Shown here: positions 1 through 64,000 of the stretch, in pieces
How positions within the stretch are numbered: position 1 is the stretch's first letter
How the letters are laid out: each line of letters opens with the position of its first letter
Assembly: GCA_036172245.1 (NCBI GenBank)
Contig: JAYWIR010000006.1
Coordinates: 5,580,001 to 5,644,000 of the forward strand
Reading direction: 5' to 3'
DNA: 64,000 nt
DNA from: Raillietiella orientalis
Taxonomy: Eukaryota
Notes under the pieces: model-generated
The model's input: the letters and a program-made list of their open reading frames with translations, nothing else
What the model was told of the DNA's origin: nothing
Databases searched by the model: none
Position numbers and translations under genes: made by a program

Positions 1-880
1 AATTTGCTTCTGTTTTTATTTTGGTTGTGTTTCTTGTTTGGTGTAGTAAGCAACTGCCTTTCAAGTTACATAATTTCTTGCATGTACAAAAAGAATGTAG
101 TTGTAGATAATTTGTAGAATGAATTTCAAAATAATTCAATGTTTGAACAAGGAAAAAGTGCTGATAGATCTATTAGCTGAACTTATTTGACTTGCCATCA
201 TACTATTCATCATATGTATTTTAACTTCTCATGTGGTGTTGGCTTGCATTTTTGTGTTGATCATGCTAATTCACACATGGCTGTAAGCAGTAAAGGATCA
301 ATAACATAGTATTGGTGGGTCCAGCATATTTTTAGTTTGAATTTTAGTTCTGTTTTTTTTTTACTGTGAATCAGCTGTCTTAATTCAGAGTATTCTTTTA
401 CTTCACTTTTTTCTTAAGAGGGATTTGTCATTATTGTTTTTATTATTAGTGATCCATTTTTTCTTAAAAAAGCAGAAAGGTATTTTTCTTATTTCAAGCA
501 TGGCTTTATGATACTGAGTACTATGTTTGTAGGTGTTTAAGGAAATATGAGAATCAATTCATTTTTTGTGGAAGTAAATCTTACAGAAATATTTGCTTTA
601 AACAGTGTATGCAATAAATTGTAAGTAATGTATGTCTAATCAAGTGCAATTGCATTAGCTTTCTGAAGTGCTTAGGATTGTATTCTGTTATACGCAATTC
701 ACAATTTTGTAAGGTTTGGCTAAATGAGTAGGTGAAATTTTAGATGTATTATTTATGAAGTAAAACATTAACCAAATTGTCACTTCAAAATTGTGTAAAG
801 AGCATCTTTAAAATGTATATGTGTATTCATACGTGTCAAAATTGTATATCTGTGTTTCACATTCATTGTACACTTGCTAG

Positions 881-2821
881 ATACCAGTGAATGCCAAAGA
901 AGACCTAAAATTAATGATGCTGGCGTTAGCCAATATATATGGGTAGGCAGTCACTTGATACTGTATCTCATCTGAGGTGTTATTGTAACTCCAGAATTGA
1001 ATTCCATATTTATGACCATTTAGAGCAGAAACCCACAATTGTGCCATTTGAAAATGTGAAATTTCATGTTGTGGCATTTTTATCTGATCAAAGTCATTTT
1101 GATTCGATATTTGGCTGTGGATTTATTGCTGCTGCAGGAATATGCCAATGTAAGCTTTATGCTGATTGTAGTAATGTCATTCAAAATTTCCATTCAGCAA
1201 TACTCTATGAACTATTATATGCTCGTGTGTTTGGCTTTACAGATGCAATGAAAGAAAAAGACAAAATGTTGCATGGTAAACATTATTCCAAATCAAATGA
1301 TGCGATGAATTTATTTAATCGGTGAAGTGTATTTTTTTTTTTTTTTTTTTTTCCGCAATATCTTTCCTAATATAGTTTGTGCTAATACAGGACAGATTTA
1401 TTTCATGATCATAGTCAGAAGAGAACTCCACCCTTTCCTTACAAAGTAGCCAAAGCTTTGGATGCTGAGCTTTATCGTAATATCGATTTTGATGTTTGGG
1501 TAGAAAGCCTGAGAGGTAAGTTTCCTTAGCTGTTAACCTTCTTGTAATGTTTTTAGAACTTCATGACAGAGAACATGGTGCAAATGAAGATGGGTTTGGA
1601 GTAGGAAAAAAGTGCTTGGTATGCTTGGAACCTGGATTGATTTACCATGGACATATCCAGAAAATATCTAGCAGTAGAGACACTGTAGTCGTTTACATAG
1701 TGGAACTATGTGAAAAGTAAAACAACGTTTCACAGACAATTATGTTTCAATGTTCTCTTAGAAGGGAAGTTCCATACACTTGTTTACAGCATCCGTACAA
1801 AGTAGCTGTTTCATCTGTTTGTGATCTTGCTGATAACAGGGGTTCCCTCCCCAATTCTCAAGGTACATGGTAATTGAAATTGCAGATACTATCCGTTATT
1901 ATCTTGAGTTTAGAATTTACTAATTCGGAGTTGACTGCTCCTTTTAATGTTGATGTGTCTGCCAAGACTGTTTGCAGTAAGGAAGCTAATCCACATCAAA
2001 GGAAACATCACAAACCATCAGATACGGTGAGAAAGGTTGAATGCAAAATGTTAATGCTTGCTTTAAATTTGATTTGTATTCTGTGTATATCAAGTGTATT
2101 ATCAGGTTTTTTTATAGCATGTGTATTCATTGTCTTCAGTTGGTAAACTATTTTTCTTAGATTGCTAATAAAGCTCACCATTTTTCTCAGTTTAAAGGGT
2201 AGCTAGAACTTCTCTGTTCATCTGTAACTGTCAGTTGCATCTTGATATGGGCGTGGTTTGTGCTTTTGGTGTTATTCTTTTCTTTCCTGTTGCATGCAGA
2301 ACATGAGATGGGGAAAAACTATGATATGCAGAACACCAATTGGAAGGAGTCCAGTTTTCAACAAGGCTGTGAATCCCTTTCCAAATTTTTCCAATGACTC
2401 CATGTTCTGTTATCCCGTTCAGGACTATATTGTACCTAGTTATCCATATTTTATACTTCCTTCTTCAGGTTTCATGCCATCTTACCTGAATCCTCCCAGT
2501 CTTTCCTATTGTTTACCTGTTTCCCATGGGGAGAGACTGAACAAAGGCACAGGTAGCATGTGATTCTATGTAATTAGTCTTATATGGCCTGTTAACATAT
2601 GTTCTTTGTAGATCGGAACCGAAATACCCTCTTAAATGTTCAGCAGCATGCAGCAGGTGTCATGGCACATCCTTTCCCATGTATGGCTGCACCGTTCATC
2701 ATGCCACACTCATCACCACCCTTGCCATTGTTTCCAGAACCAGGCACACCATTTAAAATAGGAGGTAAAAAATTTGAAAAGACTAGGAAGTCATTAAAAT
2801 CATATTGCTTTATCAGATTAG
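881..2821 (+). CDS. OTU-domain + Tudor-domain protein, OTUD4/ALG13/otu family (5' end lies upstream of the window)
   Basis: Spliced exons with GT-AG boundaries and consistent phases: 881-942, 995-1149, 1198-1321, 1391-1515, 1557-1716, 1762-1862, 1914-2026, then lower-confidence Pro-rich exons ~2300-2552 and ~2612-2764 and a possible stop at ~2821. Translation gives the OTU His motif 'SHFDSIF', then '[16 protein letters not shown]' and '[23 protein letters not shown]' (characteristic OTUD4/ALG13 blocks), then Tudor-like '[10 protein letters not shown]...YHGHIQKI...[16 protein letters not shown]'. Confidence 0.85.
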
Positions 2822-3072
2822 AGCAGCAAAAGATAATTCCAATGTGGGAGCCTGGGATCCATAAATTCCACTTTGGATCCTCTTGTTTTCCATCTTGTTT
2901 GCAACATGGGTTGGCCATGCAGTTGAACATTCTCCATATGCAGTGTATGCAGTACTTGGTTTATTTGTAGTTTGTTTTTCTGTCCAAGTTTGAGAAAAAA
3001 GTTTTTTTGTGGGCAGGTGGTTGGGTGCATGTTCTCTTGCAGAGGCAGTATAGTTTTTTTTTTTTTTTTACT

Positions 3073-5423
3073 TTATTCTTGTTTCCCACTACTATTGTCT
3101 TGTTGGGCTTTCCAGAGGGAACTATACTTGCTTGCGGAGTTCCTGAGTAATTGTAAGTGTGTTCCTTGTTCTTCCACAACGCCATTATTCAAAACAAGGA
3201 TTTCATCTGCATCAACGATGGTGGACAAACGATGAGCAATCACAATAGAAGTGCGCCCTTCACAAGCCTGCTGCAGAGCCCTCATTATCTTTTGTTCCGT
3301 GATTGTATCTAAAGAGGAGGTAGCTTCATCAAAAACGAGGATGGGTGATTCCTTCAACACAGCACGAGCTATAGCAACACGCTGCTTCTCTCCACCAGAG
3401 AGTTTTAAACCACGTTCACCAACTAGGGTGTCATACTGCTGTGGCCAAGACATTATTGTGTTGTGCAGATCTGTAATCTTGCTTGCATTCTCGATATCAG
3501 TTTTACTCTTTGTTAAGTCTCCATAAGCAATGTTTTCATAGATGGAAGTGTGGAACAAAACAGTGTCTTGTGGTACCACAGCTATGGCACGCTGTAGACT
3601 AGCCAAGGTTACATCAGATATGCGTTGATTACAAATGTAAATGTGACCTTGCTGCGTTTCCAAAAAGCGAAAAAGTAAACGGATAATAGTAGATTTCCTA
3701 TGAACAGAATTTAGAGTATGGGGAAAGTCACTTTGGGCTGTAGTCACCCTGATCCAGATCCACCAACAATGCCGACTTTCTGGCCAAAAGGCACTTCAAA
3801 ACTCAGTCCTTTCAAAATTGGTTTCTCAGGAACATATGAGAAATGTACATTATCAAACACGATGTTACATTTGTTAGCTGGTATACACAGAGCTACTGCA
3901 GTAGCCTTTTCCTAAACACAGAAAAGGGGGATGGAGGAACAGAATTCTGAGTAAAGACTGCGAAATTAGCTATACCTTAATTGCTGGCTCCACATGCAAC
4001 AGAGAAAACATAGTCATCATATCAATGAATGCCTGGCGTACTTCACGATACACTGATCCCAAGAAGTTCAATGGCTGAGACAGCTGGAACAGTAGCCCAT
4101 TGACCATGATAAGATCACCAACAGTCATTGTTCCTGATGCAATGCCCTGACTCGCCATTATCATGACCAAGCTTAAGGAAACACTAAAAATCACGTTTTG
4201 TCCAAAATTTAACAATGCCAAACTAGTGCTTGTTTTCAGAGAGGCTGCCTCAAATTTGCTGAGTGCAGCATCATACTTCCTGGCCTCGTATTCTTCATTT
4301 CCAAATAACTATTAAAGGATAAACAACCTCCTATAAGCAAACAAAGACTTCTCACCTTTATGGTTTCGTAATTGATGAGGGAATCAAACACTTTGTTGCT
4401 AGCTTCATTTTCAGCACTGTTCATGTACAAGCGGTACTTGGTGCGCCATTGGGTCACTGCTAATGTGAACACAGTATAGCAGCTGATGCATGCCATTGTA
4501 ACTGCAGCAAATGAGGACCCGCAATGGTACCACTAATGTTGTGGTGTAAGCATCACACCATATGAATTAGAAATCTCACCATGATGCTGCTAACCAAGAA
4601 TACCTCAAATATTGTGGGGGCGATATTAAACACAAGAGCAGAGAGTATAAAATTGATCCCCCGTGATCCTCGATCAATAGCTTTACAGAGGGTTCCAGTT
4701 TGGCGTGATAGGTGGAAGTTTAGATCCAAGTTATGAAGATGTAGAAAAACTTTTCGTGCCAACTTCCTGATGGAACTCTGGGCCACTTTGGCAAACACTG
4801 CACTGCGTAGCTCATTGAGACCAGCTGCTCCTGCCCGAGCTGCACCATCTGCAGATTCCAGAATTCAGCTGTATTTGTCAGCCTCATTTCCTACAGCCTA
4901 TTAGAATTGCTGTGATCATGGTAGCAGTTGTAGTCTGTGCATCTGCTAAGCTCATCAATTCATGGTTTGCATTCATAGCATCAACAGCAAACTTGAGAAG
5001 AAAAGGAACAAGTGAATTGACGACTTTAGCACTAATCAACAGTGCCACTGAAATCACCACTCTCTTCTGTGTAGGTCGATCATCCTATAAACAACAGGAG
5101 AGAAACAAAAAGATGTTATGAGGTCTGAGGTCAAATCTCACCTTTGGCCACACGTATGAGAACATTGTCTTTATCATCTCACCAGTTGAGACTTTATAAT
5201 TATCAACATAGAGCTTCTCATCATTAGATGGAGACTGATGATTGTGAATTGATTGCAAGGAAGTAGTGTTACACTTAAGCCAGTTCAGCACCTGCACAGG
5301 GGCAATAGGCATACATGATACTCCTTTATGAAGATAGCCGAATTTGCTTTTTGAGCATGTGCTCAAGCAGAGAATTCTGCTCTTTGTAACAGGGGGAAGA
5401 TGCTGCAACCATTTACACAGCAT
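3073..5423 (-). CDS. ABCB7: Mitochondrial ABC half-transporter ABCB7/ATM1 (Fe-S cluster biogenesis export), 679 aa
   Basis: Seven exons 5423-5142, 5084-4895, 4848-4580, 4532-4356, 4308-3976, 3911-3748, 3697-3073 join in frame (2040 nt) with GT-AG introns of 57, 46, 47, 47, 64 and 50 nt. Motifs: 'SYVWPK', '[18 protein letters not shown]', '[10 protein letters not shown]', '[11 protein letters not shown]', Walker A GGSGSGKST (split by intron 6), signature LSGGEKQR, Walker B ILVFDE, H-loop IAHRLST. The start ATG is inferred. Confidence 0.95.
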
Positions 5424-5519
5424 TTCCCACTTATTCTTAGGTTTATTCAAGTGAATAGTTCTAAATCATAACTAATAATGAGGATTTTACGTCAACCTAG
5501 AAACTAATAAAGACAATAT

Positions 5520-6838
5520 TTACAAACCATTCAAATGTATACAATTCTGCAAGAGATTTCTGTGTTCAGTCAACAAGAGACATATTGCTTGCACACACTT
5601 GCACTGCATATTTAATGTTAAAGAACAAAGGCAGTTTTCAATTTCCTTAATCTTGAATGTTAAAATTTTATATGCAAGCATTTTTGAAGATAGTGAAAGT
5701 GTCACACAATCTGCTCCATAAATGCTAACTGAGCAATCATCTAGAGAGTTTTTCGACATCACATTTATAGACTGCTGTAAGGTCCATGACAATCCATCAG
5801 AATTCACAAACCAATTTGTATCAAGATCGTATTTACTAATCACATTCCATTTCTCTGCCATAGAACGCACCTTTGCAGCACTAAAAGCTTGCTGAACATC
5901 TTCTTTTGTGATAGGGACTGCATCATATGCATTGGAACTACTAACAAATCCATAGTTTATTAACAATGCAATGTTATCATGAGACCCATAATTCAGAAAC
6001 ACTTCACTGTACTGATAAAAGCAGGCACCAGTAGATATTAGCAAAGAATTACTTGATCTGACAAACTGCACACCAGTTGATGCTACTGAAGAATGATTAA
6101 GAAGATCCGCAAAAGGTACCAACGCATAAGAACAAGTGGAATCATATTCAATGTACATATAGCGTGTATGCACTGTAATCCAGGACCACTTAAAATGTTC
6201 TTCAAATCTACTCCAATTTTCCAACATACAATTTGGATAATTTTTAAATGCCTTCTTCAATGCCTGAAGCTCAGCTTCATATATGTTAAACAGACTAATG
6301 ATTTTGGTCCGAAGGTAACAAGGAAGAAGGTAAAGTAACGATTTTTCAAGGTTTATCACATGTGATGGATACACTTTAGGCAAAATCCGGAAATAAGGGG
6401 TCCAAAATGAATTTTTCAGTTTCTCACAAAACACAAAAGCAATTAGTTTTACTTTGTTACAGCAGTCGCTAAAATACTGTTCTATGTAAGTGAATTTTAA
6501 TGACCAATTACTGATTAAAAGATTATCAGGAATTTCAAGGAATGCTGTACTTGCAGGAATGTAATTCAGGGTCATCAAACCTCGACCTGTTGCATCAAAG
6601 CACATTGGCTTCAACTTCACAATAGATTTCCATCCATTCTGATGTAGAAATTGCATAAATACGATGAAATCCTTGAAAAACATTTCAAGTGAGAATGTCT
6701 ACTGCCAAAGCGGGGGAGAGGGGGGAAAGAGGGTACGGTAAGAGAATCCGTCTGGCTACTTACACGATCAAGAACACACAAGCTTGGAGGAAGGATAAAC
6801 TTTTTATGCCTCTTCCTGATTCGCTTTGTACGCCCCAT
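5520..6838 (-). CDS. SETD4: SET domain lysine methyltransferase SETD4 (Rubisco-LSMT-like family)
   Basis: Exon 1 6838-6764 encodes MGRTKRIRKRHKK (SETD4-type N-terminus) followed by a GTAAGT donor. Exon 2 from ~6698 to 5520 encodes 'FDATGRGLM', 'SFWTPYFRILP', 'WSWITVHTR', 'ALVPFADLLNHS' and 'EVFLNYGSHDNIALLINYGF'. The exact acceptor is uncertain (see findings). Confidence 0.9.
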
Positions 6839-8649
6839 ACTTTTACGAACAGAAACTGCAATCAGATAGGAGCTTCTTTTTTGTCAATAACGAATTGGAG
6901 TGGGCATGACAAACAGAACAGAATCCCTAACTGCTCCTTTGATAGGTCTCGGCAGCATGCAACTCCAAGGCAGGCAAATAGGCTTTCCACAGAAAACAAA
7001 ACAAAAAACTTAACAAACATGGAGGCAAGTTTGGGATGGCACATTATTTTTTTCCTGCAGGAACCAAGAAGCCATCCCGGATGCGGCCTTGCAAGAACGA
7101 GATGTTCACGGTGCTCACCCATGCCCCAGCCGTCCCGTGACCCATCACTAAGCAACAACACGATGCGTTTCGTAGTCCGTGGAGACGCATTCCTGTCAAC
7201 CCGGAAGCCGTCGCCGGACAAGAACACTCACTCTTTGGTTTGCAGGTGTGGCCAACACGGTGGATTCGTCGCCACGTGTGGATGATTACGACAACAACAA
7301 CAACAACAACAGCGAAAGAAAAAGAAAGGAAACGGTGATGCCCCCAATTTCGAGGGCGACTCGGCTTCGCATCAGCGCGCTTCGCACTATGCAAACACAA
7401 AAGACGGGAGAACTTCGGGACTTCAAACAACGGAAACACTTCAAGCGAAAATCGCAACTCCGACCGGAATCTGCAGAGGGATGCTTTCGCTCGCGCCGGT
7501 GCAACAACGGTCAGCATCGCTGCGCAACGAAACACCCCGTCACCCGCCATCACGAAGAGGCAGGTAGCCTTGGAAACCACACCTGCTACCCAAGGTGATC
7601 GCGGACTTCGCAGCTCCCGCTGGGATCTCTTATGAGAAAACACCACGCAGCACTGGTTTGGGGGATATCCGCGCGCGAGACGGATCCTGCCTGCCGGATG
7701 CTGCGCTGATGCAACGCGCACGCTTCCGCTGAGACGGAGACGCGAGGGAGGGAGGAGGCGCGCGCAGTGCACACTCCACGCACACGGCAAAAGCGAATTT
7801 CGTTGCCGTGCACATGGAGAAGGTGCATTCGTGGAACTAAGCACCTTTCACGGTGAGAAGACAGACAGGAGCAGCGCAGGGACTCGTCGGAACCTGTGTA
7901 AACTTCGCGTCAGCGGGGACAGAGGATTCTCAGATCCGCTGGTCGCGAAGTCAGCAAGGCGACCGAGGTCGAGAGAACTCGGGCGGAAATGCTGGGCCCT
8001 CTTTCCAAGAGCCGCGCCTGAACTCGGTTGCCATGACGTTTCCTTTCTTCTTCTTGGGAAGCGATGCTCAATGACCTGTCAAAGCTGGAAACGCCTCACT
8101 GATCGATGCAAGGCATCAGCCCACGGTTTTCGTCTTCCGGATAACGGTAGGCATCTTCGCGGGCCTTTAAGGATGCTCGCCGCGAAAACTCGGATAGGTG
8201 ATTGCACGGACGAGCGCAAAGTTAAGCACACATTGAGTGAATTATCCCGACAGCATCGTGCACCTCTTCGCCAACCAGGCGAAAGAAACATTGCACTCAG
8301 AGGCATGGAGAACAGGAAAATGAAAATTTGCTAAAGGTTAAGTCACGCGAGCCAAAATGTCAAGAACCCTGGAGCTGCTACGAAGACCACCGCGTAGCAC
8401 AAGCAGCTTGTAAGTCGGGCGCGAAACGTAGAAACGTGCATGAGGCCGTTTTCGAGTAACTAATCGTCGTTATCGTCCTGCTCAGAAATTCCCAAATAAA
8501 TCTGGACCAGGGACCGAACTCCGTTCCCAGTGTCTTAAGCTGATGCCTGACTTAAAAAAGGCAGAAAAGAGTTTAGGGGACATATTTTGGAAGCGTCGAA
8601 GAGGTGCCATCATTTTGGACTCCTGAGAGAGCATCACTTCCCAATTTGG

Positions 8650-9200
8650 GCAAAAGCCTCGCCACATCCGCCACCACAGCGGTGGTCTATTGTATTTTGC
8701 CTACAGACAAGTGCAAGTGGAGTGGAGCTCCAGTTTTTCACTGCGGGCTGGAAATCGCAGCATCTCGTCCATGGGCCTGGAGATGCAGGCTGGAGGATCC
8801 CTTTGCTTCTTTCGCGGCAGTTTGCGGACCACTCGATCCCAGCGTTCGCGCTCTGGAGCGCCAGCACTCGCCCTGTCGCTCATGCTGAGCTGACAGGTTT
8901 TCCAATCTCCACTTTTGAATAAGACTCCTGCCTGCAAGCCCTACGGAGCGTTGCGGGGTGGAAAATCGTGTTCAGAGCGCGAAAGGAACGACAAGCTGCG
9001 TCCGTCCAAGGCAGGCATGTAATTTTTAGAAAATACCCGAAAGGGAGCGTAGAGGTGCTGCGTGCGGAGCAGCGCAACGGCTGCTGCGAAGCAGGAAACC
9101 CATTCCAGGGATTCGCCCCGAGGGAGCCAAGGTGATCAACACTTCGAAAGATCGCGAACACGCCCGACATCCGAGAGGGAAGAGAAGAAGATGGGAGGGA
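8650..9200 (-). mobile_element. Decayed Ty3/Gypsy-like pol fragment (RT connection / RNase H)
   Basis: Motifs appear in the expected order across frameshifts and stops: 'PWTDAACRSFRALNTIF' (~WT..C..AF..LK..L), 'GLQAGVLF' (~GLGAVL), 'GKPVSSA*' (~RPVAYAS), 'AGIEWSA' (~LAIxWA). Recognised by eye only. Confidence 0.45.
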
Positions 9201-11459
9201 GGGGAAGGGAGACTCCAAGTGAAGAGGCTGGTGGTGGTGGCGGCTCCAGGTTTGTTTTTGCTACAAAATGAGGAGCTCCGTACCGTCCACCGGTTCCGTC
9301 GCTGCCCCGAACAGGACTGCGCACCGCGCTTCGTTGCTGGAGGCGTGCTGGAGGCAGAACTGCGAAGAAAAGGAGATCAGAAGCCCCCGATCCGAATACA
9401 CACTGGGAAACTGTCGTGCGACTGCCGCTCCTTGCAGGCTCCTCAGAATCCCTGCAGCAGAAGGAACCTCCCCCGCTTTCCCCCTGCCTCAGGAGACGCC
9501 TCCGAGGCACCGCCGCTTCACAGATGCTCTAGTGCAGTCGAAAATTTCGGTGCAAACAAAGGGAGGCGGAAACCTCCCTGATCTTCCCCCCCCCCTCCCT
9601 CTCTTACCCTGTCACTTCGAAACTGACTTCCGGGGTTTTCCTGGTGATCCTCCCACGATGATGGAAACCCCGTGGGTCGTTCTGCTTTCGTCCTCAGTCC
9701 ACCAAGTGCTCAGGGAGGCTCACTCCGAGAGAAAGGGGGAGAGGATCGCAAGGATCCCTTTGGACGACGTCACTGCGACCTAGGGTGCGTGCAACTCGAT
9801 CGTGGGGAAACCTGGAAGGGAATCGCTGCCTACGCTCTCCTCCGAAGTGCTTCCCCGAAGGAAACGGCCCTCCTGACGAACCGAAGAGGGGGACCCCATG
9901 AAGCGATGGAGGACACCTCGCTTGGGGTCGACTCCTTTGCACAAACTCGAGTGGAACTCCGTTACTCACGGAAAGACTATGCCCAATTCCGCGGTAGGTC
10001 TCCAGAGCTCCCGAGCGCCATCCTGTGGGAGGAGATGGCAGGGAGGGGGGAAAGAAGAGGGACTCGAAACTCACGACACATATCACTATTCTAGGAGCCG
10101 ATATCTCAAGGGTTGGGTGGAGGGTGTTGGAGTCATCGATGGCAGGTGCCGCTGCGGCCATCGCGGGTTCCATTGCTGGCGCGCGTCCAGGAGTTTGCAT
10201 GAAGCGGCACATCCGTCCATCCCGGTCTTCAGGGAAGGAGTTCTCTCGGACGCGTGCGCCTTCGAGATTGCGAAATCGCAGCAACAGGGGGAGAAGTGAC
10301 ATTCGACCTCTGAGGGTCGGCACTCGCCCACCCATCCAGAGAAGTGGGGCGCAGCAGTCTCCCTACTGGTGGATCCCCCTCATCCACATCTGCGGCAGAG
10401 AGTTCGCTGCCAGCGGACTGCACTTTGTCTGCAGCCAGTTTCCGACCAGCGGGGGTCAGCTGCGCGCCTGGTTGCCTGGGGAGACGGACGGGAGGACGAC
10501 TCTACTGACGGCGGCCGAAGAGCTGACTCGCGTCTCCCATCGCGCGGAAGGGGTGGGGTCCTCCCGTCTTCCCCTGCACCTCCCCCTCTTTGCTTTCGCA
10601 CTGCCCCGGGGTCGGCGGCGAGGGAATGAGGGCGCCTCGTTGCAGGAGCGAAAGGCAGGGGGAGAGGAGGCGCTCAGCGACCCGAGGGAGCCTCTCCCTC
10701 TCATCGGACTGCATCCAGCCGCCCCTCCCCGCTCCCTAGCTTGTCCTCATCTTCGCCGCCTCTCTTTTTGTCGACCGGAGGTTATGGGATCTCGAGGCGG
10801 GCTTGTAGGGAGCGCTTCCTCCTCCCTTTCCCCCTCCTCACCTACGCCGAGTCCCGCAAGGCGTGTCCGAACATCGCGCCACTCCGCGACGACGCCATAG
10901 CGCTGCCGACGGAGAGCTACGCCTTCAGAGTGGAAAGGAGGTCCTTCCGCTACTGGTTAGCGGCCAGCGGAAGACCACAAACTCCCTTCAGGAGTGACCT
11001 CTCTCGGGAAGGGGAGTAGCGGCGACAGCCGCTCGACCCCGGACGACCCTCCCTCACAGTCACCTCAGACCTCGTCCCCAGGAAGATCCTTGGGTCACGG
11101 AGCTGTTGGGCGCGAGGACATCGGTGGGCCCTGCTCGGCGGACATCTTGAAGTCGTGACCTCCGCACCCGAAGACACGTATCCTCGCGGCCCGGCGCCCG
11201 GGACCGTCATGACGACTGCGCCGCCCTCCAACCACTCCGGGATCATCTGGGTGGTGACGATCCTTCTCCAAGTTCCGGCGAGCAGAGACCCAGAAACCTT
11301 TCGAAACGCGAGGTCTCTGCACGTCCTCCACGTCGCTAGCGGAGGCTTCTCCGCTGCCTTCGCATCGTAGCGGCGCAGCCCGGAACTCTGCAGAACGGGG
11401 CCGGGAATCTTCCCGAAGACCGCTGCGAGATGCAACGTTCGGAACGAACTCGCCAGAGC

Positions 11460-13645
11460 TCCGGGTAGAATCCCTCCCCCAATCTATCCCCTCAACCACC
11501 CCGCTTCTCCTCCGTCCTTTTTTTCCGTTTGTTTTTTTACTTTCGTTTTCTCTTCTTCCTTCCCCCCCTTCTCCCTCCCCCATAAGCTGCCGCAGGGGAC
11601 CTCGCCATTGTGCGCACCGGCAAGTCGGCAGGGTCAGTGCGTGTTTCTTTTTTTTGAGGGGAGGTCATGTGGCACAACTATCTGTCCTACCACAAAAATG
11701 CCTTTTAGTCCTTTTGTGATGAATGCCCCGAGGCAAGAACCGGGTGAAAAACGTACTTCCCACGCAGGGGACCTCCTTTCCTCTGCTCTCCCCCAGTCCA
11801 TCCTTCAAGCCCGCGTGCCTTGCCTGGGAGCGGGGTCTCCGCCTTTTGCCCACTAGTTCCCTCGCGGCCCCCAGGCAAGGGGCAGGAGGTGCGCTGGACG
11901 CCCCGGTTTCGTCTGACGACCGTGGCGGGTCCTCTAACGAGAGAGGCCGTCCCGCCCGCCCCCTCCCATTCCTTTCCGCCTCCGGGAGGGCTTCCCCGCC
12001 GGTCTTCCAGAGTGGAACCCTTCCTCCCCCGAAGGCTAAGCACCTTCTCTTGAGGGGGCTGAGCCTCGGCCACTTTCGGCTGCTCGAGGAGGGCACCTGC
12101 TTTTTCCCACCCACCCCTGCGGTTCGTATTGGGACGGCAGACTCCCGACGCTCAGACGCTGGAACGGCCGGAGGTTCGGCTGCGATGGGGACCGTCAGCT
12201 ATCGCGGCGAAGAACTGAAGCTCCCCCTGGAGCGTCTCCGCATGCCGCCTCACCGGTCGTGCATCCGAAAGGATCCGAGGACGCGCGCCTCACCTTTTGT
12301 GCCCTGGCTGATAGGTAGGAAAATGCGGAATCCTTCTCGGGCGGATGGCCACCCTGGCGAAGGAGAACGGCCGGATGGCCGGCTGTCCCGCCAACTGCAG
12401 CGCTCGGCTGCAAGAAGCAGCCGGCACGTGGGCAAATGCAAATGCACCAAGCTCGAATACGCGGGACCGCCTGCGACACGGTGTCCACGCCCGCTGCTCG
12501 CTGCGGAGGATCCTAAAGAGTTCCAGCGTGAGCACGTGGGTGGAGCTGATCCCCTCCCCTTCTAGCGCATCGCTGCCCTCCCTGAAAGAGGCTAATGACA
12601 GCAGCCGACCGGCGAGGTGAGGAGTCTCTTGCGAGGTCGCAGGCAGACGGAAGCTCGTGGGTGAATGGACCATGGGCCAACTGGCGGATGCTGCGATCCC
12701 GAGTGCGCTTCTACGTGGACTTCAATGCATGAGCAAGCTGCGCGACATTCTTGGGGAGACCTGTAGTGACCCCCAGCGTTCGTGGACGGCAGCGTTCTCC
12801 CCCTGAAGTGGCAGGAGTCGTCACTTCCGCTGTTGCTCTAGGGTCTCCCCTACGGCCCTTCCACGTGGACTTCAACCCCGTGGCGAGCTGCCGAGAGTTC
12901 TTAGTGAAGATCTGAAGTGACCCCTGGCTCTCGTGGACAGCAGTGCCTTTCCCCTGAGGTGGCGGGAGTCGGTGCTTCCGCTGTTTCACTGCGGCTTTCC
13001 GCTACAACGCCTGCCGACACCACTGGACGCTGGGGAGTGCAAACCCGCACTGTCGCAGGTGTGGGAACAGGAATATCCTCTCCTGCACCTGTTAGAGGAC
13101 TGAGTTGCCCTCGGGCCCCTATGGAAACGTTTTGCAGCGATCCTGTGGACTCCTGTTGGCAACCAGCCCCAGGGTTGGCTTATGACTCCTCTTCGTGCGC
13201 TTTCGCCAGCCGCAGCCTCAGCAGCTCCATTCTGCATCCGTGGGATGCGGCGGCCTGGAGCGACTCTCGACGAGGACCACGCGGAAAGGACACCATCGAC
13301 TTCGTGCAGTCCGCTTCCTGTGGACGGCCTCCAGATGGCCGCACCTGGGAGCTATGTGGACACCTTGCCGGCATCCTATCAAGGATGCAGAGGATTCACT
13401 CCAACTGATCGTGATATCCCTTCCCTCCCCCCTCCCTCATAGTGATTCTATTGATCGCTATTTATTGTTTTATTTGGTTTTTCTTTTTGATTTCTCTCCT
13501 CCCTGTCTCTGCCGAGGTGAACCTCGCCGGTCGGCGTGCTGGAGACCCGGCAGGTCCTCTGTGGGAGTGAACGTGGTGGGACCTGACACACCAACCGCAA
13601 GTTTATTGTCATCCCATAAAAGCTTTGGCCTGACCGGGTGGCAAC
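11460..13645 (+). mobile_element. Decayed, internally deleted LTR-retrotransposon-like element with LTR-like repeats at ~11460-11750 and ~13386-13643
   Basis: Frameshifted integrase-like remnants at ~12350-12550 ('HP..NG...RLSRQL', 'LRRILK....ELI'). The ORF-end 'LAGILSRM' runs into a TG...CA ~258-nt repeat shared with copies at 41.1 and 47.9 kb. Confidence 0.45.
12711..12990. repeat. Diverged tandem duplication, ~150-nt unit, two copies
   Basis: ACGTGGACTTCAA at 12713 and 12863; AGTGACCCC, TCGTGGAC, CCCCTGA.GTGGC.GGAGTCG and CTTCCGCTGTT recur at 150-151 nt spacing. Confidence 0.85.
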
Positions 13646-16600
13646 CCCCCTGCAGTTCTCTTCTGCTCCATCTCTCCCGTTCTCTCCTCCCCACGCAACA
13701 ACGGCCACTTCCTTTGCACCCAGATCTCCGGAGGGCGAGGTCAGGAAGCTGCTCCCTGCTGCGGTTTTCTCCTCTCCCCCTTCCGGTTGCACACTCTGCG
13801 GTTTCCCCTTGCGGGCTGAAGGATTTTCCCAGTCATTGGATCCGTACCCTTGCCATTCGGAGAGGACACTCTCCAGGTGCTTAGGGAAGAAAGGAGATTG
13901 CCGCGTTTTCCGCAGATTACTTTTTCGGAGAGGAGGGGGCCGCTGCGGGGACCACCGAAGCGGTGGTGTCCGCAGCGACCAGTGACTGATATGTAGGATA
14001 CCCTGTCTCAGGTCTCCCGGTCCGGTAGGCGGGCAGCAGCATCCGTCCGAGTACTCCCGACTCTGTTCGACCTGGTCGGACGGATGGTTCACCTCGGGAA
14101 GAGGAGGCCCTCACTAGCATCCGAGCGAGCAGTAGTGCAAAGCAGGGCGTTCGCCGAGTCACTGCACCGTTTGAGAGGATCAGTAAATTCAGTACAGAGC
14201 AAATTACGCGATGATCGGTTTTTAATTACTCCATCATTTGATCTGATTTGAGTCAACCGAAAGTCGTCAGAACGCACCTCATGCAACACGAACACGCAAC
14301 ATTAATTGTACAACTCATTTCATCGATCTGATACACCTACATGAAATCCGGTGTGCCTTGCATAGCGTTTATAATGATGTCCTCAGCAGAATGAAAGGAG
14401 TATTTTCATTCGCAAAAGCGACAAATGTGCAGAGTGTTAATATTAATGAATATTATTAATGAATTCTATAGCATTAATATTAATAATTATCAATAATATA
14501 AAATATTCGGCGGTGAGAGAGGGGCCGATAGAAAACGCGAAAGGTGCAGTTTATAGGTGTTAATGAAGTCTTTGATTGCGGTAGAAAGCTCGGAATGTTC
14601 CACGCGGCAGGCGGCAACCCTGAGTACCCTGTAGGGGCCTTTCGGTCGAGGCGGAGCTTCGCGCTCCGCGGGCGTTCTGGGAACGTCGCTATGTCGGTTG
14701 CCCGCCGCGAGAGGACGCACCTCGCCTCAGAGCCTGCCAGTGCTGGGTTTGGGCGTCGCCGCGTTGACTGCTCGCGCTCGCACCCCTAGCCACGGAGGGG
14801 GGTCCAGCAATGCGCGACTCGCGGTGGTTCTCCAGCCGCCGTCTCCGATTGCCGTCGGATGCATCACCGCCCGCGACGCGGCGGGCTGATGCAAGCGGCT
14901 CTCGCGCGCCGCGTCTTGTGGTGGCAGCGGCGACTCAAGCGGACACCGTCCACCCCTCTCCACCTCCTTCTTCCTCATGGCACACGTCCATCCGTGCTGT
15001 CTCCGGGTCCTTCCCGTCGGGCCACTCCGGTTGTCGGGAGTCGCAGGCGTGCGGGCGCGCGCTGGAGCGTCCGTCCGCTTTCGAAATGCGAAACTTCGAG
15101 GGACGTCCTTTCAGGAGGACTGAGGACGTTTCCGCCACTTGGTGGTGACTCGTGAGGCGAGAAGGATCCACTCGTTGACAAGCGAATAGCTAGGAAAGAG
15201 AGAGACCCTGGGCAGTCCCCCTATTCCTCCTTTCTCCCTATGGTAGAAGGGCAGGTCCCGCCCGATGGTCACCGCGCGACCGTCGCCGTCATCGGCTCGC
15301 TGGAGGAGGGAAGGTCACCTCAGAGAGGTTGAGAGAGCGCCCTCCATCTTGTTCGAAGCTCCGCTCACGGCGCGTGGGACCAGAGAGGTGCGTACGCGCT
15401 CTGTACGCTCTCACGGGCGATCCGGGAGGTCCGGTGGAGAGGCGATTCTTTCTCTGCCTTCCCTCCACCCACCTCCGGGTCCCTCTCTGAAGAGAGTCCG
15501 CGTGAGGGTGGGTGGTGGAGTGAGAGAAAGACTCCTGTGGGAACGGCGGCAGGAGGATGGGGTTGTTGGTCGCCACTTTCCTCGTTCCGAGGGCTCCTGG
15601 TTCCCTACCCCGTGTCTTCGGCTAGGTGGCATACTTAGGTTTCCCTGAGCCCTGGGAGAGGATTGGGTAAGGGGCAGATTACCCGGTCGTGGCCGATTAT
15701 GGTTAATCAAGCCGGAGGGTTCTTGTCGCATAGGCACAGTGACGAGCAGTAGCAGCAGCCTAAGGAACGTAAGAGCTCTCTATGTCCGTTCACAGATGCC
15801 TCTGCGCTTCTCAGCGCAGGCGCGATGCTCCCGAAGACTACACGCTTCACTTCCGTGAACGGCGACCTACCGTCTCGTCTGGGAAACATGTCATGCGACC
15901 TGTTCCTCCCTCTCGGAGCGGGTTCGACAACCACTTTGGGTGCAGAAAAATTCCAGGAGAGGGCCACAAGGCACGCTAAGATAATGCCAGCAGAGGCAAA
16001 CGTGGCCCGCGCCTCCGTCATCGTTTGAAGGACAGTCCACCCCCCTCCCCTCCCCACCTTCCCCTGTGACCGAGTCTGAGCCGTCTGCTACGCATCTCCG
16101 GAAGGAGGCTGCTGCTGCCACGCATGTTGCCGTTGGCGCTGACGCCGGCACGCGTGACTATAGGGTCGGTGGCAGTGGACGCGTCGTGGTTGAGGGGACG
16201 CGACGGTGCGCGCATGCACTCGAATACTGCAACCACTGCGTAGGGAGATGCGAGACTTCCAGTTTCTCCTTTCGAAGGATATAGTTGCCTTCTGGAGGTC
16301 CCTGCGTGGCGATCGAGAGGCAGTCCGGACATGGATGCAGAGAAGGAAGGGAGGAAGGGAAGGAGAGCTGTTTTCGAAACGTCCCTAGCCCTCTCCGCCG
16401 AAGAGCTCGCTCTCTACCTCCTCTTTCCGTTCTTCGGGACTGCCATCGGCCGGAAGTCAGGATGGTCAGTTGGCGCGGTTTCGTCGGTGCAAACTCACTA
16501 GGTGGGTCGTTGCTACCCCGGTTGTTGCGTGCCGGAGATGCGACTGCGTCGAGAGCCATCTGGTCGTTCGCTCACCAGTCGGATTTCGCACCACTGTCCC

Positions 16601-17378
16601 CCTTTCCCCCACTTTTCCGAAGAAGGAGACGTCCTGTCTCTTCCTTGCCGGCAACCTGAACATGAAAGCAAAAAAAAAAAAAAAAAAAATGCGGCGATGC
16701 CGGCGCCGCCTGTAGGGGGACTTTGCAGAACGCCCTAGAACCTGTTGTTTTCTGGTCGAAAGATTTCCCGAAAGCCAGGAGGGGGGAGAGGGAAGACGGC
16801 GCCGAACGAAACCTGAAGGAGAAACACCCCAAGTTCCACAGCGACACCTGGGGAGAAGGCAAGCCGGCATCCAGGTGCTCTGGCGAGCCTCCACGCACGT
16901 TGAAATTTTCCGCAGATGCCGCTGTCCTCGCCGCCGCCGCCTCCTACCCTCCCCCCCTCCCCCGCCCGCCCCCTCGCGCGCTTCCCTTCTTTCCGGGTGC
17001 CGTGGACGTCGCTCCCTCAGGACGACGAACGGCAAGTACGACCCCTCCCCCCCCCCCCCCCGGCCGCCCCGAACGGCAGGTACGACACGCACGTGCGTGC
17101 TCGCCGGGACTCGTGCGCCCTGCGGAACGGGCAACGAACGCCCGCTGCGTAACGCGCGCTCCGCGTCGCAATTGGCTCCCCGGAAAGCGCTCGGGGAGAA
17201 AGTGATGCAAGGGACCCCTCGCGCGCACGCGCGCCGTTGCCGCGCAACAGAGCTCAAACAGTCGCCGCGGACGAACGAACGTGTCGGCGGCGCGGCACTC
17301 GACCCATGGCAATGAAAACACGAGATAATGGAGGGAAAAAACTGCTGTCATTGGCACAATCACATGAAAGCTCAATAA

Positions 17379-17488
17379 GTGTGTGTGTACGTGTGTGTGT
17401 GTGTGTGTGTGTACGTGTGTGTGTGTGTATGTGTGTGTGTGTGTGTGTGTGTTTTTTTTCCTGTAGTAGTAGTAGTAGTAGTAGTAGT
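17379..17488. repeat. Compound microsatellite (GT)n + (TAG)n downstream of the FoxO A stop
   Basis: Directly visible: interrupted (GT)n ~17379-17452 followed by (GTA)n ~17463-17488. Confidence 0.95.
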
Positions 17489-17926
17489 GGTAATGGTGGC
17501 GGTGGTTTTTCCACGACGGAATGCTGCGGAAAAGGTTGCATCCAGTCCGCGAAGTATCACATTCTCTGCGAGCAGTCCTCCCAAACTATCTAAATTCCTG
17601 AGACGATGTACAAAAAAAGGAAAAATAAAAAATAATCGAAAGGAGCATCTTCGGGGAAGGTCGCCGTCTCGGCGAGTGCAGCAGCAGTGGACGCGCACGG
17701 GGTGGCCCGCGTGGCCGCGGAACGCAAAAGGAAAGTGAGAGTAAGAAATGCCGCGCGTTCGCCGAGCGCCCGCCCTACTCGCTGGTGACCTCCGCCTCCT
17801 CCCACTTCTCGGGCGTGGGGGGGTGGGAAGTCCGCCGCGCTCACTGGGACGGTCGCCAGACGGGGCTCCGAGGGAAGGAGTGACCCCACGCGTGGACGCG
17901 CGGGGTGAGGGGGCGCCCACTTGCTC

Positions 17927-18529
17927 TCAGCGCACCCAGCTGCCGGACGCTGTCTGGCTGACGGGGTTCAGGTGGCCGGCGGTCAGCTCGGGGACGACGC
18001 CAGAAGCTGCTGCGGCGCTTGCAGCGGCAGCGCCGGAGGAGGAGGAGGAGTTCGAGGAGGTGGAGGAGGAGGAGGAGGAGGAGGAGGCGAACAGGTCCAG
18101 CGTGTCAAAGTTGCCCTCCATGATCAGCTCGTGCCGGATGACCTCGTCCACGTTGCAGTCCAGTCCGGCCCCAAAGTTCTCCAGCGCGAAATCAATGTCC
18201 GTGGGGATGGCTCCCGGGGCGCAAAGCTGCCCCGGGTGAGGTCCCTGCATGCCCGGAGGGTAGCCCTGCGCGAGGCTCCGCGGAGTCTCGCCTTCCTTCT
18301 GGGACAGGGCGGCCCGCAGCATCCCGGCGGACTGCGGCTGCTGCTGCGGCTGCGCCGGCGGCGGCGGCTGGTCGTGCGTTGGCGGTGGCGGCGGCGGCTG
18401 GGAGCCATTGCTCATGGCGCAGTTAAAACTGGGGCTGTAGGTGGGGACGGTGAGGTGGGCGAGCAGGCTGGAATCTCTTGACGACGGAGAGAACGCGTTC
18501 TCGTAGGCTGGTCCGACTCTCAGGGCGCC
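17927..18529 (-). CDS. FoxO: FoxO copy A coding exon 3 (200 codons + stop)
   Basis: Branch point CTAAC, pyrimidine tract CTCTCTCTCTTTCCTTGTGCCCAG, and an in-frame read into ORF 17927..18415 containing the transactivation motif. Stop TGA at 17929-17927. Confidence 0.9.
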   Translation of the reverse strand, partial: GALRVGPAYENAFSPSSRDSSLLAHLTVPTYSPSFNCAMSNGSQPPPPPPTHDQPPPPAQPQQQPQSAGMLRAALSQKEGETPRSLAQGYPPGMQGPHPGQLCAPGAIPTDIDFALENFGAGLDCNVDEVIRHELIMEGNFDTLDLFASSSSSSSSTSSNSSSSSGAAAASAAAASGVVPELTAGHLNPVSQTASGSWVR

Positions 18530-21500
18530 CTGGGCACAAGGAAAGAGAGAGAGCTGCCGTTAGTCGGTGGAAGTGCGCGGCGACGCGAGGCGAGCGAGAA
18601 AAGGGGGAGGTCGCAGAAGCTCCGAGGGGAGGGGAGGGGGGCAGGGCTGCAGAAGCGGCTCTTCTCGGCAGCAGCTACCGACCACGCCTGCTCTCCTGGT
18701 AGTGGTGGCGGCGGCGGTCACTCCTGTAGACACGAGGGTGTGACCGGAGGGAAGATCTTCGCCGGCAACGAGCTGGTTCGCCGCTACCCGCAGCGGATGG
18801 CCCCACTGGCGGCGGCGTCCGGTCCAGGTGACCCGCCGCCCCTCGGGCGCCGCGGCGGGGCGGGGACGGAACGGAAGGGAGACCGCGGCCGCAGGTCCCT
18901 CGGCGACGACCTTGCGGAGGCGGTGCGTGGGCGGGCGACCGAGGAAGACCCTCGGGCGAGGCTGCGGGACCGCAGAGCGGAGAGGTGGGGGTGGGCGAGT
19001 TCACGGCTCTGCGCGAGGTGTCACAGGGGTCGGAAGGGGGGAGGGTTCCGCGTGGTCGAATGGTCGCGACGAAACGCACCTGCGGGAGGCCGCCGCTCGC
19101 GTAGGAGGGCGACCCGTTCCTGGACAGGGTCATCACCGTCTTTGGGGCCGATCCCTTCTGCTGCTGGCCCATGAAGTGGGGCGAGGGGGCGTAGGGGGTG
19201 GCCAGGTAGCCGTTCCCCAGCGGAGGGGGGGGAGGAGGCGGCCTGCCCTTGGCGTCGGTGGGAAAGAACACGCCCTCCATCTTGAGGGTGTCCTGCAGGG
19301 GGTCGCCGCCGACCCCGGCCGCCGCCGCCTGCTGAGGGTCGGCGCCATAGGGCGGAAGAGCGGCGGCCCTTTCCGGGAGCGCATACTTGGGCGCGTACGG
19401 CGGCGGCCAGGGGATGGGCTCCGCCACTTCCGGCTTGCCCGGCTGGATGGGGGTGAGGCGTCCGGAGGAAGAAGCGTTGGAGTTGGTCCGCTGGCGGTAC
19501 CCGCTGGGGCTGACCTGATAGGTCGGGTTGAAGGGGGAGTCGGGGAACATGCCCTCCAGGCCCTCCGGGGACAGCGGGCTGCCGGCCGCCGCCGCGGAGG
19601 CCGCCTCCAGCCCGTTCTTCAGCGGCGCCTCCGCCCTCTTGCGGACGCGGCCGCGCTTTTTCTCGTACTTGGACGTCTCCATGGAGGTTGCCCGCCGGCG
19701 GGCGCACTTGCCCGGCTTAGCGTCCGGGTTGATCATCCACCAGGAGGACTTGCCGGTGCTCTCGTTCTGCACGCGCACGAAGCGGCTGTGGAGGGACAGG
19801 TTGTGCCGGATGGAGTTCTGGAAGCACATGCTGGTCAGCTGTCGTCCGCCTCCCCCCGGGGGGCCGACGAAGGGGCGTTGTTCGGAGGAGGAGCCGCGCT
19901 GCCGCCCGGAGGCGGGATGTCTCCCCTCCCGCCCGACTACCGGAAGGAGCTTCCCCGTCGGACGGCGCCACCCCATTCGCTCCTCCTCCTCCTCCCTCAG
20001 AGTAGCCTCTCCGCCGGATGAGGTGCCCCCACCACGCCCATCGGGCAAAGATGGAAGGGGCACGCTCGCGCGCACAGGTCGAAAAGGAAGGCGCCCTCTT
20101 CTTCCCTCTGCGACTGCTCGCTCGACTCCGCGAGGTTTCCCTGGGTAACGTAGCAAGAGAAGGAGGAGGGGGGGGGAGATTCCTTCCTCCTTCTCCCCCC
20201 CGCCCTCCTCCCGTGGAGCGCAGGCGCCGAGCCGCTAGCGCCGCAATCGCCGAGGGGAGGCGACGCCGACGCCTCGGGGCGTCCGCAGAACTGACAGCGT
20301 CCGGCAGGGCGATCCCACTTTTTCCCGGGAGAGGGACGGCCGCACAGGCGTGGAAGAGGCACGGCGGAGCCGCCGAAAGGCCCCGATAGCGAGGACGATG
20401 GTCCAGATGGAATAGGAGGAGGGAGGAAGGGAAGCAGCGAGGGGCGCAGGCGCCTGCGTGTGAAGTGGCCCTCCCGGCCCTAGGTCCCACCCTCTCCCTC
20501 CGCGCGGAGTCCCCGGGACAGCAACCCTTCCTCGCACTCGGGGAGGCAGGCAGGCGACGAGGACGCGCGCGTGGGGAGGTACGGGCTGGTCCGCGCCCCC
20601 ATGGTGGGAGCGCCACCACCCGAGGGGTCCGCCGCGTGGGCGCGCTGCACCCTGCCCAAGAGCAGGACTCATCCTGCTGTTCCTACGAGGCATCCTGGTG
20701 GCCATTCCGCTGCCACCACCACCGTCTTTCCCCACGCTCCCCGATTCGCGCCCGAGGGAACTGCGGCACTTGGGACGGGAGATGGCGCGAGGGCGATAGC
20801 GACGGCAAGGGCCCCCTTCCTCCTGAACACAGAAAGGGTAAGAAAAGATGGAAAAAAATGGGATGCGGTGGGAACGAACATGCGCTTGATTGGGGATGAC
20901 TGCGGTATCGAAATTCGGAAGGAGTAGAGCCGCTCCGAAATCCGCCATCGCTAGCACGTGCGGCGGATCAACGCCATCTCGTCGCAGCGAGAGCAACCAC
21001 CCGCGGGGGCGTGGCAGAGAAGCGGCAGCGGCGGCAGGAGGGGAAAAAAGGGGGGGAGGAGGAAGGGAGGGAGGGAAGGTTACGACGGCCGGAGAGCTCC
21101 AAGCTCGTCTCCGCGCTGCCCTGCGTATTTGCAGCCCACCAGGAGGCGCGGGGTATCGCTAAGGCCAGGCACGCGTGCGCGCGCCGACCAGTGCGGCACT
21201 CCTGCGCCTGCGCTGACAACGCGAGCGGCAGCGGCGGGAGTTGCGCGCACCCGCCGTTTCCATTCTGCTCCTCTCCACGGAGGCGAAAATGGCGGGCTCG
21301 CGCGAGGCGGCACGCTACCGCTCGTCGGGCGAAGCCCCCCCCCCCATGCCTCTCCTTTCCTCGTCTCCTTCGCGCTCTCCAGAGCGGGCTCAGCGGGAGG
21401 GAAGGCTACTCGGAGACGCTGGACAGGGTGGATCTTCTGGCGGTGCCATCGGGCCGGGGACCGTCCTGCGGCGGTCGGGGGGCAACCGGTACTCCGTTGG

Positions 21501-23292
21501 GTGGCCAAGTTTTGTGCACAAAAAACGGGCCCCGGGGGGAGACGAGCGAAAGGGAAGAGGAGGGTAGGTGCTTGCCACGGAGAGGGCCGCGGTTTCCCCG
21601 GGCAACAGGAGAACGCCAGTGGGCGCGTGGCCATCGTCACCTCCCCTTCCAGGTCCCAAACGGGGGGAGGGCCGAAGAGAAGCGCGCGTTCCCCGCCCCG
21701 GAGGTCGCCTGCATGTGGGTGAGCGAGCCCGAAAGTGGACGGCCATCCTCTGTTCTGACCGAGCGGGGAGGGGGGCAGGCGTGGAGCCATCTTTCCCCTC
21801 TTTTGCCCACCGGTCGAGGGGATGCAACCGGATCAGGGCGTCGCCAAGCAGAACCGGCTTCGGCCTCCTCGCTGGTGGAGGCTCCGGAGCCAAAGGGTGG
21901 AGAGAGGAGAGGGTGGTTGTTCCGAGCATTAGTCTGCCTTCTTCCCGAAGGACTGAAGGGGAGGCGGGGAGGTCGGGGGCGGGAGAAGGAGGGGCTGACT
22001 GGGGGTCTGTGCAGCAGCAACAGCAGCATCCTGCGCGCTGGGTCGGCTCGGGCCCAGTCTTGGCGCCCTTCGCCGAAAGGCCACGAAGGCGAGTCGCTCG
22101 CTCCGGGAGCGATCTAAGGGGGGGAGGAGGAGGAGCGGCGGCGGAGGCAACAGAAGAGCGCCAGCCTCCCTGGGAATGCCGAGTAGCGCCTTTTCACCGC
22201 CGCCGCTGCTTCCCGGGCGCGCACGCCGCCTCCAGGGAGAGGGGGAGGGGCGTCGAGGCGGAGGCTTGGGTTTCATCGCCCGCGAGCCGGCTGGTCTTCC
22301 GGCTCGGAGGAGGCGCTGCGCGTTCGGTGGTGACCGCTCGGCCTCGCGAACCCTCCGGGCGCGAAGGTCGCCCGCCAGCTCGCGAGTTCTCCCTTGCCTC
22401 TTTGGAGAGTGCCCTCTGCCGGGAAGCGTGGGGCAAGGAACGGAGGAAGGAGGGGGGGGGGAGGGACGGGAAGGGGGCGACGCAGGAGCTTTCGAACTCG
22501 AGCAGTCCTGCTCCCGGCTCCAGGGGTCCAGAGAAGTGCGCGCAGTTTCCTGCGGAAAGGGTGTCGCTGCTCGACCGAAAGAGATCCACGGCGGGGCGGC
22601 AGGGAAGAGCACCACGGGGGTAGTAAGCCCCCCCTATGCCGAAAGAGGGGGAAGGAGGAGGGAAAAGCGGGAGTCTTATGAGGCGGCGACGGGCCCCCTC
22701 TCCTGATATCCCGGAAAGGCGAAGCCAGCGGCGCACCTCAGAGGAAGGAGAAAGATGCAGGAGGACGACGGACGAATGCCGTCCCCCCCCCCATCCTGCT
22801 GCCTCCTCCTCCTCCGGGAAGGCAGGCACTCTCCCTCCTTCGGGGACAGGGGCGAAACGTTCAGGGAACCCTCCCTTCTGAACCCTCCGCGACCGGCGAC
22901 CTGCATCTCGAGCGCTCTCTCGGCGGCGGCGGCAGTTTCCAGCAGACTCGCAGCAGCGACCGGCGGGCGGGGAGCAGCAAGATATCTCTGAAAGTCACCT
23001 CACCGGGAACACGCATAGGCTTTCCGAGGTGGAGGGAGGGGTGAGAGACGTAGCTGGCGAGAGAAGGAGAGGGAGGAGGGACGACGGGTGGGGGAAGACA
23101 GGTGTTCCGTATGAATTTGCCAAGCGACCACATGAGTCTCAGAGGAAGAAAAAAAAATCACACATGTTGAAAAAAAAGCATGCATGCACGATTAGATAAA
23201 CGGGCACGGATCCAAGCCGAACAGTGGGATTTATCTTTGCTGAAGAACTAACGATAAGCGTGAATCTCGACAGTGCACGCACGCGCGCGCGC

Positions 23293-23334
<42 letters not shown>

Positions 23335-26300
23335 TGACCGAGTCGCCCCATGCAACCACTTACGAACAAAATGACGCGAAGCATTTTCGTGGCGCACACA
23401 GAGGAGCGATGGACTCTCGGACACTGCCCCACGAAACGCGCAGATTTCGACACACTTCATCCACACTCGCGCGCACGTGGATGCATGTATCGATTACGCC
23501 GATCACTTTAGCTTTTATAGAACCCACGGGAGAAGAGAACGAAGAGGAAAACAACAGCCCGTCTGCTTTTTGTAGGCTACGGGTAACCGTAACCATCGTG
23601 ATCATTGTTGCCGGATCCGGGAGAGGGATATCGATTAAACATTCGCGATGAGACAAAAGCGACGCGCAACCACGGCAACATCTAGGAGGTCCGGCAGTGA
23701 TCGTAGGGTAATTGACCGGACGTGCGGATCGGAACACCGTCCTGCGGGCAACCCTCCTCTCCCTTCCTCTCCCGATTCCCGGAGGATGGCTCCCCCCTTC
23801 GTCCCTGTTTTCTCCCTCGATGTCGCGGGAGTCGTTTCGGGAGACAGCTGGGAGCGCTTCATGCGCTGTGCTCGCTCCGTCGCGCGGGATCGTCGGAGAT
23901 GTTTTGCTCTCGCGTGGGCGGTGTGTGCTTTACTTTCCCTCAGTTCTCTCTCACGTTTCGGAACACAAACAAGCAAACAAAAATCACGTCCGCTGACCAT
24001 CGTCCCTTCCGGTTTTTTTTTTTTTTTTTTTGCACGCCGTTGACGCGAGTTTGCATCTTTCCGGAAGAGCAGGAAACATCGTGGGTCCGGAGGCAGCGGA
24101 GAACACTTCGACAGGTTGGGTGTATGCACGAATACGCGGGGCTCAGCGCACGAGTCTTCCCCCTCCCCCTCCGCCCCCCCTCCACGCATCTTTCGCGGCT
24201 GAGCACAACAACCTCTTCGACGACGGCGGCGGCGGCGGCGGCGGCGGCGAGGACGGCCCAACGAAAGCAAAACGAAAGAAATCGAAAGTCCACGCCGTTT
24301 CGTGAGGCGAGCGCCCGAAAGGGAGTTTGCCTGAGCGCCTGGAGGAGCTGCCGCATTTGGGGAGGGACCCCTCCCCTCTTTCCGGAGTGCAAAGGTGCTT
24401 TTCAGACGAGCGTTTGCATCCCCCCCCCCTCCTTCTTTTCTTTTGCGCAGAAGACGACGAGACAGACGCCTCCATCCTCCCTGGCTAGGGTCAGGCGACC
24501 TTAGCCCCGCCACTGCCGGACTGACGCGAGGCGGTGGCGCTAGGTCGATTGCCTCCCGGTGCCGCCCCTGGTCGGGGGAATGCCTAGGACGCGGCAGAAC
24601 AATCGGCGAAAAGGGAGAGGAGATGCTTCCGCTCCCGGATCCCGGAGAGGTGCAAGGGAGTTGCTCCACAGTTTTTTTTTTTTTTGGATTCCCCGTTCCT
24701 GCAGGACGGGTAGGGAGGGCGAGCTTCCGTTCCTGCTTTCCACTCTTCCGGCGTGCTCTTGGCGTCGTCCTTCTCCCCCTCTCAGCATCTCGGCGTCCCT
24801 CGGGAGATATGCTGCCGCGAGCGTCACCGGGAGAGCGCACTCACGCAGCAAACCTGCAGGGAAGCGTCGTGCGTGCGAGCGCCCCAGCGCGTACGGCCGC
24901 CGCCGCCGCCGCCGCAAGAATGCGGGAGAGGCGCAGTCGCTGGAGGGGGGGAGGGAGGGAGAGAGAGGGGGACACGCGTCGGTCCAGGGCTCCTCCGGAG
25001 GAGGCTGACGCTCCGCGGAGCATGAAGGCGGAGGCAAAGGGGGAGGGGGAGAGGACAAAAGGGACGAGCCTAGAAAGTGCTAGAGGGGAGGGAGACCCAC
25101 CCCTTTCGGACGGAAGGCTCCGGGTCCTACCGCCCCTCCGGGAGTTCCATCTCAGCCCTGACACCCCCCGGCGGACGGACGTGCAGCAGGAGGGGGGGAT
25201 CCGGAAGCCAGGCTTAGCGCGGGCGGCGGGGGCGCACTCCGCAAGGAAGAGACGTGCCGCCGCCGCCGTCGTCGTGGCAACGTGACATGCGGCGACAGCG
25301 AGGCGGCCACCCATCCTTCTCCTCCCCCTCCCCCCCCAACTGCGAGCGGTTCTCATGGGTGGTGGTCCCTACTCCCGCGAGAGTGGACCTCGGGCGTCTC
25401 TAGTGCTCGAGAAGGTTGCCCTCGGCGGCGCGCGCGCGCCACCACTGGCCAGCCTCCACCGTCGAGTCAAGGAGAGAGGAGAGGGGGGAGGTGTCCCCGA
25501 TGACCTATCGCAGAGGGCACGGTTGTCCCCTTTGCAATGCAGGACGGATGCCCCCTCGAGAGCGCACGCGTGCACAGGTGGCGGCGCGCTTATCGTCGTC
25601 CTTCAAGGCTCTCCGATAAAAGCCAAGGTCGTTCGCGATCACGTGGAAACGGGGCGCGCGCGCGCGCGCAGCGGGAGCGATGGTGGCGGCGGCGGCGGCG
25701 GCGGCAGAGGCAGCAGCAGCAGCAGCAGAGGCAGCAGCAGCAGCAGCAGCAGCGGCGGCGGCGGCGGCAAAGGCGGCCTCCGTCCCCGCCCGCCCGCCAC
25801 ATGTAGGTCACGCTCCGACCGGGGAGCGGAGGGGGAGAAGGGAAAAGGGAGAAGGGGAGGGAGAGAGGGGGAGAGCGAAAAGAGGGGTCTCCTGCAGCGC
25901 CCCGCAATCCTTTCTTCTCCTCTCATCTCGCTGACTGCTCGCCTCGCCCACGACCTTGACAAGGTCTTCGGACACGGGGGAGAACCCGCCGCCGCCGCCG
26001 CGAGGTGGCGGCGGCGACGGCGGCGAGAGAGCGAGGAGGGGGCGGCCGGAGCCCCTGCAGGACCGGCGATTCGCTGCTGCTGCCACTTTTTCTTTCTTCC
26101 TTTCTTCTTCCTTCGCCTTTTTTTTTTTTTATTCTCTCGCAAAACGCCGACGGGCAGTTGCGCGTGACGCGCTGGACCGAAAGGGGAAGGAAAGGGGGTA
26201 GAGGGGGAAAAACATCGAGCGAGGGAGGCGAAGGGAGGGCGAACGGGAAAGGGGCGGGGTCTCCCGCGAGGGCGAGTGAGCCGGAGGCGGTGGGAGGGGG

Positions 26301-29300
26301 GAAACGTCTCCCCTGGAAAGTGGCGCGGGAGAGGGCGACCGTCCCTTGGCCGGAAGGCGAGGCGGAGAGGGGGAGGAGGGGAGCACTCCGTCACCCCTTT
26401 CGCTCCTGGAAGAGCAGGCGCAGCCTCCCTCAAGGCCACGCCACGCGACGCGCCCTTTCTCCCTCGCTCGACAGGCCGGCCGGCGGGCGCTCGGGAGTAG
26501 GGGGGGGGGGGGGGGAGGAAGGGAAGGAGAGGGGGAGAAAGGAAGATCGGAAGGGAGGGATGCTTGGCGGGCGGGGCGGCGACTGCCGAGAAGGAGCCGC
26601 AGGTGCAGGGGAGCCGCTGCGGGCGCATCCAAGTGGGAAAACTGTAGAAGTGCTGAGGGGAAGTGGGCGAGGGATGGGAAAGAAGGGGGGGGGAGCGGCG
26701 AAGAAAGGGCGGGAGAGAAAAGATGGCCACAGTTGCCCGGAGAACACGTTCGCAAGTGTTGCGGGCGCGCGCACTTGTCGATGTGGGTGGAGGGGAAGGA
26801 GATGCAGCAGCTTCGGCTCTTCCGCCCCCTCCCTTCTTCACTGCACGCCCGCCGCCTCCCTCGGCCCCCCTCTCCTGTTGAGCTGCGCGCGCCCTCCCTC
26901 ACAGGGAGGCGACCCGCTGTGCCAGGAGGAGGCGCTCCGCTTCCCTCCTGCCCGCGCACGACGACGCGCGCGCGTTTTCCACCGGTCTCCCAGGGCAACC
27001 GGCTCGCGCTAGCGCGGCACTCGCTTACGGGGAGCTCGGCACGAGGAGGGGGAGAAGAAGGAGGAGGAGGAGGTGGTGGTGGAGGAGGAAGAAGGAGCTC
27101 GCAGGAGGTGGTGGGAGGGGCATCCTCGTCGCCGAGCAACCCCGAGGCCGCGCGCGGAATCCCATCCGTCATCATCGGGGAAGCAGGAGGGAGAGCGGGA
27201 GATCCGCGCGCTCCCCCGGACGACTCGCTCCGGCGGCGGCGCGTCACCCCCTCTTCCTTTTGCTGCTGCTGCTGCCGCCGCCGCCGCCGCCTCCTCCCCC
27301 CCTCTCCTCTCCCGCGAGGCGCGCGCGCCGGAGAAGTTCGCCGTGCCGCCGCTGCTGCACCTCGCCGCGCTTCTCTCCCGCGGAGACGCCGTCGCGCTCG
27401 CTCCGAGAGCGACGACGGAGCGGAATCGGCTGCGCGCCGCCACCGCCTCATCTGACATTGACGAACCCAAGGAGCCAACTTGCGCGCAGCAGAAACGCAA
27501 TGCGGTTTTCTTTTTTTTTTTTTTTTCCTCTTCCCTTCTTCTTCTTCCCGTTTCCCTTCTCACGGGAACACCCCATGCGTCCCGCATCAGCGCAGAAGAC
27601 GCAGCGAACGCGTGTAATGTTACCGGGAGGCGCGACGGGAACGCAGTTTCCGAAAATCTCGCGGATTCTGCGACCCCGACGCGCGGACAGCGAGCGGGTC
27701 GAGGATTGGGGAAGCCCCGCACCTGCCTGTCTTCCTCCCCTCCTCGAAGGGCTGAGCCCTTGGGCAGCTCGGCGCTCAACCGAAATCCAGGCGGGCGAGC
27801 GTCACGCCGACCGAAGTCTGTCGCCCGCTGTCGGAGGGGGAGTGGGGGAAAGGGGGATGATCGGGTCCACGAGAGCTTTCCTCCACATTGACCGGAGGGA
27901 GGAGCGGTCGCCAAGTGGAATGGGCGCGCTCGCCGCCGCTGACGCAACGATCTGCGCCGGCCGACTCCGCGAGCCTCTCTTCCGGTCGCGGCGGCAGACC
28001 GGTTCTCCAGAGGGAGGACGAATTCGGCGGAGGTGGAACACCTCCTGAGGGAACCTCCTTGCCGGGAGAGAGAGCGGGAGGAAGGGAAGGGGAAGAACGA
28101 GGGAGGGGCGGCGAAGGATGGGCGTGGAGGTCGAAGGATCTGTGGCGCGGCGGAAATTACTGGCGGTTTGTCTCTTCGCAGAGCTACCGTGCTATCCCCC
28201 CCCCCCCCCCCCCCCTCGAAGACAAAAAAGAAATAAAAGAGCAGCCGTGAGGGGGTGCGCACACGTCTCAGGAGCGGTGCACGGAAACTGCGCGCGCTCC
28301 CCAGCTGTGGTCGGAGGAACGCGTCGTGCGCGAGCTGGAAGCGCGCGCCCGCGCAACTGACCACATCTCGTCCGCTGATTCGCTTGGGGTCCCTCACATG
28401 ATTCCACGCCCACCCACCCCCGGGCTTTTGGGGGTCTTTTTTCATTTTCCCTGTTCTCCTTTCCTTCCCTATCCTTCCCCTCCCCTTTTGCTCCACGGAG
28501 CGCAGAAGGAACGCCAACTTCTATCCGGGAGAATGCTGAGACATAAGACACTGCTGGAGCCGAGTCTGACGACATGTGGGCAACATTCAACACTCCGAAA
28601 GGATGCAGAGGCTGTTCCTCCGCTGTTATTTTCGTTTTTCTTCCCAAATCGAGCGTTCAGAGCTTTTGTACAGGAACGACGCCTTCTGTTTCGCCTTCTT
28701 TTTCGTTACGGTCACAAGTCGAGAGGATCGCGTGGAGTGCGTGGGCAAAGACTGCGTCTCCTCCGGACAGACGCGCATCAGACCCCCCCCCCCCCCTCCA
28801 TCCAAACAAAAAAGGGAAAAGAGGAAAGAAAAGAACGCAACGAGTTGCTCGGGCGTTTCACAGGTGGTCGGGCGACGAATTCGAGAAGAGCCAAAAACCG
28901 GCGGAAAGCGTTCTTCGTATCCCCGAAGCGCTGGGGGCGGGCCGTGCATTTTTCCTTTTTTTATCAGCTTGCCACCAACTGCAACGGGGAAGGGGGGGGG
29001 GAAGGGGGGGAGGGGGCCAGCGAAGGTGATGACCATAGGGAGATCGTGACGCTTCCACTCTGCGTCGGATAAGCTCCAGATTTGCTCCTTTCGATCTTCC
29101 GAGAATACGGGAGAGGCAGCACGCGAATTCACTTTTTTCTCTGCAGCTGGCCGCCTGCGAACGAATTGGAAGCACCTCGCAACAGTTACGTGGGTGGAGG
29201 AGGACTCGGCAGCAGCAGCAGCAGCAGCAACGCTTCCGCGCGAGCTCTTGCAAACGACAACCGGAGCAAAGGAAAAGCAGACGAAAGTGGAGACACACGC

Positions 29301-31193
29301 GGGCACACGGCGAAACGCGTGACGGCGGCGCTGCCGCGTGCCGCTCGGGAACACTGCCCGCACCCCACCACTTCTCGCATTGTTGCGAAGAGGCGGAGGC
29401 TGCGCCGTTTCCAGGGTTGCCAGGGCACAACGCGAGCGGGAACGGGGAGGGGAAAAAAGCAAAAAAGCAAACGCGGGAGTTCTCGATGAGGCAGGTGCCG
29501 ACTGGGATCTGTTAAATGATTTGTGGTCCGGATGCTGCGTGATTTGATTTCTTTAAGATGTTTCCATGGAAGCGATTGCGAACGCTTCGGAGCTTCTCTC
29601 ACTTCTTTTTTTCGCTTGTTTCTTTTAAAAGAGAGGAAAAAAAGGCCATTGCACAGAACAGTGTACATTTTCAATGACCCAACAGTGAAGTCCCCCCCTC
29701 GCTCCCCCCCCCCCGAACTGCTGCTCCTCCTCCACTGTACAACAACAACAGCAACAACAAAATAGCGTCAAATGCATGTCGCCTCGAAATATATCAAACT
29801 CCACCTGCACGCGTGTCAGCTAGGAGTGCTTTCGCCAGTGAACTTTTTCTTCCCTCAACGTTTGCGAATTTTCTTTCTTTTAAATTAAATGAACACACAC
29901 ACACATCCGAGCGGCTGAAAGACACTGCACACATAGGCTGCACCAATTAGCATTTTTTCCCCCAAGGCCCAGGTTATCCACGAAATGTGCATTCGGGACT
30001 GCGAAATGGCGGACCGCATTTCGTCAGGCGTCGGCAGTGTACGTGGCCAGCTGATCGTATTTACCTAATTATTAGTTGAGGAATTTAATGCACGTACTCC
30101 GAGCACCTCTAATGTCTTACTAAGTCCGGCGGACGATCTCCCCCTGCCGCGCCTCGTCAAGAAGATATATTTCGCACCCCCTAATTCACTCAGAAATGAC
30201 GTCCCCGCATCTCGCCGCAGCAGCGAATGCCCTCGAGATGTGAGCCGAACATGGAAAGTGTTTCTGCAAACCCCTTTTATAAGGGATGGGGACTCGCCGA
30301 ATTCCTCGAGGAGGCGCGGAGGAGGAGGGGGGACGGGGGAGTTTGATGCGCGCGCTCTGCGGAGCTTCAAGAAGAGATAAAACCCATCACCGGCTGTTGC
30401 TGACTGGAGACGGGAGTAGAGCAGCCCGAGTCCCCGTGAGGGGATCGGCATAAATCCCCGAGGAAACGTTGAGGACGCTCCTCACGCGCCGGTGGGCATC
30501 CCGGAGCACGAGAAAGCGGTCAACTACCCTCCCCTTTCCTCATCCACCCTTCGGGAGCACCCTCTGCTTCTTCTCTCCTCTGCTGCTGCCGGCTCGAGAG
30601 TGGCTGGGGAAGCGGACCTCCTGCCGCCCTCTTCCGCCCGACCACGCGGGGAAGCGGGACAGAGTCCTGCTTTCCCCGGAACCGACCGTGGCAAGAAGAG
30701 ACGGATTTCGCGGCAGGATCGCCCTCGGGAGTTCCCGCCTCTCCCCCTTCGTCCCAGCCCCCCGGTTCCCCCAGCTCGCTGTCTCGCCGAGTGGGCGCGC
30801 GGGGGCGGGAGAGGAACGGGAGAAGGGATGGAGGGGGCGGATGAGGCGAAGGCTGCTACGTCCCGGTGGGTGCGTCGGAGGAGGAGGCGTCGATGCGCGT
30901 GCACGCAGCGATCGCTTTCTTTCCCGTGGGAAGAGCGGTCGCAGGGACTCTCCGGGCAGAGGGGGGAGGAAGAGCAAAGCGGGCGGGAGCGACCTTCCGG
31001 AGCGCGCGGAACCCTTCTCCTCTCCAGCTTCCGCTCCAGCATCCTGCGCCTCGGGAAAAAGGGGAATCTCCCAGGCCCCTCCCCTTCGTCCCCGTTCCCT
31101 CTGGCGCGCCGGGCTGCGAACGCATCCGTCTTCTTCCTCCCGAGATGACGCGACGAGAGGAGGAGGAGGGGCCCGAAATGCCCAGAGAGGGAA

Positions 31194-31225
<32 letters not shown>

Positions 31226-32320
31226 AATGACCAGGTGAGAGAGGATCCTTGCCGCGGGCGAGGAAAAGAAAGAAAGAAAGGAGGAAAAGAGAAAAAGAAA
31301 GCTCTGCGCCGGCGCTCTCAAGGACACGGGAAGAAGATGAGACGCCGGACGGGCTGCGCTCAGTGCCCCACTGGGGTCATGGGAGGGTCTCCTACGAGTT
31401 CGCGCGCGACCCCGAAATCTAGCGGAACAGGGGGAGAGGGCACTCCGGAAAGGACCCGGGAGGCAAAGGGAGAACCCTCGTGCGCGAAAAGACCCTTCCG
31501 TTCCCCCCCCCCTTCTCCAACGCAGCCCGGTTGCCCGACTACCCCTCGCCCGCCTCTCCCTCTGGCCGGTGGAGGGGCGGAAGGGAGGGGGGGAGACCCG
31601 CCCGCAGCAGCGGTCGGAGGCTACGCACCTCGCGTTTCCGCCATCCCGGCGGGAAGCCCTGGCGGCGCGGGATGCGGGCGAGCGGGCTCCGGGAGCAGCG
31701 CTGCAGCGGCGCGCGGAACCCAGGCGAGCCCGCCCGCCGAGGGAAGGGCGGAAGAGGAAGGAAGGGGACGGGGGAGGATCCTCCCTGAAGGCGGGAAGGC
31801 GGCGAGATGAGCCACGCCCTCTCACCTTCCAGCCGGCGGAGCTGTTGCTGTCTCCCTTGTCCTTGAAGTAGGGGATGTTGTGGACCATCCAGTCGTAGAT
31901 CTGGGAGAGGGTGAGGCGGTACTCCGGAGAGCTCTGGATGGCCTGTGTGATGAGGTCGGCGTAGGACAGGTTGCCCCAGGCGTTGCGTCGGCTCGAATTC
32001 TTCTTGGAGGCGGTGGCGGCCGGGGCGGCGGCGGGTCCGTCGGACTTGGTGGCGTCCCCGACGCCGTGCTGCTGATGCTGTGGGGAAGGCTGGAGGAGGA
32101 GCAGCCGGCCGCCGCCGCCGTTCTCGTCGGGCTCTGCGACCACCGCGTCCTCGGGCTTGGGCAGGGGCCACGTGTTGGCACGCGACCGCTGCTGCTGCTG
32201 CTGCTGGCCGGCCGGCGGCGGGTCCGCGTCAAGGACCCGCACCAGCGGGCCCAAGTGGTGGTAGCCGGGGGAGGGCTGCGGGAGGGGCACGGGGGGACCG
32301 GGGGAAAAGGGCAGGTCCAT
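17927..32320 (-). CDS. FoxO: Forkhead box O transcription factor, copy A, complete 3-exon CDS, 611 aa
   Basis: Exons 32320-31826, 19817-19080 and 18529-17927 are all phase 0 and join in frame. The forkhead domain is split at the usual GWK|NSIRH intron position. Three Akt motifs (RSRANT, RRRATS, RQRTNS), a basic NLS, a C-terminal FoxO transactivation motif [13 protein letters not shown] and a terminal SWVR are present. Confidence 0.96.
19080..19817 (-). CDS. FoxO: FoxO copy A coding exon 2 (246 codons)
   Basis: Branch-like CTGAC and acceptor TTCCAG, then [61 protein letters not shown]. Donor CAG|GTGCGT at 19079. Confidence 0.93.
21130..21149 (+). promoter_or_regulatory. CTCF-like motif
   Basis: TGCAGCCCACCAGGAGGCGC resembles the CCACYAGRKGGCGC core. 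A single match in GC-rich DNA. Confidence 0.3.
25682..25769. repeat. Compound (GGC)n/(GCA)n trinucleotide tract in FoxO A intron 1
   Basis: Directly visible GGC and GCA runs within a CpG-dense stretch. Confidence 0.9.
31826..32320 (-). CDS. FoxO: FoxO copy A coding exon 1 (165 codons)
   Basis: ATG in context CCCGCG-ATG-G. Encodes [12 protein letters not shown] ... [55 protein letters not shown]. Donor GTGAGA at 31825. Confidence 0.96.
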
Positions 32321-35300
32321 CGCGGGGGGGGGGAGGTAGGAGCGGCCGACGGCGGCCCTGCTCCTCCTGCACTCGCTCGCCCTCTTCCTGCTTCAGGAGG
32401 CGCCCGTCAACGCGCGCCTAGCGTGGCCGCGTCGGCGCCGCACCGGAAGAACTTCCTCCGGGACGCGGCTGTGGGAGGCCTCCTCCTGGAAGAAAACGCG
32501 TTTGAGGGCGCGCCATCCCTGAGCCTCCCAGCAAGCGCCCCGCGCGCAGTAGAGAGAGAGAGAGGGAGGGAGGGCGACCGGGACTGTTCCCTTCGCGAGT
32601 GAGCGCGCGCAGCCCAAGTGCGTGCGCGCTCCCGCAGGAACGAGCCGCCCACCTCCTCCCGTCTGCAGCGCGCACTGGAGAACGCGCAGCAGCCCGGGGT
32701 CCGGCTGCTCCCTCTGTGCTCCTTCCCCACCCTCGCTTCCCTCTCCCTCCCTTTCCTTCCTCCACCCCCTCGAAACGGCTGTGCGTGCGCGCACGCGCAA
32801 GGAGAACGGTCGGAAAGGGAGAAGCCAGCCGAAGGGAACGTGAGCGCCGGGAGCACATGTTTTCCCGGGCAACGGCCGTCTCCTTCCTTCCCCGTTTTCC
32901 TCAAGTGCAAGCAGAGGAGCCCCTTCGCGACCTCCACTTCCCGAAGCTAGGGTCACCACCGGACAGAAGGGAGGCGATCGCTTCTTTATCTTCGCGGGAG
33001 AGGTGACTTCGTCATCTGCCTCCCTCCCACCTCCCTCCCTTTTTTTTTTTTCTTTTTCCTCCTCTAGGAAGAGTGGTGGTGAGCCACGGGTGGTAAACAG
33101 GGACCCAAAAGGCGGAGGGGTCCGTCAGGGCAGGGGGGGAGGGAGGCAGCTGCCGCGCCCCAGCCATTCCCGAGGAAGATCCTTCCCGACGCGAAGACAC
33201 TCTGCTTACGCGAGAGGACGAATGGTACCTTTTTTCCTATCGCCGTCCTCGTCCTCGTTGCCGCTGCTGTCTTCGTCTTCGCCAGCAGTCGCGGCAGCAC
33301 TGGTCATCCACCGGCCCGGTCGCCTCTCCGAGCAGCGAGGTCACCGCCTACTGCTGGCCGATCACGGAAGGTGCCCGCGCGAACACTGGAGGCATTTCGC
33401 CAGCCAATCGGAGATACCACGGAGCGACCTGTCGGGAAGCGCGGACCGCACGCAGGAGGCTCGCCGGTTGCGCATTCACTACTGCGCGGTTCCACCGCTC
33501 GTTGCGAACTCGTACGCAATCCGCACGCGAGCGCGCGTGTAACGGAGACTGGAGCAGGCCAAGTAGGCGACGTCTCTCCGGGCTGCCTGCCTGCCTGCCT
33601 GCCTGCCGCTCGGGCTTTTGCCGGGCTGCAGCAAACTTTTGCCGCGAGCGCGCCGTGTCATCGCCGCTGTCCGATCCTGGATCGAGTGATGCTGCGCAAC
33701 CGGGAAACAAGGGGAGAGGAGCGGCGGTCGGTGCAGTGACTCGGGTGGGAATGAGTTTGTAAAGAGGGAGGGAGGGAAAACACGTAGGCAACCCCTCCCC
33801 CTTTCCCACCCACCCACCCCCCCCCAAAAAAAAAAAAAAAAAAACGTACACATACGGAAAGAAGAAGAAAAAAGGCACACACACACACACACACACGATA
33901 CTTCTGGAGAGTTGGCGTGTGCTTTTTCCACTGTGTCTTCTGCAGGGGGTCTTATGCTTTCTTCGCACGCGCACAGAAGCTCTGTGCCAAACTGAAGCGT
34001 CCGTACGGGCACATCGCGTGCACGCCCTAGGCTAGGAGCCTAGGCTAGGCGTATTGTTGCGGAAGCGCGCGTCTCCGACCGACGCAACAATGATTTGCGG
34101 CGACATGCACGGGCGGCAGCGGCGTGGAAGTTTTCTTCCCTTGCTTTTCCACCGCCACCACCACTCGCCCTCCTCCTCCCCGCTCCGTTTTCCAGAGGCC
34201 AAGACGAAAGAGGGCCGGGCGACCTTTCCTGCTTCGGTTTTCCCATACCTCTCTGCCACGAGACGGCAGCGGCGGGATTCTGCGTCCGCCCTGGCTCCTC
34301 GGTTCGTTTTCATTCCGCTCGCGTGAGCCCCAGCAGCGCTCCGCCAAGTTCGCTCGCATCTCCTGCTCGCACAGTACTCCCCTACTTCGCGCGAGGGGAG
34401 GGGAGGAGGGGGGGGGGAACATGGGCTCTCCGCCGTGCTCACGCACGCCTCGCGCTGCCCATAGCGAACCCTCCAGCGAATTTTCCCGGGTAGCGGTGCG
34501 AGGTCGAGAGCCGCGCGTGCGTGTCTTCTAGCCGGAGACGAAGGAGGCAGAGCAGTGTCTCCCTCCCGAGTACGACTGTGCGGAACAGTCTGCGTTTATC
34601 ATTATTTTTCGTGTTTTTTTTTTTTTTCGAATGGCAAGCCGCGTCGTAAGTCAACCCGAGGTTCGCGATGCTTACCGCCGCGTCACGCGCTCTGTCGGCG
34701 GTAAGCGGTACTACGCGCGCAGCAGAATGCATTACGGCGAGCCTACGGTGGGAGTAGGGAGGAGGTGGTGCAGAGAGAAATGGCAACTCCCCTGCAGACT
34801 CGGGAAGAAGCAGCGCAGAGTGCTGGGCTGTTGCGACGTGTGGTTCGTAGGTGGGTGTGCTCGTTCCCCCCCCCCTCGCCCCCCCTCCCTCCCTCATCTC
34901 CCCGAGGAGGTGGAGATTCGATTTAATTTCCAGCGATCGTCGCTGGCGGACTTGCGGCAGGCACGACGCATCCCTGCGAGGTGCGCCTTCGCATTCCGCC
35001 CCGTTGCGCCTCGCAGTTGTGTAACGCGAACTGAGTATGCTGCGCTTGCCGAGGCAGCATGCGGTATCACCTCTCCCGTGCCATTTCCTAAGAGATAAGC
35101 GAGGGTCCAAGTGGGAAACGCTCTCAGAATGCCATTTCATCCGTTTGCAACCCAAGAATCCTCTCATTACCATCCTCTGCCGACGACATCGCTGCTTCCC
35201 TTACCTTGAATGCCAGAGACGAGTGCTGCTCGCAGCGTGATGTAATTGGGTGAGGCTGTTGGTCCGTTGCGCAGGCTCGCGGCTAGGAAGAGATCTTCAG

Positions 35301-38300
35301 ACGAGGAGACGCACCGCGGCCTACACCGATGGGGAACGCGGCGGTGCGCGAATCTGGTTTCCCAGCTTCCCGGCAGAGCTGCAGCGCGCCTGCCGATCAG
35401 GAGAACCTTCCTGCGTTGAGGATAAGCGACCGTGGACGCACGCCTGCCTCTTGCGCCCCGTCCGAAGGAGATCCTCGCGAGTCGCAGCGTGGTTGCACGG
35501 GATCGCGTCGAAGGAGAAAAACGAAGGAATCAACGCAGCAAGCGACACTCCCCTCCCCCCTTCTTCCTCTCTCTACAAGGTGTTTCTGCGCGTCGAGGAA
35601 CCTTTCTGCTCTCCGCGAAACGAGATGAGGCAGCCTGTGGAGTCATCTGCCTCGCCGCAGGTGCGCAGTGCCATCTAGGTCGGTCTACTCGAAGGTACGC
35701 TGAACACCTGGGAAGAGGAGCAACCCCCCTCCGCCCCTCCGTTCAGCAGCCTTGCACGGAGGGGGGAGAGCCTCAGCCCGGTGGCAACCCTTTGAGAACG
35801 CGCGAGGCGGCCCGAAAGAGCGCCCTTTGCGGGCAACCTTATCATTCCCAGTTGCACTCGGAGGGGCTTTTCCTTTTCTTCCTTTCTCGCTCCCGTTATC
35901 GGTCAGCATCCTTTTCGGAGAGCGTTCAGTACCGACCCGGAGACGACCTTCCTCCGGTCCTCCGCGCGCGGGCCCGAGCCGGCGCGAGCGCGCGGACGGG
36001 CAGTGGCGGTTGGCCGGGGAGACGTGGCGCGGAGGCCGCTTCGTTGCCTGGACACGTCTCATTCTAAATTTACACCAAACAATGGGCGCGCATCGCAACC
36101 GAGTGGCTGCGAAGAGAGAAACTTCCCAAACTTCCCTGCGGAATGCCATTCAACCAATCGAAAATGGCCGCGCAGCCGCCATTAAAATATTTTCTTTTGC
36201 AATCGTCATTATTTTTCGAGAAATTTGAATAAATTTAGATAAAAGTGCTTTATTCAGATCTATTCAAATTAGGCAGCACACTGTAATTCTTATATTAATC
36301 AGTGATGAATTGTGCATTGCTACGCTCCGAAATATTGTACTTCCTAAGGGAGCTTTAATTACACACGTGATGTTTCCCGAACGTTTCATCAATAGGTGTT
36401 GCTGTGGCATCTGAATGTTCCCGCAGCGGATACGATAAGGAATATTTATGAGCTTATTCGCGGAAGATAAAAGTCATCTTCACTTCGAAATCTTCTGCGA
36501 CCTTGCTGCGGATCATTTCGACCGAACCTTCGGCCGGAGACTTGGCCTGCCTATTTTCCGCTTGGAGTCCTCCTGCTCCCGAATAAACGAAACAAACGGC
36601 AACCCTACGTGTCCTTTTTTTTTTTTCTCTTCCTCAAAATAAAAAAAAAAACAGGAAGACAAAAAGCAAAACAAAAAAAAAAGGAAAGGAAGAGAAGCCG
36701 CTATGGGTCGGTGAGGAACGCCGAGGTGCCCACCGTGGGCAAAGACAGACGTCTGAAAACGAAATCTCGTTCTTCCGTCCACGGAAGGGACTGGATGCCC
36801 TCGGTCGCTGTACTGCTTCGCAACGAAACGGACCACGCCCCACCTCGGAGTCCGAGCAAGGCCGTTGGTGCTGCTGTCGCCGCTGATGGTTCCTCCGTAA
36901 GGAGTCACGGAACGTAAGTGCGCCTCGCGGGCCGAAGAGGGGACGTCCTTGTTGCCATGGTCCCGCTAGGAGAAGGCCGGCGAACGGTGCGAGCTGGGCG
37001 AAACCTTTGTCGCACGTGACCGGAGGGTAGGGATTTTCTCAGAGAGGGGGAGAGAGAATTCCGGGTCCGGAATCCAGGGATTTTCAGGGATGCTGATTCA
37101 AAGCTCGCATGAAGCGGAATGAAAATCTCCGGTGGCCGGGCTGGATTTGGGGAGAATTCGAGGGCAGGAAAGGGGGAAGGGGCGGAGGAGATGGAGAGGG
37201 AGAAGCCATGGCCTTGGATCAACCCCGCGATACCTGGAAGGTGAACGAGTCGAAATGAAGCTCCATTCAAGAGTGCGGCGGCCTCTTCTTTACCTGGTCC
37301 GTCCTCCCCTCCTCCCCCCTCGTCCTCGGTCGACGACGACGGTTGCAGAGGAGGAGGAGTCCTTGGGGACGCCTCCAATTCCCCGCTGCCTGCGTCCCCG
37401 TACCCTTCCCTCCTGGTAAGGAAGAAGCGCCGCTGCTGCTTCAGTTCCATCGGAGCCGGGCGGCGACGCCGTCAGTGACATCTCTCGGGGAAACGAAGAA
37501 GCAGAGTCCACGTGCCGGAAAAAGGGCGGAGGAAAGCAGGTCGGGCAGAGGAGAACGCGCCCAGGAGTCCCACGTCCGCTCCCGTTCCCGTGGTCAGCCC
37601 GAGCCATTGCACCACCGCATGCGACTCGTGGGCCCGCCGCCGCGGCTCCGTAGCGCCTCCTCCGTTCCTCCAACCTCCCGCCCCTTTCTTTTCGACGTAA
37701 ACGAGGGAGAGTAGGGGGTGGGGTGAGGTCCGCACCTGGAGATCCGAGCGCCCTCGCAACGTTGGTTGGGGACCCCGGGAAGGGAGGGGAGTCCCGTGGA
37801 GCTCAGGGGACAACAGCGATGGGGTCGAGCGAGCCCTGGGGCGGAGATCCCCGCCCGCTCTGTTCCTGGCCCCTCGACCTGCGACCCGCCACTTTCACTC
37901 CCGTCCCCAGGGGAGGACTGCGGCGCTTCTCGGCTCCAGTTCGACGGCCCGCCGCTAGGCGGCGGAGTCTCATATCTACAGGAGCCCTCGCGCGCGGGCT
38001 CGGGCGGAGCAAAAAAGGGCCAACACGGGGTCACTCTAGGCTTCCTTCGGCTCTGTGAGGTCGGGATCGAGTGAGGGGAGTTTCGCGGAACCTGCCCTTC
38101 CTCGCTCCCCTTCTGCTCGCTCGCCCGGGGAGTGATCGTTCGTTCGTAGAGAGGGGAGGAAGGGACGGCGTCGGAAGAGGCGCCGCGTGGACGCGGGCAG
38201 GTCGCCTCCCCAGTGTCCCTGTCCACGTGCGGGGCATGCGACCCGCCGCTCCGGGGGCGCGCGCGCTGGCGCGGCGATGACGTAAGAGCGATAAAGAGGC

Positions 38301-39549
38301 GGCGGGCGGGCTCTGCCGGCGGCGGTTGCGACACGACGCCCTGCGACGTCGGGGGGAGCGATCGATAACGCCCGTAATGGCCGGGTCGCGCCGATAACGC
38401 CCTGGCGATAACGGCGGCGAGGGAGGCGCTCACGTGACAGTGCGCCCTGTGTAGGCGCCGCCGCCGCCCTCTCCTGGTCTTCCTGGCGAGGGCGCCGCCG
38501 CCGCCTCGCACCCTCTCCAGGGGTGCCTCTCCCCCTCCTCTCCCTCGCTCCCTTCCTTCCTCTCCCTCTTCCGTCGAGCAGCCGAGGAGTTGCGCCCACG
38601 GTTGTCGCTGCCTGGCGCTCTCTGCAGCACGCCGCCCACACGACGTACGTCCCCCATCCCGCGGAGGCTCGAGGTCGCTGAGTCGAGGGGGAGCTGCGCC
38701 ATCCCTCTGAACGCGGCCTCCATCCTGGTGTGTCCGGTCTGGAGCGGGTCTCCGGCCGCCGGAGGTGCCACTGATCCCAGAGGGCAGGTCGAACTTCCCA
38801 TGACCTTTCCTCCTGAGGTGCGCCTTCGTGTGGAGCTCTACGGAGGAGTCAACCGAGTTCGGGCACCACGCAGTCGCCGTCGGGGACAGCTCCTCAGGGA
38901 CCTCCCCATGCGATGCGACACTGGGCACTAAGGGGGGAAGACAAAAGGGCTGCTGGCTGCGCGCGCCACTCAGGGAGCCCCGAGCGAGGCAGCGACGTCC
39001 GGGTCTGAGAAGAGTGGAGTGGGAGGACGTTCAACGTCATCTATGAATGGCACATGGAAGCTCCTTCCCCTCTCATCCTCAGAGTGGGAGCACCCGCACC
39101 TGCTCAAGCCATCGAGGAACTGATGACCGAGGGAGAGGTGCGACCGCATTCCGCATGAGGTGAGGTGCTTCCCTCCTTCCCTCCTTCTCGCGTGCTCTCT
39201 CCAGACCGGAGCCAGAGCTGGTCATCCTCTCTCTCTGCTGCCATCTTTCTGAAACTCTTTTCTTTGCCTCCTTGCCCTGGTCTGGTGGTTCTGTAGCCCG
39301 GAATCTGCCACGGATAACCCTCTCCCCCCCTTCTTTCCCCCCCCCCCCCATCCTCCTTCCTCTGCGTGCGGAAGGACTCTCTCGCACGCTCTGGGCATCT
39401 CCTGCCAATGCTCGGATGGCGGTGATATCAAACGTTGCTCAGAGGAGAAGGAAGGATCTTGCCGGAAGGGGGCGAGAGAGTTTCGTGGAGGGCACAGGAC
39501 CAGGAAACTGTGGAAGCGTCAAGGTCGCGGCCCAGCATCCGGATACTGC

Positions 39550-40400
39550 CAAAAGGTCATCTTCTTGAGATCCTATCGTCTGGAAGTGGGCTCGCCCCAG
39601 GAGCACGATAGGGGGAGCGCAGAAACTGCTCCCCCGGAAATATCCTAGGAAGTGCGCTCTCAGTCTCGGCCCCAGAGCGGGGCGATCGACGACCTCCCAC
39701 CACCATCTGAGCGTCCTTCAGGAAAAGTTCGACTGGGCCGGGATCGGGAAGAGGGAGGGCCATCGGCAGACAGGCGGCGCAAAGAACGCTAGAATGTGGG
39801 AGAAACGGAGAAGATGGAGGCAATGGCCACACAGCAAAGGAAGGAGAGGAGACCTTGCGTTTGGTCTCGTCTTCGAACGAGGGCGCTGCCGCCGGTTTCT
39901 GTGGCTGTGGACGTGGATCGGAGCTTCCTTCGATCCCCTGTCGGGGAGCTTTAGGGAACTGGAGGATTAAGAAGGAGAGACATCTCGCTTCCCGGGACCG
40001 CTGGCGGCGAGGCTGGAGCCGCCGCGGCTCTGGAGCCCTGCGGCGGCGGAGGGCTGCGGCTCTACAGGAAGGTAGTTGGCCAATAGGAGTAGAGATGGCG
40101 CCGCAGGCGCGTTTTTCCTGCCGGTGAGAGAGGACATTAGCACTCGACATCACTGCGGCAGCTGGGATGGGATGGGGAGGGGGAAAGGGCGGAAGCTGGG
40201 AGAAAGTCCCGCTCCCACTTCCCTGTTCCCGGCCTTGGATATTCGGGAGACACCCGGAGAAACAGGAAAGGCCACACGAGGAAAGCACTCGGGCTGCCGG
40301 ACACATGCATGAATTTACGCGAGGGATGAGCCAGGCAGGAGAGGCCTCTCTGTGGTAGACAAACCACCCGCCACTCATCCGTTTCTGAGAAGTAAACGGG
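39550..40400 (-). mobile_element. Decayed Ty3/Gypsy-like pol fragment
   Basis: 'ALPLPDPGPVELFLKDAQMVVGG' resembles the RNase H start consensus (LxxPD...F.LxTDAS..GVG). Boundaries are approximate. Confidence 0.35.
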
Positions 40401-42099
40401 AAGGAGGGGGAAAAGCATTTTGTACGGAAGTGTTGCCCCCCAGTGGGTGGACGGGCAACGGGGGATGTGCACGCGCGTTCCAGACGGAGGGACCCCCGGG
40501 CAGTGCAGAGTCCTGCCCCTCACTGTTCTCCGTCCCTCTTACTGGTGGTCGGCGAGTTGCCGCGAGAACACAACTGGCCGATCCGACGGGAAAGCCCCAG
40601 CGCGTTGATGAACTCCTCCCGTAGAAGGAGTAAAAGAAGAGGAGGACGAAGAGGAGGAGATGAAGGAAAGAGGAGGAGGGATTGGGAAGAACAAGAGTGG
40701 GAAGGGAAGAGGAAGAGGAGGAATGAAAGAGGAAGAGGAGGAAGGGAAGAAGAGGAGGAGGAAGAGGAAGGGAAAAGGAAGGAGGACCTCGGAGCTCAGA
40801 CTCGCGAAAATGCGCTGCTGAAAGTTTGGAGCGCTCTCGATTGGAAACGCCGCGGTTCCGCCAGGGAACTACTCAGGGAAGGACGTTTCTGGGAGCTCCA
40901 TTCGTACCCTCCTGCCTTCAACGCGGCAAGGGTTTGGCCCGGTGGAGGCGTGCGGTGCGGCTCTTCCTGGAGGACCTCCACTTCTGCGGCATGTGCGCGG
41001 CGACTGTTTGGAGCTTCCCCCTTACTTTCGCGGGGCATCCGAGGGCTCCTTTCACACCCGAGTACGTCGGGGCGTTTATTTTTTAAAAAAACAAACAAGC
41101 ATATATAGGGCCATTGCCCCTACAGCGTCCGATACAGACTCGGAACTTGCCGAGTAGGCAGCGCGCAGGCCGGCGAGTTCGACTCGGCAGCGGAGGGGGA
41201 AGGGACAAATAAAAACAAAAAAAGAAAACACTATTTACAAAAGCAGGGAGGGGTTGGGGAAGGGGTCACGTTCCGCTGGGGTCGTCCTCTACATCCTTTC
41301 CAGGATGCCGGCAAGTCCAGTCTGCATACATCCGACTGCCGTCCTCAGGAAGCGCAGGGCGGAGCGGATGATGTCCCTATGGTTAGGTCCTGGGGGGTTC
41401 GCGGGGTATTCGAGGGCTCCTGGAGCGTCAAGAGAGGGTCTGGGGTGGTGAAGGAGACGGGCAAAAGCATCGCGTCCTCTCCCGTTCGCTCACCTGCCCA
41501 GGGACTTTCGCTGGACGTTCGTCCGCAGGGTTTGCTCGCGGACGCCCTTGTCTCGTAGCCTCCGCGAGGTGGCTCTGAAAAGGGGCTTTTGCCAAGTGCG
41601 ATGGCGTCCCCTTTCGGATTACGGACGGCCCTTTCTCTTCCTCCAGCGGTCCAGAGAGGGAGGCTGCGGGCCACCCATATCCTGAGGCGCAGCGAGCAAA
41701 CGGTTGGGGAACTGCCCGGATGCGCGATGGCAAGTAAGAAAACTCCCAAGAAGCACCCTGGTGCCGGGAAGGAAGAAACCTTTCCAGGAGGTGGAGAGAC
41801 ACCTGGAGATGATGGAAATCCTTGGGTCCTTCTTTTTCTTCTGTCTTCGCTGTTTTCCTTCCAGCTTTTTTTTTTAAGAGTTTTCTTTTTTTTGGTTCGC
41901 TAAGTACCTCAGAGCCGGTCGCGTGCCTCGCGGCGCGCGTGGCTCTTTTTAAACATTAACACACTGTTTTGTTTCCACGCCTGTCCGCGGCAACCCGCAG
42001 GGGGGGGCGTGTAATTCTTCAGTGTAATATTCTTCAGGATAGGGGGCACCCCGGGATGGGGTCCGCCCTATTGAATCCAGGAAGGGCTCGGAGTCCGTT

Positions 42100-42400
42100 C
42101 CTCTCACGCTTGGGGAGGGATCCCCCCCGGAAGGGGGGGATCTCACCTCCCACCCTGGTTGTCTCCGAAGGGGAACCCCGAAGGGAACTCTCCTTCCTCA
42201 TTCTCTCCGGAGGGACACCCCCCCCTTTGCGGGGTGTGGTGGTCCTCTCCATTTCAACTTCTCCGAAGGGAACCCGGAAAGGATCCGCTTCTAGGAATTT
42301 CTTCTCCGGAGGGAACCCGCAAGGGAACCGCTCCTTTATTCACTCCTCTGAAGACAACCCCCACAGGGGTGCTTCCGAAACTCAGAAGGGGCGCTGCAGC
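42100..42400. repeat. Degenerate minisatellite-like array (~40-56 nt spacing, core CTCCGRAGGGRAMCC)
   Basis: The core recurs near 42163, 42205, 42261, 42305 and, more diverged, 42346. Confidence 0.7.
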
Positions 42401-45400
42401 TTCCCGCAGGGAATCGCTCTCGCTTAGCTTCTTTCCTTTGTACACACTCTGTGAAGAGGCGACGACTCGGAGGGACCCCCCAACAAAGGGGGGTCAGCTC
42501 CTTTGAACAACTGGAGAGGTGCCCGTGAGGGCTCCTGCTCCATCTTGAAACCGGAGGCGGTCCCCCCGGTGACGGGGGTCCACTCTCCTTTGCACACAGG
42601 AGGGGGAACTCCCCACTCCTTTATTCCTGGGAGGACCCGAAGGTCGACTCCCATTGTTCCGGCCTTCATCGGCAGGCCGCCGGCTTTATCCACCGCCGGG
42701 GCCACGCCCGAATGTCTCGGCCAACCAGCGCCCTTGCAGGAGAAACTCGGAACCCAAACGACGCAATGGCATCAAGTTATCCGCCCAAGTATTCGAACCC
42801 GCGACGCATGGTGCCACGCGCGGAAGCCTTAACCACAAAGCCATGGAGTGATGGCACAGATGGTGCCGGGGAGGAAGAAACCTTCCAGGAGGTGGAAAGA
42901 CGGAGGCAGGACCGCTTTTCCCGATCTGCCGCTGCGCCCCACCGCGGCGGCCACAGCCGTGGACGCTTCCGGATTTCTTCGTGGATCGCTGGCTCCCGGC
43001 CGGGATCGCCCGCAGGGATGCTGCAGACGTCCGTGATCCAGGCGCATCGGCTGAAGGCACCCCTCGGGACGTGATCGATCGCAGAGGCTTGCCGGGGGAG
43101 AGACAAGTGTTCCTCTCGGATCTGTCCCGTGCAGACCATAAAAAACAGCGGTCCGGCTGCTGGCGAGGGGCTGCTTTGGACTCGGCTGCTCCTCGCGCCC
43201 GGCGAATGTGGAAGAGGGCGAGGCGTCGCGGTGGGGTGCGCTCCTACGTGTTTGCAGGAAGGGAGGGGGAGGATGGAGGATGTGCGACAGGGGCCGACCG
43301 CTGCTGCTGTCGGAAGAAAGCGCCCCCTGGCGCTGCCTTTTCGCCCTCGCCGCCGCGCCGAACGCCGCGAGGAGCGGTACTGATGATGGGGAGGATGGGG
43401 AGGGAGTCACGCAGGCACCGCTTGACGGTTTGCCCAATGAACCGCAGCCGAGCGCGAGCCGCTTCCACCGGGTCCACGCAGCGATCCGAAAAGCGCGGAT
43501 GGATGGACGATGGCTCCTTTGTTTGCTGAACTTGCTCCTGAACTAATTCCGTCCTCCTGCCGGTCGCTCGCGGGTTCTTCTTCCCTTTGTTCCGGCGTCA
43601 GCGCTGGGAGGGAAGTTCAACTCGAAACGCCTCTGCCGGAAACAAAGGAAGCTGACCGTCGCGCCGCGCGATCCGATAAGCGGATGCTACAAATTAGGGG
43701 GGGGGGGGAAAAAGGGAATTCAAATTGCGAGGTCATCCCCTACTGACGCTTCCTCTCTTCACTCGCTGCGGACCCACAACTCGTCAGAAAGGGGGACAGG
43801 CAGCCGTCCTGCTTTCGTTCCTCCTCCCTATCGATTAATCCCGCGACTTTGCTGGCCGCGGAGAAGGGCACTCCCAGTAGGAGGTGAGCCAAACAATTAC
43901 GGGTGGAGACGCTCGGCTCTCAGGAACGTGGACCGCCTCCACAAAGGGACAGATTCCGCTCCAGCAGAGCCGAAGTTCCCGGTTCCTCGAAGGAAATCGT
44001 CGCGTGAGAGGGCCGCGAAAATTCCCGCCTGGGCGTAGGCGAAACCGATCGGCGACCGAGCTGCTCCTTCCCCCCCCCCCCCCACGGCCGAGCAACCTCG
44101 CCCGTTTCCGCGCGATTCACGGAAGGGAGGAAACAAGCCTCCCTCCCAGCACCAAGCTGGCTCTCTCTTCGGGTGCTCGTTTCTCGAAGGTTGCCCGGTT
44201 ACGGTTCCCCCCGCAAGCGTGGCGTTGCTTGCGATTCCCTGGGTCACCTGTGCCGTGTGTGTGTGTGTGTGTGTGTGTGTGTTCACGTGCCGGTGCGGAC
44301 CGAGTGAGACGCGGGAATATTAGTGAGCCGTGCGGGCGTGTACGTTTGGAGGGCAGGGGGAGGCTCGAGCGAGGCTCGAGCCACAGGGCTCCAACGCCGC
44401 AAGCTCTCACCAGCCTGGGAGGCCGCTCTTCCACCTCTCCGCCTCCTAAAGGGACGCCGGTTGCTCTTGCCAGCCATCATGGCTGCTTGCTGGGCAGGTA
44501 AGTTCTCCTCGGGGCCCACTCGTTTCCGATCTGGGAGGATTCCGGGCAGAGGGTGCCCGACACCTGCCGACCAACGTTTGCCAGAAAGAAGGACGCGTTC
44601 TCTCGTCCTCTCCTCGCTTACGACTCGTTCTTCGTTGGCGGCGGCTCTCGACCCATCGATCCCTCCAGAGAGGTCAACCCTTCCCGGCACCTCGTTCCGG
44701 ATGACGGCTCGTTCTTTCGCTTCAGAGTTCCTGGCGCTGTTCACGGGAAAGCTCCCCCCACGTGCGCGAAATGCGCCTCCCCTCCCCTCCCCATCCCCTT
44801 CTCCTTCGCAGGCCTCATCCTTAAGGTTCCGGAGCCCCCTCAGCGAGTGCTTCGAGGGTGCTTCCGTCCCGAGATAAGAGGGAAGAGACGCAGTCAAACT
44901 CATGCAGTGTCCCAGAAGGGATACTCACAATCCGGAGCTGTAGCTGACAAGGACGGAATAAAAAAAAGAAAAAGAAAAAGGAGAAAAAGGGCTACGAAGT
45001 GGGGGAAAGGAAAGAGGGGATGTGGGGGAAAAGGAAAACTTTCGCTTTCGTCTTCTGCAAGTTCGGTTGTCGCGTTTCGGGAATCCCCCAGGGAGGGCGT
45101 GGGGCATCGAAAGTGTCGATAACGGAGACAGGGGGGAGAGGGGATCACGCTCCACCGTTGATGGGCGGTGGCGGTGGGAGAGATGGTGGGATAACCCTTC
45201 GTTGCAGACCTGCCCTTGGCTGCTCGCTCTGGCTCGTGGACGGCCAATGTGGATCCGAAAGCCAGGCGAGCGTCGAACAGCTCAGCGCGAAAAGCACGGG
45301 ACCGGGATTAAGATACTAAGGGGGAAGGGGGGGGGGCGGCGAAGGGACTGTCCTCGCGTCCGGAAGCTCAAGTCAGTGAGACAAAAAGCAAGGACGCCAC

Positions 45401-45450
45401 CTGGAGGTCGTGAGCACGGGCGACGAAGAGGCGCGTGTCTGCGTTGGCGT

Positions 45451-45499
45451 CCCTTCCTGTCGGATTTTCCCAGGTGCGGGGAAAATCCGACAGGAAGGG
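45451..45499. repeat. Perfect inverted repeat: 21-bp stem, 7-nt loop
   Basis: CCCTTCCTGTCGGATTTTCCC-AGGTGCG-GGGAAAATCCGACAGGAAGGG; the arms are exact reverse complements. Confidence 0.95.
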
Positions 45500-48400
45500 C
45501 CGGGAGTCCCGCGTTTGGGTGCGGACCGGGTTCACACGTGGCTCGCCTCATTCGGCACTTTCCGTACCCCCCCCCCCCCCCCCCACGGCTTCGCTTGGAC
45601 GGGAAGGGAAGAGTGGAACCACGGCCCCGTGGGGTAGGAAAGGGGGACGGGGAGAGAGGCAGCTACCGGCTTCCTTTTCCCCTCTTGGATGCGCAGGACT
45701 CTTTGTTCGGCGCAGCTGCCTCTCCCATACGGGCTCGTCTAGCCCCCTCCCTTGCTACCCTGTGTCCGCCCTACTGTCATCCCCTTGATTGGGCTACTTT
45801 CTGCCGCTTCTCCACAGTGCGGCGGTCAGGTCGCCGGAAATGCCCCCAACCACCAGGTGCTGGTCCGCTTTCCACAGGTGACGTTACGGGACGGCGCGCC
45901 GGAACGCGGGCCATCGGTTGGGAGCACTCTACCCCTTGGACATCGGTTGCCCTCGTTTCAAAAGGGAGACGGTGGTGTCTCAGGCTCCTAATTCCCGGAG
46001 ATCCCGAAAGGATGTCCTTGGGAGTCCTGCCTCTATTCTGCTCTCCTTCCCATCCGTCCGTGCGAGAGCGCGAGGAACTCCCTTCCGCTTCGCGTCCACA
46101 TGGACTCCCCAGCCGCGCGCTTTCCGAGGAGGCGGAGGCAGTCCGTCCATCCTCCCCTTCGCAATCGGTTCGACCGGCACACGGGAAGGGAACGCCCTTC
46201 ACGGAGTCCTCCAGAAGTGCGAGGTTTCCCCGGGATTCGCCGGTGCCGAACGAGGGGATGATGTGTTCCACTCGTGGCTTCCGAGGTCGGCGACTGCTCC
46301 TGCAGCTGTGCGGCTTGATGCGCAAGACACCGAATGGGGCCCACACCCGCGGTTGCCACGGTAACTCCGCATCTGGCCGTGCGAGCAATCGGGCGGCGCC
46401 CCGTGTCTCACATGCCATCTCTCGGCAGCGTCGGGACGGAAAATTGTTCTCCGATCTGGCTGGGAGATGTGACCATGGTGACGGCGAAGGCGCGACACCT
46501 CCAGACTTCGTCGGGAAGAGCAGCAGAGGTGAGGGGAGACGGCCACAGGGGTCATCCTTGCCCACGAAAAGGGATGTTTCCGGTCTTCCCCCACCACAGT
46601 GGAGGGAGATTGAGAAGGAAGGCCACGACCGGGACACAGCCGGCCGCGAAGATCGCGGGATGCAGCGCTGAGAATGTGTGCTCGTGGGGGAAGAGGCCAT
46701 GGTCAGGAAGCGCCTTGCCTCCCCCCACTAGCAGGACGTTGACCTGCGCCGGAAGCAAGAGTAAAGTCAGGTCAGCGTGAGAGGACTCGCTCCCCTTTCG
46801 CCTGCCGGCCGTGGCTCCTCTCTCCTGTTCCTTTGTCAGCGGGCCAGGTTCGTTTCCCAGTCAAGTGACTCGACCTCCCCTTTGCACGTGAGCGAAGGAG
46901 GTCTCGTGCGCCGGCCTCCGAGCACCCTCTCTCTGTCCCCCGATTCACCCCCCTCCCCCTCTTCTCGTTCTGCACATGCCAGGCCGGGAGCACCGAGTGT
47001 TCCCGAGTCCATCTGAGCGTGCACCCGAGGCGGTGTCCCGCAGAGACTTTTCCACTACCTGACCGCCTTCTCCACGGCAGCTCGACCTGTTCCCGGAGAA
47101 GGCGCTAACGCCCGTCCCTCACCCGGGTGGCGGGACACCGGCGTCAAAATCCCCCCGGAGGCTATCCTCGACGCCTCGTTGGCTGCCAGGGTGCTCATCC
47201 GCTGGTGTGGTGCCTGGGGGATCCTCGGACAACCGACGACCTGCCACCTCCGGAAACATGGATTTCGGGAGGCGGTGTCCCGGGGGATGACAGCCTCGTC
47301 CTGCTGTCATCTGGGAAGAAGAGGATGTCTCCAGGACGGTGCTATCCGTGCGTCACTTCCCTGAAATTTTCGACCGGCTTCTTCCTTCCCGGAGCTTTTT
47401 CCCAAGGCCCCGACAGCACGCACGTCTCCTGCGCATCTTCGCGCATCCGTCGCGCGTGCGCGCGCATGCGTTTTCCCGGCATGGCTCCCCCGGCGCCGCC
47501 GCACCTCCCGGGTGGGAGAGGAGAGCCGTCCTCCGTCTTCGGCACGCCCCCCGCTGGCATCCCTCCATGAGGACGGCTTGCCTCGGCGTGCGATCCCGCG
47601 CACCCCCGAGCGGTATTCGGCGTGCCCCACGGGACCGGGAAGCGAGGAGCTATCACTGCCTGCCGGTGGCGAGCCACGTCAGCAGCTCTTCCCGGAGCGA
47701 TTTTGAGTTCTCTCCGCCGCGATGGCATAGCGAGGCGCCGACGCTCGCACGGCGCTCCCCTGGCGTGTGGGCCCGCGGTGGCGCGGCTGTGGCCTTTGTG
47801 CGCGGAGGAGCCACCAAGTGCCGTGGGTTAGAATCCCTCCAGGGGAGGGGAAGGGGGGGGGGAAGGAAGGGTCGACGCCGAGAAATAGGTTGACACCCAG
47901 TCACGCCGGGGAGTATATGTAAAAAGTATACATACAAGGAAGTGACAGGATGCGTGATCCTGCCACGTTATGTGGATATAGGGAAGGAAGCTGCCGAGAA
48001 CGGATGCTCAGACCAGCGGGGTCGCCTCGACAACACAGGGAAAGGGGAGACAAACAAAACGACAAAAAGAAAGTGGGGGTTCAAAGAGGGATCACTGCGT
48101 GCTGGAGGTGTCCTCTACATCCTTGTAAGGATGCCGGCAAGCTCCTGTTTCAAGGTTCCCAGATGGGCCATCTTGACGCTGAAGAAGACAGCAAAGCAAA
48201 GTAGATGGAGTCCCTGTCGTTCTGGACTCCTCTGACGTTGTTCCATGCAGCCACCATCCCATTGCGTGGTCAGCAAAGTGCTGCTAGGTATGCGGCCGAC
48301 GTGATGCCATCGCGCTGGAAGAGCCGCTTTCGAAGGTTTCTGGGTTGCCCTCAGAGATCCGCAGGGACTCGGCAGAGACGCGTTCCCATAGGGGAAGGGA

Positions 48401-51400
48401 GGCAACGCAATCCATGAGAGAGTGCAGGAGGAACCCTCTCTCGCTGCACCTGCCGCAGTTAAGACTCACCTCCTCCGCCGGGTTCGATTGTGTCGGCGGG
48501 CGTTACACGGGAGGCTCCACTGCAACAGCACCGCCGAGAAATGGGGAGTGCGTCGTGAGTTACCCGCGCGGAGAAAAGGGGGAGGCGAAAGGCCAGTTCG
48601 CTCACCGGCAGCCCCGCACGATTCTCTGTTGCCAGAAGCGAACTAGGCCTTCGCCACTTCTCCGCAGTGCTGCCGGAGCTGGACCCGGGAAGCACCCTCG
48701 ATGCCTCTGCCTCCTCCCGCGGCTCTCCGCTTGCGAAGGTTTCCTAGCGGAGCCCGAGGGCAGTCCTCCCACCACCCAACTTCCCCCCTTCCGAGTCTCC
48801 ACCCCCCATCGCTGACGAGATGGGCGCCGGCATGGCTCGCGCCTTCGTCTTCCGCGCGCCCTCTCGCGACCCTCCACTGGCTCCGAGACGCCCCTAGGGC
48901 GGCTTCTCGCTCCCCGGGGCCTCTCCGGCCGTCCATATGACCTGTGGGTGTCGGGAGGAAGCGGCCACCTTCTCGGACTTCTCGTCCACCTGCGGCGTCC
49001 CCCGTGCCAGCCACGTCGGGCTGCTCCGTTGCGGCCCGAAGGGCCGCCTTTCTCACGTGCGGCATGCAGCAGCCGCCTCAACCACCCGTCCCGAGGTCCT
49101 TCCGGAGTTCCTCCGTTTGCAAGGGACCCCTCCGCGTGGGTGCCTCAGAGAGGATTCCTCCCTGCTTTCCCTGCGTTGGGCGTGACTTCAGGGGAAGCTG
49201 CCGCGAGACGTCCCGAGACGCCACGCCCACGGCGCACCCTCCGCTACCCCGAAGGGGATCATCCGCCCTCGGAGGGGTCTCTGAAGTCTCTGTGGCAGCT
49301 TTGCTCGGCGATCCCCCCCTTCGTCTCGCGTGACTCCCATCCCAGACAACGGGAACCTCTCGTTGCCCGGGATGCAGCCAGCACGTCTGCCGAAGCCTCC
49401 TCCTGCCGGGACCCGCGCGCCTAAAAGCATGGGAGAAGCCTCTCCGCGCTGGCAGATCGGACTTCGTCGTGCCCACCTCGGAGCTCGATCTTCCCCGCCT
49501 TCCCTCCTCCCCCGAGAGTCCTGTCCCTACCGCAGGCGCCGATCATGACCAGGGACTTCTGGGTGCGCCTTTCTTCGTGGACTTCTTCCCAGACTGCCCT
49601 CGGGAGCCCGCCCACACCTTCGGCGCTTTCCCAAAGAGGTCACTCCCAAGAGGACACGCTGCCCCTCAGCGAGTCACATTCCTGGCCCTCGCTACCCTCG
49701 CGGCCAGCCTCTCAAAGGGACCTGGCGGCTCCTTGCTTGCCCTCGAGGGTCGTCCGGATCGAATGTCTCGGGGGAAAACCGGTCAAATCTGAATCTGACC
49801 TGTCTTCCCCTCCCATCCGAGAGCATGTCTCCCAGGGAGGGTAGAGACCTCCAGCGCTCACCCATTTCTCTCTCCTCCCATCTCCTGCCAACAACTTCTC
49901 CCGGCGGCTCCTCGGGGGGCCCCCGAAAGCAGCCCGACTCCGGGCGTTCCCGGAAGCGCAGAGGCCCAATGCCTGGGTCGGCGGGTCGGCTCCAGACCGA
50001 GACTGTTCCCTTCCTGTAAAGTGGGCATCCCGGAGGCGCGTTGCCTCCAGCGCCCTCGGATGTTCCCTGAGCGACGATCGGAAGCTCGAGGAAGTTGCGA
50101 ATGGGCGTGCCGGTGTTCTTCCCGAAGCGCAGGGGACGAGAAGCGTGGTGTGCCTGGCGCTCAAGTGCGGGGAGGCCTCTGGGAGTCCGTGAGAACTCCT
50201 CCTGACCCCGGAAGGTCACCCTCGCGACCCTGCTCCTTTTCCTTCCCTTCCCTCCTGTGCGAGGGAACAGCGCTGCCCCGCGGACAGGAACGCTGCCTCG
50301 GCGCCCCGCGGGTCCGGTGAGTCATGCGAGAGCGGCGGTTGTCCCTGGATACGGAGAGAGTCGCTGACAGGAGGGAGTGATCCGAGGGAGAAATGGGGCG
50401 GGAGATGAAAGAGGGACGCTGCCCTCAAGGGAGTATCTTCTCCCGGTCTCGGGAGGCAGCACAGAGCTTCCCGCCGCCGTCCCTCTCTCCTTCACGACGT
50501 CGTAATCTCCACGGAAACGCCTTGCTCTGGAGGGGGAAGTCCAGCTTATCTGCCGGACCACCCCTGAATCCCTCGCTGCCACCCTCCCGTCCTTAGAGCC
50601 CTCAAGGATTCGGGTGAAGTCCCGTGGGTCTTCCTCGGCGGCGAATGCGCCCGTTTCCACGGCAATTCGCGGGGAGGCTGCTGCTGTCCTCCGGAAGAGG
50701 AGGAAGCAGGATTTCGGGACCGCCTGGGGAGGGGCTCCGTCTCTTCCCTAGAGGTCGAGCAGATCCCTGGTGCAGGATAAATCGTAAAAACCTTTGTAGA
50801 CTGGCTCCGCGTTTCCGAGGCAACTGCGGTCCACGAGGACAGATTTCTGCGATGGCTCTCCTTGACGCCGGGGAGCTGGGGGAAGACGGTCGCTGGAGGC
50901 TTCCTCGTTCCTCCCTGATCCCGTCACCCTCCTGCCCGCAGTCCTGGCTCTTTGAGGGGCAAGAGGAAGGTCCTCCGTCTTCCAGCGCGCTGTCTTTCCA
51001 AACGCCCGGAAGGCCCAGCCCGCTTCGTGGCGTCCCTTGCGCCCGTCCCCCCTGGAGCCCGCAGTCTGTCCCCTCCGAACCTGTAGAGGGCGTCCTGAGA
51101 GGAGAGAACGCGGCACTGCCGCTCGCGAGGCGGCCGTGACCGCTGCGGCCCCGGGACGAAATCCGAAATGGAGGGGTGGGCAGCGATCGGAAGGCTTCGC
51201 TCTTGCAGTGGGCGCGTCGTGGCCTTCAGGGCACCTATCCAAGGCAGCGGTTACTCCGCCCTCCGCTCGAAACAGGCGAAGAACCTCCTCTTCCGATTCT
51301 CTTGCTGGCACCCTTCGTCGGGAGATTGGTGTGCCAGCGCCTCGCCAGGAATAAAATGGAAGATGGCTTTCTGTCTGACCTTGAGTTCATTGGCTCAAAT

Positions 51401-54400
51401 TGCAAAAGAAATTAAGCACATGGACTTCGTCAAACGTAGAACAATTGTCCATAAATTTCAATGCCAACAAGTCTCTTGAGGAAGTACCGATTATTCCATT
51501 CTGTCCGTGACCTTCTGATGTAGGAAGCTGCGGAAAAAAAAAAAAAGATACGATAAAAATTTTGGACATAGCAATCTACTTTTATGAAGTGTGTTTCAAG
51601 GAGGGGGAGGGCCAGGAGAGGGGTAGTGGAATTTATTTCCAGCGTCATAATAGTAAAGCGGAAAGAAAGGTGAAATTTGAAAAAGAAAAATAAAATAGTT
51701 TAGAACTTAAGCAATTTCAGTTCCTCTTTGAGGTTGCTGCATACTTTTTGAAATATCGTTTGCACGTATGCCTGAAGCCGAAGTACATGAAAACCACAAA
51801 TTGCATTAGGTTGAGAACGAAATGCTACTACGTAGGAGGCATAATTGCATAACCGCAAAGTTAAATATGCGCCGTACTGAAATTCAAAAAAAAAAAAAGC
51901 ATCTGGCAACACCGAATGCATTGTTGCTAGCTAAAACATTGTGAGATATCCGTACGCGCCATGTTGATTTGTGATCGAGCTGCTCCAATTCAGCGTGCCT
52001 ACAGTGCTGAAAAATTTTCATTCCCCATTAACTACGGAAGCGGAGGACCAAGGAAACTTATTTAGTCAATCCATCAAACTTATTTAGTTTTGATTAGAAA
52101 GGTAAGGAAGCCCAAATCTCATATCGAAGCACGCTGTGCATGCACAAAGAGTCGTCATACGAAAGGCCCCAAAAACGAAATCATTTCATCCGTAGCTGCA
52201 CGTACACACACACACACACACACATAGGTACACATGCTCATGAAATTGAATTTTTCGAGACTGAAGGAATTCATGCTGCCATCTTCAATACATTATTGTT
52301 CTATGATCTGAGGATGAAAGAAGCCAATGCATGATTTACAACACCTCATGGCGCCAGAGAAGACGGAACGAGGAAAAAAAAAAAAAGAAAGCTGCCATTA
52401 AATTTCGCCACTGATCATTCAGAAGTCCTCTCCTAAGCAAATTATTCACAGCGCTGTGACGTTAGCAGCTGCCCGTGAAACCGAAGACGATTTTTCTATC
52501 CCGACGATCCATCCCCTGGCGGCGGTTGCTCGAGTCCTCCAGACGATGACTCCATGACTCTCGACGGATGCATTCATTAAATTCTTAATGGTGTGAGGAC
52601 GAAGATTCACGCCGATGCGCCCGAAGTGTGATGTCGAGACGCGCGCACGAAAACACCCCGATATCATCGGTACTGCGAATTTACTGTTAATCAATCATCC
52701 GGATGGTGTCTCGGGACTTTATTTTCGAAAAGTCGCCTCCGAGAAAGGGGACGCCGAACGGGAACGCTCGCGCTTCGGAATAGTTTCTTTCGTTCAATTA
52801 ATTCTCCTAGGTACGTGGCCCTAATAAGGACGCTCGCCAGGGAAGTGGCGCGGATGACGCTCGACGCCCGTGCCTTGCCGTCGCCCACACTTCGCTAATT
52901 CGTGCGAGCGGCGTCGGACGCGTGACGAGCGAAACTTCTGCCGCCTCCGAATTCCGATGGCCGGCCGTGGCCAAACCCAATTGCCTCCCGGGGATTCCCC
53001 CGTGGGAACTCGCATTTCGTGTCCGAGAGCGCCCGGGATGCTCTCGCGTTTTGGTACCGCGCGGCACACCACGCCAAGAGCTTCGGGTCGTTTGTTACTG
53101 CCAGAAGAGGAAACCGTTCCGGTGATCGAGGGTTGGCAATGGCCGGCGTGCCTTTCGCGGGAAACGGACGTTCCGACAGTCGGGAAGGCCTGGGCAGGGA
53201 TGCTGGCGAATAAAGCAGTTTCTGGAAGTTCAAGTCGAAATCGATCCCGGGCTCGTATTGGCGCCCATTCGAGATGCGCCATGTTTTCAAGAATGATAGT
53301 CCTCTACCACTGATCCGATTGCGGATTGCTTGCCTTACACGCCGCATCGATCTGATTGGACAACCGAGCGGTTGATTTCCCTAAAATCCGAATTTCTCGA
53401 GCTCTTCCTGTCGAAGGTCTGGCTGAGTCGGTTCTTAAGGGAAACCCGATTTCCGATCCCTTCCGCATCTTCGAAGAGAGCAGGCAGTTCTGGATCTGAA
53501 AGCATCGTATCTTCTGCGTATTGGGGAGCACGCCTCAGATCTTCTGTCTCATCTTCAGCCCGAGCCACAGGCGGAGGAGGCTCTGTTTCCGAAGACGAGG
53601 CTCATTTCTAGGTGTAGCACTCACAAGAAACTGGCTGTTGCCGCCTGCATAGGGTCCTGGAGACCGACTAAAATTACAGCAGACTCCTAACAGTCTTCGC
53701 GCTTGACTATCGCATGGGTTCTTTCTCTTTTTCGTCTGCAAAATCATTTCTCCCCGTGCAGCTGTCAAAAACAAAACAAATCAAAAAAAAAGGGTGCGCT
53801 TGTGACTCTACCCGGTAAATCAACAAAATTTCGGACGAAGTGGGTTTCAAGTAGGCAAGTAGGAACCTGAAGCTATAAGATTCTGCTTTGTGGCTCGTGA
53901 GACTTTAACGTATCCTCTTAGAAAGAAGAAAACATGCATAGGAGGAGAGCTTTCCCACTTCCTAAACCTAGAAAGTAAAAATGAAATATACACGAGGATT
54001 TTATTTATTTATTTTTTGCAACCGCCACTCAAAGAGGCGACGTCTGTCCTGCTGAAAACAGACTCCAAACCGTACACAAGTGACCACTCTCACTAGTACG
54101 TGATGCACGAGCGCCGCAAATTAGGGGAGACAACGAACAGGAAGACACATTCCTCGGGAGCCTGCGGCTGCTGCTTCTCTTCCCCTCCGATCTCTCTTCG
54201 TTCCTTTGTGGCCACCGTTCCTCGTGCTCAGCTGTTGACTCGCATGGGGAACGGATTTGTGGATCGGCGGGTGCAAGAAGGAGTCGAGCGCACAGGGCCG
54301 CGCGCGGGCAGCAGTCGGATTTTTAACCCGACGTGGTGAGTCGGCACCCTATGCAAGCTCACCCCAAAATGGGACGGCAAATGGAAACCTGGTGGCGTCC

Positions 54401-54566
54401 CGGAAGCCACCGCAGGACCCTACCGCGGCGTTTCCCAAACCGGGACTTTCCCGCGGAACGCCAGTGTTCCGCGGAAAGCCGACCAGTGTTACGTGGGAGA
54501 ATGTGAAAACTTTACATAATTAAAAGAATTTGAGAATCAGTGTTTGCTTTGTTTCCTTAACTCTCA

Positions 54567-55203
54567 TGTTTACTTGCGTGATTTATTTGTTCTTAATATC
54601 TACCTACCCTACAAAATAATCAAGATACTCCTTTCAAAATGTCAGGATTTGTGAAGTGTTCCGCCATAGGAAAAGTTTCGGAAAGGCTGCCCTAAGGAAT
54701 GCTTAGAATTTTCCGCTTAGTTGACTGTGAGGAACTTAAATTAGTAGTAAACAGCGTACACAGCCATTTGTTTGTAAACAGCTTACTGTTTGCTCAAGAG
54801 GAGGAGCAAGCTGTTAGATTTGCTACCCGGAAAGCGCATTAATGCAAAGTTGCCAGCTCGTGGCCATTGGTGGCTGTCGCACCATTTTGCTCCAACCTGC
54901 AAAACCTCCAAGACCGAGTTCTGTTGGCGGCCGTGAGAGCCACTTGCCGAAGGAGTCCGAACCGGACGTCCACATCTGAGGGCTCCATTTCGGGGACCTT
55001 GGTAGAAGCGAACTGGACCAAATGCACACAGACTGTGCGACTCTCCGATTTCAGCAAATTTTCGATCATGACAAAGTATGCGATGGAAGAAAGAAGGGGA
55101 GGAGGAAAGGAAAGGAAAGGAAAGGAAAAAAAAAGAAAAAAAAACGCTGTCTTTCTGGTGGAGAGAACCTTTTCCAGACTCTAAAACCGAACCGTCTGTT
55201 TAC
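54567..55203. promoter_or_regulatory. Cluster of FoxO/forkhead core motifs (GTAAACA / TGTTTAC)
   Basis: Exact cores at 54567-54573, 54747-54753, 54774-54780 and 55197-55203, plus near matches (TGTTTGC, TGTTTGT). Function is not shown. Confidence 0.4.
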
Positions 55204-55820
55204 CTACCGGCATCGAAACGCGTGTTTTCTAGATGCCAGTGTTCATCTCTAAGCGTGTACCGCGAGCACAGGCAAATTTATCTGCTACGGAACTTTAAGA
55301 ATAAAGAAATAATTAAAATGAACGGTGAATCGGAATAAAGCTCCGTTGTGAAAATATAAAGCATGAATAAGGAGGCTATCACGATGATAGACGTTCGGTT
55401 CCCAAATATGCAGTTCATTGCAAGAGTTTATGAGGCTGTAAAGCAATCAAATGCTTCACATAATGGAAGCTTTTCTTTCACATGAATGCGTGATATATGC
55501 TTTTATTTTTACCACAAGCAAAGTTTAATTCCTGCTCCTCAAATACGAACACGGGATGATATGATTTAAAGATCGTTCGAGTGGAGCACGGAGAGGAAAC
55601 TGGTCTACGCGGTGGATCAACAGTGCCAGAGAGACAATCAAACAGCGAGTGGACAGTGGTGAATCAGAATGGGGCGAGCCCTGGACTCCGGTGCTGCGGC
55701 CACGTCGGCGGTGTTCCTCCACGTTTCTTAAAGCCCAGACAAACATCGGCGATGCGCCCCAGGATGTACTTGTTGAGGGCGATGATGAATCAGCACCGCG
55801 CTGATTAATACAAAAATGCG

Positions 55821-55851
<31 letters not shown>

Positions 55852-58800
55852 TGTGTGTGCGTATGTGTGCGTGTGTGAACACATGCACATTCATGAAGTT
55901 GTATGAGCTCCCTTCTCCGAAAGCGCTCTTCCCTCTGATTCTCTCCGAAGTAAGAGTTGAGTGGCTGCGAGTGACGTCCCACTTTCTCAGTTATCAACAG
56001 GGCACGAGGCAAAACTCGTGTTGGTTTAGACAGAACTGGGATGCAACACGGAAGTACAAACGATTCACACTACACATATCTTCACTTTATGTAATTGGGG
56101 TCCCCTGTTATACGCGAGCACACATGCAAGGCTGTGTCGGCTAATGAACTCGTTAAGTTTAAACATCTGCCCAACTTTCGCCTCTCGGCCTGGCAGAGTC
56201 AGTTCCACGGCAACCCATGCCACGGAAATGCTGATTGAAATTTTACGCGAAGCTGGGATTGCGAATCGAGTCTTCTTCTAGCTGAGGTCCACGGATGATT
56301 CGACGAGCGCCTTTTCCTTCATGGCGGGGGAGGGGAGAGGGAGAGAGAGAGAGAGAGAGAAAAAAAAATTATCCCCCTTAATTCGTAGGCGCAAGAAGGA
56401 GGAAAGGCCCGTTGGGAGAACGCGCGAGCCCCCTGTAACGAGTATCTACGCGCCCCCGCCCACGCGGCATGGCCTGTCTATGCTGCAGTGTAAATAGCCC
56501 TCGATCTAGCAGGCGGCTGACTCACTTCAGGAATCGCGGAGATTTTCGTGGCGCTTATCTGCTCACCAGACTCCCTCACGATGTACTCCGGATAAAGCCA
56601 AGCCGCGTTTACCATCGCCATCGCATAGTCCAGTGCTCCGATCCTGGGTTTCCTTCTTTCATAGCTGTTGCATCATTAAATACCGATTCTGCGTCCTGAA
56701 AATGGCGATCTGATTGCAGCCTTTCGAAGGGGCCTCTTAGGCATCAACCATTCCATGAAATGTACCTTGGATGTGTCCTAGGATCAGAGACCCCGGCTTT
56801 CGGCATTCCCGCGGAAAGCACAGTAAAAATGTTGGCATGATTGGTGTTTGTTCCGTGTGCCAGCCCATTCGCAGAGAAGCCGTTCTTTCAAGAGATGAGT
56901 CCCTTTCTATCGAAATGCACTTGTACGTATCCTGATTATGGACATGGGCGAATTTATCACGATTCTCGGAGCGATCCCCATTTTCGGAAACGCGACCGTG
57001 CAGTCAAGTCGTCCGAGCTACACGTGGCCCAATTCAGGACTTTCGGACCGAGGAAGCCGAAATGCCAAGAGTCGTCGAAATGTGGTCTCGGCGAGGCAGC
57101 TGGACCGCACGAAAATACGCGCCGCCGCTGCACTCTCCAGGATTGGCTTCACTCCATTCTGAGTGCCTCGGTCTCGGTGAAAATCGATTTCGCAAGACCG
57201 AACTGCCCACGTCTTGTGGCTCGCAACAGATATGGCTTGTGGCAACGAAAGGGGTGGCAGAATTACCTGGGTTCTGCTTCACCTTTCGCACGTGTAAATA
57301 TTTACAGGTCAGCATGTCCGAGAACGCACACACGTAAGATGATGATGCTTCTCTTTCGAAGCCTGCCGCTGGCTGTAAGGGACATCTTCGGCAACTCCTG
57401 GGGTCCGCAGGCATCAATGCTTTCCTCAGTGACTGGCCTTTTGCAAATCCCTTTTCACGTTTCCCGCATTCCAGAGTACTTTGGGTTTAAGGGTCTTCCA
57501 CCCTCTTTTCCGGTTTTCCAAAAACGTGTGCTGTGAAGATCGAAGGATTTTGCTCAAGAGACAAAATCAAAGGAGATGAACGCGAAATTTTCATCTGTGC
57601 GTGGATCGTGGCGTGTTGTTCTTGGGACGGCCTTCTTCCGTAGGTCAGCCTCATTCCATTGCAGAGGATCAGATTCATTGCGTGGGTTAGTGTGAGCGAC
57701 GAAGAATGTTGGGAATTCGGAAAGGTGAGGAAGGAGATGAGACGTTGCCTGGGAGATAACCGCGAGATCGGTCCAGCGAGTAGGAGAAGAATGAATCGTG
57801 CAGCAATGAAGCAGAGCAGCACGTCGCGAAGCTGGCGGGGAACCAGTGCCGGCTGCCTCCTCGCTTTTCGGACGGTAAGCTTTTCAAATCCTTCGCAGGA
57901 ATTACGGGAGAGTTCAGCTGTAGCATGAGAACACCTAGGCGCAGGAGATGGGAGCTGACGCCTTTGCCTTCGTCTTTTATTTCTTGCTGAGCTGCTCGCA
58001 GCTGCTCCGTTTCAAGCTTTTCACGTTTGCTGAAAGTCTCCGATTAGCTCCACATCGCCTTCTCCTCCCTCCCTTTCCCTTGGAACAAGGGAGCATTTTG
58101 TTAAATGAACTCAGCAGCTCCGTTTGCGTGCTCGCTGCGGATTTCTGGAATTTTTCCCCCATCCCGTCTTGCCACCTTCATCCTCAAACTCCCACTCAGA
58201 ATTTCCTTAGTTCGAGAGACTCCCTCCCATTTCCTCGGCCCTGCCTCTGCTCACCCTCCCCGAGTCGGGCCTCGAAGCATGCCCCAGGCCTCGCAACTAC
58301 GCTTTTCGAGTATTTGGTTGCGATTGTGGATCGGTTGTGAGTCTGCCTGCTCTGATTTGGATTCATTTATAGCTGTCTCCTCTCAATCTTTCTTCCTCTC
58401 TCCTTTTCCTTCTTCCTCCTCCTCCCTGTAACGGAGGAAGATTTCCTTCAAGTGTGCCCTGCGAAGCCAACTTCGAACCGTGACACGGACTTTGACTCTC
58501 GAGCGCGGGCACAATTCCCCAGTGTTGGTCCTTAGCGTTCCTTGCATTTTCTTTGTTCCCTCGGCAGGAACAACATTCTTTTCAGATCAAACCGAGCAGC
58601 AGCAAAGCTGGGAATCTGCTGGAAATTCGGGAGGAACGAGGAAGCCGGGTGTGGGGGGCAGCGAATGAGGGAGTCCCGGAAGGCTATGCGGCACCTCTGC
58701 AAGCGGACCAGAGGAATCCTCATTCGATCGCCAGCGATGAACAAATGCCATCATCGTCTTCTGCGGCAGCACGCTGCCAGTGCCAAGATCACGAAGGTGA

Positions 58801-61800
58801 TCTTGCGGGGAAATTCTCCGCCGGACGCATCGTCGAGCGACGAGCCCCCCCGAAGAACTCGTGATCCCTTTTCTGCGTGCAGACACTTCGGCGTTTCCGT
58901 TGCGTTGCAAACGGGGCGTGCTGCTGTTTCTTCGTTGGGGTTTCCAGTGCAATCACAGCGTTGGCACCTCGTTTCCGGGAGAGTTGCGTCCCCAGACTGT
59001 TTGTGGTGCGGGACGATGGAACCATTCCCGCGCCTGCCGTTGGACCAGCAGGGTTGCCTTCCGAGAAGACTGAGACGGAGGCTGCCATCGAGGCTCTTGC
59101 GCTCTGAGGACAGAGCCAAGGAGAGCTGCTGAGGAGATGCTTCGCGCGAGGCGGAGTCTCGTCACGAGCCGTGTCGTGATCGGCAAGAGATGCTGCATTC
59201 GCACCACAGTCGCACATCTCGCCATGTGCTGAGAATCTCGGGCTCAGCAAAGGGAGGCTGCCCACATGGCAGCGGCCTACACGAGGACGGCGGAGAGGTG
59301 GAAGAAGTCTCCGGGGAGATCGCCACCACTCCGCGTTGGTTGTGGGAAAGATGTGGTAGCATCAAAGAGTCCTGCCCCTTTTTTTCGAGATTGTTTGCTG
59401 TCCTCTCCTTCCCCACTCCGAAATTTTTGGCCTGCTTGTCGGCGAACCCTCCCCCGAACTTTCCTTCCGTTGTTTTCGGGAACTGCGTTTGCTTATTTAT
59501 TTATTTTTTAAAGTGAATGCCCCTGCTTGACCGGGTGAAAACAGGAGCGATGAATGGAAGCGGCAAACTCTCAGTCGCCGGGTTCCCTTCGCTTCGGAAG
59601 ACACCGTCTCCGTCACCCAGAGCGCGCATGGAGACCTCGGTTGAACTTGGCAACGGAGTTGTCATCGCCACCCGAAGTGCTTCAGAAGGCTAGCAGCCAG
59701 CAGTAGCCACGGTGCACACGGCGATCATGGAATAAGGCAAGAGGATGAATCGTCCACACACGGTGACTTGCCGGCTGTTGTCCATCAGGTCGCGTGGGAT
59801 CGCACGGGCCTAGACTTTGGACGATTCTGCCGTGTTGGCGTTTCGGCTCCGCGGAGCGCCAACCGGCGTGCCGCTCCAAGTCCGAGTCGACGGCGCAACG
59901 ACAGCTTGCGGGGGAGCTCCCACCCGGCCGTTCCTCGAGAGGACGTCTTCTGCTTCTTCTTCCCGTTCGAAGGGAGACTCTCTCTCCGGGACGTGCCACT
60001 CAACTTTTGAAAGGATGGCGACCGAGGTGCTCCCGCTGGACACCCGCGCGCGGAAGCGGCTGCGCGCCGGAGGGTGGCGGGCGCAGTGGTGACCACGCAC
60101 CCTGAGGACTCTTCTTGCCCTTTACAACTGGCGGCGCCGGCGGAAGAGCCCTCTCTCCGCCTGGAAGGATCTCGGAAGCGAAGCCCCGGAGACGGGAGCG
60201 GGAAGTCCGCCGAGCTGACATCCGCGACGTGCTCCGAAGATGCAAATTTCTGTGCCTCTTCTTGATGGCTCCTGTCGGATCAGCCTGGACGCGCGTATTT
60301 CCTTCCGAGTCATTACGCGGGACGACAACAAAGGAGTCCTCGATGCATCAAGCCGATAAAGCCCGGACCATGGAACGGGAAGTGGAGGAGAGGGAAAAAA
60401 GAGAAAGAAAAAATCTGCAGAATCTCGTCTTTTCCCGTCTGGAGACTTTATGAGTAGCCTAGGCAACGCCGAAACGATTACCGAGGGGTCCCCAGCTGGA
60501 CGCTCGAATTTACATATAAATTCGCGCGGAATTCCCCCCCCCCTCCTCCTCCTCCTCTTCGCCAAGCGATTTCCTTCGAGGAAACGGATCCCCATGAAAG
60601 CCGTCCCTCATTTTCTCCCGTCTTTCCCTCATAATTTTCCGATAGGGCCACGGGGCGGCCGCGCTCCCGTTCGCGTTTCGGGGAGCGAGTCGGGAAAGTC
60701 GTGTGTCCCTCCGCTAACCCAGTCGATTCCTCCCCCTCCCCTTCACTTCCTCCTCCTCCTCGTTTCCTCTTTCTTCCCTTTTTCTTTCCTTTTTCTTCCC
60801 CCTTTTTTTTCGGGGCAGCGTCATGCGCTCCCGATCGGATGCGGCGGCAGGCGGCGGCGGGCTCTCTCCCCCCTTCGGACATGGCCGGATCATTACCGGT
60901 TCCTGGCGCGTGTGCCGCATCCTCCCGGACCGAAGCCTCGTCCCCATCTCGTCCGGACGATTCTCCTCCTCCCCCTCCCCTCGCTCTCCCCCATCCATCC
61001 ATAAATTTCGGATGTGCCGCAGTAAATCAGCCGTAGTTTCAACAAATGACCGCTTATTGGGGACGAAGGGGACGGGCGGCGAGGGGGAACCTGGGAGCAG
61101 AGAAGCAGCGCGGTCAGCGAATCTCCGCGTCGGATGAGGGAGCGCGCACGAGCCGGGACGGGTGCAGAGCGGAGGGCGGGCGAAGGAGGAACGAGAGGAC
61201 CGCGGCCATTGCAGCGACCTGTCCGACCGAGAGAAGGTTGCGGGATGGACAGGGGTCATCCGGAAGCAGCAGGGGAGAGGGAGGGCATGAGCGCTCCAGA
61301 CTGATAGCGGGTAGGGAAGGGAAGGGGGAGGGAGTCGGCACTCGAGCGTCAGTAGCTGCACCCTTTCCCCCTGACCTCCTCCCCACTGGCTTGTGGCCAG
61401 GCCAATAGGATCCGCGTGTCTGACCTACGGGAGCTCGAGATGCAGCCAACGCTCCCGGAGCACGGCCCCATCCCGCCGCATGCATGAGGCATCGTCAAAC
61501 CGCCGCTGCCGCCGCCGCCTCTGCTGCTGCTGCTGCTGCGCGCGCACGTGTATGCATGCGTGGATCCCTTCGCCGAAGAAGATGTGCCTTCCGTTGCTGC
61601 GATACCGGCGGATACAGAGACTCCGCTTCTCCTCCTCCCTTCCCTGGTAGCGGGAGGGCCCACGGCTCCCCCCTCTGAGAGCTCGCCGACCTCGGGAAGG
61701 GCAACGAGGAAGGCGCCAGCAGGAAGAGGAGCCGCGCGCCAGCCCGGAGAGGTGGGGCCGAGCGAGGCTGCCGATTCCTCCCCCGCCTTCTCCCCGCGAT

Positions 61801-62653
61801 CTCTCTCCTCCCGGGGAGCGGGGAGAGACCGCGGGTTCGCCTTTCCCTTCCCCTCCCCTCGCGCCCTTCCTGTGTCATCCACACTCGGGCTGCACCTGCG
61901 ACCTCACGCAGTTCAACGCGCGCGCACGGGAGGAGGGGACGGCGGGGGGAACAAAGGAAACAGGTGCGTCCCGGGCGTGTGGGGGAAGAGAGCTCCCGGG
62001 GCCCGTTGCGCCCCCCTCCCATCTCCCCTCCTCTGCCCGCCTTCCCGGAGGAAAGAAAGGGCCGTCTCCCGTGGGAAACCCGCCTCAGTCCGACCCCCGC
62101 GGACCTCCTGAGGGAGGGGACGGGGGAGCGAAAGGCTCGCGGCAGGAAAGGAGGAAGTTTCCTCCCGCGTTCCCTGGAGGCTCCCGTGGTTGTCCTCTCT
62201 AGGGGAGCAGACGGTCTTCGACCCCTAAGTGGTAGCGGGGGGAGGGGGTCGTCGAGCCGCGCGCGTGGATGCCGCCCAGGAGGCGGCAGTTTCTCGCAGG
62301 CACCACACTCGCTCGTGAGGTGTCGGTCAGGGGAGCGCTTCCTCCCCCTCCTCCATCCCCTCTCCCCTCTCTTGCTGGAAAGAAGGAAGGAAGGAATAGG
62401 AGGAGGAGGAGGAGGAGGAGAGAGAGAGAGAGGTGGGGGAGAGCCCAGCGAGAGAGAGGCTGCCGCAGCATCGGCGGCTGCGGAGCGCGTTCGGGCCTGC
62501 GCAGTGGCGACTCTCGGCGGCTGCGGCTGCTGGCTGAGCGGTAGCGGCGGCGGCGGCGACGCTCGGCGGCGGCGGCCGGGGCGCCGCGCGCGCGGCTCAC
62601 CACGTGGCTCCAGTCGCGCGGCCGAGCTCGGCGGACGCCAACATGCTCGCGCC

Positions 62654-63169
62654 ATGGTGACGGAGGGAGCGAAGATGCCGCTGCGGTCCGCGTCTCCGGT
62701 GCTGCTCGCGTACCCGTCCCTGCCCCCTGCCTTCCTGAACGGCGGCGGCGACCTGGCGGCAGCCCACGCGTCCAAGAAGGAGGACGACGGCCCTCCCGCC
62801 CACCACCACCACCACCACCACCACCATCACCACCACCACCATCCGGTTCCCTCGTGGGAAAGGGACAACGCTGCGTCGGCGGACAGCGACGCCGGCAAGC
62901 CCCAGCCCGCCCCCGCGCCCGCGGGCACGCTGGCCGCCGGCGCCACCGCCAGGGGCCAGGACGAACCCCCACCCCCCGGATCGAAGGTCCCTAAGCGTCC
63001 CTGCCGCAAGAACGCCTGGGGCAACCTGTCCTACGCCGACCTCATCACACAGGCCATCCAGAGCTCCGCCGAGAAGCGCCTCACCCTCTCCCAGATCTAC
63101 GACTGGATGGTCCACAACATCCCCTACTTCAAGGACAAGGGAGACAGCAACAGCTCCGCCGGGTGGAAG
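62654..63169 (+). CDS. FoxO: FoxO copy B first coding exon (172 codons); remainder, if any, lies beyond the window
   Basis: Strong Kozak context GCC-ATG-G, a 14-His run, then [55 protein letters not shown]. Donor GTAAGA at 63170, at the same phase-0 position as copy A. Confidence 0.92.
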
Positions 63170-64000
63170 GTAAGAGGGCGTGGCGCGAGCAAACGACCCC
63201 CCTGACCCCTTCAGCCTCACTGTCCCCTTTCCCTTCCCTCCCCCTTCCGTCGCATGAGAGTGGACCGAGACTGGGCCGCCCCTGCGGGACCCGGTATCGT
63301 CTTGCCTCCTCCCCCTCTCTGGGATCCAGTTCCCGGGAATGCGTTCTCGGGCCGGGGGCGAGTGCGCGGCAGGCCGCCGCCGCCGCCGCCGCCGCCGCCT
63401 CCGCCGCCTCTTGGCCTTCCCCCCCGCAGCGGGGCGGGCGCGTCCGCCTTCCCTCTGTTGCCTTCGTAACGGGAGCGCCGCCGCCGCCGCCGCCGCCACC
63501 GCCGCTCCGATACATTGTATCATCCGCGGGGGAGGATTTATGCGCCCGGCGGGCCCGCGCGCGCCCCCGGCCGCGCCGCCGTATATCACTCACGGGGCGG
63601 GGAGGGCTAACTGAGGGTTGCCGCGGCGCGGGCGGGCCCTCCGGCGCGCGCGCGCGCGGCTCCCCCACGGTCGGTCGGATCGACGTTCCTCTCCCCTCTT
63701 CCTTCCTTCCTTCCTTCCTTCCCGACAAGCTGACCGACTGCCAGAGGACCGGCCGCCGCTGCTGCTGCTGCAGGTGGTGGCGGGGTCGGGCGCAACCCGG
63801 AGGGCCGGCGAAGGGAAAAAGATCCTCCCTCCGCCATCGCCGCTCGATCACGTGCTGCGCCGCTTCCCCCGTCCTCCCGGAGGCTGCGACCCGGACGTCG
63901 CTTTCGCCCGGAGCCACCGCCGTTGCCCCAGCAGCCGGCTCGTGAGGAAGGCGGTGGCTGCCGGGCGCTCCTGTCCCTTCCCTTTCCCCGAAAGGGCCCG

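Follow-up and report, generated by a model that had tools for sequence, protein, structure and literature searches.

Organisation of the FoxO locus

The window, that is, the whole stretch of 64,000 nt that was analysed, contains a FoxO gene on its minus strand that is complete in three exons (FoxO-A; 165 + 246 + 200 codons) and, on the plus strand, a second FoxO first exon (FoxO-B), with the arms of an inverted repeat lying across the 3' ends of the two first exons. The features, with the evidence for each in brackets, are as follows.

17927..18529, minus strand: FoxO-A exon 3, 200 codons plus the stop codon TGA at 17929-17927 (Pfam, tblastn)
19080..19817, minus strand: FoxO-A exon 2, 246 codons, with a predicted 3' boundary (Pfam, tblastn, GC3)
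19818..31825, minus strand: FoxO-A intron 1, 12,008 nt, GT...AG (donor and acceptor, ...cttccag/AAC, read directly)
31811..31984, minus strand: arm A, one half of the putative gene-conversion tract (repeat search, alignment)
31826..32320, minus strand: FoxO-A exon 1, coding part, 165 codons (translation, Pfam, tblastn, Akt motif)
32321..62653, no strand: GC-rich spacer of ~30.3 kb between the divergent start codons (Pfam, periodicity, composition)
62654..63169, plus strand: FoxO-B exon 1, coding part, 172 codons (translation, Pfam, GC periodicity)
63011..63184, plus strand: arm B, the other half of the putative gene-conversion tract (repeat search, alignment)
63170..64000, plus strand: start of the FoxO-B intron, at least 831 nt, visible to the end of the window (tblastn, periodicity scan)

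FoxO-A exon 1 encodes a canonical N-terminus with the Akt motif RSRANT (residues 45–50), followed by the N-terminal half of the forkhead domain, and ends at the donor AAG/GTGAGA. The domain is split across the first two exons, with the Pfam Forkhead profile (PF00250) matched at positions 4–42 in exon 1 (E = 1.1e-10) and 46–84 in exon 2 (E = 1.3e-8). Exon 2 begins after the AG at 19817 with AAC TCC ATC..., the start of a ten-residue stretch, and encodes the ten-residue recognition helix; joining the two exons restores a 15-residue stretch that is contiguous in the FoxO proteins P0020, P0027 and P0040. Two further Akt motifs, RRRATS (residue 40) and RQRTNS (residue 108), are encoded in exon 2, and thus all three Akt consensus sites (RxRxxS/T) are present in copy A. 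As described in PMC10611805, one threonine and two serine Akt sites are conserved from daf-16a to the mammalian FOXOs.

In tblastn searches, other FoxO proteins aligned to exon 1 from 32242 or 32188 down to 31826, and P0020 and P0124 aligned to exon 3 at 18436-18104 and 18241-18104, respectively. Exon 3 also encodes a FOXO-TAD-like motif (PF16676, E = 5.2e-5), whose 24.0 bits lie under the curated cut-off of 27.4. The GC contents at the three codon positions were 0.79/0.54/0.90 in the private part of exon 1, and GC3 was 0.92 in exon 2, the donor of which is probably CAG/GTGCGT at 19080/19079, judging from the GT-AG rule, the reading frame and the end of periodicity. A search of longer proteins with exon 2 gave at most 69% identity, across 50% of the query, in the best 120 of 1483 matches, which were mostly arthropod proteins; because the best match is only this close, the species and its close relatives appear to be absent from that protein collection. 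From its predicted protein, copy A is assigned to the FoxO subfamily of forkhead transcription factors.

A sharply bounded inverted repeat in the two first exons

An inverted-repeat search of the window found the two arms to be 96% complementary over 174 nt and 31,026 nt apart. This was the only strong inverted pair, the other two measuring 62–68 nt at 76–77%. Direct comparison of the arms gave 167 identical positions out of 174, with the seven differences at core positions 57, 58, 60, 64, 66, 153 and 162. Five of these fall in a 10-nt patch, leaving two differences in the remaining 164 nt, and the longest perfect run common to both arms, as deduced from the difference positions, is 86 nt. Each arm consists of the last 159 nt of exon 1 (53 codons, NAWG...GWK) and the first 15 intron bases, 14 of which are identical; codons 19–22 form an island of divergence that reads SPEY in A and SAEK in B.

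The similarity ends abruptly at the edges of the arms. In global alignments, each compared with 200 shuffles, flanks of 150–816 nt on either side gave z values of -0.37 to 1.95, with the observed score reached by 12 to 139 of the 200 shuffles, whereas the core alignment gave z = 104.6 and its score was reached by none. The private N-terminal peptides of A and B likewise showed no significant similarity by BLASTP (best E = 1.7). This E 1.7 alignment was colinear, with the region of A containing a Q6 run plus the Akt motif set against the His14 region of B. The repeat is thus sharply bounded and real. The initial annotation had described a near-identical inverted segment of 53 codons plus 15 intron bases, unalignable upstream parts, and donors in both exons compatible in phase 0 with exon 2 at 19817; recomputation reproduced all of these. 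In both exons the last codon, AAG, is complete, and the GT of the donor follows directly.

Gene conversion as the probable cause of the near-identity

The cause of the near-identity had been left unstated in the initial annotation, and the explanation offered here is new in this respect. Among the 51 core codons that encode the same residue in A and B, 49 were identical, whereas codon usage in the two genes predicts 32.1; in 200,000 simulations drawn from that codon usage, 49 was never reached and the maximum was 46. Given this excess, protein constraint combined with codon bias is rejected as an explanation of the identity. False duplication of a haplotype is also ruled out, since the similarity is confined to 174 nt between unalignable flanks. 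The excess of codon identity, together with the 15 intron bases included in the tract, points to short-tract gene conversion between old paralogous exons, and the sharp edges against unalignable flanks accompany the excess of synonymous and non-coding identity. So few differences outside the 10-nt patch, next to flanks that align no better than shuffled sequence, are characteristic of such a tract. These results indicate that the near-identity of the core arose by conversion, as read from the sequence, and neither by recent duplication nor by selection on the protein. Mechanistically, non-reciprocal short-tract recombination between the exons of the two old paralogues, which lie inverted to each other, would homogenise the 159 exon bases and the 15 intron bases.

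A comparable case is that of the GOT1 paralogues of Tigriopus californicus, for which gene conversion between neighbouring paralogues has been described (PMC3728101). As in that account of concerted evolution, a short tract of near-identity that includes synonymous and non-coding bases lies here within diverged copies, and an island of divergence (here SPEY versus SAEK) persists in the tract. Unlike the GOT1 genes, the present copies share only 174 nt, are inverted and 31 kb apart, and copy B is known from exon 1 alone.

The near-identity could in part be an artefact of assembly, if polishing with reads of the other copy had homogenised two exons that differ more in reality. The tract coincides with the most conserved coding stretch, which would presumably be the easiest to cross-map. 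However, a 10-nt patch with five differences has persisted midway along the tract, and the near-identity extends 15 nt into the intron; indiscriminate cross-polishing should produce neither, and we regard such an artefact as highly improbable.

Coding potential of FoxO-B exon 1

FoxO-B exon 1 encodes a private N-terminus of 119 residues with a His14 run, followed by the N-terminal half of the forkhead domain as in A (Pfam Forkhead, profile positions 4–42, E = 4.1e-11). No Akt motif (RxRxxS/T) was found in its 172 residues. The private part, 315 nt after removal of the His run, had GC contents of 0.73/0.64/0.88 at the three codon positions; its GC3 of 0.876 was reached by none of 2020 null windows, and its GC3-GC2 difference of 0.238 by 0.10% of them. 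The periodicity scan picked out 62606-63202 around this exon. In the blind scan, 27 of the 29 rows fell on FoxO-A exons 1–3 or FoxO-B exon 1 (three as antisense shadows) and two elsewhere. The private part of B thus has exon-like codon periodicity, which supports a real second coding exon, as do the start context (gccATGg) and the intact phase-0 donor (AAG/GTAAGA). The frame of B also stays open over the 325 codons that precede the ATG, where periodicity is flat; in DNA this rich in GC, an open frame carries no information.

In a phmmer search of B exon 1 against 1.84 billion representatives, no best stretch among the best 150 of 1180 matches started before query residue 40. A word-based search of longer proteins (8000 candidates) gave no near-identical protein among the best 120 of 1613 matches (E <= 0.001). 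Its highest scores were artificially raised by the His run. Since no relative of the B N-terminus was among the matches listed, the case for it as a real protein is one of composition.

Probable divergent transcription of two FoxO genes

Collectively, the locus is most likely an ordinary inverted duplicate gene with a conversion tract rather than a device for swapping exons. We consider it reasonably probable that two FoxO paralogues are transcribed divergently and that the body of B lies beyond base 64000. FoxO-B exon 1 would then open the coding sequence of a second FoxO gene, located 30 kb upstream of A and running in the opposite direction. Both first exons encode a private disordered N-terminus of about 112–119 residues, continue with the N-terminal half of the forkhead domain and share the same phase-0 donor, and the remaining exons of B, from a ten-residue stretch onwards, would follow on the plus strand beyond base 64000.

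Neither tblastn nor the periodicity scan detected a FoxO exon 2 in the 831 nt of the B intron visible in the window, and tblastn found one exon 2 and one exon 3 in the window, both belonging to A. Reading through the B donor meets a stop after 11 codons. Because intron 1 of FoxO-A measures 12 kb, a distance of over 831 nt to an exon 2 of B would not be unusual. Several FoxO-like genes occur in other animals, as three Limulus and three Tachypleus proteins were among the best 120 of 1483 matches in the search with A exon 2. A single FoxO gene is described for urchin, tunicate, amphioxus, fly and nematode (PMC8805411), and a second one is hence not the default expectation.

B may instead be an orphan partial duplicate, that is, a copy of exon 1 without a gene body, whether a relic in decay or a dead end that is still transcribed, in which the forkhead part resembles A only through conversion. 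The 831 nt lacking an exon 2 and the N-terminus without a homologue among the matches listed agree with this, as do the facts that open frames arise by chance in GC-rich DNA and that conversion acts on functional and non-functional recipients alike. Yet the private 315 nt have kept the extreme GC3 and GC3-GC2 values given above, and start context, reading frame and donor are all intact, whereas a relic old enough for its N-terminus to have become unalignable should have lost its periodicity. We therefore regard an orphan exon as unlikely.

If B is the first exon of a separate gene, a B-type protein would be expected, from what is known of FoxO proteins in general, to escape partly the 14-3-3 retention driven by insulin/Akt signalling, its first exon being devoid of an N-terminal Akt motif. 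In this respect the B exon resembles FOXO6, which is described as lacking regulatory mechanisms common to the other FOXOs (PMC10611805). The vertebrate genes FOXO1/3/4/6 similarly combine a conserved forkhead domain with diverged regulatory regions (PMC10611805, PMC8805411). Those paralogues are reported to derive from whole-genome duplication and to lie on different chromosomes (PMC8805411), whereas the copies in the window are local, head to head and, on the conversion reading, still exchanging sequence.

Insulin/Akt signalling acts on transcription centrally through FoxO. If a second FoxO gene is indeed present locally, it would be a natural experiment in dividing FoxO regulation between paralogues: its N-terminus is specific to the lineage and has no first Akt motif, while its DNA-binding half is still homogenised with that of the canonical copy.

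Could exon B be used with the gene body of A?

There could also be a single FoxO body, to which exon B would supply an alternative promoter and an N-terminus free of Akt sites, either by trans-splicing to 19817 or by inversion of the 31-kb block. We consider this very unlikely. If true, trans-splicing or inversion onto one body would be a new route to FoxO isoforms, and would yield an insulin-insensitive isoform by a mechanism not known for the FoxO family. In the open-access literature searched, we found no description of opposite-strand FoxO first exons.

The closest precedent for alternative N-termini is C. elegans daf-16, whose isoforms a, b and d/f are described as having different promoters and N-termini and a common C-terminal part (PMC4022319, PMC9790082), which comprises 319 residues (PMC4022319). 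Use of exon B with the body of A would resemble this in placing different N-termini before a common FoxO C-terminal part. B could be such an alternative first exon if it actually lies on the minus strand upstream of A exon 1, its plus orientation being a mis-assembly or one allele of a natural inversion. Indeed, flipping 31985-63010 would put the promoter and N-terminus of B before arm A, intron 1 and exon 2, and the conversion tract suggests that the arms do recombine. However, as assembled, exon B and the gene body occupy opposite strands (plus and minus, respectively), whereas the first exons of daf-16 have the orientation of the shared exons and are spliced to them in cis; B most likely belongs to a separate gene. 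Moreover, the window contains no N bases and hence no scaffold join at which a block could have been turned, and the 86-nt perfect run is short both for confusing an assembler that uses paired or long reads and for frequent crossover. Taken together, an alternative first exon of this kind is quite unlikely. Of the four models in the initial annotation (head-to-head paralogue, trans-spliced exon, recombining repeat pair and mis-oriented assembly), the paralogue keeps its first rank, while the mis-oriented assembly has become less likely owing to the absence of N, and nothing observed in the window speaks positively for the trans-spliced exon or the recombining repeat pair.

A second possibility is that B exon 1, on its own plus-strand transcript, is trans-spliced to A exon 2 at 19817, so that the same body would carry one N-terminus or the other. 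The phase-0 donors of both first exons fit this acceptor. Some exons of Drosophila mod(mdg4) lie on the opposite strand, as was pointed out in the initial annotation. Exons of independent mod(mdg4) transcription units are reported to be joined into one mRNA (PMC13490949, PMC4387717, PMC12692577), and intergenic trans-splicing is described in insects, with 1,627 events that concern 1.58% of genes across eight species (PMC4667647). In mod(mdg4), however, the common exons are described as 5' and the variable ones as 3' (PMC13490949), the opposite of what would be needed here, where the variable exon would be 5'. Furthermore, no direct repeat capable of pairing the two pre-mRNAs was found between the visible 831 nt of the B intron and A intron 1 (best 17 nt, 94%, E = 0.10), and the prior probability of such an event is low. 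We accordingly give trans-splicing very little credence.

Finally, an inversion that recurs or is programmed, with the arms as its recombination sites, might exchange the promoter and N-terminus in front of the gene body within single individuals. Inverted repeats do flank the block, the geometry would give an in-frame swap, and the inferred conversion implies that the arms interact. Against this, the longest run of identical bases in the arms is 86 nt, and no recombinase or transposase family was matched by any of the 119 ORFs scanned. To our knowledge, no such inversion switch exists for any animal transcription-factor gene, and we consider one here barely credible.

Spacer and remainder of the window

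The Pfam scan covered 119 of the 163 ORFs of at least 150 aa, 44 shorter ones having been omitted by hand, and its matches were all to forkhead, FOXO-TAD, ABC_tran/SMC_N and, weakly, SET families. No scanned ORF in the spacer (32321..62653) matched a Pfam family, and no periodicity row fell between 32393 and 62605. Searches of the entire window with Rfam (gathering threshold) and for tRNAs returned nothing, and two exact patterns, one near the window end and one in the shared core, gave 0 matches in metagenome contigs. The window also contains an ABCB7-like ORF. It points to an animal source, probably a protostome, its best 120 matches being proteins of insects, a tapeworm and a sponge at 59–67% identity.

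Structure of FoxO copy A

As judged from splice signals and protein matches, the window contains a FoxO gene that is complete (copy A, minus strand) and a single FoxO first exon (copy B, plus strand).

FoxO exons in the window
32320-31826, minus strand: FoxO-A exon 1, 165 codons
19817-19080, minus strand: FoxO-A exon 2, 246 codons
18529-17930 plus stop, minus strand: FoxO-A exon 3, 200 codons
62654 (ATG) to the donor after 63169, plus strand: FoxO-B exon 1, 172 codons, start context gccATGg

All junctions of copy A are of the GT-AG type and in phase 0, that between exons 2 and 3 being inferred solely from splice signals together with frame and periodicity. Pfam searches matched one half of the forkhead domain in exon 1 and the other in exon 2 and gave a sub-threshold match to the FOXO transactivation domain in exon 3. 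Three Akt-type motifs (RxRxxS/T), namely RSRANT, RRRATS, and RQRTNS, match the pattern of one threonine and two serines that is kept from daf-16a to mammalian FOXOs according to PMC10611805. Moreover, other FoxO proteins align by tblastn with the N-terminus of copy A, from 32242 or 32188, well upstream of the forkhead part; copy A is thus the canonical orthologue. Protein database matches of exon 2 were mostly from arthropods, with a best identity of 69% among the matches listed (best 120 of 1483). A (CA/TG)n-type microsatellite, translating as long THTHTH or VCVCVC, lies at about 17380-17480 in the putative 3' region of copy A.

An inverted repeat shared by the two first exons

The initial annotation had reported that the two first exons share a near-identical inverted segment. 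Indeed, a repeat search of the window recovered the arms 31811-31984 and 63011-63184 as a 174-nt pair with 96% complementarity separated by 31,026 nt, the remaining inverted pairs of at least 60 nt in the window being just 62-68 nt long at 76-77%. Direct comparison of this 174-nt core revealed seven differences, five within core positions 57-66 and one each at 153 and 162. As had been claimed, the core comprises the final 53 codons (NAWG...GWK) of both open reading frames and 15 intron bases past the GT donor, and the upstream codons are unalignable: the core alignment has a z score of 104.6, against -0.37 to 1.95 for the flanks (150-816 nt on either side; 200 shuffles each), and the private peptides preceding the core show no significant similarity between A and B (best BLASTP E value, 1.7). 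Thus, the inverted-repeat observation is correct and statistically unambiguous. Both first exons end with a whole codon (A, AAG|GTGAGA; B, AAG|GTAAGA), and the exon at 19817 is preceded by AG and opens with [10 protein letters not shown], so that the stated phase-0 compatibility of both donors with exon 2 is also right.

The flanks bear on the cause of the match, since their unalignability excludes both a recent duplication and a haplotype false duplication. Mis-orientation in the assembly, proposed earlier to account for the opposite strands, is weakened, because the window contains no N, leaving no scaffold join available, and the arms are identical over at most 86 bases in a row. Within the core, the encoded residue agrees at 51 of the 53 codons, 49 of which are also identical as codons, whereas 32.1 identical codons are expected from these genes' own codon usage. 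As the simulated maximum was 46 (n = 200,000), never attaining 49, protein constraint combined with codon bias is ruled out as the cause. With constraint, codon bias, and recent duplication failing, what remains, and what we consider likely from the sequence pattern, is gene conversion, in which a short stretch was transferred non-reciprocally from one old paralogous exon to the other. Cross-polishing during assembly could mimic such a pattern, but the match runs on into the intron, with the single difference at position 162 there, and an island of divergence survives inside the tract, where perfect runs of 56 nt on one side and 86 nt on the other enclose a 10-nt patch with five differences (A, SPEY; B, SAEK); both features speak against such polishing. 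This island resembles those that, according to PMC3728101, persist inside converted paralogues elsewhere.

At the island (core codons 19-22; 31919-31930, minus strand), a Tyr of A corresponds to Lys in B and in the FoxO proteins used for comparison (P0005, P0020, P0027, and P0040), the surrounding motif being SSPE-Y-RLTL in A and SS[PA][ED]-K-RLTL in B and the compared proteins. Conversely, an Ala of B aligns with Pro in A and in most of those proteins; thus, the loop that links forkhead helices 1 and 2 contains one unusual residue in each copy.

Properties of copy B exon 1

Residues 1-119 of copy B are private and contain a run of 14 histidines (CAC/CAT codons at 62800-62841, plus strand) and no RxRxxS/T motif. 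Copy A has a run of six glutamines (32188-32205, minus strand) immediately before an Akt motif and roughly colinear with the histidine run; the BLASTP alignment passing through both runs is colinear and not significant. Upstream of the ATG, the frame of B stays open over a further 325 codons of flat base composition, and an open frame alone is no proof of coding in the GC-rich DNA here. After removal of the histidine run, the private part has GC1/2/3 values of 0.73/0.64/0.88; its GC3 was reached by 0 of 2020 null windows (GC-rich non-exon parts of the window) and its GC3-GC2 difference by 0.10%. A blind scan of the whole window for open 60-codon windows with FoxO-exon-like GC periodicity gave 29 rows, 27 of which fell on exons 1-3 of A or exon 1 of B (including three antisense shadows) and two elsewhere (10786-10968, plus strand; 63723-63902, minus strand). 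These results suggest that the private part of B resembles coding sequence of the kind found in the known FoxO exons. The scan gave no row between 32393 and 62605, indicating that the spacer of about 30 kb lacks a comparable exon. The spacer carries a purine-rich tandem repeat at 40636-40779 (period 20, 7.4 copies, 71% matches).

It is less probable that B is an orphan partial duplicate, a reading absent from the initial annotation; its retained periodicity, start context, and donor speak against this. Translation continued past the donor reaches a stop codon within 11 codons, and 831 nt of sequence are left beyond it; tblastn found no FoxO exon 2 or 3 in the window apart from those of A. An out-of-frame ATG 11 nt upstream of the B start opens a five-codon mini-ORF (MLAPW plus stop; 62643-62660, plus strand) that overlaps the main ATG and may thus be a regulatory upstream ORF.

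Arrangement of the two copies

The explanation with the best support, which as a whole statement we regard as moderately probable from the sequence, is that two FoxO paralogues lie head to head and that their first exons exchange the 174-nt tract by gene conversion. Copy B would then be a divergent paralogue with its gene body beyond 64000 on the plus strand. Two scans of metagenome contigs, one for a pattern taken close to the window end and one for a pattern of the shared core, gave no exact match. Such a paralogue, originally put forward as most parsimonious, is still the simplest arrangement in view of B's marks of a functional first exon, the 12-kb intron 1 of A, and the several FoxO-like genes elsewhere (at least three entries each from Limulus and Tachypleus among the matches listed, best 120 of 1483, with A exon 2 as query); the single FoxO gene of urchin, tunicate, amphioxus, fly, and nematode, as reported in PMC8805411, counts against it. 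A B-type protein would be expected to be less sensitive to Akt and 14-3-3 control, given general knowledge of FoxO Akt sites (PMC10611805) and 14-3-3 interaction (PMC4022319).

Two exon-swapping alternatives had also been raised. Trans-splicing of B exon 1 to A exon 2 has no support: comparison of A intron 1 with the visible B intron revealed no direct repeat able to pair the pre-mRNAs (best, 17 nt; E value, 0.10), and the polarity is the reverse of that in the mod(mdg4) precedent, in which variable 3' exons are spliced onto a common set of 5' exons. The geometry would allow an inversion switch, as flipping 31985-63010 would set the B promoter and N-terminus before arm A and the intron 1 and exon 2 that follow it, but the case for a switch goes no further than this, and a Pfam scan of 119 of the 163 long ORFs found no recombinase-like ORF. 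Taken together, the exon-swapping readings are very improbable, though of high interest if true.

Composition switch and left-hand neighbours

A sharp compositional switch separates window positions 1-7000 from 7000-64000. The left 7 kb has 29-44% GC and a CpG observed/expected ratio of 0.0-0.5, and the two coding features given below have GC3 values of 0.33-0.39.

Features of the left 7 kb
3076-3795, minus strand: ABCB7-like C-terminal exon
5523-6698, minus strand: weak SET-domain ORF

In the FoxO region, GC content lies mostly at 55-72% and dips to 48-52% at 52-58 kb, with CpG observed/expected of 0.7-1.2 (measured over 7-14 kb) and exon GC3 of 0.84-0.96. This looks like a methylated housekeeping region adjoining a large, putatively unmethylated GC-rich domain; a chimeric join at the switch is possible. 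The best database identities of the ABCB7-like exon were 59-67% (among the matches listed, best 120). One of its matches, P0269 from the wasp Microctonus aethiopoides, is annotated with ABC transporter and SET Pfam domains in one protein, hinting that the ABCB7 and SET-domain genes are neighbours in the wasp, as at 3076-6698 here; the combination may reflect either conservation of microsynteny or the merging of two genes in one gene model.

Follow-up and report, generated by a model that had tools for sequence, protein, structure and literature searches.

Probable gene conversion of half a forkhead box between two old, linked FoxO paralogues in Raillietiella orientalis

Background

How can two genes that parted long ago share half of a DNA-binding domain, and the first bases of the intron behind it, almost letter for letter? 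This question is raised by a 64,000-nucleotide stretch of Raillietiella orientalis DNA (the window; G000:C6:5580001-5644000), in which two FoxO genes, here termed A and B, lie head to head in a genome of 210 Mb. The likeness of A and B in the first half of the forkhead box, and in 15 intron bases, is far greater than their age as a pair permits. In this report, we compare the two genes base by base, measure their likeness against other regulator genes of the same genome, and weigh several explanations. Judged on the sequence of this one genome, ectopic gene conversion between the linked paralogues is very probably the best reading.

Results and discussion

A canonical FoxO gene and its divergent partner

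The models of both genes were made manually and without RNA evidence. Gene A, on the minus strand, has three exons. Exon 1 (31826..32320; 165 codons) carries the first Akt motif and the first half of the forkhead domain, exon 2 (19080..19817) the second half and the second and third Akt motifs, and exon 3 (17927..18529) a stretch resembling the FOXO transactivation domain (FOXO-TAD; E 4.8e-5, 24.1 bits, which is below the Pfam cut-off of 27.4). The Akt motifs lie at residues 50, 210 and 278, and among named homologues the best are FoxO proteins of arthropods. With its FoxO forkhead domain, three Akt motifs and transactivation-domain-like end (a sub-cut-off match), the predicted gene A is a canonical FoxO.

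Gene B is on the plus strand. Its exon 1 (62654..63169; 172 codons) encodes a poly-His run and the first half of the forkhead domain, with no Akt motif, and is followed by a 10.2-kb intron whose start fills the rest of the window (63170..64000). Exons 2 and 3 (G000:C6:5653346-5654209 and G000:C6:5654303-5654737, both plus strand) sit 9-11 kb past the window end. The forkhead domain is of the FoxO type (best solved match FOXO1, E 6e-30), and the named matches of exon 2 are FoxO or hypothetical proteins. In the protein, a basic stretch is retained behind the domain, and there are runs of poly-His, poly-Ala and poly-Gln (62654-63169 and L033:1504-2895). However, the Akt motif RxRxxS/T occurs nowhere in the 604-codon model, exon 3 has no Pfam match to a transactivation domain, and tblastn found no counterpart of gene A exon 3 in the roughly 70 kb downstream of gene B. 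Among 157 homologues, none lacks both of the first two Akt motifs, even by a lenient test. Gene B is apparently an Akt-uncoupled FoxO, and this is the main point of interest here. The open 604-codon frame, the canonical splice sites and a codon-position GC content resembling that of gene A (GC3 of 0.86-0.90, versus 0.69-0.77 at all positions of intron 1) suggest that it is a working gene.

Two other arrangements were considered and rejected. Gene B might have had no exon 2 of its own, as in trans-splicing or if it were an alternative first exon of gene A; its exons 2 and 3 are, however, present on the plus strand. Nor is there a sign of a net crossover with exchange of the two 5' ends, as gene A carries the N-terminal as well as the later Akt motifs. 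We also observed an out-of-frame ATG 11 bases ahead of the gene B start, which opens a five-codon frame overlapping the start codon (62643-62660). Intron 2 of gene B (G000:C6:5654210-5654302) is 93 bases long and could be retained, because it is in frame and free of stops.

The 30.3-kb spacer between the two start codons (32321..62653) holds no alignable paralogous flanks that we could find. Outside the two forkhead exons, blastn likewise detected some repeat-like matches in noncoding DNA and nothing that would be a paralogous flank. Because neither the introns nor the flanks of A and B align, the duplication is old, which bears out the description of these genes as otherwise old sequences in a first-pass annotation of the window.

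Elsewhere in the window, diverged repeat-like copies with 69-78% identity lie at 42100-42837, at 41145-41315 versus 13555-13364, and at 12705-13005; the first of these matches DNA about 23 kb past the window end. A single open frame on the minus strand (5523-6698), in AT-rich DNA, has a weak match to the SET domain (E 7e-4). Near 8 kb, the GC content of the window climbs from 33-40% to more than 55%.

A sharply bounded tract of near identity

When the whole genome was searched with the DNA of the tract region, only two places matched: 63011..63184 on the plus strand in gene B and its inverted partner in gene A, 31811..31984 on the minus strand, 31,026 bases away. The gap-free alignment of 63011-63184 with 31984-31811 has 167 of 174 identical bases (96.0%) and comprises the 159 coding bases of the first half of the forkhead domain and intron positions +1 to +15. 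Six differences are coding (63067, 63068, 63070, 63074, 63076 and 63163) and one is intronic (63172). Among the 53 codons, 49 are identical, two differ silently (TCT/TCC and GGC/GGG) and two change the residue. The longest run of identical codons is 28 (permutation P = 0.0014).

Both borders are sharp. Identity per 30 bases is 11-13 upstream of the tract, 25-30 within it and 8-11 downstream, and background is reached within a few bases at either end. The base and codon comparisons agree with the first-pass annotation in all of its descriptive points: six differences in 159 coding nucleotides, five of them in one patch (here narrowed to 10 bases, or four codons); two purely synonymous differences; and a likeness limited to the forkhead half-exon and 15 intron bases. 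It had also pointed to ACA and GGA codons common to the two copies, and these are indeed found in both, at 63047 and 63140. Elsewhere in the genome, eight forkhead boxes together have ACA for one of 21 Thr codons and GGA for two of 34 Gly codons.

The position of the borders bears on the origin of the tract, which the same annotation had ascribed to conversion or exon shuffling. In one-off shuffling, a piece of gene A would have been pasted into an unrelated first exon to give exon 1 of gene B. The tract does end close to the exon border, and the N-terminus of B has no detectable likeness to that of A (by blastp, only the domain region matches). However, the tract starts at the edge of the domain, within the exon and in frame, after a basic stretch that has diverged and yet is alignable (tblastn extends six residues upstream), and gene B has its own old exon 2 with the intron at the same position and in the same phase. 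Where a homologous piece is replaced in register, the process is conversion. The start in mid-exon and the homologous parts that gene B has on its own account thus speak against shuffling, which we consider extremely unlikely, and the silent sites and the intron match speak for conversion.

Silent sites and codon bias

That extreme GC3 bias inflates synonymous identity had been raised as a caveat, and it is a serious one, because GC3 is 0.93-0.99 in the forkhead boxes of this genome. Long exact runs can also arise without conversion, since the box is strongly conserved and has a GC3 of 0.94-0.96; unlinked Fox genes have exact runs of up to 41 bases in common. Expected numbers of silent differences were taken from a codon model based on codon use in eight other single-exon forkhead boxes of the genome. 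The exon-1 half has two silent differences in 51 same-residue codons, against 14.1 expected (P = 1.2e-6), and the exon-2 half, which is near saturation, has nine in 32, against 10.5 expected (P = 0.32); the two halves differ from each other (Fisher P = 0.0024). Counted over degenerate codons only, two of 47 codons (4%) differ in the tract and nine of 30 (30%) in the exon 2 of the pair. Values of dS (NG86) are 0.10 for the exon-1 half and 0.52 for the exon-2 half, the latter being a floor because of saturation under GC bias.

Comparisons among other genes give the same picture. In 44 other forkhead pairs, 518 of 1839 codons differ silently (28%), and individual pairs span 19-38%. Homeobox pairs differ silently at 47% of codons, and the lowest value is 15% (210 of 435 pairs, namely those with at least 25 comparable codons); these controls were drawn from 50 of 90 matches, the second 20 having been picked for being linked. 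The identity of the tract is well beyond chance and codon bias, and with 2 differences against 14.1 expected, and 44 forkhead and 210 homeobox control pairs, the caveat fails as an explanation.

A history with no exchange, whether through GC3 bias and protein constraint or through a recent duplication followed by fast change elsewhere, would owe what plausibility it has to this extreme GC3. We find it scarcely credible, because pairs with equal bias and the pair's own exon 2 differ so much more than the tract, because unalignable introns and flanks mean an old duplication, and because bias cannot yield the intron match or the A-ending codons common to both copies.

The intron match

Fourteen of the first 15 intron bases are identical between A and B, as the first reading of the DNA had noticed. 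The donor reads GT(A/G)AGAGGGCGTGGC in both genes. This pattern has two matches in the genome, both of them here, and the reversed control has none, so a common splice motif was rejected as the source of the match. At a fixed register between two introns, a 9-base match has an empirical chance of 5e-5. The intron match is best read as the tract extending beyond the end of the exon.

Several similarities occur beyond the tract itself. In-frame read-through peptides of 63185-63202 and 31810-31793 remain alike for six codons past the DNA match (BLOSUM62 score 16, P = 0.004 for a window picked post hoc), and this likeness may be the decayed edge of an older tract. The exon-2 halves open with 22 identical bases that include the acceptor AG (19819-19798 versus the start of exon 2 in L033), and immediately ahead of them A and B have an 8-base word in common at a 6-base offset; this may be another tract, short or old.

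Selection at the nucleotide level since the duplication, for example on an exonic enhancer, a splice element, an RNA structure or a second reading frame, might also preserve such a stretch. The donor and the G-rich stretch behind it do fall within the identity, and the read-through peptides could be taken in the same sense, given the post hoc window noted above. We assign this explanation a very small probability: the RNA has no unusual fold (z = +1.16; 181 of 200 shuffled sequences fold equally well), the donor pattern is uncommon in the genome, and no such read-through occurs among 260 proteins. In addition, other arthropods rarely have the residues common to A and B, and the tract therefore has not been frozen across species.

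A mosaic protein and an island of differences

Conversion between the paralogues would leave a mosaic protein, and A and B are 96% alike in the first half of the domain and 74% alike in the second. In the first half, where they differ at two residues, no homologue out of 111 comes closer to either protein than the other paralogue does; in the second, with 11 residue differences, 110 of the 111 do. These are protein distances to distant arthropods, after 13 of 124 homologues were dropped for gaps or truncation. Among 107 homologues (13 of 120 having been left out for gaps or truncation), the first half is less conserved than the second (89.6% versus 94.8%). The HNI motif is common to A and B and is present in none of 135 other FoxO proteins.

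No orthologue of gene B was found among 7 matches from 958 candidates, among the best 150 of 477 matches, or in an atlas search (best score 0.81). Small shares of the gene A exon-1 region are contained in 22 sequencing runs, the largest share being 0.20 in run X1, about as much as the tract alone would contribute; these shares are not taken as evidence.

Five of the six coding differences form an island within 10 bases (63067..63076, plus strand), flanked by identical runs of 56 and 86 bases. The island holds both residue changes (SAEK in B, SPEY in A). Its clustering has P = 8e-5 by base and P = 0.025 by codon, in one species. The residues are rare: the Tyr of A occurs in none of 107 homologues and the Ala of B in five of 107, and the SAEK of gene B equals that of human FOXO1. 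Selection may perhaps keep the island.

The island also bears on whether the tract is an artefact of assembly or polishing, in which the consensus of one copy was written over the other. We hold such an error to be highly improbable. The copies retain seven differences, including a five-base island between identical runs, and, on a contig of 6.0 Mb, each gene has an open frame and flanks of its own. A similar pattern in a second pair of regulator genes (see below) could share a technical cause, but homogenization is absent from two other linked pairs whose homeodomains are near-identical.

Proposed course of events

We propose that the two FoxO genes owe their head-to-head arrangement to an old duplication, and that A and B then drifted apart everywhere except in the forkhead box, which purifying selection would have kept usable as a repair template. 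One copy would have suffered a break or a mispaired strand, and nonreciprocal gene conversion would have mended it with the other copy, at a distance of 31 kb, as template. This might have been one event with patchy repair or, more likely, several. Loss of homology would explain why the tract goes no further than the domain edge on one side and the first intron bases on the other, and the island would represent old divergence that was left un-overwritten. The exon-2 half may have been spared because it has residue changes of its own and is a separate target beyond an intron of 10-12 kb.

Other regulator pairs in the genome

Longest exact common runs among 72 forkhead and homeobox loci belong to an otd-like pair (115 bases), the FoxO pair (86 bases) and an Iroquois-like pair (45 bases). 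The names used for homeobox loci (otd, Iroquois, Lim and ems) are those that we take to fit their homeodomain sequences. The otd-like genes L068 and L069 (G000:C28:92477-93214 and 108448-109185) are both on the minus strand, 16 kb apart. They have 168 bases with two differences, in one residue-changing spot, and these bases (L068 positions 360-527) run across an intron of 54 bases that is identical in both genes; divergence is seen in the flanks and in the 5' third of the box. This pair shows the same domain-limited pattern too.

The linked Iroquois-like genes L070 and L071 (G000:C12:2501208-2501978 and 2478889-2479662) are 22 kb apart. Beside their 45-base run, they have six silent differences in 49 codons (12%), reflecting either an older conversion or a codon model that overstates the expectation for close paralogues. 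The two linked pairs that are not homogenized have 22 of 43 and 19 of 40 silent differences.

Possible consequences

Tracts of this kind make old duplicates appear young in trees built from the forkhead alone, and lead to cross-reaction of probes or RNAi designed on the domain. Provided that gene B is expressed, the presence of an Akt-free FoxO next to the canonical one offers a testable way to uncouple FoxO targets from nutrition. A bolder hypothesis, which we put forward tentatively and think rather unlikely as a whole, is that gene B encodes an expressed FoxO free of insulin/Akt control, with no Akt motifs, no transactivation domain, and long poly-Ala and poly-Gln runs, that would be nuclear and would compete for or repress FoxO sites. 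Repeated conversion would match half of its DNA-binding domain to that of the canonical gene while selection keeps the two-residue difference, and the same domain-limited conversion would act on other old regulator pairs of the lineage (the otd-like and perhaps the Iroquois-like pair).

Comparison with known systems

In the open-access literature, with most subscription journals outside the scope of the search, we found neither this pair nor any conversion between FoxO paralogues described. The FoxO passages of PMC8918179 and PMC9269926 do not mention such a pair, although the supplements of these papers could list FoxO duplicates. The novelty suggested by the first-pass annotation was nevertheless overrated, as the same anatomy has been published for another gene pair and recurs elsewhere in this genome.

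Three Akt sites are a hallmark of FoxO proteins, and FOXO6 is without one of them (PMC7140813). According to the part of that source dealing with vertebrate FOXO6, this protein has partly lost Akt control and mostly stays in the nucleus. Gene B resembles FOXO6 in being a FoxO paralogue with reduced Akt control; as modelled, however, it is without all three sites and the transactivation domain, whereas FOXO6 is without one site.

The difference island resembles the islands or peak of divergence expected under gene conversion in the Teshima-Innan model, as described in PMC2588116, in that clustered differences including the only residue changes are surrounded by homogenized DNA. However, it is only 10 bases long, with P = 0.025, and the test of that model requires orthologues.

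Linked old paralogues with conversion in the DNA-binding box are also known from the concerted evolution of hexapod engrailed and invected (Peel et al. 2006, as cited in PMC3199776 and PMC10455198). As these citing passages present it, conversion there lies in the homeobox and was demonstrated by trees across many species, whereas the FoxO pair is known from one genome. A close parallel is Dlxa/Dlxb of the annelid Capitella teleta, a homeobox pair whose description in PMC3199776 has the same conversion anatomy. By that description, the Dlx genes are arranged tail to tail and their 3' half is near-identical too, with three differences. In contrast, the FoxO pair involves a forkhead box, is head to head over 31 kb, has a second half near saturation and carries a residue-changing island within the tract. 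The FoxO pair very probably adds a clean case to a process already known, in which conversion between old regulator paralogues stays within their DNA-binding box.
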